A program made the position numbers and the translations under genes. This document shows, piece after piece, positions 1 through 64,000 of a stretch of DNA of 64,000 bases (within the stretch, counting starts at the first letter, position 1; each line of letters opens with the position of its first letter). The notes beneath the pieces are model-generated. The model was not told the origin of the DNA. It saw only the letters and a list, made by a program, of their open reading frames with translations, and ran no database searches. Origin of the DNA: a virus. The stretch covers positions 1 through 64,000 of the IMG/VR virus record IMGVR_UViG_3300034071_000719; one strand, given 5' to 3'.

Positions 1-331
1 TGATGCATAATCCGTAGTTAGCCAAACTATGTCATCATATGGGTTGTATCTTTTTCACAGTGCCCAAATCATTCGGTTTTTACACCTAATTTTTATATTG
101 TTGATTCGCTTTTTATAGCACAATACCGAGTCGCCATTCAGTGTGTAGTCTAGTCTACACGTTCCAAGTGCGGCCATTACGCGAGCACCATCTCCTCTGA
201 ATACAGAACTTAATCTGCAATAGGGCTGTTAAAACATTTACTACTTTATTACGGAGTTGGAATTTGTTTCTATGAGAGTGACTTGGTGTCTAGGAGCTAT
301 GTGTTTATTGTAATACGTTTAATGTTGTTGG
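1..331 (-). ncRNA. Putative structured non-coding RNA, truncated by the window edge
   Basis: No ORF of 60 aa or more. Many nested inverted repeats: 1-5/33-37, 15-19/25-29, 40-43/63-66, 73-77/125-129, 97-101/120-124, 143-148/155-160, 204-207/214-217. G-U extensions favour the minus strand. Confidence 0.45.
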
Positions 332-772
332 TCAACTAGTTTTATTAATTTTTACATCTTTAACGGAGTTTTTACCTAGTTTAAGTTGTATAATACCATT
401 ATAGTTATCTTCCCTTAACAGTACTTCTTCCTTAAATTGATAATGCGCTTCCATATAGTTAGTTTCTCCGCGACTGCTACACAAATGTATAATTTCGCGT
501 TTAAACTGTTCTTTGCCTAGTTCTAATATGTCTGCTACTAAACGACTTGATGAACCCCAATAGTCTTTCCAATCAGTTTCGATTGTTTCTAGACGTTTGT
601 TCTTCTTGCCTTTTAGTGGTGGTCTTTTTTTGATAGTTTTAAAATATTTGCGGCCCACATAATCGTGTCCGTTTGTGATATTAGTTATTCTATAAATGAA
701 GCCGTAATATTCACCGATATCCCCTGAATCAAAAGTTGTACCATTGTAGATCCAGGGATTATCGTATGTCAT
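332..772 (-). CDS. Compact GIY-YIG endonuclease (endonuclease II/Seg-like)
   Basis: GFIYRITN...YVGRK motif, YWGSS, conserved E (YMEA) and YN; no C-terminal DNA-binding extension. Confidence 0.85.
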   Translation of the reverse strand: MTYDNPWIYNGTTFDSGDIGEYYGFIYRITNITNGHDYVGRKYFKTIKKRPPLKGKKNKRLETIETDWKDYWGSSSRLVADILELGKEQFKREIIHLCSSRGETNYMEAHYQFKEEVLLREDNYNGIIQLKLGKNSVKDVKINKTS

Positions 773-776
773 ACGT

Positions 777-783
777 TATTTAT
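777..783 (-). promoter_or_regulatory. Late promoter motif ATAAATA, 4 nt upstream of the GIY-YIG start codon
   Basis: Resembles the T4 late promoter TATAAATA; the same motif recurs upstream of structural genes. Confidence 0.5.
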
Positions 784-965
784 TTTGCAGCCGCTGCGTT
801 TTTCTTTTCCTGAATTTCCGCACGACGAGCTTTAGTTAACTTACCTAAATCACCTAATGCACCGCGAGCACGTGCCGCCGCAGCCTTAACACCTTTAACT
901 TCAAATTTTTCTGATTCTGAAACGTATAATTCTACTGCTGCTAAAATTTCTTCATGAATTGACAT
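780..965 (-). CDS. Small basic histone H1-like (Hc1-type) DNA-binding protein
   Basis: 61 aa, Ala/Lys/Arg-rich, KGVKAAAARAR...L...K.RR pattern; strong AAGGAG RBS. Confidence 0.7.
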   Translation of the reverse strand: MSIHEEILAAVELYVSESEKFEVKGVKAAAARARGALGDLGKLTKARRAEIQEKKNAAAAK

Positions 966-983
966 GTTTTACTTCTCCTTGTT

Positions 984-998
984 GTTATGTGTATTTAA
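984..998 (-). promoter_or_regulatory. Late promoter motif TTAAATA-cac-ATAAC
   Basis: Same TAAATA-N3/4-ATAAC pattern as at 7165, 14280 and 17696. Confidence 0.55.
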
Positions 999-1031
999 CC
1001 ACCGTACAGTGGGTGGAAATTTTTTTATTGC

Positions 1032-1823
1032 CTACAATTGTGTTAATAAGAATTCTGCAAATTTTTTATTGCTTATATATCCAGGGTGTAAATTATCATT
1101 ACCTAAATCTAAATAAAATTTAGTACGAAATCCGTTATATAAATTAAGCCAGTTAGTTAATCCGTTAGCAGTTTTATATTCGGAATGCATCCTATCGTAA
1201 ATTATAAATATTTCAATGTCGCTACGCAAGTCCGTTTGTATTAATTTCTTAGTTAGCTCAGTTAAATCCTCGGGCAGCCGGCTAACATCGGCATTATAAG
1301 TAAAATAATTGTCGTCCCAAAAACAAATACCGTTTACAAAATAAAGAGTAACATTTAACTGATTGGCTAGTTTGGTTAATATTCTACAATAATTTAATAA
1401 TTCTAAAAATTCGTAATGTAAATTAGTTAAGTCAAAAAATCTATTTTTTATATTTTCTATATAATCTTTAGAGTAAGTAACATCTACTAAGTTTACTCCG
1501 TGCTCTACTAAGGTACACCCTCCTAAAAACAGACTTGTAGGATAGGTCTCTAATCCTGGGTTAACGGTTATTCGGGATGGTTCGGTCCAACAGACAAATG
1601 CAGTAGTTGGTCTGTGTGTAATTAAATCTTCTACAGTTTTACAAAAAATTTGTTTATTATTGTACCCACTTACTCCGGAATTTATTAAATTTAACGATTT
1701 TAATTTTGGATGAGTTGAGTGTAATATGTTAACCCACAATCCAGGGTCGGCATATTCTGACAATAACCCTACTCCTTGGGTAAATGAACATCCTGTAAAT
1801 AAACAATTAGACAAGTTCGACAT
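1032..1823 (-). CDS. SGNH/GDSL-like hydrolase or acyltransferase
   Basis: Block I GCSFTQG, block II GVSGYNN, C-terminal DNLHPG (DxxH). Confidence 0.65.
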   Translation of the reverse strand: MSNLSNCLFTGCSFTQGVGLLSEYADPGLWVNILHSTHPKLKSLNLINSGVSGYNNKQIFCKTVEDLITHRPTTAFVCWTEPSRITVNPGLETYPTSLFLGGCTLVEHGVNLVDVTYSKDYIENIKNRFFDLTNLHYEFLELLNYCRILTKLANQLNVTLYFVNGICFWDDNYFTYNADVSRLPEDLTELTKKLIQTDLRSDIEIFIIYDRMHSEYKTANGLTNWLNLYNGFRTKFYLDLGNDNLHPGYISNKKFAEFLLTQL

Positions 1824-3576
1824 CTGTACTATATGATGTAAACCCGTTCTCTTTGGTTACAGTCATAATATTGTTAACTCGTCCCGCAAGTTCGTCTTTA
1901 TGTGACACGAGCCAAATACTTTTCTCATGTTCACGCGACATCTTTTTAAGTATGCTTAGTGAACTTTCAACTCCACTACTGTCCATACCACTATCAATAA
2001 GCTCATCAATAAACAATAAGTTAATTGGATTGTATAAACTCTCCCACACATCACGGAACGCCCAGCTTAAACTTAGTATCAAGCGATTACGTTCGCCACG
2101 TGATAAGTTATCAAAGTCTAACTCACGCCCTAACTCTGTAATTTCGACACTTAAATCATTTAAGAACGTTACTGTGTGGGGCAAGCCGATACGATCTAAG
2201 TATTGACTTAATCGTGCGTTTAAATGCGACAAGTTCTGATCAATAATACGCTTACGAATAAAACTATCTTTGTTAGTTAATAGTTTTAACAAGAAGTCTT
2301 GATGTTCCTTTAACTTAACAAGCTCATTCATTGTAGTATAATCAGTATCCGCCATTGCAGTATGCGTCATTTCTTCAATCTGTTCAGCATACGGGTCGAC
2401 TTCTGCAGACTTAGTTGCTAACTGCGTTTCTAAACTAGTAATCGAACCCTTGTGATGAAATGCATCTGCTTCTTTATCGTAAAAGACTTTTGGTTGCGCA
2501 CCCAATACACCCAACTCAGTAAGTGCAAACTCTAACTCCATGATAGTAACACCATGCAAGTCAACTTCTATTGCGGCAACATCTAAATCAACTTTCTTAG
2601 CAGTTAGTACAGCTTCGTGCTTATCATCGTGAAACGCTTGCCCGCACGTATGACATTGATGACTTTCCAACGTAGCTATTTCTGCGGTTAACTTGTCTGC
2701 ACGTTTACGTTCACGTTCTTGATCTGCACGTGCGCGAGTTAATGCTGTAGTTAAATCAGCAATATCTTTACGCTTTTGATTGTATGCAGTAAGCCCTTTA
2801 TGTGCCGCAAGCTCTTGCTCTATATCAATTTTAAGCAGTTCTGTTAAGGCATTTTGTAGTTTTACTGTGTCATCTGTGTGCTTAGTAGTCCACATAGTTT
2901 GTCGACGTTTTAAGCTCTCAATTTGCTCTTTAATACGCTCGTTTGCGTCTGCAATCGCCTTAATTCTGTATTCTTCTTGCTGAATTGCTTCCTTAGTAGC
3001 ACGACCCAGCTCTTTAAGTTTTTCTGCTTTTTCACTTAGTACAGTAATACCAAGCAACTGTTCAATAATCTCACGCTGGTCATTTGATTTAAGACTTAAG
3101 AACGGCTCGGTGTAAGTGTTAAGCGCAACAATGTGCTTAAACATATCGTGCTTCATGCTTAACAAACGTTCAATCTCGGCTTGCGTTTCTCTACTATCAC
3201 CTTGACTCTCGTCTGTAATTTCTTTTTCTTCATCGCCCACGTAAAACTTCATTATGTTGGGCTTACGACCACGTTCAATCTTATAATCTTGCCCATTATG
3301 TTCAAACTCAACAGTAACTAACATGTTCTTACCATTAGTTTTATTAATTAAGTTATCACGTTTAATATTAGTTAACGCTTGCCCAAACAAACTGTAGCTT
3401 AGTGCATTGATGATAGTTGTTTTACCTGTGCCGTTACGTGCGCCACTATCATCTCCGCCCAAGTCAACATTAACACCAAGCACTAACGTGAGGTCATTGC
3501 GATCAAAATCCACTGCTTGCGTTGCATTACCAACACTCATGAAGTTTTTAACTGTAAGATTTTTTATTTTAAACAT
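1807..3576 (-). CDS. gp46: Recombination endonuclease ATPase subunit (gp46/SbcC/Rad50)
   Basis: Walker A NGTGKTT, coiled coil with zinc hook CHTC, signature LSRGE, Walker B LLFIDE, H-loop VSH. Confidence 0.95.
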   Translation of the reverse strand: MFKIKNLTVKNFMSVGNATQAVDFDRNDLTLVLGVNVDLGGDDSGARNGTGKTTIINALSYSLFGQALTNIKRDNLINKTNGKNMLVTVEFEHNGQDYKIERGRKPNIMKFYVGDEEKEITDESQGDSRETQAEIERLLSMKHDMFKHIVALNTYTEPFLSLKSNDQREIIEQLLGITVLSEKAEKLKELGRATKEAIQQEEYRIKAIADANERIKEQIESLKRRQTMWTTKHTDDTVKLQNALTELLKIDIEQELAAHKGLTAYNQKRKDIADLTTALTRARADQERERKRADKLTAEIATLESHQCHTCGQAFHDDKHEAVLTAKKVDLDVAAIEVDLHGVTIMELEFALTELGVLGAQPKVFYDKEADAFHHKGSITSLETQLATKSAEVDPYAEQIEEMTHTAMADTDYTTMNELVKLKEHQDFLLKLLTNKDSFIRKRIIDQNLSHLNARLSQYLDRIGLPHTVTFLNDLSVEITELGRELDFDNLSRGERNRLILSLSWAFRDVWESLYNPINLLFIDELIDSGMDSSGVESSLSILKKMSREHEKSIWLVSHKDELAGRVNNIMTVTKENGFTSYSTDVELV

Positions 3577-4442
3577 AGCTTCTCAATCATATTATTAATT
3601 TCTTTTGTTGACTTAAACCAATCTTTATAGTCGTATACTGGTATTATAACATTAAATTCTTTCTCAATGCAATAATTAATATAGCCTTGTTCATGCAGAT
3701 CGGTAATATTAGTAATATCAAATGGCTCTTTATCTTTTATTGCTTGCATAATGATATTGGTATTTGTATATATCGCAAAATAAGATGAATTTGCTACTAA
3801 CCAATCTCTAAGAGATTGATCGAGTGCCTCATGATTGATTACGGTCATGTTCAATGTATTGATTAATGTTTCTATAGTACTAATTGGATTAGTTATTAGA
3901 TCTTCTAATTCTACATTTATTGTATTGTCGTCTTTATTCCATGCAAACGGCCAGTTGTGATAAAATAACGTAAAATTTTCTCTAATTGCATATGATTCAT
4001 TAGCATCGGTCCAGTTTGCAGCTATATGATTGCTATTAGCGTCGACTATATTTTCTTCGGAGGCCTTTATCATACAAGTTTGATAGATAATCGGCCGTAC
4101 AGCATTACTAATTACTAATCGAACTATTGTTGCATTTGGAAAATTTTTATTAATCTTTGTATAATTGTCGTTATTAATTCCGTTATCACATAATACTAAT
4201 ATTTTTTTGTTATTGTGTTCTACTGCAATAGTTGGTATATATACTAACGGATCTTTATAATATATTTCTGTATATTTTGTACTCTGATGACTGCGGCCAG
4301 TAGAGTCAAACTTAAACGTCGAATTATCTACTTTAACTGTTTCGTTTGCAAATTCAGTTAATATATGATATATAAAGTTTCCAAATCCGCCCGACGGATA
4401 ACTTATTAATATAATATCGCTACTAGCAGTATCAAAAATCAT
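3564..4442 (-). CDS. Hypothetical protein, possible sulfotransferase-like P-loop fold
   Basis: N-terminal IILISYPSGGFGNFIYHIL resembles the 5'-PSB loop region; later VELEDLITNP motif. Confidence 0.4.
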   Translation of the reverse strand: MIFDTASSDIILISYPSGGFGNFIYHILTEFANETVKVDNSTFKFDSTGRSHQSTKYTEIYYKDPLVYIPTIAVEHNNKKILVLCDNGINNDNYTKINKNFPNATIVRLVISNAVRPIIYQTCMIKASEENIVDANSNHIAANWTDANESYAIRENFTLFYHNWPFAWNKDDNTINVELEDLITNPISTIETLINTLNMTVINHEALDQSLRDWLVANSSYFAIYTNTNIIMQAIKDKEPFDITNITDLHEQGYINYCIEKEFNVIIPVYDYKDWFKSTKEINNMIEKLCLK

Positions 4443-5452
4443 AGATTTCTATAGATATCTAATAACAATGCTGGATTATAATGCTCACTGTTAATAGCTG
4501 TTAGTTGGCTTGTTACGATTGTATCGATACTTTCAAATTGAATATTGCCGAGCATAATATCTGTGCCGATATCAGTATGCTTAACTGGGATTAGTGTAAG
4601 TTCACGTAGGTTATACGTGCCTACAAATGTTTCTTTAATAAACGTTGCTTCTTCATACGAAATATCCACGTCAATGTTTACTCGACAATGCATGCCCTTT
4701 TGCAATAACGTATCTGGATTTTGCAGTATACCGCTTAACGTGTATACACGATACTTGGGTTGATCGGGCCATGCATGAAACGTTGGCTCTTCTCCCCAGT
4801 TAAGTATCATCATACCACGTTCGTCATCACCGGCATCTGCATAATTATGCGGAAACGCATTGCCAATGTATGTAATGTTCTTACCAGTTTGACGTTTATG
4901 AAAGTGTCCACTGTACACATGATCAATATGCCCAAAGTCTTCACGTCTAATCTCACCATGCTCGGGCATTTGCACCATTGCATTCATGTAATAGCCTGGC
5001 AACTCAAAATGCCCAAACATATACTTTGCATTGATCTTTTGTATCTTCTTATGATCATCCCCAACTAACCACGGCACAATGCTTACATCACCCTCTTGAT
5101 AGAAATCATTGATGATTTCAATGTTAGGAATATGTCGTGCCCACTCAGCTGATTGTATATCACGCTTGTCGCGATAATATAAATCATGATTACCCGGAAT
5201 AAAGATAACACGATCAAACGCTTTGCCCAACAACTCTAACGCTGTTAGGCTATAGTTTAACGTGATGATATTAATTGCCGCTCGATTATTATGATAGTCT
5301 CCAAGAAAAAAGCAAACATCACACCCTTCTTCTTTAGCTTTGCTAATAAACCATTTAATGTACGCAAGGCAATCTTCATTATGTTGCGTACTATTTGACT
5401 TTAGTCCTAGATGTAAATCTGTAAATACCGCAGCTTTTTTGAATAAATTCAT
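4439..5452 (-). CDS. gp47: Recombination endonuclease nuclease subunit (gp47/SbcD/Mre11)
   Basis: Metallophosphoesterase motifs DLHLG, GD, GNHD, GH, SGHFH. Confidence 0.95.
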   Translation of the reverse strand: MNLFKKAAVFTDLHLGLKSNSTQHNEDCLAYIKWFISKAKEEGCDVCFFLGDYHNNRAAINIITLNYSLTALELLGKAFDRVIFIPGNHDLYYRDKRDIQSAEWARHIPNIEIINDFYQEGDVSIVPWLVGDDHKKIQKINAKYMFGHFELPGYYMNAMVQMPEHGEIRREDFGHIDHVYSGHFHKRQTGKNITYIGNAFPHNYADAGDDERGMMILNWGEEPTFHAWPDQPKYRVYTLSGILQNPDTLLQKGMHCRVNIDVDISYEEATFIKETFVGTYNLRELTLIPVKHTDIGTDIMLGNIQFESIDTIVTSQLTAINSEHYNPALLLDIYRNL

Positions 5453-6111
5453 TTTTTCCTACAATCGATTAGTGGTTCATTTAATTTTACTAGAATGTAC
5501 CCTTTGAAGTCAAGTTTTTTGGCACATATTTTTAATCCATACTTAATGTTAAGTTTTAAATCTCGCTCAGCGGCACTGAGCGAATTATATATTCGTATTT
5601 CCCCCGACGGCAACGTAACTTGTAGTTTAATTCCATATTTTGCATATTGTTCTTTTTCTTTATCAGTAAACCCAGTGGTTGCTATTCTATCAAGTCTGGT
5701 TTGTATTTTTTGCTTATATGATTGTATTTCTTCTATACTCAATCCGTGAATAGCATGTTTCTTCTTTAATGTTTCCGCTCGTTTAATGATATGAGATTCA
5801 TCTAAATATCCAAAGCCGCCTGCTGCATCATTATTGAGATTATAATATGTTGGATCATCTTTAATGTTTACTACTGTATCAAGCCATTTTTTTTCTGTTT
5901 CTAATACTAATTTTTTATTGTTCTCGGAAACATATTCTAATACTCTCATAGTAAAGTGTTGTGGGTTATTTTTATATGCTACCATAAAATCTTTGCCGGA
6001 TCCTTTGTAATAATCATCAACTGCTCCGTAATGCGACCCAATATATTTCATATTATTAGTGGAATTTATCCATTCATATACATAACCATAGTAATCTTTT
6101 TTGTATTTCAT
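5449..6111 (-). mobile_element. Free-standing GIY-YIG homing endonuclease (Seg-like); likely start is the ATG at 6111
   Basis: GYVY...KYIGSH, YKGSG, YYNL; C-terminal NUMOD1-like IYNSLSAAERDL helix-turn-helix; inserted between gp55 and gp47. Confidence 0.85.
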
Positions 6112-6160
6112 ATCTGCCAATCCCCTGTAAATGTATTTAGTTATAGGCGACTGGCAGATA
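6111..6160 (-). promoter_or_regulatory. Translation-repressing hairpin with an embedded late promoter
   Basis: TATCTGCCA (6111-6119) and TGGCAGATA (6152-6160) form an inverted repeat that covers the AGGGGA RBS and the A of the ATG; CTAAATA lies in the loop (6134-6140). Confidence 0.75.
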
Positions 6161-6174
6161 AAATAATTTGCGGT

Positions 6175-7068
6175 TTATTCGTCTGCGCCGTGTCCGCCAC
6201 CACCCCAACTACCACCGCCCTGATTCTGACGAGTGTAGCTTGGTGCGTAGTTGTTCATCTCTAAGATGTCGTCACGAATGTTTTGATTACGCTTTTCGAT
6301 GTTTAATACACGAGTAAAGCTGTTTGTAATTGCGGCTGTATAATAGGCAAATGGATTGTCTGATTTACTTTCATCAAACTGTAGCCCAATTTGACTTAAT
6401 TGAAGTAATGCTTGCGAACGCATCTCGTCATTATATGTATAACCACGCCAGTTACTACGTGTAGCATAGCGTTCACATAGTTTAACAAACATATGAGCTA
6501 ACTTAGCAGTCATCTGTCCGTGATCTCTACTGAAGTTACCAGTTTCTAAATCGCCCTTCCAGTGACTCTTACCAACAATAACTGGTGTTAAGTCTTCTGT
6601 AACAGAATAATGAAAGAATGGAGGAAAATTTAGTTTAACGTACTTAGTAGCACCTTTAACTTTAACAGCGGGTTCATCGTATTCAGTTTCGAATAAGTCT
6701 TCGTCGTATGCTTCTTGTGCTTTAGCATCGGATTTTTTCTGTTTAACTTCATCGATTGGTATATGTTCCCACGTCATAACACGGAACACAATGTCTGTTA
6801 CTGGAATATTTTCTACTGGGATTGCAAATTCATCTAATTTGCGTTTGTTGCCAAGTAACAGTTCGGCTTCTTGTGCTTCTTTTGCTAACCTAGTTGCACG
6901 TGTTGCCCTTGCTTCTGCTACGGATTTTTTGGTAATTGCACTAACATTTGATACAATAGCATCATAGATCATGACTTCTTTGTTAATGAAACTACAATAT
7001 GCTAATTTACTTTTTGCTATTTCTTTTAATATGTCTTTGTTGTTGAGATAATTAATTTTACGAGCCAC
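6175..7068 (-). CDS. gp55: Late-transcription sigma factor (gp55-like)
   Basis: NYLNNKD, NWRGYTYNDEM, FDESKSDNPFAYYT motifs; upstream of gp47/gp46 as in T4-like phages. Confidence 0.88.
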   Translation of the reverse strand: MARKINYLNNKDILKEIAKSKLAYCSFINKEVMIYDAIVSNVSAITKKSVAEARATRATRLAKEAQEAELLLGNKRKLDEFAIPVENIPVTDIVFRVMTWEHIPIDEVKQKKSDAKAQEAYDEDLFETEYDEPAVKVKGATKYVKLNFPPFFHYSVTEDLTPVIVGKSHWKGDLETGNFSRDHGQMTAKLAHMFVKLCERYATRSNWRGYTYNDEMRSQALLQLSQIGLQFDESKSDNPFAYYTAAITNSFTRVLNIEKRNQNIRDDILEMNNYAPSYTRQNQGGGSWGGGGHGADE

Positions 7069-7089
7069 AGTTTTTGGTTCCTTTTAATT

Positions 7090-7119
7090 AGTATAACATA
7101 ATAGTATTGCACTATACAA
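7090..7119 (-). promoter_or_regulatory. Sigma70-like promoter for the gp55 operon
   Basis: TTGTAT-18 nt-TATACT with a TGn extended -10. Confidence 0.55.
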
Positions 7120-7163
7120 CCTATTTATGCGGTTAATCTTTAACTGCTACTATTTCTCCGGCA

Positions 7164-7179
7164 ATAAATACACTATAAC
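7164..7179 (+). promoter_or_regulatory. Late promoter for the baseplate operon
   Basis: ATAAATA-cact-ATAAC followed by a GAGG RBS. Confidence 0.65.
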
Positions 7180-7193
7180 ATAGAGGTTTTATT

Positions 7194-8345
7194 ATGGCAG
7201 TAGTATCACCAGATTTTAATGCAACAACTAGCTGGAGTGGTGGCGGGTATGACCCTAACGCACCAGTTGACACCAATGGCGGCTATGATCCAACAACAGG
7301 ATATGCCGGCAATAGCAATACCATTGGCGGCCAAGGCGCAGTTACTAATAATGTAGGAACTATGCCAGATTACAATGCGGTGCAAGCAGGCGGCTACGAC
7401 CCTAATCAATCTGCAGATAGTTATTATACTGCTGGTGGATACGATCCAACCGCACCATCACCCGCGGCCTCCGATAGTGTTGCAATTCGATTAGCTAGCA
7501 CCGGCGGCCTTTCTGCAGGAGGTGGTGTAGGTGGCCCTCGCCAAGCAACATCAACTGGGTTTCAAAGTGCTGCAGGAGGAGATGTATCTGCATCTGGAGA
7601 TTGGCGAGTACGCATCGCATTATCAAATTCGAGTAAGATATTTTACAAAGATACAACTAATTCATTGATGAAACCATTGAGTGAAACAAATGGCGTAATA
7701 TTTCCGTATACACCAACAGTTAATATCACTCATCAAGCCATGTATAATGCAACTCAACTTACACATAGTAACTATGCAATGCAATTCTATCAAGGAAGTG
7801 AAGTGAGTGATATTACTATAACTGGCGAATTTACAGTGCAAGATGCCAATGAAGGTAGATACTTATTGGCGGCAATATACTTTTTCCGTGCCGCAACTAA
7901 GATGTTTTTTGGGCAAGATTCGGCTACAGGGGCTGGCGCAGGTAATCCACCACCACTTGTATATTTAAATGGGTATGGTGAACATTATTTCCCTCAAGTT
8001 CCTTGTGTGATATCTTCGTTTAATCATATATTACCAAATGAAGTAGATTACCTCGAAATACCAATAAATGAAACAACTCAATCTACTATTACAACAAATC
8101 ACGGTAGTGTTCAGGGTATGGTATCTGGAGTTGATTATCCTAGTATGTTAAGTAGCAGTGGAGTTACAGGGCAAACTACTCAATCAACCTCTACAGTATC
8201 AACAACAACTACTAAAACTACACGCTTACCAACAACTAGTACAATAAGTATTACACTTCGTCCAGTGTACAGTCGTAAGAGTTTACACGAAAAATTCAAT
8301 CTTGGCGATTTTGCAGCTGGCAAATTAGTTGGAGGATTTATCTAA
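7194..8345 (+). CDS. Baseplate/tail-tube initiator-like structural protein
   Basis: GVIFPYTP, ITITGEF, GNPPPLVYLNGYG and VPCVISSF motifs of tube-fold baseplate proteins; first gene of the structural operon. Confidence 0.6.
   Translation: MAVVSPDFNATTSWSGGGYDPNAPVDTNGGYDPTTGYAGNSNTIGGQGAVTNNVGTMPDYNAVQAGGYDPNQSADSYYTAGGYDPTAPSPAASDSVAIRLASTGGLSAGGGVGGPRQATSTGFQSAAGGDVSASGDWRVRIALSNSSKIFYKDTTNSLMKPLSETNGVIFPYTPTVNITHQAMYNATQLTHSNYAMQFYQGSEVSDITITGEFTVQDANEGRYLLAAIYFFRAATKMFFGQDSATGAGAGNPPPLVYLNGYGEHYFPQVPCVISSFNHILPNEVDYLEIPINETTQSTITTNHGSVQGMVSGVDYPSMLSSSGVTGQTTQSTSTVSTTTTKTTRLPTTSTISITLRPVYSRKSLHEKFNLGDFAAGKLVGGFI
7239..7451 (+). repeat. Four GGYDP(N/T) peptide repeats in the N-terminus
   Basis: GGYDPN, GGYDPT, GGYDPN and GGYDPT, encoded with different synonymous codons. 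Confidence 0.85.
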
Positions 8346-8650
8346 TGTCAACAGTACAATATAGCAAAACTAGTCCGTACTTCGGTACAACTATGTTTGG
8401 TAATTTTTTAGACATTGCCGTAGATAGACAACTACCTAAAGATCCCAGTGATGTATTATACAGTATCGATGCAGTATATTCAACTCGCCCTGATTTACTT
8501 GCAAATGACTTATATAGTGATAGTAGTTTATGGTGGGTGTTTGCAGTGCGCAACCCGAACGTAATCCAAGATCCAATATTTGATTTTACTACAGGTACTG
8601 TTATCTACATTCCTAAAAAAACAACTATTATTAACGCATTAGGGTTATAA
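8345..8650 (+). CDS. gp53: Baseplate wedge protein, gp53/LysM-like
   Basis: RPDLLANDLY...LWWVFAVRN...DPIFDF...IYIP motif; 101 aa. Confidence 0.75.
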   Translation: MSTVQYSKTSPYFGTTMFGNFLDIAVDRQLPKDPSDVLYSIDAVYSTRPDLLANDLYSDSSLWWVFAVRNPNVIQDPIFDFTTGTVIYIPKKTTIINALGL

Positions 8651-8653
8651 TAA

Positions 8654-11600
8654 ATGACAATGGTGTACTCTGAAATAAAACAAGAATTAATTAGCCTAAT
8701 GCAACTTAGTGACTCGGTGTGGGAACGTGCTCATGCTATTGCTGAAACAACAGTAAATTGGGTAATAAATAGTGAAACTGTTACAACTGCTGAGGTTGCA
8801 GCAGTTGAAGCTGATTTAGCCGCATCCAAAGAAGAATCTCGTGTGTGCGGATGGCCCGAACGGATGGAAGCTCTTAAAACAGAAATTGATGCGCTCGAAG
8901 ATGGTGAACCTAAGAAAAATGCTTTATCAGCTTGGCAAGGCCAAGCAACTGCCTCATCTCGAGTTAAAGCACAGCGAACACAAGTAACTAATAATATTGC
9001 ATCAATGAAATCAATGGGCCGAATTGTTGATGCCCCAACGCAAGTAGCAGTTGCTCCACAACCGCAACCTGCTGAGATTGTTCCAGCAACTGCCGGTATT
9101 CCATTAACTACAGTTCAACGAGCATCTATAAACAATGCATCCGGACCGGTAGTTGTAACATCGCAATCTAGCAATGCAAACGAAGCTGTAGCAGGTGATC
9201 AAGGAGTTGGGTCAACTACAACGTCGACTACAGGAGCTCGCCCAAATCCGTTACATGCCTACCCGAGTTACACATATGGTATAAGTTTACATTTATTGAC
9301 TATCGAAGATTATAATACAATTGTTGAGAAAGGTGAGTATACACCATCACATGTATTAGTAGCAAGCGCCGGCAGATGGAATTCACAAAAAACTGGAGCA
9401 AATGCCTTTGGACGTGACCCAAATTTTGGAGAAGACTTCTATTTCTCAAACTTTCATTTAACAACAGTAATTGGATTAGGCGAGCGCAATAGAGCAACTA
9501 ATGCCATTGATATGACTTTTACATTAGTGGAACCATATGGCTTAACATTCTTAGATAGATTAATGGATGCATCTGAAATAATAAACTCCTCTAATTATTT
9601 AGATAATCCTTATCTAATTCAAATAGATTTCTTTGGTACCGATGATGATGGAAATGCGCAGACTCCGATTCCAAATATAACTAAACGCATGCCAATTAAA
9701 ATTCTAACATGTACTGCAAAATTAACACATCAAGGTACAGAATATCAAATAACTGCACAACCGTACAGTCATCAAGCATTCAATGAATCAAATGTTAATA
9801 CCAAAGTTAACTTAGAACTTACCGCAGGAACAGTCAATGGGTATTTTAAAGGGTCAGATGCCAGTACACGTGCATTAGCAACACAAATAGCATCAGAACG
9901 AGAGGTGTCGGCACAAAGTGGTCTAGGACCAAATGCTCCGTTGATATTTACACAAGCGGCAAGTAGAGGTGGCGGCAGTTTAACCGGAATAGGAGAGCAG
10001 TATGTATATAAAGCTAAATCTTATGCCGATGCACTAAATGCATATGAATTACAATTAGAATTAGATCATGTAGTATTATTATCTAATAGCTATAGCTTTA
10101 ATATTCATCCTACTATTGCAGATCAGCCTATGTATGAAAATGATAAAACAGCATCACCGGAAAATGCTCCAATGGCAGATGTTAGTAATACTAAAGCAGT
10201 TCACCAAGGTAATATGGGAGCAGTAACAGCTGCGTTAGATTTGCGTCAGAGAACATTCCCTATACAACAGGGCGATTCTATTGAAAGTGTAGTGGCATTG
10301 ATTATACGAAATAGTCAATATATAATAAGTCAACTGTCTGACAAAAGTACAACAGATAGTGAAACATATACAAAAGAATTATTAGCTAAACAAGATCAAA
10401 TAGTAAAATGGTTTAAAATTATTCCTAAGATTAAATTAAAAGGATTCGACCCATTTACTAATACATTTGCTAAAGATATTTCGTATGAGGTATTACCATA
10501 CGAAATATATAATGTCAGAATTGAAGAAGCTCCGCAAGGAAAAGCAAAACATAATAATGCAGTAAAGAATTATAATTACATATATACCGGCAAAAATGAT
10601 GATATATTAAATGTAGATCTTAAGTTTGATGCAATGTATTTTACATCTAAAACCGCATACCCATCACGAGAAATGAATACTGTCGGAGTAGCCGGGAAAT
10701 ATGAGGATGACGGAGTGTCTTGCTTAGTAGCACCAGTTTTAACAAAACAAAATACAATCACGCCAACTCAAATTAAGTATCGACATGCAGATCAACGATA
10801 TGCGGCCGCAGGCGGTGCAAAAACAGCTAAAGAAATAACAGCGGCAGATCTTGCCGCATCTCTTATGTCAATGGCAGATGCTGATATGCTAGTAGTGGAC
10901 TTAACTATTGTAGGTGATCCGGAATTTATTAAACAGGATGATATGTTTTATCCGAATACATACGATTCAACAGGACAAGTCGAATTAGAAACACGGGTCA
11001 TAACTCCCAATGGGAGTGTTGTAATGGATGCAAAAGAAATATTCTGTAATCTAACTTTTAATACACCCACTGACATAAATGATGAAACAGGATTAATGAC
11101 CTTTGATCCTAAATATAGAGCAAGTGGTTTTTCGGGCTTGTATAAAATATTAACAGTTGATAATGATTTTAGCAATGGTAAATTTACTCAGGTGTTACAT
11201 TTAGTTAGATACCCTAACCAAGACACAGCAGCGGGCGCAGACACTACTAGTAATGATCAGCGTAGTGAAACTGCTGGATGGAACGGAACTAGAGGAATAT
11301 CATTGCCTGCTCAGGTTAGTACACCTATTGCTAAAGTAACAGCCGCAGAAGATTTGCTTAATAAAGCTAAAACAGAAGCGGCCACTGTAACTCCGTCTGG
11401 GATTGACCCAAAACTAGCGGCTATAAAAGCAGATGGATCTACAACAGCAATTACTGATGCAACTGCTCCTGCGGCAATTGCTCAAACAACTGCAAAAACA
11501 ATAGGCGAAGTAGCCGCAGCAAATTTAGAAATTAACAGAAATATTAGTTCGCTCGATGCTCTTATTACAACTAATCAAAATTCGCTGTTAGGAGCAAGGG

Positions 11601-11746
11601 GAGCTCTTGATATATTAAAAATTAAATCAGCAGATGCCGCTGCTATTGCAGCCGCCCAAGGCAGAGTTAATGAACTACAAAATTCAATAAAATTATTACA
11701 AACAGCAAGAACTGAATTAGCAAGTAAATTGCAAGCTACTCCTTAG
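8654..11746 (+). CDS. Baseplate hub-like protein (gp27/GpD-like) with helical terminal extensions
   Basis: NPLH.YPSYTY, FTLVEPYG, YIYTGKNDDI, LTIVGDP and FSGLYKI...FSNGKFTQ.L motifs; lies between gp53 and gp5. Confidence 0.6.
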   Translation: MTMVYSEIKQELISLMQLSDSVWERAHAIAETTVNWVINSETVTTAEVAAVEADLAASKEESRVCGWPERMEALKTEIDALEDGEPKKNALSAWQGQATASSRVKAQRTQVTNNIASMKSMGRIVDAPTQVAVAPQPQPAEIVPATAGIPLTTVQRASINNASGPVVVTSQSSNANEAVAGDQGVGSTTTSTTGARPNPLHAYPSYTYGISLHLLTIEDYNTIVEKGEYTPSHVLVASAGRWNSQKTGANAFGRDPNFGEDFYFSNFHLTTVIGLGERNRATNAIDMTFTLVEPYGLTFLDRLMDASEIINSSNYLDNPYLIQIDFFGTDDDGNAQTPIPNITKRMPIKILTCTAKLTHQGTEYQITAQPYSHQAFNESNVNTKVNLELTAGTVNGYFKGSDASTRALATQIASEREVSAQSGLGPNAPLIFTQAASRGGGSLTGIGEQYVYKAKSYADALNAYELQLELDHVVLLSNSYSFNIHPTIADQPMYENDKTASPENAPMADVSNTKAVHQGNMGAVTAALDLRQRTFPIQQGDSIESVVALIIRNSQYIISQLSDKSTTDSETYTKELLAKQDQIVKWFKIIPKIKLKGFDPFTNTFAKDISYEVLPYEIYNVRIEEAPQGKAKHNNAVKNYNYIYTGKNDDILNVDLKFDAMYFTSKTAYPSREMNTVGVAGKYEDDGVSCLVAPVLTKQNTITPTQIKYRHADQRYAAAGGAKTAKEITAADLAASLMSMADADMLVVDLTIVGDPEFIKQDDMFYPNTYDSTGQVELETRVITPNGSVVMDAKEIFCNLTFNTPTDINDETGLMTFDPKYRASGFSGLYKILTVDNDFSNGKFTQVLHLVRYPNQDTAAGADTTSNDQRSETAGWNGTRGISLPAQVSTPIAKVTAAEDLLNKAKTEAATVTPSGIDPKLAAIKADGSTTAITDATAPAAIAQTTAKTIGEVAAANLEINRNISSLDALITTNQNSLLGARGALDILKIKSADAAAIAAAQGRVNELQNSIKLLQTARTELASKLQATP

Positions 11747-11757
11747 GAAAGTAATCA

Positions 11758-13869
11758 ATGGCAATAGATCGTAGAATTGGTACCAAAGTTGATAAATCAC
11801 TGCGCAGAGAAGATGCGCAGGCTATTCGAGTGGATCCATTTCCATACATCGGCATTGTAAAAAATAATTTAGATCCGACTAGGTGTGGTAGATTACAAGT
11901 ATGGATTCCGGAAACCGGTGGCGACCCCGATAGTCCACAAAATTGGCGTACAGTAAGCTACGCAAGCCCGTTTATGGGTACTACAAACTTAAAGACATCT
12001 ACTGCAACACGTAGTCCAAAAAACTCATTTGATCAAACTCCGCATACATATGGTATGTGGATGGTTCCCCCGGATATCGGCGTTGAAGTAATTGTATTGT
12101 TTATAGCAGGAGACCCTCTAAAAGGATATTGGTTAGCTTGTGTTAACTCAGCAATAAACAGACACATGTTACCCGGTTTAGCTAGTTCTACCCACATCGA
12201 TTCCTCGTCTGCAAGTGCAGATGTTAAGAAAGCTATTACTCCGGGATTTCAATATCCTGTGTCGGAATTTAATATTAACGACCCAAACGTAGATCGTACT
12301 AGATTTGCAACACAGTCTAAACCGATACACGAAGAACAATTTCGTCGACTAGTAGTACAAGGGCTAGATAGAGATAATACTCGCGGCACTATTACAAGTA
12401 GTAGCCAACGCGAAAGTCCGAGTAATGTATTTGGTATTAGTACCCCGGGCCGTCCGTATAAAAATGACCCAGCCGACGATCCAAATTTTGCAGCTAAAGT
12501 TGCTGCTGGCACGTTGACAGAGGATGATTATGCAGTAACTACTCGCAGAGGTGGCCACACATTTGTTATGGATGATGGTAGTGTTGCAGGAGTTGACCAA
12601 TTAATTAGATTACGTACTGCAAATGGCCATCAAATAATCATGCACGATAGCGATAATACAATGTATATTGCAAATGCAGAAGGCAAAGTGTGGCTTGAAT
12701 TGGGACCGGAGGGCAGACTTGACATTTTTGCAGCAGGTGGATTTAATCTCAGAACACAGGGTTCTATCGAGATGCATGCTGATAAAAATATTACTATAAA
12801 CGCTGGCGGCAAGTTTAGTGTACGTGCCGAAAATGCAATGCAATTTGATGCGGCAAAATTCAATGTACTTACGGGCGGCGGCGGGATAAATTTACAAACC
12901 ACCGGAAAATTTGACGTTAAAACTGGCGGAAATTTTAACGTAGATACAGCCGGCCAAATATCATTGAAGGCTGGTTCCAAAATAATCGAAGATGCAGGCA
13001 GTTTATCAATGTTAACAGATAAAGGAGTTGATGTCACTGCACTTAAAATGATTCCGCTAAATTCACATCCTGACACATTAGCAGATCCTGACACTGGGTT
13101 ATATAAAAATATCGCTGGCAAAATTAGTTCTATTGTATCAATTGCACCAGGACACGAACCATTTTATATGCGCAACCAATCGCCCCCTGGTGAGCCAGAA
13201 ACTGCTAAAATTATGCCGCGACAATCCTATTCTGGAAATAACGATGCAACTAAAGATGGCGGCAGTGGAGTTACTAATCAAGTAACCGATGCCGATATTA
13301 GAAACGTAAAACTAGCAACAGACACAATTGGTACATTAACTAAAGAAGAGACCACAGCATTATTGGCACAACTTGCTAAAAGTGAGAGCGGTGGATTTGA
13401 TCCTAAGAAATTTCCAGACCAATATCATGTAATAAATGGGCTAGGGTTTGCTGGAAAATATCAATTTGGTACAGGAGCACTACAAGATATTGGGTATATT
13501 AAAAAAGGCTATTCGCCAAATGATAACTCGGTTTTAACTAACCCCAATGCCTGGACAGGTAAAGGTGGCATTCACAATATCCAAGAATATTATAAAGCAC
13601 AAGATACACAAGAAACGATGGCGTTGGAATATCAACAACTAAGCTACACTAGATTAGTATCTAATGGTGTACTTACTAAAGATGATACACCGGGCGAAGT
13701 TGGTGGAATAATGCAAGTTGCCTGGTTTGGTGTAGGTAATGCTCAAAAGTGGAGAGCAAAGGAAATTCCCGATAATTACCAAGGCAATCCGTACCGCGAG
13801 TACTATAATAGAGGCAAGTATGCAGTTACCCAAATGGCGCCCAAAGTTGCAGAGATACAAGCAGGATAA
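11758..13869 (+). CDS. gp5: Baseplate central spike (gp5/VgrG-like) with a C-terminal lysozyme-like domain
   Basis: OB-fold DPTRCGRLQVWIP...PPDIG, GH.FVMDD, beta-helix repeats, HEP motif, then a SESGG...GKYQF lysozyme-like domain. Confidence 0.8.
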   Translation: MAIDRRIGTKVDKSLRREDAQAIRVDPFPYIGIVKNNLDPTRCGRLQVWIPETGGDPDSPQNWRTVSYASPFMGTTNLKTSTATRSPKNSFDQTPHTYGMWMVPPDIGVEVIVLFIAGDPLKGYWLACVNSAINRHMLPGLASSTHIDSSSASADVKKAITPGFQYPVSEFNINDPNVDRTRFATQSKPIHEEQFRRLVVQGLDRDNTRGTITSSSQRESPSNVFGISTPGRPYKNDPADDPNFAAKVAAGTLTEDDYAVTTRRGGHTFVMDDGSVAGVDQLIRLRTANGHQIIMHDSDNTMYIANAEGKVWLELGPEGRLDIFAAGGFNLRTQGSIEMHADKNITINAGGKFSVRAENAMQFDAAKFNVLTGGGGINLQTTGKFDVKTGGNFNVDTAGQISLKAGSKIIEDAGSLSMLTDKGVDVTALKMIPLNSHPDTLADPDTGLYKNIAGKISSIVSIAPGHEPFYMRNQSPPGEPETAKIMPRQSYSGNNDATKDGGSGVTNQVTDADIRNVKLATDTIGTLTKEETTALLAQLAKSESGGFDPKKFPDQYHVINGLGFAGKYQFGTGALQDIGYIKKGYSPNDNSVLTNPNAWTGKGGIHNIQEYYKAQDTQETMALEYQQLSYTRLVSNGVLTKDDTPGEVGGIMQVAWFGVGNAQKWRAKEIPDNYQGNPYREYYNRGKYAVTQMAPKVAEIQAG

Positions 13870-13872
13870 ATA
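13866..13872 (+). promoter_or_regulatory. Late promoter motif ATAAATA, 5 nt before the gp25 start codon
   Basis: Motif match; no Shine-Dalgarno between the motif and the ATG. Confidence 0.5.
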
Positions 13873-13877
13873 TTAAT

Positions 13878-14255
13878 ATGGCTAACATGTATAGAGGATT
13901 CAGTACCATTGGAAGATCGAGAAAGTTTCGATTGACAGACGCCGCACTGGTGAAACAAGATTTAATTAATCACTTTAACATACGTAAAGGTGAGAAGTTA
14001 ATGAATCCAAATTTTGGCACTATTATCTGGAATGTGTTATATGACCCATTGACAGAAGACCTTAAAGCCATTATAATAGCTGATGTAAATCAAATTGTTA
14101 GCTACGACCCACGAATTAGTGTTGATAGCGTAGTAATAACCGAGTACGAACAAGGGCTACAATTAGCCTTAACTGTGCGTTATTTGCAAACAAATCAAAC
14201 TAGCGCAATGAATCTACAATTCAATAATCAAACTAAATCACTTACTGCCGTTTAA
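13878..14255 (+). CDS. gp25: Baseplate wedge subunit gp25
   Basis: LVKQDLINHF.IRKGEKLMNPNFGT...YDPRI motif. Confidence 0.9.
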   Translation: MANMYRGFSTIGRSRKFRLTDAALVKQDLINHFNIRKGEKLMNPNFGTIIWNVLYDPLTEDLKAIIIADVNQIVSYDPRISVDSVVITEYEQGLQLALTVRYLQTNQTSAMNLQFNNQTKSLTAV

Positions 14256-14278
14256 TTAAATACGTACTTTTTCCTTAA

Positions 14279-14294
14279 ATAAATACATTATAAC
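14279..14294 (+). promoter_or_regulatory. Late promoter upstream of gp6
   Basis: ATAAATA-catt-ATAAC. Confidence 0.6.
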
Positions 14295-14305
14295 AGGGAA
14301 TTAGT

Positions 14306-17300
14306 ATGGCTATTACCACAAGACAAACCAGTTTATTAGTTGCTGAAGATTGGACTAAGATCTATCAAACCTTCCGTAATGCGGACTTTCAAAGCTACGA
14401 TTACGAAACACTTCGTAAGTCAATGATTGATTATTTGCGTTTATACTATCCAGAAGACTTTAACGACTTTACAGAAAGTTCTGAGTTCATTGCACTTATT
14501 GATCTGATTGCTTTTATGGGACAAAGTCTTGCATTCCGTACAGACTTAAATGCTCGTGAAAACTTCATTGATACAGCACAACGTCGCGACAGTGTATTTA
14601 AACTTGCACGTCTTATTAGTTACGTTCCTAAACGCAATATCGCATCATCGGGTTATTTAAAGATTGATGGCATTAGCACAACTGAATCAGTATACGATAG
14701 TAACGGATTAAATCTTGCTGGGTTAGTTATTAGCTGGGCAGATAGTGGTAATGACAATTGGTTAGAGCAATTTACAACGATACTTAACGCAAGTCTGACT
14801 TCTAGTCAAGTAGTAGGAAAACCAGGAAACAGCCAACTTATTAACGGAATCACAACAAGTGAATATCAAATAAATTTAGTTTCTAATATTATTGCAACTT
14901 ATAGATATCGTGCTGCAATCGAAGGTGCGCAAACAACATTTGAAGTAGTTAGTCCAACAAGCAGTGGCCAAACATATATCTACGAAGCTAGCCCTCGTCC
15001 ATCTCAGGCATTTAACATATTATACAGAAATGATAACTTAGGTAATGCATCTGCTAATACTGGATTCTTCTTATACTTTAAACAAGGTGAATTACAAAGT
15101 ATCGACTTTAATTTTGCAGAAAGTATTCCTAATAGAGTGCATAGTATAAACACTAACAATATTAATAATACCGATGTATGGTTATATAGTTTAGATACAA
15201 ACGGACAACCAAGCGTAGCATGGGCACCAGTGCCGGCTGTTGGTGTGTCTAATGTTATATATAATAAACAGGCAAATAAAAACATATATCAAGTAAACAC
15301 TCGTGCAGGTGATCAAATTGATTTAATATTTGGCGATGGTTCGTTTGCTAATATTCCACAAGGTAATTATAGATTATATTACAGAACTAGTAACGGGGCA
15401 AATTATAAAATCACGCCAGACGAAATGCAACATATTGTTATCCCTGTTAATTACACTAGCCGTTCTGGTAGAATAGAAACAATCAATATTACTGCAAGTT
15501 TACAATACACTGTAGCAAATGCAAGTCCTCGTGAAACCATCGAGGAAATTAGACAAAAAGCACCACAACAATATTACACACGTGATCGTATGGTTACAGG
15601 TGAGGATTACAATATTCTTCCTTATACATTGTTTAGTAATGTGCTTAAAGTTAAAGCAGTTAATCGTACATCGTCTGGGGTAAGTCGTTACTTAGATGTT
15701 ATCGATACAACTGGAAAATATTCTAGTACTAATATTTTTGCAAGTGACGGATACCTCTATAGAGATGAAACTCAAAATACATTCTCATTTGAATTTGTAA
15801 CTCGTAACGATATCTATAGAACTATATACAATAATATCACTCCGCTAGTAACATCACAGGAAATGTTACAATATTTTTATGCATTTTATTTTAAATCTCC
15901 GTTATTATTGCCCGATGTCAGATGGGTTCATGCAACGACTGCGGCAAACAGTTCAACTGGATATTTTGTTGATAGCTTAGGTAAAATACTTCAAGTCGGT
16001 GATACAGTTAGTAATAACAATTCATACATTAAACCAGGCGCCATTATTAAATTTTCTGCTGGTAGTGGTCAATACTTTGATGCAAGAAATATTATCCAAG
16101 TCGGAACGCCGATTAAATCGGGTGATAAATTATATTTGTATGTTGCTGTGGACACAGTATTAGCTGATGGAACAAATGCCGGCCAAGGTAAATTGGCCAA
16201 TGGAACAGGCCCTATTACAGTCGGTGGCAATGTGCCAACTGATGCAATTGCGGATTCAGTTTATGCTACATTTAATAATAAATTTTCAACTACACTAGTG
16301 GAATCAATTGTAGCATACACACAAGCATACGAAGATTTTGGTATTCGTTATGATATTGATCTGAATGTATGGGTATTAATTGAACCACAAAATTTAAATA
16401 TTGGTGAATTTGATTTACAATATGCTGGAAATACTAGCGGCACACAACTTGATTCGAGTTGGATGATCTATTTTAAAACAGTTGGGCAAACATACACAGT
16501 AACCTACCGCGGATTAAATTACATATTCGAAAGTGTTAATGAAACAAATTTCTACTTTGATAATACTGTAAAAATTTATGATCCAAAAACAGGAATTACA
16601 TTACATGATCAAATTAAAGTATTAAAAATAAATTCTAACCCCAATGATTCGTATCCACAAGCGTTAGATTATACTTGGTATATTCATAAAAATATTGTTG
16701 ACGTCGACGGGTATTCGAACCCTAATAGAATTTCAATAACATTCCCAGATTCAAACAATGATGGCATACCAGATAACCCAGAGTTATTTGATCTTATAGT
16801 TTCGCCGTATACATATCCCGAATCTAAATATGTATATTTTAAAGCAACTGATGGGTACGATAATTTTACTAATCAAATTCCGGTAAGTAGTGAGTTAATT
16901 ATATCAACGTATGCAACTAAGTTATTGATAGAAGAAGATAAGACGCTGTATCAAGCAGATCAGTTATTCTACGTACCATTAACTAACCAATATTTTCAAT
17001 TGGCTATTAGTAGTGCTAATGTGTATACATTGAATGAGGTTACTGGATATACTTCTAAAATTGGTAGACAAGATTTATATTTCCAATATAGACATAATAG
17101 TCCGAACTATCGTCGAATTGACCCAAGTCCAAATAACATCATTGATTTATATATGTTAACTAAACAATACGCGGCTGATTATATGTCATGGATTAGAGAT
17201 TCGTCGGGCGCAACCATTGAACCTACTCGTCCGACATCGGCAGTGTTAGGTGCAGATTTTGCAAGTTTAGAAAAATACAAAAGTGTTAGTGATACAATTA

Positions 17301-17698
17301 TCTATAATCCTGCTAAGTTTAAACCAATATTTGGATCAAAAGCACCAGTATCATTGCAAGCAACATTTAAGGTTGTAAAAAATTCAGCTGTTATTGTTAG
17401 TGATAATGATATTAAGACTAGTGTAATTACTGCTATTAATAATTACTTTGATGTTACGAACTGGGACTTTGGTGAAACGTTTTACTTTAGTGAATTAAGT
17501 GCATATTTACATAGTGTACTTGCTCCAAATATTGCAAGTATAACTATTGTGCCGTCAGACGAAACAAGCCCGTTTGGTAGTTTGTTACAAATCAATGCAG
17601 AATACAATGAAATCATTACAAGTGCAGCAACAGTAGATAATATACAGGTAATTAGTGCAATTACTGCGGCACAAATCAACCAAACTGTTCTGGCTTAA
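14306..17698 (+). CDS. gp6: Baseplate wedge subunit gp6
   Basis: DFNDF.ESS, ENFIDTAQRRDSV..LA..ISY.P, IFGDG, ETIEEIR..AP...RMVT.EDY motifs. Confidence 0.88.
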   Translation: MAITTRQTSLLVAEDWTKIYQTFRNADFQSYDYETLRKSMIDYLRLYYPEDFNDFTESSEFIALIDLIAFMGQSLAFRTDLNARENFIDTAQRRDSVFKLARLISYVPKRNIASSGYLKIDGISTTESVYDSNGLNLAGLVISWADSGNDNWLEQFTTILNASLTSSQVVGKPGNSQLINGITTSEYQINLVSNIIATYRYRAAIEGAQTTFEVVSPTSSGQTYIYEASPRPSQAFNILYRNDNLGNASANTGFFLYFKQGELQSIDFNFAESIPNRVHSINTNNINNTDVWLYSLDTNGQPSVAWAPVPAVGVSNVIYNKQANKNIYQVNTRAGDQIDLIFGDGSFANIPQGNYRLYYRTSNGANYKITPDEMQHIVIPVNYTSRSGRIETINITASLQYTVANASPRETIEEIRQKAPQQYYTRDRMVTGEDYNILPYTLFSNVLKVKAVNRTSSGVSRYLDVIDTTGKYSSTNIFASDGYLYRDETQNTFSFEFVTRNDIYRTIYNNITPLVTSQEMLQYFYAFYFKSPLLLPDVRWVHATTAANSSTGYFVDSLGKILQVGDTVSNNNSYIKPGAIIKFSAGSGQYFDARNIIQVGTPIKSGDKLYLYVAVDTVLADGTNAGQGKLANGTGPITVGGNVPTDAIADSVYATFNNKFSTTLVESIVAYTQAYEDFGIRYDIDLNVWVLIEPQNLNIGEFDLQYAGNTSGTQLDSSWMIYFKTVGQTYTVTYRGLNYIFESVNETNFYFDNTVKIYDPKTGITLHDQIKVLKINSNPNDSYPQALDYTWYIHKNIVDVDGYSNPNRISITFPDSNNDGIPDNPELFDLIVSPYTYPESKYVYFKATDGYDNFTNQIPVSSELIISTYATKLLIEEDKTLYQADQLFYVPLTNQYFQLAISSANVYTLNEVTGYTSKIGRQDLYFQYRHNSPNYRRIDPSPNNIIDLYMLTKQYAADYMSWIRDSSGATIEPTRPTSAVLGADFASLEKYKSVSDTIIYNPAKFKPIFGSKAPVSLQATFKVVKNSAVIVSDNDIKTSVITAINNYFDVTNWDFGETFYFSELSAYLHSVLAPNIASITIVPSDETSPFGSLLQINAEYNEIITSAATVDNIQVISAITAAQINQTVLA

Positions 17699-17710
17699 AT
17701 ACTATATAAC
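17695..17710 (+). promoter_or_regulatory. Late promoter upstream of the giant wedge gene
   Basis: TTAAATA-ctat-ATAAC. Confidence 0.55.
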
Positions 17711-17718
17711 ACTGAGAA

Positions 17719-20700
17719 ATGACAATGGCATCTAGAAAAACCCTTAAATTTTTACCAACAATATTCCAAACAGATACGAATAGTAAATTCTTGTCGGCGA
17801 CATTAGATCAATTAATTGCCGAACCCGAATTAAAAACTATACATGGATATATAGGTAGAAAATTTGCGCCAACATATAAAAATAAAGATAGTTACTTAGT
17901 TGAAAGTTTAACTGAACGCCAAAATTATCAACTTGAACCAAGTATAGTTGCTCGTGATGACCAACAAAATATTACATTCTTTGCTAGTTATATTGACTTA
18001 TTAAATAAAATAGATTACTATGGTGGCATAACAACTGATCACAGTCGATTATTTGCTTCGGAATATTACTCATTTAATCCGCAAATTTCGTACGATAAGT
18101 TTATTAACTTTACACAATATTTCTGGTTACCAAACGGTCCTGATTCAGTTGATGTATATACCGGTAGTGTACCACTAACTGATACTATCACAGTACACAG
18201 AGATAGTACTACAAATAAATATCGATTTGAGTCCACAGGGCGCAATAACGGTACCTTAATATTAGCCCGCGGCGGAGTGTATACCTTTGAAGTTAATCAA
18301 CCCGGGCATCCATTTTGGATTCAGACTGAATTAGGAATCGACGGCCTTGTAAATTCAACACCCGGAATTAGTTCACGTGAAGTATTAGGGGTAACCAATA
18401 ACGGAGCCGATGTTGGTACGATTACGTTCTTAGTGCCACAATCGACTGCACAAGATAATTTTAATTCGATGAATTTAATCTACAATGTAGATTATGCTAT
18501 ACCGTTGGCATATTCAAAAATTCAACATCAATTATTATCTAATTTTATACAAGCATTTCCACAATATGCTCCTATTGCAGCAAATATTGATGGTAAAACT
18601 TTAATCTTTATTGATCAAGATCAATTAACTAATTATGGCGAAAACGCTTGGATCACACCCGGCTTATTTGACAACCATGGTATAGAAGTAGACGAGTTTG
18701 ATGCAGGATATGTAGTAACTAACAATCAACGTTACGGTGTATGGAAAATAATGTTGATTGAAAATGGCGGTGACACAATTATTAGATTAGTGCCAGTGAT
18801 AGATGTACCGCTGAATAATAAGGTATATATTCAATCTGGGATTACTAATGTTAACCGAGAATACTTTAAGGATTATGATGAATTTTTCCATCAAGTCCCT
18901 GTAATTTCAAGTGTACAAAATACAATATATTATCAAGATGGGTCATCATCTGACCTATACGGCCAATTCTCTTTAATTAATCCTGCAAGTTGGATCATTG
19001 ATGTAGATCAAGAAATTATTGGAAAGTCTGAATACATTAGTCCTAACGGAATTGAATTCACAACAGGATTAAAAATTAAATTCGGCACAGATGTCTACCC
19101 AGCAACATATCAAAACAATAGTTATTATGTAGAGGGAGTAGGTGATGCAATTCGACTAGTTGACATTACTGCATTGATTACTCCGGAACCATTCAATGAT
19201 GAATTAGCAATAAATTATCCTGGGCAAGTATTTCCTGACTATATTACGATTAATCGTGCTAGCAAAGATTTAAATGCATGGTCACGTAGTAATAGATGGT
19301 TCCATAGAGATGTAATTGAAAAGACTGCAGAATATAATTCAACAACACCAGCGTATGATCAATTGCAACGTGCGCAACGTCCTATTGTACAATTTAACGC
19401 CGATTATCAATTATTTAATAACGGACGTATTGGTAAAAAAGCAATTGATATATTGGATACATTAACCACAGATGCATTTAGTGATGTTGAAGGAACCTAT
19501 CAAACTATATTTCGTGGCGCAACTATTATAAATGGAACTCGTGTTATATTTGCTAACGACAATGATCCGTTAGTCCGTAATAACATTTATGAAATTAATT
19601 TAGTATATATAACGGTAGATGAATTTCAACGACCAGTAGGCGATCCACAAATTACATTGACTCTAGCCGCAGATGGTATAGCAGAACAATATGATTCGAC
19701 TGTAATCACAACAGGGCAGTATAAAGGAACATCTTGGTGGTTTAACGGCATTAACTGGGTTGAAAGCCAAACAAAAACAAGCAATCAGCAAGACCCATTG
19801 TTTGATATATTTGATTCGGCTGATACTAGTTTATCAGAATATCCAGCAAGTACCTTTGCTGGTACTAAGCTATTTGGCTATAAACGAAATTCAACAGGGC
19901 GCACTGACCCAGTATTGCAATTTCCACTTAGTTATAGAAACTTCGGAACACAAGGCGATATCGAATTTTCTAATTACTATAATATAGATACGTTTAGTTA
20001 TACAGCAAACCCAATTACTCAAATTTCTATCGGGTCATTGCATAAAATTGCAGACCGTTATAATTCTGTATCGTCTACTATTTGGTCAACAGTTATTGAA
20101 GAAAGTAAACAATACCAATTAATATCATATATCTATTTGGGCTCGACCACAATATTTGCAATTGATGTTACACCTGCGGTTGAATCTACTATTCCGTATC
20201 TGCGTGTATTTCAAAATAATGTATTGTTAACCCCTACTCAATGGGTATTTAATTCTGTAACAAAAACTATTAGTTTAGTGGCTACCCCTGCAATCGACGA
20301 TAAAATCGATATCTTAGTATACAGTAAAGAAGTAAGTAAACTTGGGCACTATCAGATTCCGTTAAATTTAGATTTAAATGCACAAAATATTGATTTAGAA
20401 TCATTGACCTTAGGCCAGATACGTAATCATGTGGTTGCGTTAAGTCACAATAGCAAAGAATTAGTTGGTAATATTCTTGGCCCTAATAATTTACGAGATA
20501 TTGAGCTTGCAACGCAAGGCGGCAACATCTTGCAACATAGCGCACCTGTTCCACATGCTGCATTATTTTTATTAAACGAAGATACTAATTTTGTTAACGC
20601 AGTTCGTTATGCACAACAAGAATATGCTAGATTTAAAAATAAATTTCTTGAATATAGCACAACATTAAATGGCATTCAACCAACTGATCCGTCTGCTAGT

Positions 20701-23700
20701 GTTGATTTAATTTTAACAACCATTAACGCAATTAAAAGTCAGTTATTTCCATGGTATTATAGTGATATGGTACCGTATGGTACTTTAAAAAATATTTTAA
20801 ATGATGTAGGATATACAGTATTTGATCCATTGGTTAGAACTTATGAAATTACATCGGTATTCAATAGTGCTATATTAAGTAACCAAGCGATATTAGTATA
20901 TCTAAATGGCGAACAATTAATCTTAAATAGAGATTATTCTTTTAATACAGAACGTCCGGCAGTAACTTTTGCAGATACTCTATTATTAAATGTAGATGAT
21001 TTAATTACTATTGTAGAATATCAAAACACTGATGGATGTTACATCCCTGAAACTCCTACTAAGTTAGGATTATATCCTAAATTTATTCCTGAGATCTTTT
21101 TAGATGATACATACCGTACGCCTATTAATGTTATTAGAGGACACGACGGTAGCTTAACACCGGCATTTAATGACTACCGTGATGACTTCCTACTAGAATT
21201 AGAAAAACGTATCTATAATAATATTAAGGTGCCCGACACAGGCCGCAATCAAGATATCCACGAAATAGTTACAGGTAAATTTAGAAACAGCGACTTTGTA
21301 TTAGCTGAAGCCACTCAATTATTGTCGGGTAGTTTTCTTAACTGGGTCGGGAATAACAAATTAGATTATAGCACAAATGATACGTTTAATTCAAATGATC
21401 CGTTTACATGGAACTACAGTAGATTCATTGATAGAATTAACGGTGAAGCATTGCCGGGCAGTTGGAAAGCATGCTTCCAATATTTTTATGATACAATTCG
21501 ACCACACCAAACACCATGGGAAATGTTGGGCTTTACATCAATTCCTGATTGGTGGGAAGACGAATATGGAACAGCACCCTATACCGGCGGTAATACATTA
21601 CTATGGAGCGATTTAGAAGCAGGCTTAATTAAGGGCGGCCCAACTGCTGGAGTAGATTCTAACTATATTCGTCCTGGACTTTCAAAAATCATTCCAGTAG
21701 ACGAAAATGGTATATTAAAAAGCCCGGCGGCAATATTAACTGCCGAGTTTGATTCAAAATATGCCGCTACAAGTTGGGCGGCAGGTAGTCAAGGCCCGGT
21801 AGAAGCCGCATGGAGAACTAGTAGCGAGTTTCCGTTTGCTGCACAGGTAGCATTGGCATTAGCAAAACCAGGCAAATATTTTGGAGTCTTTTTAGATGTT
21901 AACAGCTATCAATATAATTACAATATAGGTCAGTATCTAACAACAGCTAACAATCACTTAACACAAACATCAACATCATTTAACGGTGATACTACATCTG
22001 GCACAGTATTCAGAGGCGCCGGATATTTAAACTGGGTTGCGGATTATTTAATTAATCTTGGTATTAATCCGGCTACTAAAATTACTCTATTGATGAAAAA
22101 TTACAAAGTTAATCTTGCATATAAAATGGCTGGGTTTAGTGATCAAAAATATTTACAAGTATTAGCAGAGCAAAGCTCACCGACTAGTACAAATGATAGT
22201 ATTATTATTCCGGATGAAAATTACGAAGTATATTTGTATAAATCAACTCCGGTTGATAAACTTACATATAGTGCAGTTATCATTGAAAAAACAAGTAATG
22301 GGTTCAGTGTACGTGGGTATGATTTAAGTAACCCGTATTTCACTATCATTCCTAGCATAGTTAATTCTAATGCATCTAAGATTACTGTAGTAGCACAATC
22401 GGCTGCAGTGTTTAATGATTATCAACCAGTTAAATTAACAGTTCCATACGGTTATGATTTTAGTAGCATGCAACAAGTAGTTGATTTCTTAATAAGTTAC
22501 GAACGCTATTTGCAAGCACAAGGGTTTACATTCAATGACAACGACGGGCAGTTAAATGAAGTACGTAATTGGAAACTTTCGTCTAAAGAATTCCTATTCT
22601 GGGCACAACAAGGTTGGCCAAATGGAAGTATTTTAGTCTTATCACCGGTGTCAAATTTAATAACTTCGTTAAGTTCAGGCGCAATCACCGACGGAATCTC
22701 TGATAGTCAGTACGGAACAAAAATATTAGATCAAAATTTTAAATTAATTAAAAATAATAATTATAATGTTTTACGTACACCAACAAGTTTAAAAGTAGAA
22801 TTAACTAACGGCCAAGTAATAGGACTTATGACGTTAGATTTAGTACAATACGAACATGTATTAGTTTTTGATAATACAACAGTGTTCAATGATATTATCT
22901 ATAAACCCGAGCTTGGTAACAGACAATTTAGATTAAAATTAATCGGACAAAAAACAGATAACTGGGACGGAAGTTTAACCTCCCCAGGATTTGTATATAA
23001 TTCTAATACTGTACAATCTTGGATACAAGGAAAAGATTATCTTAAAGGTGTATTAGTTCAATATAAAAATCAATATTATGTTGCACTTCAAAATATTATT
23101 GCATCCGAATTATTTGATTTCTCTGCATGGAAAAGTGTTGACGCTGACCAAATTAAAACAGGATTATTACCTAACTTTGCGAGCAATGCAGTTAAAGCAC
23201 AATCATATTATGATGCATACGGATATTTTAATGATTCTAACAATGTTAAATATAGCCACGGATTAATTGGATTTAAACCACGCCAATTTTTAGATGACAT
23301 GGGCTTAAACGAAACAACCCAAGTTGAATTCTATAAAGGTTACATTACACAAAAAGGTACGGCAAATGCAATTGATGCATTAACTAATGCACAATTTAAT
23401 AATTTAAATAGTGCAATTGATTACTACGAAGAATGGGCAGTGCGAGTTGGCGAATATGGCGCAATTGATACTAATCCATACGTAGAAATTGCATTAGATG
23501 AAAAGGCATTCAGTGTTAATCCTGCACTTGCAGAATTTGTGCCAACAACAGACGAAGCACGAGCTAATGGAGTTACTGTATTTGCAAACGGCGATCTTTA
23601 CAAATCAACTAATCAATTTGATGGTACAATAGCCTCTATTAGAAATGATCAAAGTGATTATGATAATGATATTCCGACTGCGGGTTACGTAAACATTGAT

Positions 23701-26700
23701 GATATTGATGCTACTATATTTGACCTTGCTAACTATGCAGATTTAAATAGTCTAACATATACTATGGGTAGTGGTTATACTATATGGACCGCAAAAGATT
23801 TTAAATCAGATTGGAATGTTTTTAGAATATCAGAAACAGATACTACTATTGTAGAAGTAGAAAATGCATTAGATGGCTATATAACATTTAGAACAGATGT
23901 TTATCATGGATTAGCAGCTGATAATGTAGTAATGATTCGTAATTTTGATGCAGCATTTGATGGCTTCTATGAAGTATATAGAATTGTAGATTTAAGTAGC
24001 TTTATGGTTCGTTACACAGGCGATACAACAACATTAACTAACTTTACTGGCTCTGGTATTTTGTTTACCTTAGATAGTTTACGCTTTAATTACATGGAAA
24101 CTGCTCGTGAATACTTCCCACCACATGGCTGGAAAGTTGGCGAGAAGATTTGGATTGATACTGATGCAGCAACTACAACAGGACAAGGTCAACCGTACAA
24201 TACTGGCGACAACTTATGGAAAGTATACGAGAAGACACGCCCATGGGAAATGGGCCAACGCCTAGTAAAAAATATCGGTGAATATTCTGCAGATATAGGA
24301 TATGGCCAAGCATTAAAAATGATTGATAATGCCGCGCAAACTATTTTTGTTGGTACTACTTTATATGCAACTACTGGTGCAGTAAATGTATTTGATAAAA
24401 ATACATCAAATGTATATGTTGAAACAACTACTATAGTACCAGATGGTGCAAATACATTTACATTCGGTTCGCACATTGATACAGCAGTTGATACTACAGT
24501 ATTTGATGGTATCGATTCGAGAGAAACATTAGCAGTTGCGGCACCAACAAGTTCTGGATTAGCAGGAGCAGCAAATGTTGGACTATTATACATCTATAAA
24601 GAAACTGCTGGCACTGAAAATTGGGTAAGAGGACAAGTCATCGCAGGCAATGTTAGTGCCGTTGGTGGGAAATTTGGTACAGGCTTTGCGTTTGATGAAT
24701 TAGGCCACTGGCTATATGTTGGTGCACCATACGAATCGACTCCTAAAGTTTATGTTTACGGTTTACAACGCTTTGTGACTGTGGCTACCGGAAATGTTAC
24801 TACATCTGGTTCTGTGTCAACGGTAACAGTACCGTTTACACGTGATGCAACAGTTGGGTCAACTGATGCTAATTCATTATTAGTTACAAGTGCAACACGT
24901 ACATATATTCCACGAATTGACTATACAGTAAGTGGGCAAACAATAACATTTATATCCGGTAACGTAAATGCTACATTAACAATTTCACAAGGACCATACT
25001 ACACTTTAATTGAAACTATTACTCCACCGCCCGGCACAGGTGATAACAGTGAATTTGGCTATTGTATTGATGCTAGCTTAAATGGTGCACAACTTGGAGT
25101 TGGATGCCCGGGTGATACAGTTAACGTAGCAGTATTCAGCGATGGTATAACAACCGTTGAACGTTCAATTCCTGTAGGAACTAATACTGCATCAATTACG
25201 TTAGATGGAAATGTATTACCACGTACATCATACGTTGAGAATGTTGGTGCTGGATCGGTATTTGTGTACGATCGTGTTATTGAATCATTTAATAGTACTA
25301 ACGATACAATATATACTACAGAAGAAACTATCGCTCCGGTATATAAAGTAACAGTTGATGGCATTGAAATATTTGATTATACAAAAACAGCCGCAAAAGA
25401 AATAACATTATATGTTCCAGTAGGCATTGGTAAAGTTATTAACATCGAAACTAATAAATTTACTCTATTAGAAAAACTAATTGGAATTGATTCGCTTGAT
25501 GGTACGCTAGGTGCAATTCAATCAGGCGCACGTTTTGGTTCGGCATTAACAATTTGTTCAAACAATTGCGCATTCTATATTGGCGCTCCGTATTACGACA
25601 GTGGTACAATTTATAACACTGGTGCTGTATGGAAATTCCATAATAGAGGAACACTATACGGTACTAACACAGGTTATACACATAACCCAACGTTCACACC
25701 GGGTGATACAATTCGATTAGACAACTTCCAAATTACTGTAACTGGTACTAGCTTAGATAGTTTGGTTGAAGATATTAACAATGCTAATCTATTAGGTATT
25801 ACCGCAGTTAATGAAAATGGATATTTAAGATTAAACAGTGATAAAACTGTAGCTAAAAATCGTTTACGTATCTTATCAGCAAGTGGCACCGTGTATGAAG
25901 ATGCAGGCATGGCTATATTTGCATTCATGCAGATTATTGTTAACCCTTATAAAAATGCCAATGAATATTTTGGTACTAAAGTTATATTGGCTCGCAATGC
26001 ATATATGCTAGTGATCAGTAGCGATCGCGGTACAACAAGAAAATATACTACATTTGATAACGATACTACTATACTCGATGGTGAAACTACTGGCATATAT
26101 GATAGTATAAAAGCTAGTGGAAGTGTATACACATATGAACTATACGATGACCCACGCAATGCAGTAGAGAATCCAGGACGCTACGCATTCTGTCAACAAA
26201 TTGATCCAACAGATTTAAATCCAGGTGACGGATTTGGTGCTGCGATTGATGTTATTGGCGGACATATCGTAGTAAGTGCACCAAATGATGATGCAACAAT
26301 AACCAATGGTGGTAGCATTTATCTGTTTAGTAATCCAACTGGGCAACGTGGGTGGAATTTATTACGTTACGAACAGCCAACAGTTGATATTGATTCTGTT
26401 AACAGACTTTATGTGTATAACAAACGAACTAATACTATTTTAGCTAATTTAGAATTCATTGATCCAGCTGCTGGTAAGATTTTAGGGCTAGCAGAACAAG
26501 AACTTTCATATAAAACATCATATGATCCTGCAATTTATAATAAAGGCACAAGTAGCGAAAGCAGTTCAAATACATATTGGGAAGCTACACAAGTCGGTAG
26601 AGTATGGTGGAATTTAGACCAAGTACGTTACATAGATTACGAGCAAGGATCACTAGCATATCGCAGTATTAACTGGGGTAGATTATTTCCAGGATCAATT

Positions 26701-29700
26701 GTTGAAGTATTAGAGTGGGTAGAATCGGACGTATTACCGAGCAAATATGTTTCTGCAGGTAATAATGGTACACCAAAACATGCTGACGATAGTGCGTATG
26801 TGGAAACTATATTTGTTGATCCACTTACTAATATAATTAGTACAAAATATTATTATTGGGTTAAAGATAAAACATCACTTGATGTTATTAATTCTTCAAG
26901 ATCATTGCCGATTAAAGTTATTCGAGACTTAATAGAAAATCCAAAAAATAACGGAACAGCATATACAGCTATCATTTCACCTTCTGCGGTGATACTATAT
27001 AATATTGCCGAGTATCTATCCGATGTAGATACAATATTGCATTTAGATTATGAATTAATACGAAATTCAAGCATAGTACATAGTGAATATGAATTAATAC
27101 AAAAAGGTAATAATGTAGGTATAATTCCTGTTCGAATTATAGATAAATTAATAGATAGTTTAGTAGGATATGATATAGCTAATGCGCAAGTTCCGGATAT
27201 GGGATTAAGCATTGCTGACCGATATGGTATTTCTATTAGACCTCGACAATCGATGTTTGTTGATAGACTTACTGCGGTTACTGTACTAATTGATTATGTT
27301 AATAATGTATTTACAACTGCCCAATATACTACATATAATGTGGAACATCTTCTATTAGAAGAATCGCAACCAAGCAAAAAGTTAAATGAATACGATATAT
27401 TAGTTACAACAGAAGAAGAATTACTATATGTTGATACAACCGAATTATCATCGGGTTACTTAGTATTAGTTGCGACTAATACAATGTACGAAGGTAGATG
27501 GACACTGCATCAATTAACTAGTACTAATACATGGGAAATAATTCGAAGCCAATCATACAAAACTAGTTTGTATTGGGATTACGCAGATTGGTATGCCACT
27601 GGTTACACTTCTGCTATTAAACCAGCTTATTCAGTTGCAACATTGCTTGATGCATTAAAACTGCCGTATACAGCTAATGATATTATTAAAATAACCAATA
27701 CCGGAGCAGGACAATGGGAATTAATACTTGTCAATGACGCACTTGAATTTGTTACAATTGGTAAACAACACGGAACCATACAACTTAATAAATCTAAATT
27801 AATTGATGTAACATTAGATCAACACGTTGAACTTCGAAATATTATTGTTGGATTGCAAGATGATATATTTGTTGGTACGCTTGCTGGAGAGTTTAATAAA
27901 TTATTCTTTCAATTGATAAATTATTTATTTACTGAACAAACTTATGTTGATTGGATATTTAAAACTAGTTTTATTAGCATTGTTCACAAATTACGTGGGT
28001 TAACTCAACCATCTAATTATATCAAGGACAATCAAACTTATTACCAGGATTATATAAACGAAGTTAAACCGTATTCAACTAAGATACGAGAATATTTACT
28101 TAATTACAATAGTGTTGATGAGTTTCCGGGTAGCGTGTCTGACTTTGATCTACCTGCATATTATGATCATACGCTGAAGGTATTCCGTAGTCCAAGTGGC
28201 GAGCAACTTGCTACAGATTCGTCGATGTGGCAAACAGCACCATATAATCAATGGTATGCTAATAGAACCTATGAAATCGAATCAATAGAAATTGGAAATA
28301 AAGGAGTCGGTTATGTAACTGCGCCTGTAGTTGAGATATACGGAAATGGCACCGGTGCAACTGCACACTCATTGATTAATTTTGATACAGGTGAAGTTAC
28401 TGCCGTGATAGTTGATAACCCGGGAACAGGATATAGCCAACAAGTTGTTATTCGACTAAATGGCAATGGATCAGGGGCAACGGCATACGCAAGATTACAC
28501 AATAATCAAGTGCGTAGTATTAATACTACTATGAAATTTGATAGAATTAGTTATTCTAGTGTAGTTAAAGAATGGACACCTAATACAGTATTTTTAGCGG
28601 GCGACATTGTTAGCTATAATGCAGTTGGTTACATTGTAAATGCAAACATGACTACCCCGGCTAAATTTATTGCCTCTGATTATACTGTTCATCCATCTGC
28701 AAGTTTTACTAATGCAAATGATAGAATAATGGCAAACTATGCTCCGGGTAATGACCTTCCACTGAAAAATTTATCACAGTTAATTTATGGCATCGATTAT
28801 CCAGGCGTACAAGTAACTGGACTGCCGTTTGATCAGGCTCCTGGCTTAGATTTAGGACCGTTTGATATCAACCTATTTGATCAGGTGCAATATGATATTG
28901 ATGGTCTACCAATGACAAGTGACACAGCAGTTGATTCGCTGATTCAGAGTAACTACACTGATTTAGCTCTTGGTACACGCCCAGAAGATATTAATGTTAT
29001 TGGTGGTGCGTATGTTGATACATATTCGAGTCATGCTCCAGAAGAAATGGTTCCGGGTATTGTATTTGATACATTAAATCTACAAGTATATACTAAGATT
29101 CTTGGTAATACTGTGGTACTTGGATATCGCATATTACACGATATGCTACACAATTCGACATATCTACGAATTGCAGAACATTATTCAACGGTGTTAACTG
29201 CCCCTTTAAATATTAGTGATAGTTTAATTTATGTCGAAGATGCAAGCACCTTACCTATACCGGACCCAGATGCTGGTATCCCTGGGGTAATATTTATTCA
29301 GACAGAACGAATTACGTATTATACAATTGATTTAATTAATCATACATTAGGACAATTACGTAGAGGAACAGCAGGAACCGCACCAAGATTAACTTATCAA
29401 TCTGGGGTTGCAGTAGTTGATGCAAGTAATAGACAATTAATGCCAAATATTGGTTCTAGTAATGTAACTCATGCAGTAGATCATGCATACACTATTACAT
29501 CAACTCCGCCATATGAGTTAACATTTACTGATGCAATTATACCAACGTTTGGTGATTATATTACACAAGCAAGCACTGGTGCTAATGTTACGGTAACTGC
29601 AATATCAACCTTAACTGCCGAAACCATACAAGTAAGTGCTATTTTACCAGTTTTACAAGTTGGTGACATTGTAACTCAAAGTTTGTCAGGAACAATTGCT

Positions 29701-30486
29701 CGAGTAACAAAAACAGATACGACTAGTAACTACATAACATTAGTATATACTGCCGGTCAATTTACTGTAGGATCAGGTAATATTAGTTTGAATGGAATAG
29801 ATGCCAATGCATATCCTACATCTGCAAGTATTAGGGCTGTGCCTCGTGCTACTGTTATTAAAAATAACAATATACCGTTTAGTTATGCATCTGCAAATGT
29901 TGGATTGAATAGTAATATCACAGTATCAAGTGGTAGTTACATAACTCAAAGCTCAACTGGTGCAAATGCAATAGTTCAACAATCAGTTACTGACAGTAAG
30001 TATGTTAACTTAGTATATGTAGATACAACAATATTTGAATTAGGCGCTGGCAATATTGCAATTAATGGCGGTACTGTTACAAGTATACATCCTACTACAT
30101 CGGTATATATTGCGAATATAAGTAATCAAATAAGTATCAATGGCACAATTAGTTCTGACATTGCTCCGCTTGCTATGAATTTATTAGCTGCAAGTGATTC
30201 GACTAACGAATATGTTACTGGATCAGTTGATGCCAATGGAAATATTACAGTTAAAGCAAATGTAACTTTAAAAACAGATAATGCATGGTATACACCTATA
30301 CCTGGAGTTGCACCATCAGATGGGCTGGGCTTCCAGTTTACTGATACTGCTCAGGTATTATTCTTAAAATTATGGCCAAGTGGCTATCCAGCGAGTTTTG
30401 CAATAGGTGATGAGGCGTTGGTAAATATAGTAACAGAATCGGGTATAGAAATATACGGCGAGTTTGGTGATATTGATGGAAATTAA
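17719..30486 (+). CDS. Giant baseplate wedge/structural protein (gp7-like position), 4255 aa
   Basis: Follows gp6; FLP.IFQT..N.KFL N-terminus, FG-GAP-like repeats, YINEVKPY.TKIRE, G.GY..AP.V repeats, Thr-rich C-terminal repeats. Confidence 0.7.
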   Translation: MTMASRKTLKFLPTIFQTDTNSKFLSATLDQLIAEPELKTIHGYIGRKFAPTYKNKDSYLVESLTERQNYQLEPSIVARDDQQNITFFASYIDLLNKIDYYGGITTDHSRLFASEYYSFNPQISYDKFINFTQYFWLPNGPDSVDVYTGSVPLTDTITVHRDSTTNKYRFESTGRNNGTLILARGGVYTFEVNQPGHPFWIQTELGIDGLVNSTPGISSREVLGVTNNGADVGTITFLVPQSTAQDNFNSMNLIYNVDYAIPLAYSKIQHQLLSNFIQAFPQYAPIAANIDGKTLIFIDQDQLTNYGENAWITPGLFDNHGIEVDEFDAGYVVTNNQRYGVWKIMLIENGGDTIIRLVPVIDVPLNNKVYIQSGITNVNREYFKDYDEFFHQVPVISSVQNTIYYQDGSSSDLYGQFSLINPASWIIDVDQEIIGKSEYISPNGIEFTTGLKIKFGTDVYPATYQNNSYYVEGVGDAIRLVDITALITPEPFNDELAINYPGQVFPDYITINRASKDLNAWSRSNRWFHRDVIEKTAEYNSTTPAYDQLQRAQRPIVQFNADYQLFNNGRIGKKAIDILDTLTTDAFSDVEGTYQTIFRGATIINGTRVIFANDNDPLVRNNIYEINLVYITVDEFQRPVGDPQITLTLAADGIAEQYDSTVITTGQYKGTSWWFNGINWVESQTKTSNQQDPLFDIFDSADTSLSEYPASTFAGTKLFGYKRNSTGRTDPVLQFPLSYRNFGTQGDIEFSNYYNIDTFSYTANPITQISIGSLHKIADRYNSVSSTIWSTVIEESKQYQLISYIYLGSTTIFAIDVTPAVESTIPYLRVFQNNVLLTPTQWVFNSVTKTISLVATPAIDDKIDILVYSKEVSKLGHYQIPLNLDLNAQNIDLESLTLGQIRNHVVALSHNSKELVGNILGPNNLRDIELATQGGNILQHSAPVPHAALFLLNEDTNFVNAVRYAQQEYARFKNKFLEYSTTLNGIQPTDPSASVDLILTTINAIKSQLFPWYYSDMVPYGTLKNILNDVGYTVFDPLVRTYEITSVFNSAILSNQAILVYLNGEQLILNRDYSFNTERPAVTFADTLLLNVDDLITIVEYQNTDGCYIPETPTKLGLYPKFIPEIFLDDTYRTPINVIRGHDGSLTPAFNDYRDDFLLELEKRIYNNIKVPDTGRNQDIHEIVTGKFRNSDFVLAEATQLLSGSFLNWVGNNKLDYSTNDTFNSNDPFTWNYSRFIDRINGEALPGSWKACFQYFYDTIRPHQTPWEMLGFTSIPDWWEDEYGTAPYTGGNTLLWSDLEAGLIKGGPTAGVDSNYIRPGLSKIIPVDENGILKSPAAILTAEFDSKYAATSWAAGSQGPVEAAWRTSSEFPFAAQVALALAKPGKYFGVFLDVNSYQYNYNIGQYLTTANNHLTQTSTSFNGDTTSGTVFRGAGYLNWVADYLINLGINPATKITLLMKNYKVNLAYKMAGFSDQKYLQVLAEQSSPTSTNDSIIIPDENYEVYLYKSTPVDKLTYSAVIIEKTSNGFSVRGYDLSNPYFTIIPSIVNSNASKITVVAQSAAVFNDYQPVKLTVPYGYDFSSMQQVVDFLISYERYLQAQGFTFNDNDGQLNEVRNWKLSSKEFLFWAQQGWPNGSILVLSPVSNLITSLSSGAITDGISDSQYGTKILDQNFKLIKNNNYNVLRTPTSLKVELTNGQVIGLMTLDLVQYEHVLVFDNTTVFNDIIYKPELGNRQFRLKLIGQKTDNWDGSLTSPGFVYNSNTVQSWIQGKDYLKGVLVQYKNQYYVALQNIIASELFDFSAWKSVDADQIKTGLLPNFASNAVKAQSYYDAYGYFNDSNNVKYSHGLIGFKPRQFLDDMGLNETTQVEFYKGYITQKGTANAIDALTNAQFNNLNSAIDYYEEWAVRVGEYGAIDTNPYVEIALDEKAFSVNPALAEFVPTTDEARANGVTVFANGDLYKSTNQFDGTIASIRNDQSDYDNDIPTAGYVNIDDIDATIFDLANYADLNSLTYTMGSGYTIWTAKDFKSDWNVFRISETDTTIVEVENALDGYITFRTDVYHGLAADNVVMIRNFDAAFDGFYEVYRIVDLSSFMVRYTGDTTTLTNFTGSGILFTLDSLRFNYMETAREYFPPHGWKVGEKIWIDTDAATTTGQGQPYNTGDNLWKVYEKTRPWEMGQRLVKNIGEYSADIGYGQALKMIDNAAQTIFVGTTLYATTGAVNVFDKNTSNVYVETTTIVPDGANTFTFGSHIDTAVDTTVFDGIDSRETLAVAAPTSSGLAGAANVGLLYIYKETAGTENWVRGQVIAGNVSAVGGKFGTGFAFDELGHWLYVGAPYESTPKVYVYGLQRFVTVATGNVTTSGSVSTVTVPFTRDATVGSTDANSLLVTSATRTYIPRIDYTVSGQTITFISGNVNATLTISQGPYYTLIETITPPPGTGDNSEFGYCIDASLNGAQLGVGCPGDTVNVAVFSDGITTVERSIPVGTNTASITLDGNVLPRTSYVENVGAGSVFVYDRVIESFNSTNDTIYTTEETIAPVYKVTVDGIEIFDYTKTAAKEITLYVPVGIGKVINIETNKFTLLEKLIGIDSLDGTLGAIQSGARFGSALTICSNNCAFYIGAPYYDSGTIYNTGAVWKFHNRGTLYGTNTGYTHNPTFTPGDTIRLDNFQITVTGTSLDSLVEDINNANLLGITAVNENGYLRLNSDKTVAKNRLRILSASGTVYEDAGMAIFAFMQIIVNPYKNANEYFGTKVILARNAYMLVISSDRGTTRKYTTFDNDTTILDGETTGIYDSIKASGSVYTYELYDDPRNAVENPGRYAFCQQIDPTDLNPGDGFGAAIDVIGGHIVVSAPNDDATITNGGSIYLFSNPTGQRGWNLLRYEQPTVDIDSVNRLYVYNKRTNTILANLEFIDPAAGKILGLAEQELSYKTSYDPAIYNKGTSSESSSNTYWEATQVGRVWWNLDQVRYIDYEQGSLAYRSINWGRLFPGSIVEVLEWVESDVLPSKYVSAGNNGTPKHADDSAYVETIFVDPLTNIISTKYYYWVKDKTSLDVINSSRSLPIKVIRDLIENPKNNGTAYTAIISPSAVILYNIAEYLSDVDTILHLDYELIRNSSIVHSEYELIQKGNNVGIIPVRIIDKLIDSLVGYDIANAQVPDMGLSIADRYGISIRPRQSMFVDRLTAVTVLIDYVNNVFTTAQYTTYNVEHLLLEESQPSKKLNEYDILVTTEEELLYVDTTELSSGYLVLVATNTMYEGRWTLHQLTSTNTWEIIRSQSYKTSLYWDYADWYATGYTSAIKPAYSVATLLDALKLPYTANDIIKITNTGAGQWELILVNDALEFVTIGKQHGTIQLNKSKLIDVTLDQHVELRNIIVGLQDDIFVGTLAGEFNKLFFQLINYLFTEQTYVDWIFKTSFISIVHKLRGLTQPSNYIKDNQTYYQDYINEVKPYSTKIREYLLNYNSVDEFPGSVSDFDLPAYYDHTLKVFRSPSGEQLATDSSMWQTAPYNQWYANRTYEIESIEIGNKGVGYVTAPVVEIYGNGTGATAHSLINFDTGEVTAVIVDNPGTGYSQQVVIRLNGNGSGATAYARLHNNQVRSINTTMKFDRISYSSVVKEWTPNTVFLAGDIVSYNAVGYIVNANMTTPAKFIASDYTVHPSASFTNANDRIMANYAPGNDLPLKNLSQLIYGIDYPGVQVTGLPFDQAPGLDLGPFDINLFDQVQYDIDGLPMTSDTAVDSLIQSNYTDLALGTRPEDINVIGGAYVDTYSSHAPEEMVPGIVFDTLNLQVYTKILGNTVVLGYRILHDMLHNSTYLRIAEHYSTVLTAPLNISDSLIYVEDASTLPIPDPDAGIPGVIFIQTERITYYTIDLINHTLGQLRRGTAGTAPRLTYQSGVAVVDASNRQLMPNIGSSNVTHAVDHAYTITSTPPYELTFTDAIIPTFGDYITQASTGANVTVTAISTLTAETIQVSAILPVLQVGDIVTQSLSGTIARVTKTDTTSNYITLVYTAGQFTVGSGNISLNGIDANAYPTSASIRAVPRATVIKNNNIPFSYASANVGLNSNITVSSGSYITQSSTGANAIVQQSVTDSKYVNLVYVDTTIFELGAGNIAINGGTVTSIHPTTSVYIANISNQISINGTISSDIAPLAMNLLAASDSTNEYVTGSVDANGNITVKANVTLKTDNAWYTPIPGVAPSDGLGFQFTDTAQVLFLKLWPSGYPASFAIGDEALVNIVTESGIEIYGEFGDIDGN

Positions 30487-30530
30487 TACCACCACGAAAC
30501 AAAAAATGATTAACGTGTCCGGAGACATAA

Positions 30531-32942
30531 ATGACAATTAAAATAAGCCAGTTAACGGCGCTGACTAGCATGACAAATACTACGCTAATGGCAGTGGTAG
30601 ATACTGATGGACCGTATATTACTAAAAGAATAGATGGATCGGTATTACGAGATTTTTTTGCTAATGTAGCAACTACAGGAAACACTGCACAATTAACAGT
30701 TAATTCAAGTTTAGTTCCGATTACTGATTCAATGTATAATTTAGGAGCTGCTGGATCGGCATTTGGTGAGTTGTATACAAGTGGCACGTTTTATACAGAT
30801 GGTGCAATTAGAAATAATGCCGGAATTGTGTCAGTATCAACATCAACTGGTGCGCTTACTGTAGTTGGTGGGGTTGGTGTAACTGGCAATATTAATGCAG
30901 GTAATGTTACTGCTACTAATTTAACTGGACATATTGCAACTCCGGTCCAAGATCAAATTACATCACTTGGCACACTAACTGGATTAACATCTAGTGGTGC
31001 CGTATCTATTACAGCAACAACTGGTTCAGATTCATCAACAACTGGCGCTTTAATAGTAGCAGGCGGACTCGGCGTTAGCGGTAACGTACACATACCGAGC
31101 ACATATCAACTACACGTTGGATCAGATGTAGTTGCAGCATCATTTCCGCAATCAGTAGCACAGTTCAATAGTAGCGTTAATAACTATCAACAAGTTGTGA
31201 TGCAAAATATAAGCAGTGGCGCGACTGCTTCGTCAGATTATATTGCAGTAGCCGACACAGGCGATGATGCTAGCAAATACATCGATATGGGTATTAACTC
31301 AAGTGGGTATTCTAATCTAGATTACAGTATCGCTGGCGCACTTGATGGATATATGTATGTTAACGGTGGCAATTTAGCAATAGGTACACAAACTGTAGGA
31401 AAAAGTATTGTATTCCACACAGGTGGCACACAATTATCTAATCTTCGAGCTCGATTATCGTCAACTGGATTAACAGTTAATGCAACAACAGCAACAAGCT
31501 CAATAACAACTGGCGCACTAGTAGTAAACGGTGGAATTGGAGTTGCAGGCGATATGCGAGTAGGTGGAAACATTTATGCTGCTAACTTAATTACTACTAG
31601 TACTTCGACGTTATCTGTATCGGCTCCATTGGTATATATGGAAGCATCTACACCATACCCATATTCATATGATATAGGTATCTTTAGTGCATTCACTGGT
31701 GGCCCAGCCAACGTATATGCACATACCGGATTTGTACGTAACGACACCGACGGTGTATGGAATTTGTTTAGTAATGTTGCTGAACCAGCAGGCGGTCAAG
31801 TAAGTTTAACTAATGCAATTTATGATCCAATTAAGACTGGTGCTCACACAATCAATAGCGATGCAGTCACTAAACTAGTCAATGGCGGCACCAGTGGGGT
31901 TGGCAATATTGGATCGAGCAGCGGTATTTTTAATACAGTATTTGCTACTAAATTACAAGGTACATTAACTACTCCAGCACAAACAGCAATCACATCAGTT
32001 GGCACATTAGTAGGTGGAACATGGAATGCCGCTACTATTAGTGTAGCATACGGTGGAACAGGTACAACAACTAACACAGGGACAGGTTCAGTAGTATTAA
32101 GTAATTCGCCTACATTAGTGACACCAGCATTGGGTACACCAACAAGTGGTAATTTATCTAATTGTACGTTCCCAACATTAAATCAAAACACCAGCGGAAC
32201 AGCTGCAGGATTGTCTGCTACATTGGCAGTTGCATCTGGCGGCACAGGTACAACAACAAGCACCGGTACTGGTTCAGTAGTACTAAGTACCGGCCCAACT
32301 ATAGCTACTCCTACATTTACTGCACCGGCATTAGGAACTCCAACATCGGGTAACTTTGGGTCTGGTACATTTGTTTGGCCAACATTTAATCAAAGTACAA
32401 GTGGTAGTGCCGCGAGTTTATCGGGTGTTCCGTCGCTTACGCTAGCATCTGTGACTACACCAAGTATTACCCATTCGGGCGGAAATGGCGTGGGAGATAT
32501 TGGTGCTGCAGGTTCTACATTTGCTACAGTTTACGCAACAACATTCAGTGGTGTTTCAACTACTGCAAAATATGCCGATATAGCAGAAAATTATCAAGCA
32601 GATGCGGAATACGCACCGGGCACTGTTTTAGCATTTGGCGGACTGTTTGAAGTTACGCTAGCCACCGATAATACAGCTCGAGTCGCCGGTATAGTATCTA
32701 CTAACCCAGCACATTTGATGAATACAAATTTAATAGGGCACAATGTTGTTGCCCTTGCATTGACTGGTCGTGTACCGTGTCGAGTTACTGGTAGTATTAA
32801 GAAAGGCGACTTAATGGTTGCAGCGTCTGATGGATTTGCTAGAGCAACAACATCTCCGCAGTTCGGCGCAGTAATAGGCAAAGCGTTAGAAGACTTTGAA
32901 GGTACAGACGGAATAATTGAAGTTGTTGTTGGAAGGCTATAA
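30531..32942 (+). CDS. Tail fibre with a C-terminal intramolecular chaperone (peptidase G2-like) domain
   Basis: IKISQL N-terminus, TGAL.V.GG.GV.GN repeats, Thr/Gly-rich body, YADIAENY...GRVPCRV...KGD...IGKALE. Confidence 0.8.
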   Translation: MTIKISQLTALTSMTNTTLMAVVDTDGPYITKRIDGSVLRDFFANVATTGNTAQLTVNSSLVPITDSMYNLGAAGSAFGELYTSGTFYTDGAIRNNAGIVSVSTSTGALTVVGGVGVTGNINAGNVTATNLTGHIATPVQDQITSLGTLTGLTSSGAVSITATTGSDSSTTGALIVAGGLGVSGNVHIPSTYQLHVGSDVVAASFPQSVAQFNSSVNNYQQVVMQNISSGATASSDYIAVADTGDDASKYIDMGINSSGYSNLDYSIAGALDGYMYVNGGNLAIGTQTVGKSIVFHTGGTQLSNLRARLSSTGLTVNATTATSSITTGALVVNGGIGVAGDMRVGGNIYAANLITTSTSTLSVSAPLVYMEASTPYPYSYDIGIFSAFTGGPANVYAHTGFVRNDTDGVWNLFSNVAEPAGGQVSLTNAIYDPIKTGAHTINSDAVTKLVNGGTSGVGNIGSSSGIFNTVFATKLQGTLTTPAQTAITSVGTLVGGTWNAATISVAYGGTGTTTNTGTGSVVLSNSPTLVTPALGTPTSGNLSNCTFPTLNQNTSGTAAGLSATLAVASGGTGTTTSTGTGSVVLSTGPTIATPTFTAPALGTPTSGNFGSGTFVWPTFNQSTSGSAASLSGVPSLTLASVTTPSITHSGGNGVGDIGAAGSTFATVYATTFSGVSTTAKYADIAENYQADAEYAPGTVLAFGGLFEVTLATDNTARVAGIVSTNPAHLMNTNLIGHNVVALALTGRVPCRVTGSIKKGDLMVAASDGFARATTSPQFGAVIGKALEDFEGTDGIIEVVVGRL
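32052..32423 (+). repeat. Two-copy ~62-aa internal repeat in the tail fibre
   Basis: GGTGTTT(N/S)TGTGSVVLS..PT...PALGTPTSGN...PT.NQ.TSG.AA.LS occurs twice. Confidence 0.85.
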
Positions 32943-32973
32943 AATGTATTCGGCTGCGAGAATAAATAATAAT

Positions 32974-33120
32974 ATGGATGATAAAATGCAACAATCAGTA
33001 GATAATAGTAAGCCTCAAATTGAAAAACGCCCTGATGAGCGTGGCGGAATCGATGTGCAAAGTCACATTAAAATATTCGATCCCGAAACTAATGAAATAT
33101 TTGTACAGGAGCGAGCATAA
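32974..33120 (+). CDS. Small virion-associated hypothetical protein (48 aa)
   Basis: ATG lies 5 nt after ATAAATA (32962-32968); its C-terminus resembles the N-terminus of the next gene. Confidence 0.65.
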   Translation: MDDKMQQSVDNSKPQIEKRPDERGGIDVQSHIKIFDPETNEIFVQERA

Positions 33121-33731
33121 TGTTATCAACTGCAAATCTTAGTATTAGAGGATTTTTAAAGATATTTGATCCTGTTACAAATGAAGTATTTGTTGATAAA
33201 GACAATGCTATTCATTATGAAAATATGAGTGAAGCTCTTGCAACAAGTTTAAGTAACAAAGGATTAAGTTTTATCACAGAAATGCATTTTGGTAACGGCG
33301 GCACTACAGTTGACCCTACTGGTGTTATTACATACTTGCCAACAAATACAAATGTTCAAAATGCCGACTTGTATAGTCCGCAATATTATAAAATTGTTGA
33401 TAATACAAATGCTGCAAACGGTGACCCATTAAGAAATAATATTGTTGTTTCTCATGTGGCAACTAAAATCTATACTGACATTATTGTAAGCTGTCTATTA
33501 GACTACGGTGAGCCAAACGGGCAAGCAGTGTTTGATAACAGTCAAGATTTAAATGGACAATTCGTTTTTGACGAATTGGGTTTAAAAGGATTTAGTTCAT
33601 CAGGCGAAGGACTTGGCAAACTATTAACACATGTGATTTTTAGTCCAGTGCAAAAATCGCTAAACAGATTAATTCAAATTGATTATACAGTGCGTATTCA
33701 AACTTTAACTAATTTAAGCACTACAGCATAA
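33120..33731 (+). CDS. Virion structural protein (baseplate/fibre attachment)
   Basis: FGNGG, LDYGEP, FDELGL, LLTHVIF.PVQKS.NR motifs; structural gene context. Confidence 0.6.
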   Translation: MLSTANLSIRGFLKIFDPVTNEVFVDKDNAIHYENMSEALATSLSNKGLSFITEMHFGNGGTTVDPTGVITYLPTNTNVQNADLYSPQYYKIVDNTNAANGDPLRNNIVVSHVATKIYTDIIVSCLLDYGEPNGQAVFDNSQDLNGQFVFDELGLKGFSSSGEGLGKLLTHVIFSPVQKSLNRLIQIDYTVRIQTLTNLSTTA

Positions 33732-33744
33732 CTAGGATAATAAA

Positions 33745-35106
33745 ATGTCGTATACAATAACAACAACAAACGGAACAACACTTGGTACTATTTTAGATGG
33801 TACAGTGGACACGGCACATACTAGTTTAACATTAGTTGGGCGTAACTACAGTAACTACGGTCAGATAATGACTGATAACTTAGTGGCATTAATTGAAAAT
33901 TTTGCATATGGCATAGCACCAAGCAACCCACTTCCTGGACAATTGTGGTGGGATACTACAAATAATTTATTAAAAGTATTTGCAGGCAGTGCCTTTAAAG
34001 TTGTCGGTAGTGCAGTTGCAACATCTATCCCTCCAACAACAACATTAGCTGGCGATTTATGGTGGGATACAACAAATGAACAGTTTTATGTATACAATGG
34101 TACCTCTCCTTATGCAAGTAGTGGATGGATTTTAGTAGGCCCGAGCTGGGACAAAATTAACGGTAAATCCGGTGCGTTACGAGAAACAATTACAGATATT
34201 TCTGCATCCGTGCATGCTGTTATTGTGATATATTTAGACGGAACACGAACTGCAATTATTAGTCAAGATGGAGAATTTACTCCTGCAACTTCAGTCGACG
34301 GATTTACTACTATTAAAACAGGTTACAATATACATAGTGGTGAAACATTCTGGGGAACAGCAAATAATGCTAGTTATTTAGGCGGTGTTGTTGCAACTAA
34401 TTATTTACGTACAGATATTAATAATAGTAGTACAGGGAATTTACGTATTGTAAATGATAGCGGAGTAACAATCGGTGCTGGACTAGATTTAACCTTAGCA
34501 GTTACCGGAATTCATGCATCTATCACAAATAATTCTACAAATGGTGATATTAGTTTAATAACAAATGGAACACCGTACCTAACCATTACTGGAACAACTG
34601 GTGTGATTGAAGTTGCGGCAGATCCAACTACAACATTAGGAGTTGCAACAAAAAATTATGTCGATGACAGCTTTGCTAATTCTCCATATCTAGGAGGAGT
34701 GCCAACAGCTCCAACAGCCATTGTTGGCACAGTGTCGGACCAAATTGCTACAACCGGGTTTGTAGTTAATAATTCCGGATTCCTAAAGAATAAAATTTAT
34801 CAAGGTAATAGCCAGTTAGAAATAGTTGATGCTGGAACAGCATCAGCAGACTTGGCACTTGACGGTATCAGTGTATTGAATGCGTCGGCAACCGGTGTGA
34901 ATTTAACCCGTACTCCTACAGCACCAACACAACCACAAACATATACAAGCACAGGTAATCTTGCAATTGCAACTACTAGTTACGTACATACAGCAGGACA
35001 ATGGTGGGGCGGTAGTGCTAAGTTTGTTAGCTTAGATGCACCAAATCCGGGCGTTAATGACATTGGGTCAAACGATGGCGATATCTGGTTTCAGTACACA
35101 ACATAA
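33745..35106 (+). CDS. Short tail fibre/baseplate-attached fibre protein
   Basis: SLTLVGRNY..YG...ENFA, two GQ/DLWWD repeats, ATKNYVD, PTAPT, C-terminal GDIWFQY. Confidence 0.7.
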   Translation: MSYTITTTNGTTLGTILDGTVDTAHTSLTLVGRNYSNYGQIMTDNLVALIENFAYGIAPSNPLPGQLWWDTTNNLLKVFAGSAFKVVGSAVATSIPPTTTLAGDLWWDTTNEQFYVYNGTSPYASSGWILVGPSWDKINGKSGALRETITDISASVHAVIVIYLDGTRTAIISQDGEFTPATSVDGFTTIKTGYNIHSGETFWGTANNASYLGGVVATNYLRTDINNSSTGNLRIVNDSGVTIGAGLDLTLAVTGIHASITNNSTNGDISLITNGTPYLTITGTTGVIEVAADPTTTLGVATKNYVDDSFANSPYLGGVPTAPTAIVGTVSDQIATTGFVVNNSGFLKNKIYQGNSQLEIVDAGTASADLALDGISVLNASATGVNLTRTPTAPTQPQTYTSTGNLAIATTSYVHTAGQWWGGSAKFVSLDAPNPGVNDIGSNDGDIWFQYTT

Positions 35107-35117
35107 TGTAGTTTTAG

Positions 35118-35124
35118 ATAAATA
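35118..35124 (+). promoter_or_regulatory. Late promoter motif ATAAATA
   Basis: Intergenic motif followed by ATAAT and an AGGT RBS. Confidence 0.55.
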
Positions 35125-35146
35125 ATTATAATAATAGGTAAACATA

Positions 35147-36769
35147 ATGGCATATAACGTTATAACAACAGCGGGTTCTACGATTGCATCAGTTATTGAT
35201 GGAACAGTTAACACCTCTGCAACCAGTTTAACTTTGATTGGTAAAAACTATGCTGGGTACGGCATTTTCTTGAATGAAAATTATGTTAAATTATTAGAAA
35301 ATTTTGCGTATGATAGCGCACCCGCTGCACCATTAACTGGCCAAATTTGGTATGATAGTAGTGCAACACTTTTAAAATTTTATACAGGTGACGTATGGAA
35401 ACCAATCCATACGTCAATGGCATCAAGTACTTCTCCTAACGGAGCAATTGCAGGTGACTTATGGTGGAACACAGCTTCTGCCCAACTTTTTGTATTCAGT
35501 GGCAGTACATGGGTATTAATTGGCCCGCTAACTTCTACAGGTACGGGTACATCGGGCCCTGCAGTTGAAACTATATTAGATAACATCAGTGGCAGTCATG
35601 TTATTGTTAGATTTTATGTATCTAATGCTACAGTAATGATTATTACTAAAGATCCGGTATTTACTCCACAAACTGCTATTGCTGGTTTTGCAACTCTTAA
35701 ACCAGGAATGAATTTATCAACAACCATCACCGATGCACAATTAACAGGCAATGCATCAAATGCATTGGCATTATCGGGACTTACATCATCGCAATTTTTA
35801 CGTAGCGATCAGAATACAACAACAAGCTCAACTTTTGGTGTACTTAATAATACTGGATTAACAATCGGTGGTAGCAACAATTTTAATATTGGTGTTGTTG
35901 GCGGCGCAGTTAAATTATATAACCAAGTTAATAACAGTGATATTAATTTACATGTTAACATGGGCGGTTCGGATTTTCGAGCACTTAATGTTAGTGGTAC
36001 TACTCGTGCTGTTACTGTAGATACTAACTTAGCTGTTTCTGGTTATCAAGCTGTTACTGGTAATTTAAATGTTACTGGGTGGACTAATTTAACTAGTGCC
36101 AGAATATCTACTACAATTATTCCAAGTACAACTAATACAATCGATATTGGTACAAGTAGTTTAAAATTTAATAATGTATATGCTGACAATTTTGTTGGTA
36201 ATGTAACAACAACAGCACCGGCATCATTGCCGAGTATTGTAAAATCAGGCGCAGATACTGTTGGTAACATTGGGTCTGCTGCTAATAGATTTGGTACTGT
36301 ATTTGCAGTTAATTTTATTGGAACTGAATTTGCAGGTCATTTTACTGGAAACGTTACTGGTACAGCAATGACAGCTAACTATGCCGATTTGGCCGAACGC
36401 TTCGAGGCAGATATTCCACTTATGCCAGGTACAGTTGTTGAACTAGGCGGCCTTAAAGAAATTACAATGGCAGTTCAGGAATTAAGTGAAGCAGTATTTG
36501 GCGTGATAAGTACATTGCCTGGATTCTTATTAAATGGATCTGCAGGTAGTAACGCAACACATCCGCCTGTAGCAGTTAATGGGCGTGTGCCAGTAAGAGT
36601 AATTGGATTAGTTACAAAAGGTGATCGATTAGTAAGTGCAGGGAATGGATTAGCTCGTGCCGCTTTACGCAGTGAGATAACCGCATTTAATGTACTTGGC
36701 CGTGCGTTAGGAAACAAAACTACCGAAGGCGAAGGCACGGTAGAAGCAATAGTTAAATTAAATAATTAA
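35147..36769 (+). CDS. Tail fibre paralogue with a C-terminal intramolecular chaperone domain
   Basis: N-terminal ~270 aa similar to 33745..35106; C-terminal YADLAERF...GRVPVRV...KGD similar to 30531..32942. Confidence 0.78.
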   Translation: MAYNVITTAGSTIASVIDGTVNTSATSLTLIGKNYAGYGIFLNENYVKLLENFAYDSAPAAPLTGQIWYDSSATLLKFYTGDVWKPIHTSMASSTSPNGAIAGDLWWNTASAQLFVFSGSTWVLIGPLTSTGTGTSGPAVETILDNISGSHVIVRFYVSNATVMIITKDPVFTPQTAIAGFATLKPGMNLSTTITDAQLTGNASNALALSGLTSSQFLRSDQNTTTSSTFGVLNNTGLTIGGSNNFNIGVVGGAVKLYNQVNNSDINLHVNMGGSDFRALNVSGTTRAVTVDTNLAVSGYQAVTGNLNVTGWTNLTSARISTTIIPSTTNTIDIGTSSLKFNNVYADNFVGNVTTTAPASLPSIVKSGADTVGNIGSAANRFGTVFAVNFIGTEFAGHFTGNVTGTAMTANYADLAERFEADIPLMPGTVVELGGLKEITMAVQELSEAVFGVISTLPGFLLNGSAGSNATHPPVAVNGRVPVRVIGLVTKGDRLVSAGNGLARAALRSEITAFNVLGRALGNKTTEGEGTVEAIVKLNN

Positions 36770-36781
36770 GGAAAAACAGAA

Positions 36782-37720
36782 ATGGCATACGCAGCAGGCG
36801 ATCTAATATTACACGATCATTATAATACCTTTGCAACAGGTAACGCAGACGGTTCAGCAAACAACGCAGTGGCAAACATTAATACTGTATGGGGTACAGG
36901 TACAGGTGCAATTGGTTATGGACAAACAGCTACTACAATAACAGGTGTAACAGCTGGTGCAGTTATTACTGCGACACAATGGTCTACATTAATTGGTAGA
37001 TTAAATAGTATTCTAACACACCAAGCTGGTGCTGGATCAGGTATTACATTACCAACAGCAGGTGCAACAGTTGCATATATTGCCTCATTGCAAACTGGTG
37101 TTACTAATGCATTTAATAATAAAGCAAACTATGCAACACAAGGTGCTACAACTACTGGTGCAAACTTTGATGCAACTGTATCTAGTACAACTGGTTTAAG
37201 TAGTTATACTGTGGACCGTGTAGTAACATTTGCTAGCGCCAATGCCGCACGTTATTTTTTTAATGCGGGCGGACAATTAAATTTAAGATTAAGTACAGTT
37301 AACTCAGCAGATAGCGGATCAGAAAACAGTTTTGCTAGACTAGTAACTGGTTTAGGCGGAGTTGCTTTTAAAAATACAGCAAATGGCGGACGCACAGGTA
37401 CTGGTCTTACATTAAACACAAACAATACAGCACTTGGTTATAGAACTAACGTACTTAACACACCGGCTACTATAGTGCAAGTTACTGATACCACAGCAAG
37501 TTACACAGCAAGCACTGGGTATTTACAAGTGTATACAAGCAGTAGTGACACTACTAACGGCTCAAACGGATTAAACGTAGTTTTCCGTACTGTTTATTCT
37601 ATTACTGATAAAACATGGAATGATACATTAAGTCTTACTTACAGAATGGCAGTTGATATTGTATATCCAGAAACTTCAAACTTACCAGCAAGTCCGTGGG
37701 GCACGCCAACTGTTTCATAA
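36782..37720 (+). CDS. Virion structural/fibre-associated protein
   Basis: Thr/Gly/Ala/Asn-rich; GYGQ, ITATQW, ARYFFNAGG motifs; last gene of the structural operon. Confidence 0.6.
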   Translation: MAYAAGDLILHDHYNTFATGNADGSANNAVANINTVWGTGTGAIGYGQTATTITGVTAGAVITATQWSTLIGRLNSILTHQAGAGSGITLPTAGATVAYIASLQTGVTNAFNNKANYATQGATTTGANFDATVSSTTGLSSYTVDRVVTFASANAARYFFNAGGQLNLRLSTVNSADSGSENSFARLVTGLGGVAFKNTANGGRTGTGLTLNTNNTALGYRTNVLNTPATIVQVTDTTASYTASTGYLQVYTSSSDTTNGSNGLNVVFRTVYSITDKTWNDTLSLTYRMAVDIVYPETSNLPASPWGTPTVS

Positions 37721-37723
37721 TAG

Positions 37724-37752
37724 TTGACAAACTGATATAAATGTAGTAAACT
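37724..37752 (+). promoter_or_regulatory. Near-consensus sigma70 promoter heading the modification cluster
   Basis: TTGACA-17 nt-TAAACT. Confidence 0.7.
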
Positions 37753-37783
37753 ATAGGTAAGTTATTTACACTTACCTATTTTT
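37753..37783 (+). terminator. Intrinsic terminator of the structural operon
   Basis: Perfect 10-bp inverted repeat ATAGGTAAGT/ACTTACCTAT with a 7-nt loop, followed by a T run. Confidence 0.7.
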
Positions 37784-37799
37784 ATGGCTAATTACTATT

Positions 37800-38117
37800 A
37801 TGACAACAGAAATCAATCAACTAGTTGCCCGAATTAAGCAAGCAACAGATTATCAAACAAACAAACGCATACTTAGAGAAAAAATACAAAGTGATTTGCA
37901 TTTTACACTTAGTGGTGGGCTATTCAAGGCCACTCCTGAACTAATAGCATTTCTAAACTTATATGACTTGTACGAAATGGTTATAGAAGATACCTATCAA
38001 AATCCAATTAAAGTTAATAGAATAGCAATGTTAGAGTTAGCTAAACAGCATTATCAAATGGCTATGAACGCATGGCATATACAACACGAAGAACTTAAAC
38101 GTGCAAGAAAAGTCTAA
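37800..38117 (+). CDS. Hypothetical protein
   Basis: 105-aa ORF overlapping the next gene; no recognised motif. Confidence 0.7.
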   Translation: MTTEINQLVARIKQATDYQTNKRILREKIQSDLHFTLSGGLFKATPELIAFLNLYDLYEMVIEDTYQNPIKVNRIAMLELAKQHYQMAMNAWHIQHEELKRARKV

Positions 38118-38862
38118 AGGTGTAATACTATTTGCAGTTAACACAGACACCGTCGATTACGTTAAAATCGCGGAGCAGGCCGCACGACTAATAAAACACA
38201 CATTAAATCTACCAACTACTATTATAACAGATACTGGTGTTGAATCAATTGGTAATATTCGTACTGGTCATGCAAGTGGAACACAATGGAAAAATGGTGG
38301 TAGATATCGTGCATATGAACTTAGCCCGTATGATGAAACTATATTGCTTGATAGTGATTATTTACAGTTAGATACTAGTCTAATAGATATACTCGATACA
38401 ACAGTTGATTACAAGCTAATGCATCACAATCAAAGCCCTACAATGTCAATGTCGGGCAACATGGGTCAACTAAGTTTAGATTATGTATGGGCAACTGCTA
38501 TAACATTTAAACGTACCAATAAAACAAAAGCATTGTTTGAATTAGTGGGCAGAATTGAACGCAACTATGCCTACTATCGCAAACTATATCACATTAGAGA
38601 ACGCAACTTCCGCAATGATTACGCATTTGCAATTGCAAACAATATTATTAGCGGTTACACTACTGACCTTGCACAAAGTATCCCTTTTACTATGTTAACC
38701 ATTGATAAACTAGTCAAAAACATTGAAATAACAGGCGAAAAGATGATTATACGTGAAGAAAATATAGCGCATGTCATTGCCAAGCAAAACGTACACATAA
38801 TGGATAAAGATTACTTATTAAGTGCAGACTTTGACAAATTGGTGGATACAATATGCGCATAA
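38101..38862 (+). CDS. GT-A fold glycosyltransferase-like protein
   Basis: YELSPYDETILLDSDY (DxD) and FRNDYAFAIA motifs. Confidence 0.7.
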   Translation: MQEKSKGVILFAVNTDTVDYVKIAEQAARLIKHTLNLPTTIITDTGVESIGNIRTGHASGTQWKNGGRYRAYELSPYDETILLDSDYLQLDTSLIDILDTTVDYKLMHHNQSPTMSMSGNMGQLSLDYVWATAITFKRTNKTKALFELVGRIERNYAYYRKLYHIRERNFRNDYAFAIANNIISGYTTDLAQSIPFTMLTIDKLVKNIEITGEKMIIREENIAHVIAKQNVHIMDKDYLLSADFDKLVDTICA

Positions 38863-39707
38863 CACCACATCAAGCACAGCAAGGCTTTATGACCATTGCA
38901 CAAAACACAGCAGACGTTGATTATTTACGTCTCGCTTACGTACAAGCAATGAGCATTAAACTAACAATGCCCGGTAGCTTGTATGCAGTAGCAGTTGATA
39001 AAAATACATTAGAGCAAGTAACAGAACAACATCGTAAAGTGTTTGATTATGTAATTACAATTGAAAATGACTTAGCGCAAGACGAAACTTGGAAGTTAAG
39101 TAACGAGTGGCAAGCATTTTATCTCACACCATTCAAAGAAACAATTAAACTTGAAAGCGATATTGTGTTTACAAGAAGCATTGCACACTGGTGGACTGCT
39201 TTTAGATTAAAAAATGTTGTACTAAGCACAGGCTGTAGAGATTATAAGCAAGAGTTAAGTAACTCACGTGAATATAGAAAGTTGTTTGATGATAACGAAT
39301 TACCCGATACCTACAATGGACTAATGTATTTTAGGTACACAAGAGAAGCAACACAGTTCTTTACACTAGCAGAACAAATATTTAAAAACTGGGCGTATCT
39401 ACGTGATAATGTATTACTTAACTGTCGCGACGATAACCCAACTACTGATGTTGTTTATGCGTTAACTGCAAAGTTAATTGGCGTAGAAGATTGTACATTG
39501 TCGATGGACTTTATTAACTTTGTGCATATGAAACCTGCTATTAACAAGTGGACAAGTACGCCGTGGCCCGAATTAGTAATGTGCGAAACAGATTTGCCAA
39601 TGGTACGTATAGCAAATACAAATCAATATCATCCGATTCACTATCACGAAAAGAGTTGGGTAACTGATGCATTAGTTAAGGAGTACGAAGATGAATTCAG
39701 AAGATGA
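38853..39707 (+). CDS. GT-A fold glycosyltransferase-like protein, paralogue of the upstream gene
   Basis: LTPFKETIKLESD (ExD), YNGLMYF, TDVVYAL, FVHMKP, IHYH.K. Confidence 0.68.
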   Translation: MRITPHQAQQGFMTIAQNTADVDYLRLAYVQAMSIKLTMPGSLYAVAVDKNTLEQVTEQHRKVFDYVITIENDLAQDETWKLSNEWQAFYLTPFKETIKLESDIVFTRSIAHWWTAFRLKNVVLSTGCRDYKQELSNSREYRKLFDDNELPDTYNGLMYFRYTREATQFFTLAEQIFKNWAYLRDNVLLNCRDDNPTTDVVYALTAKLIGVEDCTLSMDFINFVHMKPAINKWTSTPWPELVMCETDLPMVRIANTNQYHPIHYHEKSWVTDALVKEYEDEFRR

Positions 39708-40041
39708 ATTAGCTAAAGCATTTGCAATGATACAACCTATCATAGAAGAAGTTAAAGAATACAGAATACACTATGAAGAAGATGGGCACATTACAATGTG
39801 TACAATGATAAATCACCCAGATGATACAACATATATCGTTGTTAGCAAAGATGAATACGACAACTACTTCCGCTATACAATTGTAGATGGTAAGCTGAAA
39901 AAGATTGACAACAACCCCGGTATTCGTGTACAATTAGTAAGTAGCTCCGAGGGTTATGCTGTAGTAAAGAAACATGCTGGATTAATATTAGAACCAACCG
40001 ATACTTACAATGAGATTGAATACTATGACACAAATCGTTGA
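39691..40041 (+). CDS. Hypothetical protein
   Basis: 116-aa acidic ORF with an AAGGAG RBS, overlapping both neighbours. Confidence 0.7.
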   Translation: MNSEDELAKAFAMIQPIIEEVKEYRIHYEEDGHITMCTMINHPDDTTYIVVSKDEYDNYFRYTIVDGKLKKIDNNPGIRVQLVSSSEGYAVVKKHAGLILEPTDTYNEIEYYDTNR

Positions 40042-40921
40042 TATTGCAGATTTAGACTGCATCTACCTAAGTTATGATGAGCCAAAAAAAGAAGAGTTTT
40101 GGATTAAGATTCAAAATATGGTTCCGTGGGCTAAACGTGTAGATAGTGTTAAAGGCAGTGATGCCGCACATAAAGCAGCCGCATCTGCAAGTGATACTGA
40201 ACGCTTTGTATTAATCGATGGCGACAACTTACCCGACCCAGAGTTCTTTAACTTACAACTTACATTAGATGATACTAATAAAGATGTAGTCTTTCGTTGG
40301 AAGGCACGTAACATCATTAATGGCTTACAGTACGGTAACGGTGGTATGAGTTGCTGGACTAAAGAATTCATCAATAATATGCGCACACACGAAGCAAGCA
40401 ACGGTGATGATGATACTGCCGTTGAGTTTTGCTTTGACCCACGCTATTGGGCAATGAATGATTGCTACAGCACAACATACCCAAATCAAAGTCCATATCA
40501 AGCGTGGAGAGCTGGCTTTAGAGAAGGCGTTAAGATGTGTTTAGATCGCGGCACTAAGCCAAATCTATTAGATTTTGAGAAGCGTGTACATGATCGGAAC
40601 TACGATCATTTAAGCATATGGCATAATGTAGGCATGGACGTAGAGAATGGTGACTGGGCAATGTACGGTGCTAAACTTGGCACATATATGACTATGATTA
40701 CAGATTGGGATTATAGAGAAGTACAAGACTTTGATGCATTGGATAAAATTTGGCATCAAAACAAAGTACTAAACTTAGTAGAAGAATGCAATGAAATGTC
40801 ACATACATTAAATGTAAAATTAGGATTACCCGCACCACATTTAACAGCAGACCAAAGTAAATTCTTTAAATATCATTACAAGAGTATGTTTAAGAATAAA
40901 GGAGTAATGTATCGTGAATGA
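40025..40921 (+). CDS. GT-A (GT2-like) glycosyltransferase
   Basis: IYLSYDEP, AHKAAA, FVLIDGDN (DxD), NGLQYGNGG, AWRAGFREGVKM. Confidence 0.68.
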   Translation: MTQIVDIADLDCIYLSYDEPKKEEFWIKIQNMVPWAKRVDSVKGSDAAHKAAASASDTERFVLIDGDNLPDPEFFNLQLTLDDTNKDVVFRWKARNIINGLQYGNGGMSCWTKEFINNMRTHEASNGDDDTAVEFCFDPRYWAMNDCYSTTYPNQSPYQAWRAGFREGVKMCLDRGTKPNLLDFEKRVHDRNYDHLSIWHNVGMDVENGDWAMYGAKLGTYMTMITDWDYREVQDFDALDKIWHQNKVLNLVEECNEMSHTLNVKLGLPAPHLTADQSKFFKYHYKSMFKNKGVMYRE

Positions 40922-41537
40922 TTTAACTATTTCGCCGTGGCATGTTCTAAATATAGATATTAGTAATGCTATACGAGAAGATTTTGATTTTAATAATTTA
41001 ATCAATGAATCAACTATCCGTGATTTATGGCCATATAATCGAGAAACAATAAGTGAGCTATTCTCTGCTGAATGGTTAGCTTATATGAATGAGATTGGAT
41101 TACCACCGGATTCTGCTACTATCTTTTATAGATCTCCATTCTTTGAAGAATCAATGGCGCACGTTGATTTATTCCAAAATCCAATTCGTCCAGCAGTATT
41201 TGCATTAAATTGGGTAGTAAGTGAAGGGGACGACAGCGAAATGATTTGGTTCGATACTCCTGACACCCCAGGTGAATATATTATGTACGATGCAACTGAA
41301 GTTGGATCTCGTAATATGTCTTGGCCGATGTCATCGTTTGATGGTAAACACATGTACCGTAGAACATTAGGTAAACAGTTAACTTTAGTAGCAACAGGTA
41401 GGCCACATAATATTATTGTTAATAAGATTCCTCGTTGGTGCATAAGTGTACGTTTTTCTACTAGAACATTTAATATTCAGTCATGGGAAGAAGCAATTGC
41501 GCACTTTAGCAAATTTATAGTTAAGGCACCAGAATAA
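40914..41537 (+). CDS. Possible 2OG-Fe(II)/cupin-fold oxygenase
   Basis: HVD...ALNW...PHN...RWCISVRF arrangement (HxD...H...RxxxSxR). Confidence 0.45.
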   Translation: MNDLTISPWHVLNIDISNAIREDFDFNNLINESTIRDLWPYNRETISELFSAEWLAYMNEIGLPPDSATIFYRSPFFEESMAHVDLFQNPIRPAVFALNWVVSEGDDSEMIWFDTPDTPGEYIMYDATEVGSRNMSWPMSSFDGKHMYRRTLGKQLTLVATGRPHNIIVNKIPRWCISVRFSTRTFNIQSWEEAIAHFSKFIVKAPE

Positions 41538-42206
41538 ATGTTAATAACTTACGGAAGTAATAAACCGTTATGTCTGATTGGTGTTCCAAAATCAGTAATG
41601 ACACAAGAAGGATTATTTTATCTTGAGAACGGATATAATGATCCAGATCACACAGCAGGACCAATTACAGTAATCACTCCAGAAGAATTTTTGGCATTAA
41701 ATGATAAAACTGTATATCAATATTGTGTAGTGTTTACACTTGATACAGTTGCTAGAACAAATATAATTAATATTTTAGAAGAGCAACAACTAGATTGCTT
41801 TAGTTATGTACATCATACATCGGTGATACGCAACGATATTGCAATAACTGAAGTTATTGGACACGGTAGTTTTCTGTGCTCATTTAATACAGTTATGATG
41901 GGCGCAACCATCGGAAAACATTGCATATTAGAAACATATTGCCTTATATCACATTATAGTACATTAGCGGATAATGTTATTATACATTCGGGCACATTGA
42001 TTGCTGGTAAAACTAAAATCGGTAGCGGGTGTATATTTAATTTTAAAGCAGCCTCACTTAATGCATTAACAATATGTGATGGTGTTGAAGTGGGTGCATT
42101 AAGTACAGTCACTAAAGACATAGCTGTATCGGGACGATACATGGGTTCGATTGCACGATATGTGGGACCTCTAATTATATTTCAAGACCCGGGAACAACA
42201 GGATAG
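41538..42206 (+). CDS. Hexapeptide-repeat sugar acetyltransferase (NeuD/PglD-like)
   Basis: Left-handed beta-helix repeats (VIGHGS, TIGKHC, KIGSGC), ISH, GALSTVTKDI...G.YMG. Confidence 0.8.
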   Translation: MLITYGSNKPLCLIGVPKSVMTQEGLFYLENGYNDPDHTAGPITVITPEEFLALNDKTVYQYCVVFTLDTVARTNIINILEEQQLDCFSYVHHTSVIRNDIAITEVIGHGSFLCSFNTVMMGATIGKHCILETYCLISHYSTLADNVIIHSGTLIAGKTKIGSGCIFNFKAASLNALTICDGVEVGALSTVTKDIAVSGRYMGSIARYVGPLIIFQDPGTTG

Positions 42207-42208
42207 TT

Positions 42209-42901
42209 ATGTATAAATCATGGCCATTGGCCCCAACATATGAATGGCGACGCCGAGAATTAGATCAATTAACTGCACAAGGTTATGTGTGGAATTCTCC
42301 ATCAGATGTAATTGATCTATTTGAAAAGAAAGTAGCTACTTTTGCGGGCAGTAAATATGCAGTAGCAATTGATTGTTGTTCACATGGTATATTTCTTGCA
42401 TTAAAATATCTCAAAGCATTTGGCCCAATAGATGTCCCAGCACGTACATATATATCAGTACCGGCGCAAGTTATCCATGCTGGGTGCAGTGTTAATTTTA
42501 CACAAGAAGAATGGACTGGTGTATATCAATTAACTCCGTATCCTATTTTTGATGGAGCAGTGCGTTGGCAAAAGGATATGTACAAGGGTGGGTTCCATAT
42601 ACTATCATTTCAGATTAAAAAGCGTATACCAATCGGCAAAGGCGGCATGATTCTAACTGATGATATAGATGCATACAATTGGCTTAAACGAGCTAGTCAT
42701 GATGGTAGAACATTTGGCGTTAATTTTGATCAAGATACAGTTGAAATGATAGGCTGGCACTATAATATGACTCCCGAAGATGCTGCAAGAGGTATTATGC
42801 TAATGGACCAAACAGCTGATTTCAATGAAGATTCGGGCAATTATAAATCGTACACCGATTTGTCACTATTGTCAATTTTTACAAAAACAACGGAGAAGTA
42901 A
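42209..42901 (+). CDS. DegT/DnrJ/EryC1/StrS aminotransferase, short form
   Basis: FEKKVA...KYAVAIDCCSHG, VPARTY, IFDGA, SFQIKK...GKGGMILTDD, GWHYNM. Confidence 0.8.
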   Translation: MYKSWPLAPTYEWRRRELDQLTAQGYVWNSPSDVIDLFEKKVATFAGSKYAVAIDCCSHGIFLALKYLKAFGPIDVPARTYISVPAQVIHAGCSVNFTQEEWTGVYQLTPYPIFDGAVRWQKDMYKGGFHILSFQIKKRIPIGKGGMILTDDIDAYNWLKRASHDGRTFGVNFDQDTVEMIGWHYNMTPEDAARGIMLMDQTADFNEDSGNYKSYTDLSLLSIFTKTTEK

Positions 42902-43935
42902 TGAAAGTAGATATGCAAAAACATTGGGGCAGTAAAGAACTTTATTACGTGCCCGAGTTGATTTCTAAAATAATTCATAGTATGCAAACAGATGGAACGG
43001 TATATCTATTCACTAATGAAGGAAAAAATGGTGCCAACAATGGTTTGTATAAATTATTAGATGACTTGTGCTTGTACTGGAAATGGGACAAGTCGGCTAT
43101 TACAATAGAAACATCAAACTTTATGCCTACTTCATGGTTAACAACAGAATTATTGCCAAACTATGGTAGTAGCCACCCTGACTATAATATAAAACGCACT
43201 TCGCTTAATATGATGGCGGCATATATGGATATTACTAGTAAAATATATTCATGGAATAAAGAAAAATATTACGGAATGTTTATTGCTCGTGCATCATCCG
43301 ACAGGATTTACGCTGCACATGCTCATACAAAATTTAAATTTAAGGAAATGGGGCTAACAAGTTTTAGAGAAAATTTATTCGAATATATGAGTTATCCTGA
43401 TCTAGTAGATTACTTTATGCATTCAAATCAGACATACAAAGAAATGCTAGAAGTTGTGCCACACAGTGATATAGAAGAGTTAATCCCGTCTCCGAATTCG
43501 CCATTAATTACTCCGCCGTATAATACCAGTGATTGGGGTAAGGTATACGAAAAAATAGCCATTGATATTGTATGCGAAACTAGTACTGAACCAAATTGTG
43601 GTGATGTGTCAGAGAAAGTATATCGCCCATTGTATTATAAACGACCGTTTTTATTAATTGGCTCACCGGGGCAATTTGCTATTCTGCATGAGTTAGGATT
43701 TAAAACATTTGATGGGATAATCGACGAATCCTACGATAAATTAACCGGAGTTGCTCGTGTCAATAAAGTATTTGAAATATTAGAACAATTAATTTTAGAC
43801 AACAGAATGGATACGCTGTTAGATGAATGTAAAGAAATACTTGAACATAACCATAAACAAATGATTCGATTATCTATTGAACATAGAGTAAAGCATAGAG
43901 ACGAGCTAAAAAAATTGATGGATAACGATGAGTAG
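42901..43935 (+). CDS. Putative GT-B glycosyltransferase-like protein (GT10-like motif)
   Basis: IDIVCET...VSEKVYRP...RPFLLIG...LGFKTF...DESYD. Confidence 0.45.
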   Translation: MKVDMQKHWGSKELYYVPELISKIIHSMQTDGTVYLFTNEGKNGANNGLYKLLDDLCLYWKWDKSAITIETSNFMPTSWLTTELLPNYGSSHPDYNIKRTSLNMMAAYMDITSKIYSWNKEKYYGMFIARASSDRIYAAHAHTKFKFKEMGLTSFRENLFEYMSYPDLVDYFMHSNQTYKEMLEVVPHSDIEELIPSPNSPLITPPYNTSDWGKVYEKIAIDIVCETSTEPNCGDVSEKVYRPLYYKRPFLLIGSPGQFAILHELGFKTFDGIIDESYDKLTGVARVNKVFEILEQLILDNRMDTLLDECKEILEHNHKQMIRLSIEHRVKHRDELKKLMDNDE

Positions 43936-45313
43936 TAATTTTATGTCGGCTGCAGAGGAAATGAAGGACAAGTTAGGTCCTGCACTCTGCTTGGCTAAAT
44001 GGCAACAAGTAAGTCTACATTTGCCAACTGGACTAACAAACAGTTGCTATCATCCGCCCTTACACGAAATTGATAGTGCGCCACTACTATTTAATCCGGG
44101 TGCGCTACACAATACTGACTACAAGAAACAGCAACGTAAACTTATGCTAGAGCAAACACGCCCGGCAGAATGTAGTTATTGTTGGAGTGCAGAAGATAAC
44201 AACCAACTAAGCGACAGACACTATCGCTCCGGTGAACCATGGGCGGCTGAACACTATGAAGAAATAGTAAACGCACCATGGGACCAAGACGTTGTACCGA
44301 GTTATGTTGAAGTAAACTTCAGTCATGGCTGTAACTTAGCATGTTCATATTGCTCCCCACAATACTCAACAGAGTGGGGTAAGGATACAGACAGATGGGG
44401 TGCGTATCCAACAAGCGTACCACACAATGCGCCTGAACACTTTCAAGGTCGCCGCAAGCCAATCCCAGTACGCGAAGCTAATCCGTATGTTGAAGCATTT
44501 TGGCGTTGGTGGCCCGAGCTGTATCCTAAGCTAAAACACTTTAGAATGACTGGTGGTGAACCGCTTATGGATAAGAATACGCACCGTGTATTTGATTACA
44601 TACTTGCACTACCAAAAAGTGATTTACACGTTGATGTAACTAGTAACTTCAGTGTTGAGCCACAAGTATTTGAAAAGTATTTAGACAAAGTTAAACAACT
44701 ATGCACGGGCGAACGTATAGAACACTTTATGCAGTATGTTAGTCTAGATACTGGACTTCCTGCACATGCAGAATATATACGCGATGGGCTATATTGGGAT
44801 AGAGTCATGCGATATTCTAACGCTTTCCTAACAGAAGTGCCATACCGCAATAGCCTAACGTTTATTATCACAATGAACAATTTAAACATACTTGGACTAA
44901 AACTTTTATTGACTCAGATATTAGAGATGCGTAACAAATACAGCACAACTTATCAACGTGTGTGGTTCGATACGCCACTATTACGTAGCCCAACCTATCA
45001 AAGTTTACAAATACTCCCAGCAAGTTATGTTCGCATATTAGAAGATGTTGTTACGTTTATGCGAACAAATCAAGCAGACGAAACAGCTGATAACTTCGAA
45101 GGCTTTAAAGATTATGAAATACAACGTATGGAACGTAATGTTGAATGGATGAAACAAGGTTGCGAACTCTCGAAGGAATATGTTACAATACAAAGAGCAG
45201 ACTTCTATAGATTTTTTAATGAATATGATAAACGCAGAGGTTTAAACTTTTTGGAAACATTCCCACAGATGACAGAATTTTGGCAGGAGTGCAAATACCA
45301 TGCCGAAACGTAA
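43928..45313 (+). CDS. Radical SAM protein 1, N-terminal twitch/SPASM-like domain
   Basis: CLAKW...SCYH...CSYC; CNLACSYC; TGGEPL. Confidence 0.9.
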   Translation: MSSNFMSAAEEMKDKLGPALCLAKWQQVSLHLPTGLTNSCYHPPLHEIDSAPLLFNPGALHNTDYKKQQRKLMLEQTRPAECSYCWSAEDNNQLSDRHYRSGEPWAAEHYEEIVNAPWDQDVVPSYVEVNFSHGCNLACSYCSPQYSTEWGKDTDRWGAYPTSVPHNAPEHFQGRRKPIPVREANPYVEAFWRWWPELYPKLKHFRMTGGEPLMDKNTHRVFDYILALPKSDLHVDVTSNFSVEPQVFEKYLDKVKQLCTGERIEHFMQYVSLDTGLPAHAEYIRDGLYWDRVMRYSNAFLTEVPYRNSLTFIITMNNLNILGLKLLLTQILEMRNKYSTTYQRVWFDTPLLRSPTYQSLQILPASYVRILEDVVTFMRTNQADETADNFEGFKDYEIQRMERNVEWMKQGCELSKEYVTIQRADFYRFFNEYDKRRGLNFLETFPQMTEFWQECKYHAET

Positions 45314-46460
45314 TAATGCATTTTGCATTAAACCGTGGACGCAAGCATGTATCAGAACAAATGGTGATATTACTTTATGCTGTCAGAGTTTAGAAAAATC
45401 AAACTTTAATTTAAAAACATCAACAATAGATGCTTGGTGGAATAGTGAATTTGTGTCTACAACCCGAACTCAAATGTTAAACAAAACTATTCCACCGGCA
45501 TGCATGAGTTGTGCAGCAGAAGAACAACAAGGTAGTATTAGTTTACGGCAAAAATCTAATAAAGAATATAAAATTTTTGAGCAATACGCAGAGCAAACAC
45601 TATCACATTTTCGTTATCCTATGCTATCGCCTATCGAAATGGAAATACAACTTACTAATTTATGTAATTTAAAATGTTTAATGTGTGCCGAAGAGGCAAG
45701 TAGTGCTTTATTAAGCGAGAATATGCGCTTAAGAATAAACATATCCAAGCCCGATGATTACACTTTAAGTGATAGTGACTTTAATAAGATACAGGCATGG
45801 ATTGCAACCAAACCTAAATCGATTAATTTTCGCGGTGGCGAGCCACTCGTGGTGCCAGAAATTAAAAGGTTATTACAGTGGGGAGTAGAGCAGGAATTGT
45901 TGGCAGACACAGTAATACATATATCTACAAATGCAACTAAATTAGATAATGAATGGATGTCTATACTAACATCAATTAAGCAATTACGAATCATGGTCAG
46001 TATAGATGCAATCGGACAGTTAAATGATTATATTCGATTCGGTAGTAAATGGGATATAATTAACACCAATGTTGCTAAATTATCACGTATACCAGGAATA
46101 AATTTAGTAGTACATGCCACTATACAAAATTTAAATATCCTATCTATAGGAAATTTGATTACTTGGTGTGAATTAAATAGTTACTTTTTTGATTTTACTA
46201 TTCTGTCAGAGCCGACTATATTCAAACTTACTAATTTACCATCTAATTTGTTGTCTGACGCAATGCATAATCTTAGGGAATTGTCTGATACGGCAGGTAA
46301 TGGAGCACACCTGGCTGACATTGTTGAGCATGCGATTCAATCGTCGGATTCCCAATGGGATAATTTTAAAAATGAAATTAATATGAGAGATCAAGCAAGG
46401 AATACATCTATTCTAGATATTATTCCACAATTCAGAGAGTATTGGCATGCCAAAAATTAA
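45300..46460 (+). CDS. Radical SAM protein 2, N-terminal twitch/SPASM-like domain
   Basis: CIKPW...LCC...CMSC; CNLKCLMC; GGEPL. Confidence 0.9.
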   Translation: MPKRNNAFCIKPWTQACIRTNGDITLCCQSLEKSNFNLKTSTIDAWWNSEFVSTTRTQMLNKTIPPACMSCAAEEQQGSISLRQKSNKEYKIFEQYAEQTLSHFRYPMLSPIEMEIQLTNLCNLKCLMCAEEASSALLSENMRLRINISKPDDYTLSDSDFNKIQAWIATKPKSINFRGGEPLVVPEIKRLLQWGVEQELLADTVIHISTNATKLDNEWMSILTSIKQLRIMVSIDAIGQLNDYIRFGSKWDIINTNVAKLSRIPGINLVVHATIQNLNILSIGNLITWCELNSYFFDFTILSEPTIFKLTNLPSNLLSDAMHNLRELSDTAGNGAHLADIVEHAIQSSDSQWDNFKNEINMRDQARNTSILDIIPQFREYWHAKN

Positions 46461-47781
46461 CAACGAAACAGATTTAGAATATAAGCGTAGAGTGATCGAC
46501 ATTAAGTCGGATAGCTTTTGCGCGGCCAAATGGTACAATGCTACTATATGGTTAGGGTCAGGGCAGACTACAAGTTGCCATCATCCGCTACCACATCAAA
46601 TCGATATAGAAGCAATTAAAACAAATCCAAGTGCAATACACAACACTCCACAAAAGAAAGAACAGCGTAGACAAATGCAAGTAGGCGAACGACCCGCGGG
46701 CTGTGACTACTGCTGGAAGATAGAAGACATGAGCACAGATGCAGTTAGTGACCGTGTATATAAGACTGTAATTTATAATGACAAGGACTTAGATGATGCA
46801 TACAATTTACCTGCAAGCGAAGATGTTAACTTACAAACTTTGGAAATTGCCTTTGACAGAACTTGTCAGTTTGCTTGTTCTTACTGCAATCCTGCTTTTA
46901 GCACTAGTTGGGTTAGGGATATACATCAAAACGGCGCATACACCAATTTGGTTTCAGATGGCAGAAATCACTTTACTCATGAGCATAATAGTAGTCAATT
47001 GTTTAAACTCAATGAAGTTAATCCATATGTCGAAGCGTTCTTCAAATGGTGGGAAACAGACTTACACAAAACATTAAAAGAGCTACGCATTACAGGTGGC
47101 GAACCACTAATGTCGGATAACACATGGCGCTTAATCGATTGGTTTAAAGCACACAAAGGCGAAAGTAAAACACGTCTTGCTATTAACAGTAATCTCGGCT
47201 TTAAGCGTGAGATACTTGAACGCTTACTTGATAGCACACAAGGACTTGAGCTTGACATTTACACTAGCAACGAGTCAATGGGTAACCATGCAGAATATAT
47301 ACGTGATGGGCTAGATTGGAAACAATGGAGTGAGAATTTAATATTTCTACTAGAGTCTAAAAAAGTACGTGGCATACATGTCATGGGTACAATCAATGCA
47401 TTGTGCTTATCTAGTCTGAGTGAATTCTTATGGAATATGATGAAACTTAAAGAGAAATATGGTCGGGAAGCATTATCGTTTACATTAAACATTTTACGCT
47501 TTCCTAGCTTCCAAAGTCCGCTTATACTTCCGATCGAACTTCGTACAAAATATAGTAACGAGCTTGCAGAATTTTTGTTTAATAATAAAGAGAATGCGGT
47601 ATTACACGAACATGAACGTGAACACATTAAACGTTTGATTGATTACTTAAAGCAAGATACACAAGTTGACAGTAATTTACAAAACGATTTTAAACAGTTT
47701 TATCAGCAATACGACCAACGTCGTGACAAAGACTTTAAATACACGTTTACACAATTAACTAACTGGTACGAAACACTATGA
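46447..47781 (+). CDS. Radical SAM protein 3, N-terminal twitch/SPASM-like domain
   Basis: CAAKW...SCHH...CDYC; CQFACSYC; TGGEPL. Confidence 0.9.
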   Translation: MPKINNETDLEYKRRVIDIKSDSFCAAKWYNATIWLGSGQTTSCHHPLPHQIDIEAIKTNPSAIHNTPQKKEQRRQMQVGERPAGCDYCWKIEDMSTDAVSDRVYKTVIYNDKDLDDAYNLPASEDVNLQTLEIAFDRTCQFACSYCNPAFSTSWVRDIHQNGAYTNLVSDGRNHFTHEHNSSQLFKLNEVNPYVEAFFKWWETDLHKTLKELRITGGEPLMSDNTWRLIDWFKAHKGESKTRLAINSNLGFKREILERLLDSTQGLELDIYTSNESMGNHAEYIRDGLDWKQWSENLIFLLESKKVRGIHVMGTINALCLSSLSEFLWNMMKLKEKYGREALSFTLNILRFPSFQSPLILPIELRTKYSNELAEFLFNNKENAVLHEHEREHIKRLIDYLKQDTQVDSNLQNDFKQFYQQYDQRRDKDFKYTFTQLTNWYETL

Positions 47782-49112
47782 AAATAAAAAAGACCAAGGG
47801 CAATTTTAAAAACTATGATTATAATAGTACCATGCCCTTATACTGTGACCCTGCAGACTTAACAGCAAAACATAAAGAACTCTTAACAGAAAGTAAAGTA
47901 TTCTGTATACTGCCGTGGATTCATATGCATGCGTTTCCAGACGGAAGAGCATACCCTTGCTGTTTAGGCGAAATGTGGCAACCGATTGGTGACTTGCGCA
48001 AAAATACAATGGAAGAAGTATGGAATGATGCGCCTATGCGTAAGATGCGTACAAACATGTTAAATGATAAACCGTGTAAAGAATGTACTAAGTGTTACGA
48101 ACTAGAAGATAATAGTTTCTTTAGTATGCGCAATAGCTTTAGTAAGGACTTCGGTCATTTAATCGAACTAAGCGATGCTACCAACGATGATGGTAGCTTA
48201 GATGATTTTACATTACGTTATTATGATGTACGTTTTAGTAATTTATGTAATTTTCGTTGCCGTAGCTGTGGTCCTATCTTTAGTAGTAATTGGTACAATG
48301 ACCATGTTAAACTGTATGGTAAAAAGCCCGAGGTACTAGGTAAAGAAATGGCAATGGTTGAATATGCCGGCCGCCACAAGTATGATATGTGGGAGCAAAT
48401 GCAAGAACATATCCCTAACTTAGAACAAATATACTTTGCTGGTGGCGAACCACTTATCATGGAAGAGCATTACATGATTCTTAAAGAATTGGTAGCTCAA
48501 AAATTATTCCATGTTCGTTTAATATATAATACTAACTTTAGCGAAATGGTATACAAAGGGCAAGATGTATTTGAACTTTGGAAATTGTTTGATAGCGTAA
48601 GCATCGGCGCAAGTTTAGATGATAATTATGCACGTGGCGAATACATGCGCAAAGGACAAGAGTGGGAACAAACAGAAGCCAATCGCCGTCGAATGTTAGA
48701 AGTCTGTCCAAATGTAGACTTTTATGTAAGTAGCACTGTTAGCTTATATAATGTATTACATGTAACAGAATTTCATAGAGATTGGGTTGAAAAAGGACTA
48801 GTGCGCCCGCAAGATTGGAATATTAATCTATGCCAAAGTCCAGACAGAATTCGTGCAGATGTATTACCTGATGTATATAAACAACAAGCAATTAAGAAAA
48901 TTGAAGAGCACATAAAATGGCTTGAACCGCAAGATTCTATTAGTAGAGCAACTGGCGGATACAAAGGGATTATTAATTTCTTAAATCAACACGATAACAG
49001 TCACTTTTTACCTGAATTCTTTAAGTCTAATGATGAAGTTGATGTAGTTAGAGAAGAGAAGTTCGAAGAAGTATTTCCAGAATATGCAGAGTTGAGATCA
49101 TATGTCAAATAA
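47778..49112 (+). CDS. Radical SAM protein 4, N-terminal twitch/SPASM-like domain
   Basis: CILPW...PCC...CTKC; CNFRCRSC; AGGEPL. Confidence 0.9.
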   Translation: MKIKKTKGNFKNYDYNSTMPLYCDPADLTAKHKELLTESKVFCILPWIHMHAFPDGRAYPCCLGEMWQPIGDLRKNTMEEVWNDAPMRKMRTNMLNDKPCKECTKCYELEDNSFFSMRNSFSKDFGHLIELSDATNDDGSLDDFTLRYYDVRFSNLCNFRCRSCGPIFSSNWYNDHVKLYGKKPEVLGKEMAMVEYAGRHKYDMWEQMQEHIPNLEQIYFAGGEPLIMEEHYMILKELVAQKLFHVRLIYNTNFSEMVYKGQDVFELWKLFDSVSIGASLDDNYARGEYMRKGQEWEQTEANRRRMLEVCPNVDFYVSSTVSLYNVLHVTEFHRDWVEKGLVRPQDWNINLCQSPDRIRADVLPDVYKQQAIKKIEEHIKWLEPQDSISRATGGYKGIINFLNQHDNSHFLPEFFKSNDEVDVVREEKFEEVFPEYAELRSYVK

Positions 49113-50313
49113 TGAATTACCTAAAACTATATGTATGGTACCTTGGATTAGTGTCGAAACTAGCCCAATAAGTACTACCCGTCCTTGCTGTTTAGCATTA
49201 GACGAAATTACTCGCACCGACGGTACTAAGTACAGTCTTAAAGATAGTACATTAGAAGAAGTTTATCATAGTCCATATATGCAAAATTTACGTCAAGAGT
49301 TTTTAGATGGCAAGAAACCAGAAACATGTAAAAGATGCTGGGATGAAGAAGATGCTGGCCGCGCAAGTAAACGAATAAACAGTAGAATTCGTCTTAAAGA
49401 GTACTACGATCAAATTGATTGGACTAATACCAATCCTAATCAGCTGTGGTTCATTGACTTAAAACTAGGTAATATTTGCAATCTAAAATGTCGTATATGT
49501 GGTAGTTGGTCTAGTAGTAAATGGGCACAAGAAGAAATCGCATACATGCCGGAACTTAAAAATAAAAAAGAACATCTTGCATATAAATTTTTAACAGATG
49601 GAGCATGGCCACGGGAAAGTGTTGATTTTTGGGAGAACTTAAAATCATTATTACCAAACATTAAGTACTTTGAATTTACAGGTGGTGAGCCATTTTTAAT
49701 CAAAGAACACTTTGAGCTTTTGCAGTATGCAGTCGAACATGGCTATAGTAAAAATATTGAAATACATTATAATACAAATGGAACAGTGTTTCCAGAGAAT
49801 GGTGCTGAACTATGGAATCAATTTAAACGTGTAGAAGTTGCATTTAGTATAGACAACGTTGGCGCTCAATTTGAGTACGAACGGTATGGCGCAATCTGGG
49901 ATGAAGTACAAACAAACATAGCTAAGTTCAATGCAATGCGCAATGATATAATTACTACGCAAATATGTTTAACTATCAATATACAAAACGTATACTATCT
50001 GCCAGAATTATGTGAATGGATTAATACACAAACATTTGACCATACATATTTTAATATGTTGCATGATCCAAATCACATGAACATTAACAATATGACTCCT
50101 GCAGCAAACAAGTTAGTTATCCAACGTCTGTCGGGATATGCTTTTTCACCTAGACATAAAGCTGAAATAATTCGTATTATTAAATTTATCGAAAACGGCA
50201 AAGGCGGTAGCGGACAAGATTTTATGCGGAAAATGCAAACAACAGATGCATATCGCAATGAAAGTTTCTTGACCACACACAAAGAAATTGCACTTGCAAT
50301 GGGCTATAAATGA
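49102..50313 (+). CDS. Radical SAM protein 5, N-terminal twitch/SPASM-like domain
   Basis: CMVPW...PCC...CKRC; CNLKCRIC; TGGEPF. Confidence 0.9.
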   Translation: MSNNELPKTICMVPWISVETSPISTTRPCCLALDEITRTDGTKYSLKDSTLEEVYHSPYMQNLRQEFLDGKKPETCKRCWDEEDAGRASKRINSRIRLKEYYDQIDWTNTNPNQLWFIDLKLGNICNLKCRICGSWSSSKWAQEEIAYMPELKNKKEHLAYKFLTDGAWPRESVDFWENLKSLLPNIKYFEFTGGEPFLIKEHFELLQYAVEHGYSKNIEIHYNTNGTVFPENGAELWNQFKRVEVAFSIDNVGAQFEYERYGAIWDEVQTNIAKFNAMRNDIITTQICLTINIQNVYYLPELCEWINTQTFDHTYFNMLHDPNHMNINNMTPAANKLVIQRLSGYAFSPRHKAEIIRIIKFIENGKGGSGQDFMRKMQTTDAYRNESFLTTHKEIALAMGYK

Positions 50314-51347
50314 TAACACGGTGTAATGCGCCGTGGGTAGCACGGTTTATTAATCCAACTGGGCGAGTAACACCGTGTTGTTACATAGTACCGACTAATA
50401 TAGAAAAACTCAAAGAATCATTTGATAACGGTATAAAAAGCCCAGCATGTGGTTATTGTTGGTTGGCAGAAAAAAATAATGTACATAGTCCTCGGTTAGA
50501 TTATAATAACTTGCTGGGCAACACAGTAACTCACTTAACTATTAATTTAGGTAATTACTGCAATGCTGAATGTATAATGTGCAACGGTAATACTAGTAGT
50601 AGCCGCAATTCATGGGCGCGATTACATAGCCCAAAAGAATTTAAAATTAATGTAATACCCGAAGCCAATATTGATAATTTTGATTTTTTGGAATATCCGG
50701 ATTTAACAACATTAACTCTATTAGGTGGCGAACCAGCAATACATCCGAGCACTATTAAAATTTTAAATCAATTAATAGAACAGGATTTAGCAAAGAATGT
50801 AAACATTAGTTTAAATACTAATGCCAGTAAACTTGATGATATATTGATAGACAGACTCCGTTGTTTTAAAAGTATATCGGTTACATTAAGTATCGACGGA
50901 ACCGGCAAGTATTTTGAATATCAGCGCCGCCCCCTAAGATGGGATCAAGTTAAAGTAATTGCTGAGCAATGGATGGAGATTAGTGAAAGCATAGTTATTA
51001 ATTATGTAGTAACTGCGATTAGTGTGTGGTCATTTAATGATTTTATTTCGTGGTTTGTAGAGTTGCCTGATTCAATTCATAACAAACAGCCACAAATTTC
51101 AATGAATCAGGTCTGGGTGATGAATCATGCATACCTAACGTTGGCTGTATTAACAGACGATCAAAAACAACAATGGTTAGTAGAAGCAATTGATCATCCG
51201 GCTAAGCAAGATATAATAAACATTTTAAATAGTGTAACTTATAACGCAGCTCAATGTACAATCTTCAAAGAAAAAATGAAATTAGAAGATATAACTGCTA
51301 AATTAAAGTTTGCTGAGATATTTCCGGACTGGCTACTAAATGACTAA
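50310..51347 (+). CDS. Radical SAM protein 6, N-terminal twitch/SPASM-like domain
   Basis: CNAPW...PCC...CGYC; CNAECIMC; LGGEP. Confidence 0.9.
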   Translation: MITRCNAPWVARFINPTGRVTPCCYIVPTNIEKLKESFDNGIKSPACGYCWLAEKNNVHSPRLDYNNLLGNTVTHLTINLGNYCNAECIMCNGNTSSSRNSWARLHSPKEFKINVIPEANIDNFDFLEYPDLTTLTLLGGEPAIHPSTIKILNQLIEQDLAKNVNISLNTNASKLDDILIDRLRCFKSISVTLSIDGTGKYFEYQRRPLRWDQVKVIAEQWMEISESIVINYVVTAISVWSFNDFISWFVELPDSIHNKQPQISMNQVWVMNHAYLTLAVLTDDQKQQWLVEAIDHPAKQDIINILNSVTYNAAQCTIFKEKMKLEDITAKLKFAEIFPDWLLND

Positions 51348-52626
51348 ACCACAAACACTTTGTTTAGCACCGTGGGTACACACATATCTTTCACCACAAA
51401 CTGAAAGACGTATGTGTTGTGCTAGTCGCGAGCCGGCGCAGAACTTTGAACAGTATATCGACGTCTCGGCGGGTACAGGGCGTTATATACCAATAACTCT
51501 GGATGAACACTGGAATAGCGAGCACATGCGGTCGGTCCGTCGTCGCATGATTGCTGGGGAAACCCTCCCAGAGTGTGAGGTATGTAATGATAAACTGTTG
51601 AATACATCAGTTTACCGTAGTTATTTTGATCAGATGTTTGGTGATAAATATTTACAAGTAACAGAAACAACAGATTCAACGGGTTACACAACAATGCGCC
51701 CTGTAAGTTGGGATTATAGATTTAGTAATCTGTGCAACTTTAAATGTCGTATGTGTGGTGATATGTTAAGCAGTGCTTGGGAAACTGAGCAACGTCAACA
51801 TAATATGATTAACTGGCATAACCCCAAGAACAATTGGATGAAGCCAGAAGTAAAGCAAGAAATTACAGCATTTCAAGATAGTCAAATAGAACAAGAGTTT
51901 GCTCGAGCAGTCGAAGATCATCAAGTTGAGGAAGTATATTGGGTAGGCGGTGAGCCACTAATGTATGAACAACACTGGCGTTATATGAAACGCATTATTG
52001 ATTTAGGAGATGGCAAACATGCTTACGCACGGTACAATACAAATCTTAGCCGCGTCAACTATCGTGGCGTCAATCTCTACACTGACATTTTATCTGGGCT
52101 ACGCGATTGGCAAATCTGTGCCAGTCTCGACGGAACTGGAGCAATTGGAGAATATATTAGAACAGGACTTGATTATAATCAATGGCTTGAAAATTTCCGT
52201 GAAGGAGTTAGAATTGCAAGTCACAGACGCCAAATGCGAATTGACTTCACTCTCACACTGCCCGGCATGTTTGAAGTCACAAACATTACCCAGCTTGCTT
52301 CGGAAGAAAACGTAGACATACTGGCTAAAGTTGTTTTCGGCTTTAGCCCAGACATTATCCTTAGTCCCCTTGCACTACCACGCGACTTACTACATCCATG
52401 GTTAGACGAACTAATCCCGCAAACTTCTGGAGCCATGCAAGATATACTTGTACAGCTAAAATCACGACCAACGTTCGACGAGCAATGGCCTGATACATAT
52501 AAGAAAGAGCTTGACAAAGGTAAGCAACGTGTGTTACAATTAGAAAGTATACGTAACGATACATATACGTTAGCAGACATATTAAAAGAGAGACCCGAAG
52601 TATATGAATGGTACCAATCAATCTAA
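51340..52626 (+). CDS. Radical SAM protein 7, N-terminal twitch/SPASM-like domain
   Basis: CLAPW...MCC...CEVC; CNFKCRMC; VGGEPL. Confidence 0.9.
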   Translation: MTKPQTLCLAPWVHTYLSPQTERRMCCASREPAQNFEQYIDVSAGTGRYIPITLDEHWNSEHMRSVRRRMIAGETLPECEVCNDKLLNTSVYRSYFDQMFGDKYLQVTETTDSTGYTTMRPVSWDYRFSNLCNFKCRMCGDMLSSAWETEQRQHNMINWHNPKNNWMKPEVKQEITAFQDSQIEQEFARAVEDHQVEEVYWVGGEPLMYEQHWRYMKRIIDLGDGKHAYARYNTNLSRVNYRGVNLYTDILSGLRDWQICASLDGTGAIGEYIRTGLDYNQWLENFREGVRIASHRRQMRIDFTLTLPGMFEVTNITQLASEENVDILAKVVFGFSPDIILSPLALPRDLLHPWLDELIPQTSGAMQDILVQLKSRPTFDEQWPDTYKKELDKGKQRVLQLESIRNDTYTLADILKERPEVYEWYQSI

Positions 52627-53776
52627 AGTAACTGTAACACTACGCAACCCGCTAGATTTTGCAGATCAACTTGAATACTATATTATTCCTAATGATACAC
52701 AGTTGGCAGCCGATTGGATTATTGCCCTCAAAGAAATTCTATCAGCTAATAATCAATTAGAGAAGAATTATTGTTTTATGGGATTTCCGGAGTCTGCTAG
52801 AACACTAGAATATCTATGCGAACAAACAAATATTGCAGTTGAAATAATTAATAAATTTGATTTTACTCTTTACGGATTGGATAATTATATCATTGAAGAA
52901 TGGTTTAATCTTGATACAGTTCGATTTCCTGCTTCCTACCCTATCGAAGGTTCATTTGATAAACCCGGTACCGTCACTAATTCTAAACGTGTAGAGATTG
53001 GATTATATCCAAAACACAGTATATTGAATAGATTACATACACATTTCGAGAGATTACAAGGAACAGTTGATAATCTTAGCGAGTATTACAAAGTAGCAGA
53101 TTACAATACAAAATATGCTATTAGACAATTAAATATATTGTGTCACGAAATGGAATCGTTGATACTGAGTCAGCGAAAAAAAGCAAGCACACCGGAATGG
53201 ATTAGACCTAGCCAAATTACGACTTTCTTAGGAATAAATAGATTTCCGTTGGATAAATCACATATTACTGGATTTGCTAGCAACGGGTACGACCGTAGAT
53301 TTGGTCATGTATACATGCACTGGGCACAAATAGGCAAGACATTAATGGAAGTATTTCACGATGAAGCGGCACCCGATCTGACCTCAACTATATGTGAGAC
53401 CATTAATAGTTTAAAATATTATAGCGGTGAGTTTGATATTGAATGGGCAAAGGATGTTACCAAAGCAGATAATTATCCGTGGGTAACTAAACAAGCTGCT
53501 GAATTTACTGCATGGCTAATTCAGCAAGGCCTCGATATTACTGATCCTTCATTGAGCCTAGGTTATCTTCCTATAGGTCAGGTCGATCTTATTGCTAGTT
53601 TTGGAACCAGCGATATGGTTACTGTATGGGATATGTTAAGTACGCACCTAGACATATACAAAATAGAAGTCGACGGAGTAAGTAACACTTTTGATTATTG
53701 TTGGTCAGACGATGACTATAAACAAAAACAAATAGATATGATGAAACCGGGATATGATTTTAGTAGCCGCAGGTGA
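52604..53776 (+). CDS. Hypothetical protein
   Basis: 390-aa ORF overlapping both neighbours; LNRLHTHFE, LCHEME and YMHWAQIGKT segments. Confidence 0.75.
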   Translation: MNGTNQSKVTVTLRNPLDFADQLEYYIIPNDTQLAADWIIALKEILSANNQLEKNYCFMGFPESARTLEYLCEQTNIAVEIINKFDFTLYGLDNYIIEEWFNLDTVRFPASYPIEGSFDKPGTVTNSKRVEIGLYPKHSILNRLHTHFERLQGTVDNLSEYYKVADYNTKYAIRQLNILCHEMESLILSQRKKASTPEWIRPSQITTFLGINRFPLDKSHITGFASNGYDRRFGHVYMHWAQIGKTLMEVFHDEAAPDLTSTICETINSLKYYSGEFDIEWAKDVTKADNYPWVTKQAAEFTAWLIQQGLDITDPSLSLGYLPIGQVDLIASFGTSDMVTVWDMLSTHLDIYKIEVDGVSNTFDYCWSDDDYKQKQIDMMKPGYDFSSRR

Positions 53777-54464
53777 TAGTTTTGTATGGGGAATAGAACT
53801 AGCTAATTGCGTTCACTATAACATTGGTGGGCACAGCCTAAATTCCTTTCCGGCTTTGTTAGCTCAACAATCTAATATGAGATATATATGTGCAGCAATG
53901 CCGGGTAATGCTAATAATGCAATTGGTAGAATGGCAATTGACGCATTGAGCAAAATAGATGACGATAAGTTTTTATTAGTTGAATGGACTTATCCACAAC
54001 GCTGTGAATTTAGAATTAACGACAAGTGGGTTAGCATAAACAGCTGGCATACTGACGCTAAAGAATTTAGTGAAAGTTATTTTAAACATGCCGGCGATAG
54101 CGAATACTACGAAATTTACTCTATTCTTAAAGAAATAGTATTTCTGCAACAATATTGCATGATAAACAAGATACCATATATGTTTATGACTGCTAACAAT
54201 CATTTCTATAAACATGAAAATTATTTTAGATACAGTGATACTAATTTGACGAACTTATTTAATCAAATTAATTGGGATAATTGGTTTTGGTTTGATGCTC
54301 CTGCACCAGCAACTGATCAGCACACACCAAGAGGATTCTACCAATGGGCAGTTGAAAATAAGTATAAAGTAGGCCGAAATGGCCACCCCCTTGAAGAAGC
54401 ACATAAAGATGCTGCAATATTAATTAGGAAGAAATTCAATGAATTGGCTGCTAAACATAATTAA
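53754..54464 (+). CDS. SGNH-like protein
   Basis: AGDSFVWG, PGNAN, WT...R.E, GHPLEEAH. Confidence 0.7.
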   Translation: MILVAAGDSFVWGIELANCVHYNIGGHSLNSFPALLAQQSNMRYICAAMPGNANNAIGRMAIDALSKIDDDKFLLVEWTYPQRCEFRINDKWVSINSWHTDAKEFSESYFKHAGDSEYYEIYSILKEIVFLQQYCMINKIPYMFMTANNHFYKHENYFRYSDTNLTNLFNQINWDNWFWFDAPAPATDQHTPRGFYQWAVENKYKVGRNGHPLEEAHKDAAILIRKKFNELAAKHN

Positions 54465-54540
54465 TCGTGTTAAATTAGAAATACGTTATCGTAAGAAACT
54501 TAAAGAATTGCGTAAGCGCGATCCATTTATCTATAAATGA
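54439..54540 (+). CDS. 33-aa basic peptide MNWLLNIINRVKLEIRYRKKLKELRKRDPFIYK (absent from the ORF track)
   Basis: AGGAAG RBS upstream; fills the gap between two SGNH genes; its stop overlaps the next start (ATGA). Confidence 0.75.
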   Translation: MNWLLNIINRVKLEIRYRKKLKELRKRDPFIYK

Positions 54541-55082
54541 TTTTAGTAAACGGCGATAGTTTTACTGCTGGTGAAGAAAGTGATATTGCCTGGCCGGAGT
54601 TAATTGCTGATACTGTAAATATTGCTGTACCTGGTGCTAGCAATGATTATATACTTAGATCAACAGTTGATTATGTAGATAATAATAAAGTTGATTATGT
54701 AATAATAGCGTGGACTAGCCCCAATCGAATTGAATTACCAAACAAACACCTAACATCTGCTAGTTATAAGAAGTATGGACCAGTGGTTAATAGTGTATTT
54801 GCTGAATGGGATACAGAGTGGGCATATAAGAAATTTATTGCGCAAACTAAATTATTAGATTGTTACTTAACAATGCCGCATTTGTTTGTAAGTACATTTG
54901 ACATACAAACAGTGGCACAAGGTAGTGGGTTAGATTGTTGGCTAGGCTGGCCACACGAAGGATTAGTAGAGTGGATGGGCAACTGTCTAAAAGGTTCTGG
55001 TGGACACCCACTGGAATTAGGACATCAACGAATAGCGGAAAAAATCAATGAACATATTAGGCATCTCGGCTGGGTTTCATGA
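54537..55082 (+). CDS. SGNH-like protein
   Basis: NGDSFTAG, PGASND, WTSPNR.E, GHPLELGH. Confidence 0.72.
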   Translation: MILVNGDSFTAGEESDIAWPELIADTVNIAVPGASNDYILRSTVDYVDNNKVDYVIIAWTSPNRIELPNKHLTSASYKKYGPVVNSVFAEWDTEWAYKKFIAQTKLLDCYLTMPHLFVSTFDIQTVAQGSGLDCWLGWPHEGLVEWMGNCLKGSGGHPLELGHQRIAEKINEHIRHLGWVS

Positions 55083-56538
55083 CGCAGCAATTACATTAAT
55101 CAAAGGCGATGATATTGTCTTTGCAGGTCACGCTGAACGTTATAGCAAAATTAAACACGACCCAAACTTAAACGTTGAAATGCTCAGAGATTGTATATTC
55201 AATTATGGCGAACCTGATTTAATTGCATATTATGAAAGACCGTGGGTTAAAAAGACACGACAACTTTATGCTGGACAATACAGTGAACTAACTAAAGGAT
55301 GGAGTGTACGCAACATGATACACAAAGTCGCTCCGTGGTTAAGTTCTACTCCAATCAAAACATACAATCATCACCTATCACATGCGGCCGCTGGCTTTCA
55401 AACTAGCCCGTTTGATGATGCAACAGTTGTTGTAATTGATGCAATTGGCGAGTGGGATACTATTAGCATATGGTCTGCAAAATATGTCAATGGTAAGGCA
55501 CAATATACAAGAGTGTGGCGCCAATTATACCCACACAGCATCGGCTTAATGTACAGTGCATTTACTAAAGAAGTTGGCCTACGTCCGCTAGATGAAGAAT
55601 ACATTTTAATGGGCATGGCGGGCTGGGCAAAACAAGACACAACACGTTTAAGTGACCAACTTTCAAATTGGTTAGTTGACCACGAGTTTGAGCTAACATT
55701 AAAACATAACTTACATATCGGTCTACCCGACAATGATATAAAAGCAAAATGGAATGACTTTGAGATTGCTAATGCGGCTCAGACATTAACAGAACAATTG
55801 ATACACAATATAATGTATAAAGCAAAAACACTAGCACCTAGTAGTAACTTGGTATACTCGGGCGGTGTTGCGCTTAACTGTAGTGCTAATAGAGATTTAG
55901 GAGAATATTTTGATAACATTTGGATTATGCCCAATCCTGGCGATGCTGGTAGTAGCCTCGGTGCTGCAGCGTTGGCGCACGGTAGCAAACTTAACTGGGT
56001 GGATGCTTTTCTCGGGCATAACATTACTGGCCCTTATCCCTGTACTGATATTGTATCTGCATTAATGACAAACAAGATTGTTGGCGTTGCCAATGGTCGT
56101 GCAGAATTTGGACCAAGAGCGTTGGGCAACAGAAGTTTACTAGCTGACCCACGCGGCCCTGATATTAAAGATGCTGTAAACTTAATTAAACGTCGTCAAC
56201 AGTTTAGACCATTTGCTCCTATAATACTAGAGGAGTTTGTTGATGAGTATTTTGAAATGCCCAATGGATTTAAAACAAGTCCGTACATGCAAACGACTGC
56301 AAAGTGCTTGCGTCCTAACGAATTTCCTGCTATAATACATATAGATGGTACAAGTAGAGTACAGACTGTTCCACGTGATAACAGTGGTATACGTGAACTA
56401 TTGTGTTTATGGTATACATGGACAGGTTGTCCGATGTTGCTTAATACAAGTTTAAATGTACGCGGTGAACCAATGGTAAATGATCGTGCCGATGCAGATC
56501 GCTTTGAAGAACTGTATGGAGTAAAGGTACTAAGTTGA
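55048..56538 (+). CDS. O-carbamoyltransferase (NodU/CmcH/TobZ family)
   Basis: ILGISAGFHDAA, ERYS..KH, HHLSHAA, DAIGE, GGVALNC, GDAG, EFGPRALGNRS, FRPFAP, DGTSRVQ, LNTSLN. Confidence 0.95.
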   Translation: MNILGISAGFHDAAITLIKGDDIVFAGHAERYSKIKHDPNLNVEMLRDCIFNYGEPDLIAYYERPWVKKTRQLYAGQYSELTKGWSVRNMIHKVAPWLSSTPIKTYNHHLSHAAAGFQTSPFDDATVVVIDAIGEWDTISIWSAKYVNGKAQYTRVWRQLYPHSIGLMYSAFTKEVGLRPLDEEYILMGMAGWAKQDTTRLSDQLSNWLVDHEFELTLKHNLHIGLPDNDIKAKWNDFEIANAAQTLTEQLIHNIMYKAKTLAPSSNLVYSGGVALNCSANRDLGEYFDNIWIMPNPGDAGSSLGAAALAHGSKLNWVDAFLGHNITGPYPCTDIVSALMTNKIVGVANGRAEFGPRALGNRSLLADPRGPDIKDAVNLIKRRQQFRPFAPIILEEFVDEYFEMPNGFKTSPYMQTTAKCLRPNEFPAIIHIDGTSRVQTVPRDNSGIRELLCLWYTWTGCPMLLNTSLNVRGEPMVNDRADADRFEELYGVKVLS

Positions 56539-56951
56539 AAATATTAATTATGGGATTGCCTGGGTCAGGTAAAACGACCCTCGCTAGCGCACTATTAAAA
56601 TTAATAGATTGTGTATGGTATAATGCCGATGCAGTTAGAAAAAATTACAATGATTGGGATTTTTCTGAAGAAGGCAGACTACGTCAAGCAACACGTATGA
56701 AAACGTTAGCTGATGATAGCAAAGGTCATGTTATATGCGACTTTGTTGCGCCTACTAAAGAGATACGTGATATATTTGATGCCGACTATGTTATATGGGT
56801 CGACACAATTAAAAAAGGTAGATTTAAAGATACAAATAAAGTATTCGAACCACCAACACAATACGACATGCGAGTAATAGAACAAGATGCTGAACGTTGG
56901 GCAACTATTATTGCACATGCCATTTCTATAAAGGAATTAAATGAAAGATAA
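56535..56951 (+). CDS. Adenylylsulfate (APS) kinase-like P-loop kinase
   Basis: IMGLPGSGKTTLA, NADAVR, DFSEEGRLRQ, DFVAP, FEPP; TTG start overlapping the upstream stop. Confidence 0.7.
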   Translation: MKILIMGLPGSGKTTLASALLKLIDCVWYNADAVRKNYNDWDFSEEGRLRQATRMKTLADDSKGHVICDFVAPTKEIRDIFDADYVIWVDTIKKGRFKDTNKVFEPPTQYDMRVIEQDAERWATIIAHAISIKELNER

Positions 56952-57441
56952 AATGAAATTAGCACACATGCGCACTGCATTTAATTATGCGGCATGTTCG
57001 AGTGCTGTACGCTTACAAGTTGGGTCAATCATTGTTAAAGATGATGCAATTATCTCTATAGGATACAACGGTCAGCCAAGTGGTTGGGATAACGTGTGTG
57101 AAGAACGAGAATACATGGCAAGTGATGCTGGTGGTTGGCTTGACCCAGATGAAATAGAATCACAGTGGCCATTTGTTGCCGAAGATCAACTTAGATACAG
57201 ATTGAAAACAAAATCAACTGTACTCCACGCAGAGTCAAATGCTATCTCAAAACTTGCTAAACTAAATGGTGGAGCACAAGGTTCAGCAATCTTTATTACA
57301 CATTGCCCTTGCTTAGATTGTGCAAAAACAATTTATCAAGCTGGTATTACAGAAGTGTATTATGCACAATCATACCGCGATACAATAGGCGCTGACTTTT
57401 TAATTAAATGTGGATTAACAGTAGAACAAGTACATGTTTGA
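56941..57441 (+). CDS. cd: dCMP deaminase
   Basis: RLQVG, SIGYNG, HAESNAI and PCLDC zinc motifs. Confidence 0.92.
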   Translation: MKDKMKLAHMRTAFNYAACSSAVRLQVGSIIVKDDAIISIGYNGQPSGWDNVCEEREYMASDAGGWLDPDEIESQWPFVAEDQLRYRLKTKSTVLHAESNAISKLAKLNGGAQGSAIFITHCPCLDCAKTIYQAGITEVYYAQSYRDTIGADFLIKCGLTVEQVHV

Positions 57442-60052
57442 TGTGTTTTATAAAGGCGCAAAGCCTAACCTATTTCCTTTTGAACTGCCCGCCGATACAT
57501 TAGAAGAAGCCGCAAGTTTAAGTCGTACTAAGTTCTTTTGGTTCATCGATGGGCAGAATGATTACAATGGATTTGATTTTAATTTCCGTGCAGTACCATG
57601 GGAAGAGCATCAAATACACACTTGGCCAAACCAATGGCAAGTAGATGGCGGCACATACTTTGCTAACAAGTATACTATCCAAGATAAAACACATAACTTT
57701 CATACAGAAACATATACACATCGTTTGCCTAATTTAGATTTCTGGCACATACCCGCTAATATAGATTCTAAAAGTATTAATACAAGATGGGCACCTGACC
57801 CGTTAGATCCGCCTTACATATATCAGTTTCCTGTTAAGTGGGGATGGGATAAAATTGGTGGCCCAGAGTATCGTGTACCTGGTGCAACCGAAATTAAGTT
57901 TGTAGATGATTTCTCTGCTCGTACACTTAGCGATATGTCATTGTGGAATGTACCTGCTAACATTGATAAAGAATCATTTGATTTTAGTTGGGCACCTCAC
58001 CCGGCAGAAGAGCCATACATATATAAATTTCCAACAGTATGGAATGCAGTTGGCGGACCAGAATATCGTGTACCCGGTGCTACAAAAGAAAAGTATATTG
58101 ATGTTGTAGTAGCACGTACATTGCCAGATCGTACACTGTGGACTATACCAGAAGAAGTTAATGCAGATACTGTAGACTTTGGCTGGGTTCCTCATCCGCA
58201 AGACCCTCCTTACATATATCACTTTGGCACAGAATTTCAATCAAGCATTGGCTTAACATATACAATGCCGGACGCAACCGAAGTTAAATTTGCTGGACCT
58301 ATTCCGGAATTAGGACAGCACGATAATCCAGTATTACAAGTGTTAGACATATTCTTTATTGATAAGAGTAATGCCAGTTCTACTGCACGTTACGAAAAGT
58401 TAATTGAACAGTATCCACATGCACAAAAGATACGTTATGTTAATTCGATGATTGATACAATTAAACGTTGTATCGTACGTACAAAGACAAGTAAGTTTTG
58501 GGTTATTAGTAGTGAAAATATCTACGATGACTTTAACTTTGCGTGGCATGCGCAACCGTGGCAAAGTTATATGACACATGTATTTGGTTCACAACATCAG
58601 AAGTGGAGTGACACATACTTAATTAATAAATGGGAATTTGAACGTACAACTACTTGGGCAAACAGCTTAGAGGAATTTCCAAACCTTAACTTCGTACAAG
58701 ATCAAAGTATTGTAATTCCAGATAACTTACATGATATTTACTTTGTAGATCACGGTAACGAAAATGATCAACTTGAACAATTACAAAAGAAACATACCGA
58801 CATTAAAATAACACGCTATGTTGACAACTATCTCGATACCTTTAAACGTATTATGTCAACTGCAACAACAGAACATGTGTGGATAATTAGTAGCCTATGT
58901 GATTACACACGCTTTGACTTTAGTTGGCAACCCGAGCCGTGGCAGAAAGAAATGATACATGTGTTTCCAAGTAACAATCAGGAACGCGGTGACACATTCT
59001 ATATACATGTAGAAAGTTTTAAACTGCAAATGGTTGAGCTTGCATTATTAGATTGGTTTAATGTTATTAACTACTGTAAAGAACAACGTGTACCACGTCT
59101 ACCTATTCCTGTAGTTGAATACAGTGGCGACAACTTAATTGAAGTAATTAAGTCGCATGAATTTAACCATCCGTTTACATGGTTTTATAACTACAAGCTG
59201 GGTGTAGTGTATAACCCGAGCATTTGGTATGCAAAAGACCGTCAAATCGTTGGTTTTTCAGCCGGAAATAGCTATGTTTTGGTGCCTAGAGACGCCAAAT
59301 CTGTTATCAATACACAGGCATACGATTATCCGTATATTACTAAAATGCCTATGTTTAATGAACATGCACTAGATATTATCTATATTAGTAACGGTGAACC
59401 CGAAGCCGAAAAATGGTACAAACATTTAATTAGTACAGTAGATCAAACACGTAGATCAGTTAGACGTGTACAAAATGTTAATGGGCGAGCCAACGCATAC
59501 AAAGCGGCCGCTGAATTAAGTGAAACTCCATGGTTCTTTGCTGTGTTTGCTAAGTTAGAAGTTGTTGAAGACTTTGATTGGGAGTGGCAACCCGACTACT
59601 TGCAAGGTCCTAAGCACTACATATTCCATGCCAAAAATCCAGTCAACGGATTAGAGTATGGACACATGGGTGTAATTGCGTATAACAAGCGTTTAGTGCT
59701 TGAAACAAACGATAGTGGACTTGACTTTACACTAAGCAAAGCACACGCTGTAGTACCTGTATTAAGTGCTATAGCGCATTATAACACTACACCAGAGCTA
59801 ACATGGCGTACTGCATTTAGAGAGTGTATTAAACTACGTGATGATGTACGTAAAGTTGCCGGAGTTGAGAGTGATTACAGACTTGATGAGTGGTTACATA
59901 AAGCAGAAGGTGCTAATGCAGAATGGAGCATTAAGGGCGCAGAAGATGCAATTATGTACTACGATGAAGTCGATGGTGATATGGATAAACTAATGCTGAC
60001 GTTTGAATGGGATTGGCTAAAACAGTATTACGCTACCAAGTACACTCTTTAA
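57434..60052 (+). CDS. Multi-domain glycosyltransferase-like protein with internal repeats
   Basis: Several GT-A-like segments (FFWFIDG, FWVISS, VWIISS, FFAVFAK); the C-terminal domain resembles 40025..40921. Confidence 0.6.
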   Translation: MFDVFYKGAKPNLFPFELPADTLEEAASLSRTKFFWFIDGQNDYNGFDFNFRAVPWEEHQIHTWPNQWQVDGGTYFANKYTIQDKTHNFHTETYTHRLPNLDFWHIPANIDSKSINTRWAPDPLDPPYIYQFPVKWGWDKIGGPEYRVPGATEIKFVDDFSARTLSDMSLWNVPANIDKESFDFSWAPHPAEEPYIYKFPTVWNAVGGPEYRVPGATKEKYIDVVVARTLPDRTLWTIPEEVNADTVDFGWVPHPQDPPYIYHFGTEFQSSIGLTYTMPDATEVKFAGPIPELGQHDNPVLQVLDIFFIDKSNASSTARYEKLIEQYPHAQKIRYVNSMIDTIKRCIVRTKTSKFWVISSENIYDDFNFAWHAQPWQSYMTHVFGSQHQKWSDTYLINKWEFERTTTWANSLEEFPNLNFVQDQSIVIPDNLHDIYFVDHGNENDQLEQLQKKHTDIKITRYVDNYLDTFKRIMSTATTEHVWIISSLCDYTRFDFSWQPEPWQKEMIHVFPSNNQERGDTFYIHVESFKLQMVELALLDWFNVINYCKEQRVPRLPIPVVEYSGDNLIEVIKSHEFNHPFTWFYNYKLGVVYNPSIWYAKDRQIVGFSAGNSYVLVPRDAKSVINTQAYDYPYITKMPMFNEHALDIIYISNGEPEAEKWYKHLISTVDQTRRSVRRVQNVNGRANAYKAAAELSETPWFFAVFAKLEVVEDFDWEWQPDYLQGPKHYIFHAKNPVNGLEYGHMGVIAYNKRLVLETNDSGLDFTLSKAHAVVPVLSAIAHYNTTPELTWRTAFRECIKLRDDVRKVAGVESDYRLDEWLHKAEGANAEWSIKGAEDAIMYYDEVDGDMDKLMLTFEWDWLKQYYATKYTL
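57743..58300 (+). repeat. Three ~65-aa tandem repeats
   Basis: W.IP..(I/V)...W.P.P.(D/E).PYIY.F.....GPEYRVPGATE.K units starting at 57743, 57944 and 58139. Confidence 0.85.
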
Positions 60053-61124
60053 TAGCATCAACAACTGCTTCAACTTCTGCATCAGTCATCTCAGGATAGA
60101 TTGGTAAACTCAAACACGTTTTACTAAACTGTTCTGCTCCAACTAATACTTCGTGTCCGCCAATTACGCCCATCATGTGCAATGGTGCAGTATAATGTAT
60201 CTTAGTTTCTATGCCCATTGCATGTAAATCTGAGAATAAGCGTGAACGTTCTGGATAGTGTATAACAAACTTATGCCAAGCATGTTCGACATTATGATGT
60301 ATAGGAATCATCTGCACTGGCCCATCTAATTCTTCTGTGTAGTATTCTGCAATGTTCTTACGACGCTGTTGCCACGCATCAAAATGCCGTAACTTAACTA
60401 ACATCTGAGCACAATCAACCTCACTCATTTTGCTGTTAGTACCAACAGTGTAATGTTCCGATACCTTACCGTTATCACGCATATTAAGACATAGTTCAGC
60501 AAACTCGGCATCATCAGTTAGTATCATTCCACCACTGCCATAGTTAGGAAAATTCTTAGTCGGGTCAAAACTTAAACAACTAATGTCGCCTAACTTGCCA
60601 CTCGGAACGCCACGATAATAAGCACCAAACGATTGTGCCGCATCTTCGATTACAGGTATGCGATGACTATTAAAGAACGTAACATACGTTTGTAACTTAT
60701 CGTAGTCAATAATATTACCAAACAAGTTAACGTACATAACAGCCGCAATTTCATCTGGCTCTACCGGTATACTATCGAGATTAATTAACCCTGTTATAGG
60801 GTCAACATCACAAAACACAGGCTCAAATCCAGCTTCGAATACAACATTAACTGTAGCGGCAAAACTTTGACTAGGGATTAGCACTTTATTTTTATGGAAT
60901 AAAGAATAGAAGTCAATAGCTCGTAAAGCAAAGACAAGTGCCTGGGTACAACTATTAACAGCGACAGCATACTTACGTTCTGTTAAGTTAGCAATAGTCT
61001 GTTCAAACGTTTTAGTGTATTGCCCATCTAATACTTGCCCACCGGAATACACCACGTCGGTTACATCAAGTATCTCCTCACGGATTGTTTTATATTGTCG
61101 ATCTACACCAAAGAATGGAATCAT
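60033..61124 (-). CDS. DegT/DnrJ/EryC1/StrS sugar aminotransferase, full length
   Basis: AVAVNSCT.AL, IEDAAQSFG, SFDPTKN...GSGGMILTDD, GTNSKM, LSLPIYP. Confidence 0.93.
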   Translation of the reverse strand: MIPFFGVDRQYKTIREEILDVTDVVYSGGQVLDGQYTKTFEQTIANLTERKYAVAVNSCTQALVFALRAIDFYSLFHKNKVLIPSQSFAATVNVVFEAGFEPVFCDVDPITGLINLDSIPVEPDEIAAVMYVNLFGNIIDYDKLQTYVTFFNSHRIPVIEDAAQSFGAYYRGVPSGKLGDISCLSFDPTKNFPNYGSGGMILTDDAEFAELCLNMRDNGKVSEHYTVGTNSKMSEVDCAQMLVKLRHFDAWQQRRKNIAEYYTEELDGPVQMIPIHHNVEHAWHKFVIHYPERSRLFSDLHAMGIETKIHYTAPLHMMGVIGGHEVLVGAEQFSKTCLSLPIYPEMTDAEVEAVVDAIKECTW

Positions 61125-62107
61125 AGCGGAAGTTGGTCACGCCAGTAAGGAGAGAATTTAAACCACTCATGATAACGAGCAAATCCTTCTTCTACGTTAA
61201 CTGTTGGATTGTACCCAAAGTCCGCAACTGCACTAGTAATGCTTAATCTACCACGTGTTGGAAATGCTAAATCACGTTCTGCAACTTCGATACTACCTTT
61301 ACCTGCAATGCTTACAGCAAGTTTAGCGGCATCAAGCAATGTATATTCTGCTTCTGATGAACGTGTAATATTGTAAATTCTATTGTTGGCATTATCGCTT
61401 AATGCGGCTTGAGCAATGCCCATTGCAGTATCTTCAACGTATGTAAAGTCTAGCACCTCATTGGCACCTTTAACTTTTAATACTTCACCACGCATTGCCG
61501 CAAGCATAAACTTACTAACAACTCTATCTTCGATATCCCACGGACCGTATACAGCACTTGGGCGAATGATAGTATGCGCAAAGCAGCCACGGCGAGTATA
61601 ATCAGCTACAAGTTTCTCGCCCATATACTTCATAATGCCGTATTGCCCAATTGGATTACAATCAACATACTCGTCGACACCATCGAACAAGCCATCTTTA
61701 AAGTCACCATATATCATTGAACTGCTAATGTACACAAACTTCTTAATGTTATAACGTGCGCTTGCTTCAAGTAAATTGATTAGGCCCGTGGTCATTACTT
61801 CTGACCCAAGTATTGGATTTTGGCTTACTACATTTTGTCGTGGAAAGCTAGCGAGATGTATTACTAACTCTGGACGTACTGCGCTAAAAATACTGTCGAT
61901 ATGATTAACGCTACATATATCAGTATGTATGACACGTGAGTTAAAACGTTCTTTACGTGAAGATTTAAGATAATTCAATTCCTTTTTTGGTATAAAGCCA
62001 TAGTCTGTTGTAGTGTCAACGACGATGCACTCATGCCCTTGCTGTTCTAATATGCGAGTTACATTATGTCCGATAAACCCTGCACCGCCTGTGATTATTA
62101 TTTTCAT
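61121..62107 (-). CDS. NAD-dependent nucleotide-sugar epimerase/dehydratase
   Basis: TGGAGFIG, VIHLA, SSSMIYG, YGIMK (YxxxK), R...VYGP, DFTYVED. Confidence 0.93.
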   Translation of the reverse strand: MKIIITGGAGFIGHNVTRILEQQGHECIVVDTTTDYGFIPKKELNYLKSSRKERFNSRVIHTDICSVNHIDSIFSAVRPELVIHLASFPRQNVVSQNPILGSEVMTTGLINLLEASARYNIKKFVYISSSMIYGDFKDGLFDGVDEYVDCNPIGQYGIMKYMGEKLVADYTRRGCFAHTIIRPSAVYGPWDIEDRVVSKFMLAAMRGEVLKVKGANEVLDFTYVEDTAMGIAQAALSDNANNRIYNITRSSEAEYTLLDAAKLAVSIAGKGSIEVAERDLAFPTRGRLSITSAVADFGYNPTVNVEEGFARYHEWFKFSPYWRDQLPL

Positions 62108-62439
62108 TTCCAGTCCGTTTGATGCACAAAAAATCGTAGACTATAATCTACATATTGGCGTTCAGTAATATCGCCGTATATAATACACATCTTACCCCAT
62201 GCATAGTATATTTCATCTTCCATAAATGCAAGTTTAATGTCATTATCATCAACCCATTGTGCTTGTGGAGTCAGTTTAAATTCTTCTGCAACCTTCCAAA
62301 ATATCTCATTATTGTGCATGTCGGCAGCTTCATTCATATCCACCATTTTTGTAAAAAACCTAACACGATGAGTATTAACTTCTTTAGATTGCCATCGGTG
62401 CTTTAATGCTTGCGAGTGATTCATAGCCATTGAGTGCAA
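62104..62439 (-). CDS. Hypothetical protein (start uncertain, possibly the ATG at 62346)
   Basis: Fills the gap between thyA and the epimerase; ATGA overlap with the epimerase start. Confidence 0.55.
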   Translation of the reverse strand: MHSMAMNHSQALKHRWQSKEVNTHRVRFFTKMVDMNEAADMHNNEIFWKVAEEFKLTPQAQWVDDNDIKLAFMEDEIYYAWGKMCIIYGDITERQYVDYSLRFFVHQTDWK

Positions 62440-63232
62440 AGTCCTTTATAGTAAAGTGATTTATGTCAGTGACATCTGGGTTAATCCAAAGTTGTGGTGC
62501 AGGTAATGGTTCACGTTGCAGTTGTTCGTTTACCTGATCGACATGATTCAAATATATGTGGGCATCACCAAGAACGTGAACGAATTCGCCTACTCCAAGT
62601 CCGCACACTTGGGCAATCATGTGTGTTAGAAGTGAATAGGACGCTATGTTGAAGGGAATTCCCAAAAACATATCGCATGATCGCTGGTATAATTGACACG
62701 ACAACTTATTGTCAGCACTGACATAAAACTGGGCAAAACAGTGACACGGTGGTAGAGCCATAGAGCTTAATTCTCCAGGGTTCCACGCTGTTAGTATATG
62801 TCGTCGTCCGTGTGGGTCTGTTTTAATATTGTGGATAAGTTCTGCTAGTTGATCTACTTCCTTTCCATCTGGTGTTTTCCAATGTCGCCACTGTACACCA
62901 TACACTCGACCTAAGTCGCCTTCGAATGTAGATTTAAGTAGCCAATACGGAGATGTTGCATTGTCTGTCCAGATTGTACGTTTACTCTCGTCACGTGTGC
63001 CATGCAGTATTTCTGCAAGCCTACGTTCATCACCACTACCTTCAATAAACCAAAGTAGTTCAGATACAACAGCCTTCCATGCTAGTTTCTTTGTAGTAAT
63101 AGCAGGAAAGGACTGTGCAAGATTATAACGTTGTTGCATACCGAACACACCAATTGTACCTGTTGATGTGCGGTCTGGTCTTACTGTACCATTGTCTAGT
63201 ACAAATTTGAGTGATTCGAGATAGGTTTTCAT
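62384..63232 (-). CDS. thyA: Thymidylate synthase
   Basis: DRTSTGT, ELLWF, LGRVYGVQWR, RRHIL.AWN, MALPPCH, YQRSCD.FLG.PFNIASY, DAHIY.NH. Confidence 0.97.
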   Translation of the reverse strand: MKTYLESLKFVLDNGTVRPDRTSTGTIGVFGMQQRYNLAQSFPAITTKKLAWKAVVSELLWFIEGSGDERRLAEILHGTRDESKRTIWTDNATSPYWLLKSTFEGDLGRVYGVQWRHWKTPDGKEVDQLAELIHNIKTDPHGRRHILTAWNPGELSSMALPPCHCFAQFYVSADNKLSCQLYQRSCDMFLGIPFNIASYSLLTHMIAQVCGLGVGEFVHVLGDAHIYLNHVDQVNEQLQREPLPAPQLWINPDVTDINHFTIKDFALNGYESLASIKAPMAI

Positions 63233-63238
63233 AATACT

Positions 63239-63267
63239 ATTATAACATAATTATATTAAACGGTCAA
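63239..63267 (-). promoter_or_regulatory. Sigma70 promoter predicted to give a leaderless thyA mRNA
   Basis: TTGACC-17 nt-TATAAT with TGn extension; 6 nt to the ATG; no Shine-Dalgarno. Confidence 0.7.
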
Positions 63268-64000
63268 TTAAATAATCAAAAATTATTTTATGTCCGTGTC
63301 TATTAGGGTGTCCCCCATCTGGCCAAAATAACTCCTTCTCCTCTATTAGCGAATCTTGTAGTTTTTTAAAAACTACCAACTTATCTAAACTATCTATATC
63401 AAATAGTCTGTTAATCTTTTTATGCCAGGCCGAGTGCCAAATAATCGGGTGGATATAGTGTGGTAATAAGAATTCTGGAACACTGTTAATAACTGGATGT
63501 AAATTATTAAATTCACCCAATAATTCTACAGCTAATTTACTACACCCCCCGAGGCAATTTATTTTTTTACCCAATGAATTTAATTCATAATATGATTGCT
63601 TTAGTAATTCTTGTTGGCGATATAACAAGCTATCAATGGTGCGGAACTCGTACTCAAAATTTGTATATGGAGCTAAATTTCTAAGGGGATCTGTTTGAAA
63701 CCAAATAATATGATCGTAGTCCGTTAAGGTCAGTTGGCTTAATTGACAAATAGCATGATTAATTGATTCCCCTGCGCGAGAAATATTTGTTACAATATGA
63801 CCTGCATCTTCAAAATATTGCTGTAGACCGGTGTGTAACACTGTATAGTATCCTATATCGTCACCAAAAGTTGTTAAATCAAATCCGGCAGTTGTTAATT
63901 CTAGTTGAACCCATGCAGGCAAGGTGGTATGAAATCCGAACGGCGGGCACTCGGGCCAATCAACTCCTTTGAGTGTATTGTAGTAAGTGACCCACACATC
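63251..64000 (-). CDS. SGNH-like protein, 5' end beyond the window edge
   Basis: NISRAGESI, WFQTDPLR, C-terminal DGGHPNRHGH; the frame is open to the window end. Confidence 0.6.
   Translation of the reverse strand, partial: DVWVTYYNTLKGVDWPECPPFGFHTTLPAWVQLELTTAGFDLTTFGDDIGYYTVLHTGLQQYFEDAGHIVTNISRAGESINHAICQLSQLTLTDYDHIIWFQTDPLRNLAPYTNFEYEFRTIDSLLYRQQELLKQSYYELNSLGKKINCLGGCSKLAVELLGEFNNLHPVINSVPEFLLPHYIHPIIWHSAWHKKINRLFDIDSLDKLVVFKKLQDSLIEEKELFWPDGGHPNRHGHKIIFDYLIDRLI

What the first reader, a model, noticed from the sequence alone, without database searches (positions are those of the whole stretch)
1..331. Candidate large structured ncRNA running off the left edge
Seen: this is the longest ORF-free stretch in an otherwise packed window, and it is dense in nested stems. 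Examples are TCGGT/ACCGA enclosing ATTGT/ACAAT and GCT/AGC, GTGTAG/CTACAC, TGGG/CCCA enclosing TGT/ACA, and TGATG/CATCA enclosing TAGTT/AACTA. Stems extend by G-U pairs on the minus strand (GCAGA/UCUGU, CAUAG/UUAUG), co-oriented with the upstream genes, and have A-rich loops. Inference: the 5' part of a multi-stem phage RNA. Large phage RNAs such as GOLLD and ROOL exist, but I cannot assign a family.
Basis: partly seen in the sequence, partly recalled or inferred. Interest (0 to 1): 0.72.

Follow-up and report, generated by a model that had tools for sequence, protein, structure and literature searches.

The report
Large twin-box RNA of jumbo phages
The gene-free left edge of this window is the first half of a real, roughly 490-base, intricately folded non-coding RNA that hundreds of uncultured lake jumbo phages (and E. 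coli phage 121Q) share, that no RNA catalogue lists, and whose job is still unknown.

Summary
Window 1-236 (minus strand) is the complete 5' domain of a ~490-nt structured RNA; the contig ends there, so the core and 3' part are missing and are inferred from 99%-identical contigs (L002, L004). Folding energy alone is unconvincing (z -0.96 to -1.3), but comparative evidence is decisive. An 11-helix, 48-pair model of the window's part is 97.8% paired across 38 relatives, and 31 pairs show compensatory double changes (0/500 shuffles reach this). The conserved core, outside the window, has a three-way junction, a covarying pseudoknot and two "twin boxes". These boxes carry the same 7-nt word in 125/125 non-redundant RNAs, although the word changed at least 31 times. 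The RNA has no Rfam match (GOLLD, ROOL, Polynucleobacter-1 and group I intron tested) and no coding potential. It is held in RNA-library (metatranscriptome) contigs from lakes that join it to the upstream Hc1-like and small GIY-YIG genes; these contigs do not prove transcription. A core covariance model finds relatives in cultured phages 121Q, GAP32 and RaK2, where there is no GIY-YIG neighbour. Function is unknown. My best guess is a trans-acting RNA scaffold that presents two identical single-stranded words to one external partner. This scan has found the same family before on other DNA.

The parts
1..236 (-). Complete 5' domain (about 233 nt) of the ~490-nt twin-box RNA. The RNA runs off the contig end at window position 1, so the core, twin boxes and 3' hairpins are missing here.
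   Evidence: 99.4% identical over 331 nt to L002 and L004, which continue into the rest of the RNA. The 11-helix model is 97.8% paired in 38 sequences, with 31/48 pairs showing double changes.
133..226 (-). P1 (226-224/133-135) and P3 (202-197/136-141) close a multi-branch loop. The loop holds hairpins P2 (218-215/203-206), P4/P4b (189-185/167-171 and 182-181/173-174) and P5 (160-155/143-148). The invariant single-stranded GAGGAGAU and UGGAAC lie between them.
   Evidence: helix P3 has 5 of 6 pairs with double changes, P4 has 5/5 and P5 has 5/6.
96..125 (-). Lineage-specific expansion hairpin (UAUUGU/ACAAUA with inner GCU/AGC). It is absent from most relatives.
   Evidence: It is present only in the window-like subgroup plus L035, L084, L027 and L006 in alignments A1 and A3. 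It is nearly invariant, so there is no covariation test.
75..86 (-). Hairpin P6 (GGU/ACC) with the conserved loop GUAAAA.
   Evidence: helix 7: 100% paired; the third pair switches between UA, CG and GC.
38..68 (-). P7 (68-63/38-43) enclosing P7a (59-58/45-46) and an A-rich loop.
   Evidence: helices 8 and 9: 4 of 6 pairs and 1 of 2 pairs with double changes.
1..37 (-). P8: outer stem 37-35/1-3 and inner 8-bp stem 30-23/7-14, with the conserved loop GCUAACUA (22-15).
   Evidence: helices 10 and 11: the inner stem is 97.4% paired, with 6 of 8 pairs showing double changes.
237..331 (-). Spacer between the GIY-YIG stop codon and the RNA, present only in close relatives. It holds a sigma-70-like TTGACC-17-TACAAT (335-307).
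   Evidence: these positions are conserved only at 90% identity or more. (10/12 match). A promoter at this place is not general in the family.
332..772 (-). Small (146 aa) SegE-like GIY-YIG protein gene directly upstream. It shares RNA-library contigs with the RNA.
   Evidence: Pfam PF19835, E 2e-36. Full-length match to the 148-aa family phrog_447. Upstream of the RNA in 106 of 108 evaluable motif-found loci. RNA-library contigs bridge gene and RNA.
780..965 (-). Hc1-like (histone H1-like) 61-aa protein gene. It is the first gene covered by the RNA-library contigs that hold the RNA.
   Evidence: Pfam PF07432, E 4e-9. The X23 contig covers the equivalents of this gene, the GIY-YIG gene and the RNA in L002.

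Best explanation
Window 1-236 (minus strand) is the 5' domain of a stand-alone, large (about 490 nt here; 330-550 nt in relatives), pseudoknotted non-coding RNA. It belongs to an uncatalogued family of T4-related jumbo phages.

SHOWN:
- The fold is under selection at the RNA level: 11 helices in the window's part, and a three-way-junction core with a pseudoknot outside it.
- It is not coding and matches no Rfam family.
- It sits at the end of the late-sigma(gp55)-gp47-gp46-Hc1-GIY-YIG gene run, at a convergent junction.
- It is held in RNA-library (metatranscriptome) contigs from lakes, joined to the two upstream genes. These are assembled contigs with no strand information, and the tool states that they do not show transcription.
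- Relatives in E. coli phage 121Q lie in their own intergenic gaps without a GIY-YIG neighbour.
- The family carries the same 7-nt word twice, and the two copies always change together.

INFERRED (mechanism, about 0.3 likely): the RNA works in trans as a rigid scaffold. Its two identical single-stranded words both pair with, or are read by, one and the same external partner. That partner would be two copies or two repeats of a nucleic acid encoded outside the locus, of phage or host. This would explain identity-type co-variation without any complementary segment in the RNA. The 5' domain held in this window would be a peripheral, faster-evolving structural domain that buttresses the conserved core. 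The small GIY-YIG gene is most likely a syntenic neighbour on the same transcript, not an obligate partner.
For: - Conservation: blastn and nhmmer find the element in about 190 IMG/VR loci.
- Covariation, 5' domain: 97.8% paired against 81.9% in shuffles; covariation score 0.457 against 0.164; slid controls 0.077 or less; 31 pairs with double changes.
- Covariation, core: 94.8% against 85.0%, score 0.301 against 0.126, 0/500 shuffles. RNAalifold gives 32 of 87 pairs compensatory.
- Pseudoknot compensation was seen by eye in three clades, including 121Q and GAP32.
- Not coding: no ORF over 57 codons.
- No tRNA or tmRNA.
- No Rfam hit even at E up to 10 on the isolated RNAs.
- RNA-library contigs: a 1550-nt contig of depth 159.5 covers the Hc1-like gene, the GIY-YIG gene and the RNA. 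The convergent downstream genes show depth 2-6. Shorter RNA-library contigs from two other studies also cover the RNA.
- Relatives without a GIY-YIG neighbour: 121Q hit of 35.8 bits, in 722- and 612-nt unannotated gaps. Five enterobacterial-phage copies give 93 pairs, 40 of them compensatory.
- Twin boxes: the words are identical in 125/125 RNAs, with 10 word types and at least 31 changes on a tree built with the boxes masked.
- No covarying third column and no anti-word in the RNA, within 300 nt either side, or in the locus.
Against: - Thermodynamic stability is unremarkable: z -0.96 to -1.31 for the window part and -2.07 for the full RNA.
- The window itself holds only the peripheral 5' domain. 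The core is inferred from near-identical contigs.
- The expression evidence is from assembled contigs, not reads. It gives no strand, no ends and no proof of transcription, and the depth is one figure per contig.
- The external-partner mechanism has no direct support, because no partner was found.
- The GIY-YIG linkage in lake phages is very tight (106/108 loci), so a partnership there is not excluded.
- Model R1's noise level is about 22 bits: one such hit lies inside an ORF of this contig. The weaker GAP32 and RaK2 hits therefore rest on context and, not on score.
Confidence: 0.85

Rival explanations
1. The RNA is the working partner (guide, scaffold or regulator) of the minimal GIY-YIG nuclease encoded just upstream, forming a nuclease-RNA system. 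The twin boxes would be the specificity element that replaces the missing DNA-binding domain.
For: The 146-aa protein is only a GIY-YIG catalytic domain. It lies upstream on the same strand in 106 of 108 evaluable loci that were found by the RNA motif alone. RNA-library contigs bridge the gene and the RNA. The boxes change fast and in concert.
Against: - 14 loci have another gene inserted between the two.
- The copies in 121Q and GAP32 have no GIY-YIG gene within about 1.5 kb.
- The variable word is only 7 nt, with 3-4 varying positions, which is too little for targeting.
- All carriers are related phages, so tight linkage may simply be conserved gene order.
Confidence: 0.08
2. The element is a replication-origin or primer RNA, in the manner of ColE1 RNA II or the T4 oriF/oriG R-loop. 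Its fold would control formation of an RNA-DNA hybrid at its own locus.
For: It is a large structured RNA next to the recombination genes gp46/gp47. There are two copies per genome in 121Q and GAP32, as T4 has several origins. An A-rich linker follows the boxes. This idea was raised by an earlier agent of this scan.
Against: In lake phages it sits at a convergent, not a divergent, gene junction. No unwinding element or skew switch was tested here. An R-loop does not explain why two words inside the RNA must be identical.
Confidence: 0.08
3. The element is a cis-acting 3' UTR that stabilises or regulates the Hc1-GIY-YIG mRNA (an exonuclease block or terminator complex), not an RNA with its own function.
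For: It ends a transcription unit, shares RNA-library contigs with the upstream genes and finishes with conserved hairpins.
Against: Some 450-500 nt, two pseudoknot-type interactions and dozens of invariant unpaired bases are far more than a 3' protective element needs. In 121Q a terminator and an extended -10 box precede the RNA, so it looks like its own unit.
Confidence: 0.07
4. The stretch is not a functional RNA: a chance set of stems, a decayed gene remnant (for example the lost DNA-binding half of the endonuclease), or a group I-type intron or homing cassette.
For: Folding energy is no better than shuffles. GIY-YIG homing genes often sit in group I introns.
Against: - Heavy covariation.
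- The 146-aa protein is full length for its family and is intact in 80 relatives.
- There is no Intron_gpI hit and no interrupted host gene; the gene 5' of it is only 7 nt from the GIY-YIG start.
Confidence: 0.01

Closest known systems
GOLLD (RF01998) and ROOL (RF03087), large ornate RNAs often carried by phages and prophages (cryo-EM: PMC12286853)
   Same: Several hundred nucleotides, many helices and pseudoknots, phage-borne, abundant, function unknown. GOLLD was also first seen in lake metagenomes.
   Different: There is no detectable homology: no cmscan hit at E up to 10. This RNA is not next to tRNA genes here. It has the twin-box feature, and it is carried by T4-related jumbo phages. Multimer formation was not tested.
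Polynucleobacter-1 RNA motif (RF01718; Weinberg et al. 2010, PMC2864571)
   Same: A freshwater or estuary orphan RNA motif. Earlier agents of this scan named it as the nearest family.
   Different: I could not reproduce the link. RF01718 gives no match at E up to 10 in five records that carry the RNA. It also gives none in cmscan of isolated RNAs or of 13 further loci.
ColE1 RNA II and the T4 oriF/oriG R-loop transcripts
   Same: A large, or promoter-driven, RNA whose action would be at its own DNA locus.
   Different: There is no evidence here for an origin. The element lies at a convergent junction, and its intricate conserved core and twin boxes have no counterpart in those RNAs.
PA5oct ncRNA002 (451 nt, 4-5% of phage reads; PMC7318152)
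   Same: An abundant ~450-nt non-coding transcript of a jumbo phage related to this one by gp46 (50% amino-acid identity).
   Different: It is not a member: model R1 scores 5 bits or less on it with filters off. PA5oct also has no gap after gp46.

Membership tests
Twin-box jumbo-phage RNA (uncatalogued family; defined in this scan) | 5' domain homologous to that of full-length members and compatible with their covarying helices | tested here: met
   The window is 99.4% identical to L002 and L004 over 331 nt. All 48 pairs of the 11-helix model can form in the window sequence, except one U-U in P7.
Twin-box jumbo-phage RNA (uncatalogued family; defined in this scan) | Conserved core (GAGUAGGG...ACCGCYUCC hairpin, WGAG/CUCW junction helix, pseudoknot) and two identical 7-nt words | not testable with these tools
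   The contig ends at window position 1, so the core lies outside the held DNA. It is present in the near-identical L002, L024 and L010, with the twin word GGAUGAA.
GOLLD (RF01998) / ROOL (RF03087) | Match to the family covariance model | tested here: not met
   There was no hit at gathering score or at E up to 10 on full-length relatives.
Polynucleobacter-1 (RF01718) | Match to the family covariance model (gathering score 37 bits) | tested here: not met
   0 of 5 carrier records match at E up to 10. The family is not listed in any cmscan run.
Group I intron (RF00028) with an internal GIY-YIG homing gene | Intron core model match, and an interrupted host gene with exons on both sides | tested here: not met
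   There is no Rfam hit. Only 7 nt separate the upstream ORF from the GIY-YIG start, and convergent genes follow the RNA.
tRNA / tmRNA cluster | ARAGORN detection | tested here: not met
   0 genes in window 1-3000 and in 10 related loci.
Reverse-transcriptase-associated ncRNA (retron or DRT type, with repeats flanking a template) | An RT gene in the same genome | tested here: not met
   There is no RVT_1 match in two complete lake jumbo-phage genomes, one partial genome, 121Q or GAP32. The spacing of the boxes is not a multiple of 3.

The most novel reading that the evidence does not exclude
The two identical, fast-changing 7-nt words are a re-programmable address. The RNA would use them to capture two copies of one external nucleic acid. 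In the lake phages this would aim or control the co-encoded, DNA-binding-domain-less GIY-YIG nuclease, making an RNA-directed GIY-YIG system. A second exotic reading that is also not excluded: the two boxes pair with each other as a parallel homo-base-pair duplex, which would demand identity.
Probability: 0.08. Interest if true: 0.95.

Novelty: categorically new. Interest (0 to 1): 0.8.

Why it matters
Few classes of large, intricately folded bacterial or phage RNAs are known. Each one found (RNase P, group I and II introns, OLE, GOLLD, ROOL) has taught new RNA biology.

This family is widespread in freshwater jumbo phages: about 20 lake studies hold this contig's version. It is held in lake RNA-library assemblies. 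It carries a co-variation signature (identity of two words rather than complementarity) that I know from no described RNA.

Relatives sit in culturable E. coli phage 121Q, Cronobacter phage GAP32 and Klebsiella phage RaK2, so its function can be tested directly by genetics and biochemistry.

For annotation, it explains the only large 'empty' gap in these gene-dense genomes.

Tried and rejected
- Extending the contig: the window starts at base 1 of the record.
- Similar DNA in GenBank phages: none by blastn for the window or for two full RNAs.
- Rfam at every sensitivity: only chance hits (mir-137, S15, Ysr49, RT-17, snoU83B), all far below gathering score.
- Truncated endonuclease remnant: rejected. 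The 146-aa protein is full length for its family.
- All-against-all covariation on a combined MAFFT alignment of both clades: too noisy or too misaligned to use. MAFFT Q-INS-i was not installed.
- A fold for the twin-box domain: I tried several registers by eye and could not settle one. Only the hairpin between the boxes is solid (helix 6).
- A third segment pairing with the boxes: none by mutual information or by anti-word search.
- Rolling-template or never-ending-ORF idea: no RT gene, and the spacing is not in threes.
- A general sigma-70 promoter in front of the RNA: not enriched over control.
- A second copy in this contig: the only R1 hit (22 bits, 17921-18042) lies antisense inside a 4255-aa ORF and is taken as noise.
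- PA5oct ncRNA002 as a member: rejected.
- Parts of L002 without RNA-library contigs (2000-2800): not used as evidence, because contigs cannot show absence.
- Literature searches for a description of this RNA found none.

Full report
WHAT IS IN THE WINDOW. The window is the first 64 kb of a 79.6-kb IMG/VR viral contig (CheckV completeness 23%), and it begins at base 1 of that record, so nothing can be read further left. All genes at this end lie on the minus strand. Their order is:
- a gp55-like late sigma factor (6175-7068; phrog_12791, E 4e-78)
- a 223-aa homing endonuclease
- gp47
- a 292-aa ORF
- gp46
- a 263-aa ORF
- a 61-aa Hc1-like protein (780-965)
- a 146-aa SegE-like GIY-YIG protein (332-772)

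. Positions 1-331 follow on the same strand. This is the longest ORF-free stretch in the window: 331 nt, against 125 nt for the next. No frame there is open for more than 57 codons. The nearest cultured relatives by gp46 are jumbo phages: PA5oct at 50% amino-acid identity, Phosso and Atu_ph07. Related contigs reach 329-347 kb with terminal repeats. The host virus is therefore an uncultured freshwater jumbo phage.

CHECK OF THE OBSERVATION. ARAGORN and Rfam find nothing here. Minimum free energy is not better than that of dinucleotide shuffles: z is -0.96 on the minus strand and +0.09 on the plus strand for 1-331, and -1.31 for 1-236. The full RNA of a near-identical contig gives z = -2.07. On energy alone the finding would fail. 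The comparative evidence decides it.

RELATIVES. A search with the GIY-YIG protein gave 80 IMG/VR loci. All that extend far enough downstream carry a block homologous to window 1-331, and it continues for another ~270 nt beyond the point where the window ends. L002 and L004 are 99.4% identical to the window over all 331 nt, so they serve as a proxy for the missing part. The first ~95 nt after the stop codon (window 237-331) are kept only in close relatives. The conserved block starts at about window 236.

They fall into a window-like clade A (54 non-redundant sequences) and a much more divergent clade B (77 non-redundant sequences).

STRUCTURE OF THE PART HELD IN THE WINDOW. I aligned window 1-236 (minus strand) with 37 clade-A sequences (A3). 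I then wrote an 11-helix, 48-pair structure from RNAalifold plus inspection. On A3:
- 97.8% of cells are standard pairs (shuffles 81.9 ± 0.6; 0/500 reach it).
- 31 of 48 pairs show changes on both sides.
- The covariation score is 0.457, against 0.164 for shuffles and 0.077 or less when partners are slid by 1-3 columns.

The helices in window coordinates are:

| Helix | Window coordinates |
|---|---|
| P1 | 226-224/133-135 |
| P2 | 218-215/203-206 |
| P3 | 202-197/136-141 |
| P4 | 189-185/167-171 |
| P4b | 182-181/173-174 |
| P5 | 160-155/143-148 |
| P6 | 86-84/75-77 |
| P7 | 68-63/38-43 |
| P7a | 59-58/45-46 |
| P8 | 37-35/1-3 and 30-23/7-14 |

Two lie in a lineage-specific inserted hairpin (about 96-125) that cannot be tested. 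Two (TCGGT/ACCGA and TAGTT/AACTA) conflict with covarying helices and are rejected.

THE REST OF THE RNA (OUTSIDE THE WINDOW). Alignment A2 (55 diverse cores) shows a four-pair junction helix, WGAG/CUCW, whose W pair switches A-U, U-A and G-C. It encloses two elements. One is an invariant hairpin with a three-base bulge. The other is a variable hairpin. A long hairpin follows further 3', between the two boxes. The counts are 94.8% paired against 85.0% for shuffles, and score 0.301 against 0.126, with 0/500 shuffles reaching it.

The four loop bases of the invariant hairpin, plus the next C, pair with a GYYRN segment about 30 nt upstream. Three positions co-vary, for example GUCGU/GCGAC, GCCAG/CUGAC and GUUGA/UCAAC. 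I read this by eye. The MAFFT register blurs it.

Two boxes lie 49-58 nt apart, one after ACUC and one after AUCU. Each holds the word RGAYNAW.
- In all 125 non-redundant RNAs where a pattern that did not require identity found both boxes, the two words are identical. There are ten word types.
- On a tree built with the boxes masked, the word changed at least 31 times.
- No other column of the RNA co-varies with the word.
- The complementary word is not enriched in the RNA, its flanks or the fetched loci.

CONTEXT AND EXPRESSION. In nearly all loci the RNA has a co-oriented gene upstream and a convergent gene downstream. Of the 119 loci found by the RNA motif alone:
- 92 have the small GIY-YIG gene within 400 nt upstream
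- 14 have it 689-1944 nt upstream, with another gene in between
- 11 are too short to tell
- 2 lack it

. The near-identical L002 stretch (Seg gene plus RNA) is held by lake-water metagenomes of about 20 studies and, in part, by six metatranscriptome runs. I laid four of those runs on L002. Their contigs cover the Hc1-like gene, the GIY-YIG gene and the RNA:
- X23: one 1550-nt contig, depth 159.5, spanning 2804-4071
- X19: a 407-nt contig starting at the stop codon
- X22: a 573-nt contig bridging the gene and the RNA

The convergent downstream genes show depth 2-6. These are contigs, so they give no strand or ends, and depth is one figure per contig. The tool states that they do not show transcription. 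They show that the RNA is held in RNA libraries of three studies and can share a contig with the two upstream genes.

A TTGACC-17-TACAAT sits at window 335-307. Promoter-like sites in front of the RNA are not enriched across the family.

CULTURED RELATIVES. A covariance model of the core (R1, 165 positions) finds the following:

| Phage | Position | Bits |
|---|---|---|
| E. coli phage 121Q | 90621-90771 | 35.8 |
| E. coli phage 121Q | 193150-193314 | 23.8 |
| Cronobacter phage GAP32 | two sites | 25.1 and 22.9 |
| Klebsiella phage RaK2 | one site | 19.5 |
| PA5oct | none | - |
| Atu_ph07 | none | - |

The model's noise level is about 22 bits: there is one such hit inside an ORF of this contig. 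The weaker hits therefore rest on other evidence.
- Both 121Q sites lie in 722- and 612-nt unannotated gaps, the first directly after the sigma-factor gene, with a terminator and an extended -10 box before it.
- The pseudoknot compensates again (GUCAU/AUGAC, GUUGU/ACAAC, GUUGC/GCAAC).
- The five copies align over ~550 nt, with 93 predicted pairs, 40 of them compensatory.
- They too carry twin words: CGUCAA, CGUCAG and CUUCAA, the same in both boxes of each copy.
- No GIY-YIG homologue lies within the fetched ~1.5-kb flanks of the 121Q and GAP32 copies.

This confirms, by my own test, a lead from earlier notes of this scan.

WHAT IT IS NOT.
- It is not coding, and it is not a tRNA or tmRNA.
- It is not GOLLD, ROOL, HEARO, a group I or II intron or any other Rfam 15 family.
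- Earlier agents named Polynucleobacter-1 (RF01718) as the nearest family. In my hands RF01718 gives no match at E up to 10 in five carrier records, or in any cmscan run. That link is not reproduced here.
- No reverse transcriptase is encoded by two complete lake genomes, 121Q or GAP32. The box spacing is not in threes. A retron- or DRT-type template RNA is therefore unlikely.
- PA5oct's abundant 451-nt ncRNA002 (PMC7318152) is not a member.
- Three literature searches found no description of this RNA.

HOW IT MOST LIKELY WORKS. It is shown that this is a selected RNA fold with a highly conserved, pseudoknotted core and a faster-evolving 5' domain, which is the part in this window. It is also shown that it is held in lake RNA libraries and exists as its own unit in 121Q.

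The mechanism is inferred. Identity, rather than complementarity, of two words that changed at least 31 times means that both words must satisfy one and the same reader. No such reader is found in the RNA or nearby. The simplest reading is therefore that the folded RNA presents both words to a single external partner: two copies or repeats of a nucleic acid from elsewhere in the phage or from the host, or possibly a dimeric protein. I put this at about 0.3.

The alternatives are listed with their tests:
- a partner of the GIY-YIG nuclease (0.08)
- an origin or primer RNA (0.08)
- a cis 3' UTR element (0.07)
- the two boxes pairing as a parallel homo-duplex (exotic)

That the window holds a genuine member's 5' domain I put at about 0.85-0.9.

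NOVELTY AND VERDICT. The family is absent from Rfam 15, and I found no paper on it. It has been met repeatedly by this scan on other DNA, with concordant conclusions on the twin boxes, the knotted core and the loose link to the nuclease. As a class of RNA it is new. Because 121Q is culturable, its function is directly testable.

Noticed in passing
window 5449-6120 (-): A second, longer (223 aa) GIY-YIG-type homing endonuclease gene sits between the gp55-like late sigma factor gene and gp47 (phrog_314, E 2e-16; weak PF19835 match). This gene run therefore holds two GIY-YIG genes.
   Followed up: partly
window 780-965 (-): A 61-aa Hc1-like (chlamydial histone H1-like) protein gene. It is the first gene covered by the RNA-library contigs that hold the RNA, and it is strongly represented in lake RNA-library contigs.
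   Followed up: partly
L201:36-863 and L202:4059-4845: Two different contigs (148 and 183 kb) of one Haliscomenobacter MAG each carry a Seg-like gene plus a clade-B twin-box RNA, with different words (AGAUGAU and GGAUGAU). They are either mis-binned jumbo-phage contigs or a hint at the host.
   Followed up: partly
L208:1190-1750 and L211:1175-1740 (E. coli phage 121Q, 90.3-90.9 kb and 192.8-193.4 kb): 121Q has two paralogous copies of the RNA in unannotated gaps. They share a long 5' domain that is unlike the lake-phage 5' domain. GAP32 also has two copies.
   Followed up: partly
L006-L008, L026, L027 (about 3549-4282): A ~730-nt insertion separates the GIY-YIG gene and spacer from the RNA in some close relatives. 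Other loci have a 232-276-aa gene inserted there. The junction is a hot spot for gene insertion.
   Followed up: no
clade-B loci, e.g. L201:880-960: Many clade-B loci have a further conserved hairpin (GUAUCUGGCC...GCCUGAUAC, with a loop of about 27 nt) just 3' of the RNA's terminal hairpin. Clade A lacks it.
   Followed up: no
window 17719-30486 (+): A single 4255-aa ORF. A 22-bit hit of the RNA core model lies antisense inside it (17921-18042) and is taken as noise.
   Followed up: partly
window 22-15 (-), loop of P8: The conserved loop and flank GGCUAACUACG is identical to an 11-nt stretch that I recall from the 16S rRNA 530-loop region of many bacteria. This is from memory, is probably coincidence, and clade B does not keep it.
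   Followed up: no

Follow-up and report, generated by a model that had tools for sequence, protein, structure and literature searches.

What do the genes of a block of about 24 kb, lying directly 3' of the tail-fibre genes of an uncultured jumbo phage from lake water, make, and to which molecule would the product be attached? The block lies in the window, the 64,000-nucleotide stretch analysed here (IMG/VR record IMGVR_UViG_3300034071_000719, positions 1 to 64,000), and an initial annotation had read it as a cluster for the assembly and tailoring of a glycan. The first part of the answer is likely to be a pathway that builds and edits sugars, as suggested by the putative GT-A proteins, an amino-sugar set, a carbamoyltransferase, SGNH-like proteins and the cassettes of relatives. 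For the second part, the virion is the leading guess.

Layout, linkage and insertion of the block

Positions 37800-60052 form a single, tightly coupled plus-strand operon of 24 genes, counting a 33-aa open reading frame, in which 21 of the 23 gene junctions overlap. A convergent pair on the minus strand (60033-62107) follows downstream. The open reading frames and coordinates of the initial annotation proved correct, as did its description of a coupled operon with a convergent epimerase-type SDR and a second DegT. The cluster also starts, as claimed, directly after Ser/Thr-rich fibre genes, since the fibre-like proteins upstream of the operon contain 21-26% Ser+Thr. All cluster proteins were scanned and none has a hydrophobic or membrane segment; the pathway is therefore taken to be cytoplasmic.

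For comparison, 26 loci were used. The last fibre-module gene and the operon genes for proteins matching no family are:

36782..37720, plus strand: Ser/Thr-rich protein of 312 aa (26% Ser+Thr), final gene of the fibre module and candidate acceptor or partner; no PHROG, Pfam or Atlas family
37800..38117, plus strand: conserved protein of 105 aa, operon gene 1; 36-57% identity, 21 of 26 loci
39691..40041, plus strand: conserved protein of 116 aa; 20 of 26 loci
40914..41537, plus strand: variable protein of 207 aa; 1 of 26 loci only

The linkage to fibre genes was borne out in the relatives. In all loci with enough flank the block stands directly behind the fibre module, and the order fibre gene 35147, 36782, 37800, 38101, 38853, 39691, 40010 and onwards is kept; the same backbone order recurs in the deep relatives G006 and G008, where backbone proteins are 27-40% identical. 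Wherever the cluster occurs, the deep relatives (28-30% identity) included, the gene of the 36782-37720 protein immediately precedes the operon. In the cluster-less sister lineages G010-G012 the fibre genes run straight into ThyA, and the whole block is absent together with the 36782-37720 gene. Here the block includes the SDR gene and ends before ThyA at 62384. Judged from these gene orders, one clade of freshwater jumbo myoviruses gained the block (about 36.8-62.1 kb) by insertion at a site between the tail-fibre module and ThyA.

The backbone comprises two glycogenin-like GT-A proteins, a GT-A-fold transferase, five core N-twitch radical SAMs, a 390-aa protein, two SGNH-like proteins, the 33-aa peptide, a carbamoyltransferase and a kinase. 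The plug-in cassettes here are two extra radical SAMs, an N-acetyltransferase, a short DegT, a GT10-like protein and the convergent DegT and SDR; those of relatives include UDP-Glc/GDP-Man dehydrogenase, an AMP-binding enzyme, an amidoligase, a class-III aminotransferase and a kinase-cytidylyltransferase-like fusion. Near-identical DNA is present in lake metagenomes from at least 14 studies, and in a freshwater RNA library some contigs match the window exactly, both over fibre genes and over radical SAM genes.

Predicted enzymes of sugar assembly and editing

The candidates for chain assembly, initially counted as four to five GT-like proteins, are:

38101..38862, plus strand: GT8 (glycogenin)-like GT-A candidate with DxD (D84, D86)
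38853..39707, plus strand: GT8 (glycogenin)-like GT-A candidate, E-S-D replacing DxD
40010..40921, plus strand: predicted GT-A-fold glycosyltransferase with a helical C-terminal domain
42901..43935, plus strand: member of a variable multi-copy family, GT10-like as a lead only
57434..60052, plus strand: 872-aa repeat protein with GT-A-half-like modules

The first three count as GT-A-type proteins. The 40010-40921 protein models as a GT-A fold (AF2 pLDDT 85, pTM 0.84): its best Foldseek matches are the GT-A enzymes PBCV-1 A64R, ThuS and RmlT, and VIA aligns it with B4GALNT1 (Z 10.3, rmsd 3.1, 142 aligned). Its D70-G-D72 is invariant, and Ralstonia phage RsoM2USA encodes a homologue of 41% identity. 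The 38101 and 38853 proteins are paralogues (hhalign E 3e-17). Against the PDB, the profile of the latter matched glycogenin-1 (E 0.006) and a joint profile matched glycogenins only (best E 0.0015, the alignment running through DxD), weak scores that place the family tentatively in GT8.

The remaining two fit the count less well. The 872-aa protein holds three WxPxPxxPPYIYxFP repeats and three GT-A-half-like modules (internal repeats up to E 6e-34), and its C-terminal domain is homologous to the 40010 family (hhalign 96.8%, E 2.5e-10) but lacks DxD. The 42901-43935 protein has no Pfam or PDB sequence match, and its possible GT10 identity comes from the nearest named Atlas clusters (0.79) and from a TEK-type motif in which E238-K239 are invariant. 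Its family occurs in relatives in one to three copies at varying positions, and is fused in other phages with epimerase/GDP-Man dehydratase or methyltransferase.

The amino-sugar enzymes are:

41538..42206, plus strand: predicted left-handed beta-helix sugar N-acetyltransferase, variable cassette (Hexapep Pfam 3e-10)
42209..42901, plus strand: short DegT-like protein of 230 aa, variable cassette (DegT 9.7e-15 in two stretches)
60033..61124, minus strand: full-length DegT aminotransferase (PseC-like), convergent (DegT 3.8e-86)
61121..62107, minus strand: SDR NDP-sugar epimerase/dehydratase, convergent (Epimerase 4.8e-41)

Profile matches support a set for an N-acetylated amino-deoxy sugar, consisting of the SDR, the PseC-like DegT and the NeuD/PglB-type acetyltransferase. 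At the level of specific families these matches stay under the cut-offs: the acetyltransferase reaches 7e-27 against NeuD/PglB/VioB, the convergent DegT 2.6e-57 against PseC, and the SDR is closest to dTDP-glucose 4,6-dehydratase (5.4e-34). The acetyltransferase occurs in 2 of the 26 loci, and the PseC-like gene is variable among relatives. The plus-strand DegT retains its family assignment and the Schiff-base Lys (SFxxxK), but turns out to be a short form with an internal deletion and no C-terminal domain.

The genes of the radical SAM array are:

43928..45313, plus strand: N-twitch radical SAM 1, core (NF033640 283.6 bits; 56-74% identity, 26 of 26 loci)
45300..46460, plus strand: N-twitch radical SAM 2, accessory cassette (285.5 bits; true orthologues in few loci)
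46447..47781, plus strand: N-twitch radical SAM 3, core (291.3 bits)
47778..49112, plus strand: N-twitch radical SAM 4, core (387.9 bits)
49102..50313, plus strand: N-twitch radical SAM 5, core (352.3 bits)
50310..51347, plus strand: N-twitch radical SAM 6, accessory, shortest (174.2 bits)
51340..52626, plus strand: N-twitch radical SAM 7, core (289.5 bits; 62-83% identity in relatives)

All seven, as initially annotated, are radical SAMs: each falls in NCBIfam NF033640 (N_Twi_rSAM; 174-388 bits, cut-off 170 bits) and keeps four N-terminal Cys, CxxxCxxC and GGEP, with both Fe-S motifs present. We know of no member of NF033640 with a characterised reaction. A lake DNA contig joining 45313 to 46447 represents a variant without radical SAM 2, and radical SAM 6 finds matches in relatives at the paralogue level only. 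Radical SAM 3 is 51% identical to RsoM2USA_202, and radical SAM 4 has more than 7,500 homologues among metagenome proteins (E<=1e-10), on contigs of up to 361 kb.

The other tailoring genes are:

52604..53776, plus strand: conserved 390-aa protein without assignable family; predicted barrel, loosely cyclophilin-like, with a helical insertion
53754..54464, plus strand: SGNH-like protein A
54439..54540, plus strand: conserved basic micro-protein of 33 aa, C-terminal RKRDPFIYK
54537..55082, plus strand: SGNH-like protein B, profile match to a GDSL-family protein (4rsh) at 2.6e-4
55048..56538, plus strand: NodU/CmcH-family carbamoyltransferase (Carbam_trans_N 1.5e-38, Carbam_trans_C 1.7e-48)
56535..56951, plus strand: truncated P-loop APS-kinase-like kinase of 138 aa (phrog_10255 'kinase' 5e-31)
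56941..57441, plus strand: dCMP/cytidine deaminase-family protein within the operon (dCMP_cyt_deam_1 3.3e-19)

Profile searches thus matched the acetyltransferase, radical SAMs, carbamoyltransferase, APS-kinase-like protein, convergent DegT and SDR named at the outset. The two SGNH proteins are weak-score calls: both keep GDS...N...ExxH, they are paralogues (hhalign 99.8%) and protein B has its GDSL profile match, but neither matches Pfam. RsoM2USA_203 and RsoM2USA_201 are homologues of protein A, and RsoM2USA_199 is 46% identical to the carbamoyltransferase, which scores 146 bits against the NodU equivalog, far under its cut-off of 1000. The kinase covers positions 2-108 of the 230 in its profile; in relatives it measures 263-278 aa and is fused to a C-terminal HxGH / ISATKIRK cytidylyltransferase-like domain. 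No sulfotransferase was found, and with the kinase truncated the proposed analogy to Nod-factor sulfation is weak. The 390-aa protein (AF2 pLDDT 84, pTM 0.82) finds cyclophilin-type barrels in a VIA-wide search at a middling best Z of 8.4, no PDB match by Foldseek at E<=0.001 and no match in phages by tblastn.

Promoter and destination of the product

The operon is preceded by one regulatory element:

37724..37779, plus strand: predicted sigma-70-type promoter TTGACA-17-TAAACT, then a hairpin; motif conserved in relatives

The -35, the spacing and the -10 are kept, with a varying spacer sequence, across about 17 relatives as well as in G006 and G008. Directly after the promoter, a 10-bp hairpin and T-run (37753-37779) are of terminator type, and the promoter overlaps this terminator of the fibre genes. 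In G001, a 97%-complete relative, this promoter class lies upstream of replication genes (primase, SSB, exonuclease, dNMP-kinase), and structural genes have a T4-late-like ATAAATA motif instead. With its own sigma-70-type promoter, of the replication-gene class, the operon is thus not to be read simply as a portion of the late fibre operon. By these signals it is insulated from late fibre transcripts, unlike the prediction for a simple virion-maturation module.

The virion as target is favoured by the position directly behind the fibre module and by the co-occurrence with 36782-37720, absent from cluster-less sisters, although a single acquisition event may also account for the latter. The replication-class promoter counts against it, as do homologues away from fibre genes: RsoM2USA has a mini-module only (SGNH, radical SAM 3, SGNH, unknown, carbamoyltransferase), whose annotated surroundings include no structural genes, and T4-like marine phages carry carbamoyltransferase homologues among replication or metabolic genes.

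The same promoter class would suit remodelling of the host envelope, in which soluble enzymes expressed from an early/middle promoter would alter a host glycolipid or surface glycan at the cytoplasmic membrane face, so that superinfection is blocked or progeny are kept from sticking to debris. LPS-core chemistry of P. aeruginosa and enterobacteria employs GT8-type transferases, kinases and a carbamoyltransferase, and by analogy the corresponding proteins of the block, as peripheral enzymes, might make an LPS-core-type oligosaccharide. Cyanophage sets of GT, epimerase, DegT and radical SAM genes have likewise been read as host-surface modification (PMC12801897). Yet the cluster holds no initiating transferase, flippase, polymerase or membrane segment, which weakens the classical host-surface polysaccharide offered initially as an alternative, and the strict linkage to the fibre module and 36782 also speaks against an envelope role. 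We know of no envelope pathway with arrays of twitch radical SAMs, and consider this explanation unlikely.

Quite unlikely, too, is a secondary metabolite aimed at the host or competing phages, either a free carbamoylated amino-sugar compound (aminoglycoside- or nucleoside-like) or a glycopeptide on the Tyr-tailed micro-protein. Clusters for aminoglycosides and nucleoside antibiotics, which the block resembles in gene content, typically contain NodU/CmcH carbamoyltransferases, DegT, BtrN-type twitch radical SAMs, kinases and a cytidine-deaminase-family gene; the radical SAM array has weak profile similarity to BlsE, viperin, MoaA and BtrN, and the promoter is early-type. However, the likeness to antibiotic enzymes is at superfamily level only, and the cluster lacks an exporter, a resistance gene and any enzyme that would form a scaffold, for instance a cyclitol synthase. 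A glycopeptide would be consistent with the micro-protein being 67-88% identical in every locus covering its position, a higher conservation than that of most enzymes in the block, and with its PFIYK end, the P(Y/F)IY motif of which occurs three times in the 872-aa protein. The 40010 protein resembles the glycocin S-glycosyltransferases ThuS and SunS. Glycogenin, to which the two GT8-like proteins show similarity, is an enzyme that glycosylates a Tyr; but the peptide gene adjoins the carbamoyltransferase, not the radical SAMs.

Hypermodification of a phage DNA base against restriction by the transferases and tailoring enzymes, the other alternative initially raised, is highly improbable: it could draw on the promoter class, the deaminase-family gene and P-loop kinase inside the operon, the adjacent ThyA and the precedent of glycans built on DNA by phage GTs (Pyle et al. 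2024, as cited in PMC12619734), but it is weakened by a ThyA that is canonical (passing thymidylate-synthase equivalog cut-offs), the ancestral neighbour of the insertion site in cluster-less relatives and the single ThyA-family gene of G001, by a deaminase found at this position in only 10 of 26 loci, and by normal assembly of the phage from many Illumina metagenomes. A Tet/JBP search gave no match, but its control gave none either, which makes the search uninformative.

Proposed pathway and acceptor

The whole of the preferred reading, an oligosaccharide pathway together with a virion target, is put forward tentatively, as a plausible rather than a probable account. The block would encode a self-contained route, entirely cytoplasmic, for building and editing an oligosaccharide. 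SDR, DegT and acetyltransferase would supply an N-acetylated amino-deoxy NDP-sugar, from which, with host NDP-sugars, the transferases would assemble a short chain. Each radical SAM would make one C-H-based edit at a different position, possibly epimerisation, dehydrogenation, deoxygenation or C-C/C-X bond formation, and acyl, carbamoyl and phosphate-type groups would be attached or taken off by the SGNH proteins, the kinase, and the carbamoyltransferase together with its peptide. Synthesis of the enzymes would begin in early or middle infection, ahead of the late structural proteins, and the likeliest acceptor would be a virion protein, in the first place the Ser/Thr-rich 36782-37720 protein, or the neighbouring fibres.

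The gene block and its predicted enzymes

The glycan assembly cluster proposed in the initial annotation comprises 24 co-oriented ORFs between 37800 and 60052, including one of 33 aa, with overlaps at 21 of the 23 junctions, and a convergent gene pair behind them. Genes are named here by their start coordinates or as follows:

36782-37720 (+), 312-aa Ser/Thr-rich protein, last gene of the fibre module
38101 and 38853 (+), paralogous transferase-like proteins
40010-40921 (+), GT-A domain protein
42901-43935 (+), member of a multi-copy variable family
43928-52626 (+), seven radical SAM proteins, rSAM1 to rSAM7
52604-53776 (+), strictly conserved 390-aa protein
53754-54464 (+), SGNH-like protein A
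54439-54540 (+), 33-aa peptide
54537-55082 (+), SGNH-like protein B
55048-56538 (+), carbamoyltransferase
56535-56951 (+), kinase
56941-57441 (+), dCMP-deaminase-family protein, confirmed by HMM
57434-60052 (+), 872-aa repeat protein
60033-61124 (convergent), DegT aminotransferase
61121-62107 (convergent), SDR
62384-63232 (-), ThyA

Profile searches bore out several of the proposed enzyme assignments. The acetyltransferase is a hexapeptide enzyme of the NeuD/PglB/VioB type, and the convergent pair encodes a full-length PseC-like DegT protein and an SDR closest to dTDP-glucose 4,6-dehydratase. The plus-strand DegT protein keeps the Schiff-base lysine, but is a short form of 230 aa. No family assignment was found for 36782, 37800, 39691 and 40914.

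The seven radical SAM proteins all belong to the curated family NF033640 (N_Twi_rSAM), with scores of 283.6, 285.5, 291.3, 387.9, 352.3, 174.2 and 289.5 bits for rSAM1 to rSAM7 against a whole-protein cut-off of 170 bits. Membership was also confirmed at the DNA level, and none of 14 control genomes contains a member above the cut-off. Invariant in all seven are four N-terminal cysteines (twitch), followed by C157/C161/C164 (CxxxCxxC) and a GGEP motif; Pfam SPASM matches fall at the N-terminus. The closest solved structures (viperin, SkfB, BlsE, MoaA and BtrN) are superfamily-level matches with E-values of 1e-7 to 1e-2. Neither a characterised NF033640 member nor literature on an N-terminal twitch family was found, and a search with a single radical SAM protein retrieved no relatives among genome contigs. 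NF033640 is a catalogued but uncharacterised family. Models of RiPP maturases score far below their cut-offs on these proteins, and the sole small conserved peptide (54439-54540), considered for a precursor position, sits between the SGNH genes, upstream of the carbamoyltransferase gene. An eighth radical SAM protein lies outside the cluster, at 74618-76627 (+) of the whole record (14618-16627 of locus L001); this 669-aa ORF matches PF04055 with 53 bits and is not of the NF033640 type.

Four to five glycosyltransferase-like proteins had been proposed, of which three are supported as transferases, one is a pseudo-transferase domain and one is a lead. The best case is 40010, with 61-71% identity the best-conserved gene of the operon head. 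Its AF2 model (pLDDT 85) combines a GT-A domain with a helical domain, and VIA-align matches it to B4GALNT1 (Z 10.3, rmsd 3.1, 142 residues) and to many other GT-A structures over residues 9-165; matches at Z 8.5-8.9 were likewise obtained for IspD-type nucleotidyltransferases, which share this fold. Foldseek places GT-A enzymes at the top, the capsid glycosyltransferase A64R of PBCV-1 first, and the DxD motif (D70-G-D72) is invariant across 20 orthologues. The paralogues 38101 and 38853 (E 3e-17) have only Mannosyl_trans3 (E 0.063) as a match in Pfam. Their joint profile retrieves 19 PDB sequences, all of them glycogenins, at a best E-value of 0.0015 and with the DxD motif aligned, and with moderate confidence both may be regarded as GT8 (glycogenin)-like transferases. 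At its C-terminus, the 872-aa protein carries a domain homologous to 40010 in which the DxD motif has been lost. Finally, 42901 is GT10-like by a language-model (Atlas) feature score of 0.79, which is a lead only; no member out of 24 in its family reaches E<=0.1 against PF00852, and the family profile has no match among PDB sequences. A TEK-type motif is conserved in this family, and fusions to epimerase or methyltransferase domains occur in other phages.

Among the decorating enzymes, the carbamoyltransferase is the clearest, with both Pfam domains present (Carbam_trans_N 133.6 and Carbam_trans_C 164.9 bits, cut-offs 24 and 27). It reaches 146 bits against the NodU equivalog NF041651 (cut-off 1000), and by these scores is classed as a member of the NodU/CmcH superfamily rather than as a NodU orthologue. 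The two proteins annotated as SGNH are clear paralogues (hhalign 99.8%), in which the GDS of block I and the N of block III are invariant, and block V reads ExxH instead of the DxxH of SGNH (E214/H217 in protein A, HPLELGH in protein B). One of the two family profiles matches a GDSL structure in the PDB (2.6e-4) and the other none; neither protein matches a Pfam family.

The kinase has a P-loop and is APS-kinase-like by HMM, as annotated, but its 138 aa cover only positions 5-90 of the 152 of the APS_kinase profile, its TIGR00455 score is 23.9 bits (cut-off 138.7), and no sulfotransferase or sulfurylase was found among the cluster proteins scanned. With a partial domain, a score below the equivalog cut-off and no sulfate partner, an identity as APS kinase (CysC) was rejected. 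In many relatives the kinase has 263-278 aa and consists of the APS-kinase-like domain (1e-11) and a small domain resembling cytidylyltransferases (HxGH / ISATKIRK; Pfam match weak, 0.0035), which is either fused to the kinase or encoded after it (e.g., at 17217-18014 of locus L019 and 19867-20466 of locus L018). The window kinase is devoid of this domain, and no CTP_transf_like gene was found in the 79.6 kb of the record. This arrangement points to a predicted role in activating a phosphorylated substrate rather than in sulfate chemistry.

The 390-aa protein 52604 is modelled at pLDDT 84; it has no Foldseek match at E<=0.001, and its best VIA-wide matches are cyclophilin-type barrels with Z 8.4, in the chance-level range. 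Invariant residues H145, H147, E149, H181 and E182 suggest a metal site. The 33-aa peptide ends in RKRDPFIYK and is 67-88% conserved in every locus that covers its place. Within the 872-aa protein there are strong repeats, three WxPxPxxPPYIYxFP units among them. P-(Y/F)-I-Y is found three times in this protein and again at the C-terminus of the peptide (DPFIYK), and may serve both as a common motif for docking or as an acceptor.

Backbone, cassettes and insertion site

The parent record of the window comprises 79,576 bases and is 23% complete according to CheckV, which would put the full genome at roughly 340 kb. The block is preceded by baseplate (PHROG hub and wedge) and fibre genes, and the baseplate wedge protein shares 35-37% identity with its counterparts in Atu_ph07, CBB and other Rak2-like jumbo myoviruses. 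Near-identical DNA is present in lake-water metagenomes from at least 14 studies, which identifies the phage as an uncultured freshwater jumbo phage. Megablast of the block against sequenced phages yielded nothing beyond one 40-base match. Between the wedge and the fibre genes, a single ORF of 4,255 aa occupies 17719-30486 (+), and homologues with 34-37% identity are found at the equivalent position in the distant relatives G006, G008 and G010-G012.

An IMG/VR scan with rSAM4 retrieved 26 loci with 53-83% identity, one of them on a 338.5-kb contig, and these were compared gene by gene. A fixed backbone emerged, which begins with the fibre gene 35147, 36782, 37800, 38101, 38853, 39691 and 40010, and continues with rSAM1, rSAM3, rSAM4, rSAM5, rSAM7, 52604, the SGNH pair, the 33-aa peptide, the carbamoyltransferase and the kinase. 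Cassettes are placed between the backbone genes. In the window these are 40914, the acetyltransferase, the short DegT, rSAM2, rSAM6 and the convergent DegT and SDR pair, while relatives carry a UDP-Glc/GDP-Man dehydrogenase, an AMP-binding enzyme, an amidoligase, a class-III aminotransferase and further radical SAM proteins. The cassette pattern supports a predicted glycan-diversity locus with nucleotide sugars as substrates. A natural variant was observed in a DNA contig of another lake metagenome (run X2), where 45313 is joined directly to 46447, i.e., the end of rSAM1 to the start of rSAM3; this contig without rSAM2 fits cassette gain or loss at duplicated junctions.

A second scan with the baseplate wedge added 80 loci, and ten of the longer parent records were searched for NF033640. 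Two deep relatives, G006 (306.7 kb) and G008, with wedge identities of 46-47%, contain 16 and 11 radical SAM matches, respectively. The G006 array, at 290588-305025 and 1240-17379, is the largest seen, and nine of its 16 NF033640-model matches exceed the cut-off; since it leaves the contig at one end and resumes at the other, the assembly is circularly permuted. In contrast to these cluster-bearing genomes, none of the four records G009-G012 (wedge identity 42-44%, 35-110 kb of downstream sequence) contains an NF033640 match. The gene order in G010-G012 is the giant ORF, 33120, two fibre genes and then directly a convergent ThyA (65% identical) with its neighbours, and hence the stretch from 36782 to 62.1 kb is absent there. 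Because ThyA follows the fibre genes in these cluster-less relatives, the gene was already next to the insertion site in the ancestral state and stands outside the system.

The operon head in G006 and G008 reads 35147, 36782, 37800, 38101, 38853, another gene and 40010, at only 27-40% identity to the window. The Ser/Thr-rich protein 36782 therefore co-occurs with and adjoins the block across a deep divergence, which may reflect a single acquisition.

Promoters and predicted timing of expression

The 79-base gap before 37800 contains TTGACA-17-TAAACT, and a 10-bp hairpin with a T-run comes immediately after it. In about 17 relatives as well as in G006 and G008, the -35 element, the 17-base spacing and a TAnnnT -10 element are kept, the spacer sequence varies, and the hairpin with its T-run overlaps the -10 element or comes directly after it. 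A start about 7 nt past the -10 element lies inside the 5' arm of the hairpin; accordingly, fibre transcripts would terminate here, while transcripts of the operon itself could not form the terminator.

The structural genes bear a different signal. Exact copies of TAAATACNNTATAACA precede 7194, 14306 and 17719, at 7165-7180, 14280-14295 and 17696-17711 (+), 14-24 nt upstream of the genes, and this element is probably a late promoter. In the 97%-complete relative G001, a T4-late-like ATAAATA is found about 24-34 nt before the start codons of the wedge gene, fibre genes and several other long ORFs. The same genome contains 69 sigma-70-type matches, 16 of which are intergenic and before genes, where about 3 are expected with 4% intergenic sequence. 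Ten genes downstream of such promoters were scanned, and the seven that could be identified code for a primase, SSB, two exonuclease/SbcC-type proteins, an endonuclease, a dNMP kinase and an NAD synthetase; none of the seven is structural. Since a sigma-70-type signal stands at the operon head and replication-type genes stand behind the same class in G001, we infer that the operon would be read from a host-RNA-polymerase (early or middle) promoter and be insulated from late transcription.

Elsewhere in the whole record, at 71279-74670 (-; about 11279-14670 of L001), five intergenic consensus sigma-70 promoters (three TTGACA-17-TATAAT, one TTGACT-16-TATAAT and one TTGACT-17-TATACT) are each located about 25-35 nt before a minus-strand gene (95-426 aa), and together they probably mark a block of early genes. 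A freshwater RNA library also contained sequence identical to that of the window, over fibre and radical SAM genes alike, in Logan contigs that speak to the presence of the sequence and for which DNA carry-over is possible.

Possible targets of the pathway, and related systems

That the block encodes a sugar pathway is well supported and appears likely. The complete proposal, in which this pathway modifies the virion, is held more tentatively, at somewhat below even chances. Judged from gene content and order, the virion is the leading guess for the target, given the position of the block behind the fibre genes and the co-occurrence of 36782.

Virion glycosylation by phage-encoded glycosyltransferases is known from mycobacteriophages (Freeman et al. 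2023, as cited in PMC12619734). The mycobacteriophage and giant-virus sets (PBCV-1 A64R, Mimivirus fibril sugars) place virus-encoded GT-A transferases beside structural genes, as is the case here, and the amino-deoxy-sugar set of Mimivirus viosamine or bacillosamine (dehydratase-like SDR, DegT and acetyltransferase) is also present in the block. Yet, the block is far larger and built around 5-7 radical SAM proteins, a carbamoyltransferase, SGNH proteins and a kinase. Moreover, the glycosyltransferases of the mycobacteriophage-type module are co-transcribed with the late operon, whereas the block is adjacent to the fibre genes but lies behind a terminator and its own sigma-70-type promoter.

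The carbamoyltransferase homologues of T4-like marine phages argue against a virion target, since they are not linked to fibre genes. As independent instances of such a linkage, P-SSM2 and HTVC008M were rejected: the former has its copy among replication and purine genes, the latter in a GT/methyltransferase/UDP-Glc-dehydrogenase group beside ribonucleotide reductase. The Ralstonia jumbo phage RsoM2USA, the closest cultured carrier, likewise speaks against the virion in that it holds only a mini-module. Its ORFs 199-203 encode a carbamoyltransferase (199, 46%), a protein of unknown type (200), two SGNH-like proteins (201 and 203) and an rSAM3 orthologue (202, 51%), and a 41% homologue of 40010 is located elsewhere in its genome. 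In contrast to the window, there is one radical SAM protein instead of seven, and GT8-like head genes are absent from the locus. The five ORFs are listed as hypothetical and go unmentioned in the genome paper.

GT, epimerase, DegT, carbamoyltransferase and radical SAM genes whose role is unknown have been described before from large aquatic myoviruses (PMC12801897). The “LPS / cell-wall synthesis and modification” clusters of cyanomyoviruses and pelagimyoviruses (P-SSM2, S-SCSM2R, Mosig and HTVC008M) share with the block GTs, NDP-sugar epimerases, DegT/AHBA-type aminotransferases, Nol-like carbamoyltransferases and radical SAM proteins of unknown purpose. These phages belong to another lineage, as the window baseplate is Rak2/Atu_ph07-like, their carbamoyltransferases are only 27-30% identical, and the position of the clusters varies, often among replication or metabolic genes. 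A conserved backbone that combines an N-twitch array with the 33-aa peptide is, apart from the mini-module of RsoM2USA, confined to the clade of the window. No paper was found that brings jumbo phages together with radical SAM proteins and a carbamoyltransferase, or that links these to cyanophages, and the “moraphage” paper (PMC12619734), which concerns a different lineage, makes no mention of radical SAM proteins. New here are the conserved backbone built on an N-twitch radical SAM array, its insertion behind the fibre genes and its dedicated promoter.

Modification of the host envelope is an unlikely alternative to the virion. No 19-residue window with a mean Kyte-Doolittle value of at least 1.6 occurs in the 27 proteins scanned between 37800 and 62439 (a crude predictor, with the 33-aa micro-protein outside the scan), and without hydrophobic segments the pathway would be cytoplasmic. 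Assembly of the Wzx/Wzy type thus seems unlikely, and the predicted proteins do not present the membrane initiating transferase, flippase or transporter, and polymerase by which Wzx/Wzy- or ABC-dependent polysaccharide loci are recognised. Action on a lipid-linked intermediate at the inner membrane face would still be compatible with a cytoplasmic pathway.

A small molecule or glycopeptide as the product is judged to be quite improbable, even though several features are in keeping with it: the conserved 33-aa peptide shares its P(F/Y)IY motif with the 872-aa protein, the GT8-like proteins resemble Tyr-glycosylating glycogenin, and 40010 resembles glycocin S-glycosyltransferases. In a similarly doubtful scenario, the operon would be an early or middle chemical factory that is not involved in virion maturation. 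The N-twitch radical SAM proteins would perform serial new C-H functionalisations on a sugar, either free or primed on the Tyr-tailed 33-aa peptide, and an abundant lytic freshwater phage would direct the resulting carbamoylated amino-sugar or glycopeptide against its host or competitors.

Hypermodification of the phage DNA is very improbable, since the window ThyA exceeds the thymidylate-synthase equivalog cut-offs and G001 contains one ThyA-family gene, so that the known handle for glycosylated or hypermodified pyrimidines was not found; a Tet/JBP (Tet_JBP) search gave no match but is uninformative, as its control matched nowhere. The adjacency of ThyA as a hint at DNA modification was ruled out, the gene being the ancestral neighbour of the insertion site.

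The virion remains the leading guess. Should the product indeed be attached to the fibres, no known phage-encoded virion glycan would be more elaborate, and it would matter for host recognition, for escape from decoys that bind phages and for the stability of the particle. Should the operon instead act on the host or yield a small molecule, it would represent a new kind of phage takeover or warfare function. The comparison of promoters and insertion sites narrows when and where to look, and RsoM2USA provides a cultured system for the mini-module. The phage clade is common in lakes, with near-identical DNA in metagenomes from at least 14 studies and with one radical SAM protein having more than 7,500 homologues among metagenome proteins, and the block takes up about 7% of a roughly 340-kb genome. 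With five to more than nine paralogues from a family with no known reaction in one conserved operon, the system offers an entry to new radical sugar chemistry or to a new post-translational modification.

Follow-up and report, generated by a model that had tools for sequence, protein, structure and literature searches.

The window analysed here is a stretch of 64,000 nucleotides (positions 1–64,000 of IMG/VR record IMGVR_UViG_3300034071_000719), and its source is an uncultured freshwater T4-like jumbo phage. Seven intact radical SAM genes are located at 43928–52626 as an array of consecutive, overlapping ORFs, all on the + strand. According to the search with the NCBIfam model NF033640 (N_Twi_rSAM; curated cut-off 170 bits), all seven products match the model end-to-end above the cut-off (174–388 bits), and the matches were confirmed on the DNA. 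R1 (43928–45313, 461 aa) scores 283.6 bits, R2 (45300–46460, 386 aa) 285.5 bits, R3 (46447–47781, 444 aa) 291.3 bits, R4 (47778–49112, 444 aa), the best-conserved copy, 387.9 bits, R5 (49102–50313, 403 aa) 352.3 bits and R7 (51340–52626, 428 aa) 289.5 bits. R6 (50310–51347, 345 aa), the twitch domain of which is shortened, is barely above the cut-off at 174.2 bits.

In the alignment of the seven copies, Cys21, Trp25, Cys40, Cys82, Cys85, Cys135/Cys139/Cys142, the GGEP motif at 209–212, Asn240, Ser272, Tyr283, Arg285 and Asp434 (R1 numbering) are invariant. The four N-terminal Cys residues are present in all seven copies, arranged as C-x3-W, C-x18-C and, after 22–51 residues, CxxC, and this auxiliary module lies 33–53 residues ahead of CxxxCxxC, which is followed by GGEP. 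R6 also retains all seven cluster Cys residues and GGEP. The pairwise identity among the seven copies is just 18–34%. R1 and R3 show S-C-x-H-P and NPYVEAF, whereas R2, R4, R5, R6 and R7 show CC, and the R1+R3 clade is supported in a quick tree (SH-aLRT 99). In the Pfam search, SPASM is placed N-terminal to Radical_SAM, which is the opposite of the C-terminal SPASM/twitch order. SPASM passes its cut-off in R2, R4 and R5, falls short of it in R6 and R7, and gives no match in R1 and R3. Radical_SAM matches all seven proteins, with R3 (25.5), R4 (23.5) and R7 (27.2) under the gathering score of 29.5 bits. Judging from these motifs and domains, the array proteins are genuine twitch-type radical SAM proteins, in which the domain order is reversed and the ligands fall into two subtypes. 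The initial annotation had described the tandem array with its N-terminal twitch, the two subtypes and the reversed order; its coordinates are exact, and all three descriptions hold.

The reversed order is not new as an architecture, since NCBIfam already curates NF033640, a database model without an assigned function in which the N-terminal twitch is followed by the radical SAM core as in all seven phage proteins. New here are the fixed row of five paralogues and its phage module. R4 has more than 7,500 homologues, and at E 1e-30 or better the family comprises 7,528 representative clusters. Only 3 genomes out of 401 sampled from Pseudomonadota have a match above the NF033640 cut-off, and the 14 control genomes have none; thus, the seven-copy array is far beyond chance. 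The family is large and strongly conserved, yet it is without a characterised substrate, and in a literature search no assayed member, solved structure or paper was found for N_Twi_rSAM or NF033640. The same search found no paper linking radical SAM enzymes with phage and carbamoyltransferase, or with glycan and O-antigen.

Among known enzymes, BtrN, the 2-deoxy-scyllo-inosamine dehydrogenase, is the founding twitch enzyme. The auxiliary cluster of BtrN is Cys4-ligated, and electron transfer is proposed for it (PMC10337720). The phage proteins would share with BtrN one auxiliary [4Fe-4S] cluster with Cys4 ligation, as predicted from the motifs, and presumably a sugar-like substrate class. However, the twitch domain is C-terminal in BtrN and N-terminal in the phage proteins, and aminocyclitol pathway genes are absent here. 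When the N-terminal region was compared with solved chains, the twitch region of BtrN was the sole sequence match, at a marginal E of 0.012–0.013, and BtrN was not recovered with the profile of the N-terminal domain alone. The copies are not assigned as BtrN-type dehydrogenases on these grounds. In the case of the SPASM maturases and anSME (SkfB, CteB, SuiB, PqqE), the core and the Cys-rich auxiliary domain are related to those of the phage proteins (Z 10–11.4). The SPASM maturases carry seven auxiliary Cys residues, whereas the phage copies carry only four, in an N-terminal domain, and one auxiliary cluster is therefore indicated. The second block (CxxCx5Cx3C) of the two-cluster SPASM type is absent before and after the core in all seven copies. 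The prokaryotic viperin model NF038283 gives 19–33 bits against a cut-off of 180, and all maturase equivalogs of NCBIfam score far below their cut-offs for the seven proteins.

The AF2 model of R4 has a pLDDT of 82.8, and the best solved cores are those of BlsE, SkfB, CteB and anSME (Z 11.0–11.5). The top match is BlsE, with Z 11.5 and an rmsd of 3.9 over 219 residues; BlsE, SkfB, CteB, anSME and viperin are tied at Z 10.5–11.5, and the comparison does not discriminate between substrates. Radical decarboxylation, dehydration and deamination of sugars are known from BlsE, AprD4 and DesII. Each of these enzymes works alone and on a small molecule, unlike a five-enzyme set, and the match of BlsE to the R4 model concerns the generic core only, tied with peptide maturases.

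For comparison, 29 related loci were fetched, all except three of them on viral contigs. R1, R3, R4, R5 and R7 form a fixed five-gene row in 24–27 of the 29 loci (R1 in 24, R3 and R5 in 27 each, R7 in 25). R2 is the best match in only five loci, and R6 has no orthologue among the 29, an orphan. R2 and R6 are accessory add-ons to the core row. A 338.5-kb relative (G004, 97% complete) carries eight N_Twi_rSAM copies; an NTP_transferase-family gene is found about 1 kb away from one extra copy in the complete relative. The core copies show dN of 0.12–0.28 with saturated dS, and dN/dS is 0.11 or less (R1, about 0.06; R3, 0.09–0.11; R5, 0.04–0.11; R7, 0.07–0.10). The five core copies are under strong purifying selection.

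According to the quick tree, for which only SH-aLRT support was calculated, the phage copies of every core paralogue group together with support. R1, R3, R4 and R7 have sister sequences from Bdellovibrionota or Acidobacteriota; the R1 phage clade has a support of 100, and its sister is from Bdellovibrionota. R5 has no bacterial sister except a single contig that was binned in a Haliscomenobacter MAG and is probably of phage origin. The nearest bacterial relatives of R2 are copies from an O-antigen locus described below (G106; SH-aLRT 93), and the branch of R6 is long (2.9). On their sequences, the core paralogues are anciently diverged.

The array sits in a conserved module behind the tail-fibre genes, and its placement directly after the fibre genes is conserved. 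The core and the conserved module were seen in 21–27 of the 29 loci. The module also holds four glycosyltransferase-like families, which are leads, two SGNH-like paralogues, a cyclophilin-fold protein and a carbamoyltransferase. The paralogous pair at 38101–38862 and 38853–39707 (+ strand; 22 of 29 loci; hhalign 98% with each other) is GT-A/GT8-like by motif only. No significant match was obtained for this pair with the GT8 Pfam HMM, E. coli WaaJ/WaaO or glycogenin, hhalign included. The 303-aa protein at 40010–40921 (+; 23 of 29 loci) has a D-G-D motif and weak GT2/GT-A signals: the Pfam GT2 HMM matches 40154–40336 at E 0.0065, below the cut-off, and the nearest named Atlas cluster, GT2 at 0.87, is a lead only. 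The 344-aa family at 42901–43935 (+; 21 of 29 loci) is a GT10-like lead, with Atlas GT10 at 0.79 and structure neighbours fused to Epimerase/GDP_Man_Dehyd; Pfam and hhalign comparisons with GT10, phage GT10 included, were not significant. Paralogues of this family are interleaved with the radical SAM genes in two related loci (L047, L073). All four families thus fall short in the Pfam, PDB and hhalign comparisons.

Downstream of R7, the 390-aa protein at 52604–53776 (+; 23 of 29 loci) is modelled as a cyclophilin-like barrel with a helical insert. Its AF2 model has a pLDDT of 80.4 and a VIA Z of 9.1 to cyclophilin-fold chains, and Foldseek gave no match to the model. The paralogous SGNH/GDSL-like genes at 53754–54464 and 54537–55082 (+; hhalign 99.8% with each other) show the motifs GDS(F), G-x-N and HPLE-x-x-H in alignments, and no Pfam or PDB match was found for them. 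The carbamoyltransferase of NodU/CmcH/TobZ type at 55048–56538 (+; 21 of 29 loci) matches Carbam_trans_N at E 1e-38 and Carbam_trans_C at E 1e-48, and such a gene is also present near R4-like genes in four Bdellovibrionota loci. A NeuD/PglB/VioB-like sugar N-acetyltransferase gene (41538–42206, +) and a shortened DegT-like gene (42209–42901, +) are window-specific inserts, each found in one or two of the 29 loci. Searches with the ORFs at 36782, 38101, 38853, 40010, 42901, 52604, 53754, 54537 and 57434 against Pfam, PHROGs and NCBIfam returned nothing, and profile searches of PDB sequences with families A4, A5, A6, A8 and A10 gave nothing significant.

The sole real intergenic gap ahead of the module, at 37724–37779 (+), contains sigma-70-like hexamers (TTGACA-17-TAAACT), after which come a 10-bp hairpin and a run of T; this is a consensus match only, and sigma-70 sites overall occur at chance-level frequency. 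The T4 late promoter motif TATAAATA was seen once against 14 expected, and the CTAAATA motif is not enriched.

In bacteria, copies of the family were found in glycan contexts. An O-antigen ABC-export locus (G106) encodes RmlC, RmlD, Wzm and a Wzt/Wzt_C protein fused to N_Twi_rSAM, together with three more N_Twi_rSAM copies, a TylF O-methyltransferase and a WbsX glycosyltransferase. In another genome (G177), a copy adjoins GT2 and NAD-epimerase genes. In metagenomes, N_Twi_rSAM is fused to Wzt+Wzt_C (P0124), to the Tectonin lectin (P0163, P0167), to an EryCIII-like GT1 C-domain (P0181) and to SAM methyltransferases, including the FkbM type. Fusions of two and three radical SAM units also exist, which shows that the paralogues act together. 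The phage module resembles the ABC-transporter-dependent O-antigen Wzm/Wzt systems, in which chain ends are modified, in that copies lie among Rml, methyltransferase and glycosyltransferase genes in G106; the module, however, is without Wzm/Wzt, and its glycosyltransferase-like genes are unrecognisable to Pfam. The greatest expansion of the family is in Bdellovibrionota, where the neighbours are mostly other radical SAM genes with few sugar genes, and the neighbourhoods examined gave no clear substrate signal. In one Bdellovibrionales contig (G410:C80), about 20 radical SAM genes and a carbamoyltransferase gene lie within about 35 kb.

Because of the O-antigen locus and the fusions to Wzt, Tectonin, GT1 and methyltransferases, sugar or glycan tailoring is the best reading of the array, with a probability of roughly 0.5. 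The sugar context proposed in the initial annotation fits these observations and the conserved carbamoyltransferase. On the other hand, SPASM/twitch enzymes are more often peptide maturases, and a glycan that undergoes five radical steps is, to our knowledge, without precedent. We infer as follows what class of substrate is used, what type of reaction is catalysed and where the product goes. Each copy is predicted from its motifs to bind a SAM-cleaving [4Fe-4S] cluster at CxxxCxxC and one Cys4-ligated auxiliary [4Fe-4S] cluster in the twitch domain before the barrel. Each paralogue would abstract hydrogen from a different C–H position of a sugar residue, in a nucleotide-sugar or, more likely, in a growing or finished glycan. 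By analogy with the proposal for BtrN, the auxiliary cluster may accept an electron, and the net outcome would be oxidation, dehydration or epimerisation. The position-specific dehydrogenase or epimerase activities of the initial annotation are in this respect purely conjectural. The neighbouring glycosyltransferase-like proteins would assemble the glycan, and the carbamoyltransferase and the two SGNH-like proteins may add or trim carbamoyl and acyl groups. Since the module follows the tail-fibre genes, the product would most plausibly decorate the virion fibres or another phage-made glycoconjugate.

A more specific form of the glycan reading is possible but doubtful. The five-enzyme core may act as an oxygen-sensitive radical glycan-editing line, which would perform several distinct C–H functionalisations on one polymeric or carrier-linked glycan; freshwater jumbo phages would finish a virion or fibre glycan with it and have it in common with predatory Bdellovibrionota. 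Such a line would represent carbohydrate chemistry of a kind not yet described. If the substrate is a glycan, the array would be the first multi-step radical SAM pathway for glycan tailoring, and it would extend the chemistry of the virion or cell surface by a new layer that bears on phage–host recognition. The investment of the phage is seven genes and, if each enzyme carries two clusters as predicted, about 14 [4Fe-4S] clusters per enzyme set.

Modification of protein or peptide is unlikely, although several features agree with it. In this case, the enzymes would introduce cross-links, epimerisations or oxidations into a structural protein, e.g. the upstream tail fibres, or into a small precursor peptide, like RiPP maturases or anSME. 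The core region has weak NCBIfam similarity to many peptide maturases, SkfB, CteB and anSME rank high in the structural comparison, the array is placed directly behind the fibre genes, and the cyclophilin-fold partner follows R7 in 23 of the 29 loci. However, the Pfam search of the seven proteins detected no RRE/PqqD-like leader domain, its matches being confined to Radical_SAM, SPASM and Fer4_12. The three small ORFs read, at 37800, 39691 and 54439, are unremarkable, none being Cys-rich or repetitive, and the contexts and fusions seen in bacteria relate to glycans, not to peptides.

Production of a diffusible small molecule during infection, such as a nucleoside, a cyclitol, an aminoglycoside-like metabolite or another natural product, is rather improbable. 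Small molecules are the substrates of all the characterised relatives that act on sugars (BtrN, AprD4, BlsE, DesII), and the contig G410:C80 resembles a biosynthetic gene cluster. Against this, PF01761 (DHQ_synthase) has no match in the source record (G000), in G004 or in another relative (G005), whereas 11 of the 14 control genomes match. Without a DHQ-synthase/2-DOI-synthase family gene in these three, and with DegT and acetyltransferase genes that are window-specific, the aminoglycoside-like line of the initial annotation is not supported. No scaffold-forming enzyme was recognised in the module, and polymers are indicated by the copies that are fused to the Wzt exporter or to a lectin domain.

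Hypermodification of DNA or nucleotides, in which the array, a kinase-like gene and the carbamoyltransferase would decorate the bases of the phage DNA, is very improbable. Radical SAM enzymes participate in some phage base hypermodifications, and genes for a dCMP deaminase, a P-loop kinase-like protein and thymidylate synthase are located just downstream. However, a related strain lacks the kinase-like gene, position 56528 being joined to 56941 there, and ThyA is common to just one of the 29 loci. The conserved partners are the fibre genes and the SGNH-like and glycosyltransferase-like proteins, and the bacterial homologues lie in O-antigen loci. Finally, redundant or decaying duplicates of the housekeeping enzymes MoaA, QueE or NrdG, which the initial annotation had named together with decay as grounds against its reading, can practically be dismissed: only weak superfamily-level matches favour them, the scores are 16–37 bits against cut-offs of 131–284 (at most 37 against 284 for MoaA, 33 against 260 for QueE and 24 against 131 for NrdG), the paralogues are as divergent as given above with bacterial counterparts for R1, R3, R4 and R7, the low dN/dS refutes decay in the core row of five, and motif integrity is the measure for R2 and R6, all cluster ligands being intact.

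The sugar or glycan reading can be tested directly, because cultured carriers exist, namely Ralstonia phage RsoM2USA and Vibrio phages K566, K567, QD01, VS1 and VS2. R3 is 51% identical to ORF202 of RsoM2USA, and megablast of the array against cultured phages gave no match. The gene associations of the module recur in RsoM2USA: one region has the order SGNH-like, R3-like radical SAM, SGNH-like, carbamoyltransferase, and a second region has the order fibre-like, 38101-like, 38853-like, 40010-like, radical SAM. The published RsoM2USA paper makes no mention of radical SAM or carbamoyltransferase. The phage of the window recurs in lake metagenomes from many studies (2017–2024). In two metatranscriptome runs, R3, R4, R7 and neighbouring genes are represented by small, identical pieces, as contigs only.

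Seven ORFs at 43928-52626 (R1-R7) lie in the same orientation and overlap, and each encodes 345-461 aa. According to Pfam, SPASM is located at the N-terminus with Radical_SAM behind it; the SPASM match is clear in R2, R4 and R5, and weak in R6 and R7. All seven proteins match NCBIfam NF033640 (N_Twi_rSAM, an N-terminal twitch domain plus a radical SAM core) end to end, with scores of 174-388 bits (cut-off 170). In the alignment of all seven, four N-terminal cysteines are invariant (C-x3-W, C-x18-C, CxxC), as are CxxxCxxC, GGEP and a few other residues, and the spacing of the cysteine motifs is regular among the copies. The seven-cysteine SPASM pattern is absent from this alignment. Thus, one auxiliary cluster is expected, and hence a twitch domain; with the CxxxCxxC cluster, each protein would contain two [4Fe-4S] clusters. 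The auxiliary cluster of BtrN is ligated by four cysteines, and an electron-transfer role was proposed for it (PMC10337720). The same Cys4 pattern is present in R1-R7, which suggests redox-coupled chemistry. S-C-x-H-P and NPYVEAF occur in R1 and R3, and CC in the other five; the two subtypes are split on a quick tree with an SH-aLRT of 99. The initial annotation, a tandem array of seven with an N-terminal twitch-like domain and two subtypes, was correct in every detail; the N-terminal-twitch architecture is already catalogued as NF033640.

Family-model scores set the array apart from the housekeeping enzymes MoaA, QueE and NrdG, whose models score far under their cut-offs in all seven proteins. 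Viperin and every peptide-maturase equivalog were likewise far under the cut-offs. The R4 model (pLDDT 82.8) matches generic cores only, with no separation among BlsE, SkfB, CteB, anSME and viperin (Z 10.5-11.5), and no solved structural relative of the array proteins was found.

The identity between the paralogues is 18-34%. The copies are not decaying: the core copies R1, R3, R4, R5 and R7, compared with orthologues of related phages, show a dN of 0.12-0.28 and a saturated dS, with a ratio of 0.11 or lower. Each of these five forms a supported phage clade on the quick tree. The sisters of R1, R3, R4 and R7 are Bdellovibrionota or Acidobacteriota sequences; for R5, no bacterial sister is seen on this tree other than a contig from a Haliscomenobacter MAG bin, which is probably of phage origin. 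Bacterial counterparts, where present, are 35-47% identical and are closer than the paralogues are to one another. Therefore, the subfamilies are older than the phage lineage.

Ordinary bacteria seldom carry the family: N_Twi_rSAM was detected in 3 of 401 Pseudomonadota genomes, one of them a MAG with phage contigs. The remaining two cases are glycan loci. The first (genome G106) contains RmlC, RmlD, Wzm, and Wzt/Wzt_C fused in one frame with N_Twi_rSAM, together with three more N_Twi_rSAM copies, a TylF O-methyltransferase, methyltransferases and a WbsX glycosyltransferase. In the second (G177), the N_Twi_rSAM copy adjoins GT2 and an NAD-epimerase. A search for longer proteins containing the domain gave four kinds of fusion partner: Wzt plus Wzt_C, a Tectonin lectin, an EryCIII-like GT1 and SAM methyltransferases. 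Three of the four kinds handle carbohydrate, and two of those three bind polymers.

Sugar or glycan tailoring, as initially proposed, stands as the best-supported substrate class, with a probability of about one half. The aminoglycoside-like detail of that proposal does not hold, as a gene of the 2-DOI-synthase family was looked for in this record and two relatives and not found. Modification of a protein or peptide by the array is the next candidate and is considered unlikely; biosynthesis of a small molecule is doubtful to a greater degree. DNA modification is improbable.

An exhaustive profile search yielded 7,528 clusters of the N_Twi_rSAM family with an E-value of 1e-30 or lower. Fusions of two and three radical SAM units fill the top of this list, and thus the paralogues probably function in physical association. 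Metagenomic proteins in which two or three complete units of N_Twi_rSAM are joined head to tail are numerous (P0214-P0251; 790-1,466 aa). Bdellovibrionota genomes hold 7-11 copies. On one Bdellovibrionales MAG contig (G410:C80:34000-73999; loci L075 and L076), a carbamoyltransferase is accompanied by about 20 genes for radical SAM proteins (8 of them full N_Twi_rSAM, about 10 of other types) within about 35 kb, an unusually dense cluster. The Bdellovibrionota neighbourhoods are otherwise uninformative on the substrate. New here are the Wzt, Tectonin and GT1 fusions of N_Twi_rSAM, the multi-unit radical SAM fusions, the Bdellovibrionota expansion, the recurrent partnership with carbamoyltransferase and SGNH genes, and the cultured carriers. 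Among these carriers are Ralstonia phage RsoM2USA and the Vibrio phages QD01 and K566.

R4 orthologues were found in 26 IMG/VR contigs (53-83% identical). Of the 29 fetched loci, 24-27 contain the row R1-R3-R4-R5-R7, 5 contain R2 and none contains R6. Common to the same loci are the fibre-like gene 35147 and the genes 36782, 38101, 38853, 40010 and 42901 (named by start coordinate), as well as 52604, 53754, 54537, a carbamoyltransferase and a P-loop kinase-like gene. R7 is followed by 52604 in 23 of 29 loci; 52604 is predicted to fold into a barrel of the cyclophilin type that carries a helical insert (Z 9.1). Two paralogous pairs were identified by hhalign, 38101 with 38853 (98%), and 53754 with 54537 (99.8%), the latter with SGNH-type motifs. 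Motifs, Atlas leads and one sub-threshold GT2 hit are leads to a glycosyltransferase-like nature of 38101, 38853, 40010 and 42901; formal tests of this kinship gave no significance. A hexapeptide acetyltransferase and a shortened DegT gene (41538-42901) are inserts particular to this phage.

Both linkages, radical SAM/SGNH-like/carbamoyltransferase and radical SAM/GT-like/fibre-like, are repeated in the cultured Ralstonia jumbo phage RsoM2USA (MG752970.1, 343.8 kb), whose homologues of R3 and R4 are ORF202 and ORF349. It has two separate mini-modules, at about 123.5-129.0 kb and 216.6-223.6 kb (L083, L084). One region contains, in this order, an SGNH-like gene, an R3-like radical SAM gene (51% identity), a second SGNH-like gene and a carbamoyltransferase, and the other contains, in order, fibre-like, 38101-like, 38853-like, 40010-like and radical SAM genes. 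All these genes are annotated as hypothetical, and the paper on this phage is silent on them.

Whole copies of the phage module occur on MAG contigs (L047 and L073, both Haliscomenobacter, 148 and 183 kb; L043-L046), in bins of Haliscomenobacter, Verrucomicrobia, Rickettsiales, Betaproteobacteria, Flavobacterium and Polynucleobacter. These are probably mis-binned phage contigs, or host hints. The array was found at 50-99% of sampled words in lake and freshwater metagenomes of many studies from 2017 to 2024, and identical contigs were found in one independent run. Short identical pieces in two RNA libraries hint at transcription of the array.

The source IMG/VR record is 79.6 kb (CheckV completeness 23%), and the window is its first 64 kb; the record of one relative is 338.5 kb and 97% complete. 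A T4-like jumbo phage is indicated by what the window encodes: a late sigma factor resembling gp55, gp46/47-like SbcCD, hub and wedge proteins of the baseplate, and an ORF of 4,255 aa. This single ORF (17719-30486) is located between a baseplate wedge gene and fibre-like genes.

Several smaller features were observed. For the DegT-like ORF at 42209-42901 (only 230 aa), the match to the Pfam model of 360 positions is broken into two separate pieces, so the encoded aminotransferase may be shortened or degenerate. The minus strand carries a full-length DegT at 60033-61124. The second SGNH-like gene starts within the 33-aa ORF at 54439-54540, which encodes a basic peptide with a DPFIYK end. The P-loop kinase-like gene (56535-56951) encodes 138 aa here versus about 265 aa in relatives, and is skipped in a related strain from a freshwater run, where 56528 is joined to 56941. 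The 872-aa ORF at 57434-60052, downstream of a dCMP deaminase, shows 28-30% identity to the 40010 family in some regions, as traced via the RsoM2USA homologues, and may be a multi-domain relative of the GT-A-like 40010 protein. The window has a single copy of TATAAATA, the late-promoter octamer of T4, versus 14.4 expected from shuffles. Upstream of the structural genes 7194, 14306, 17719 and 35147, motifs of the AAATA(C/A) type are found instead, with TATAA behind them.
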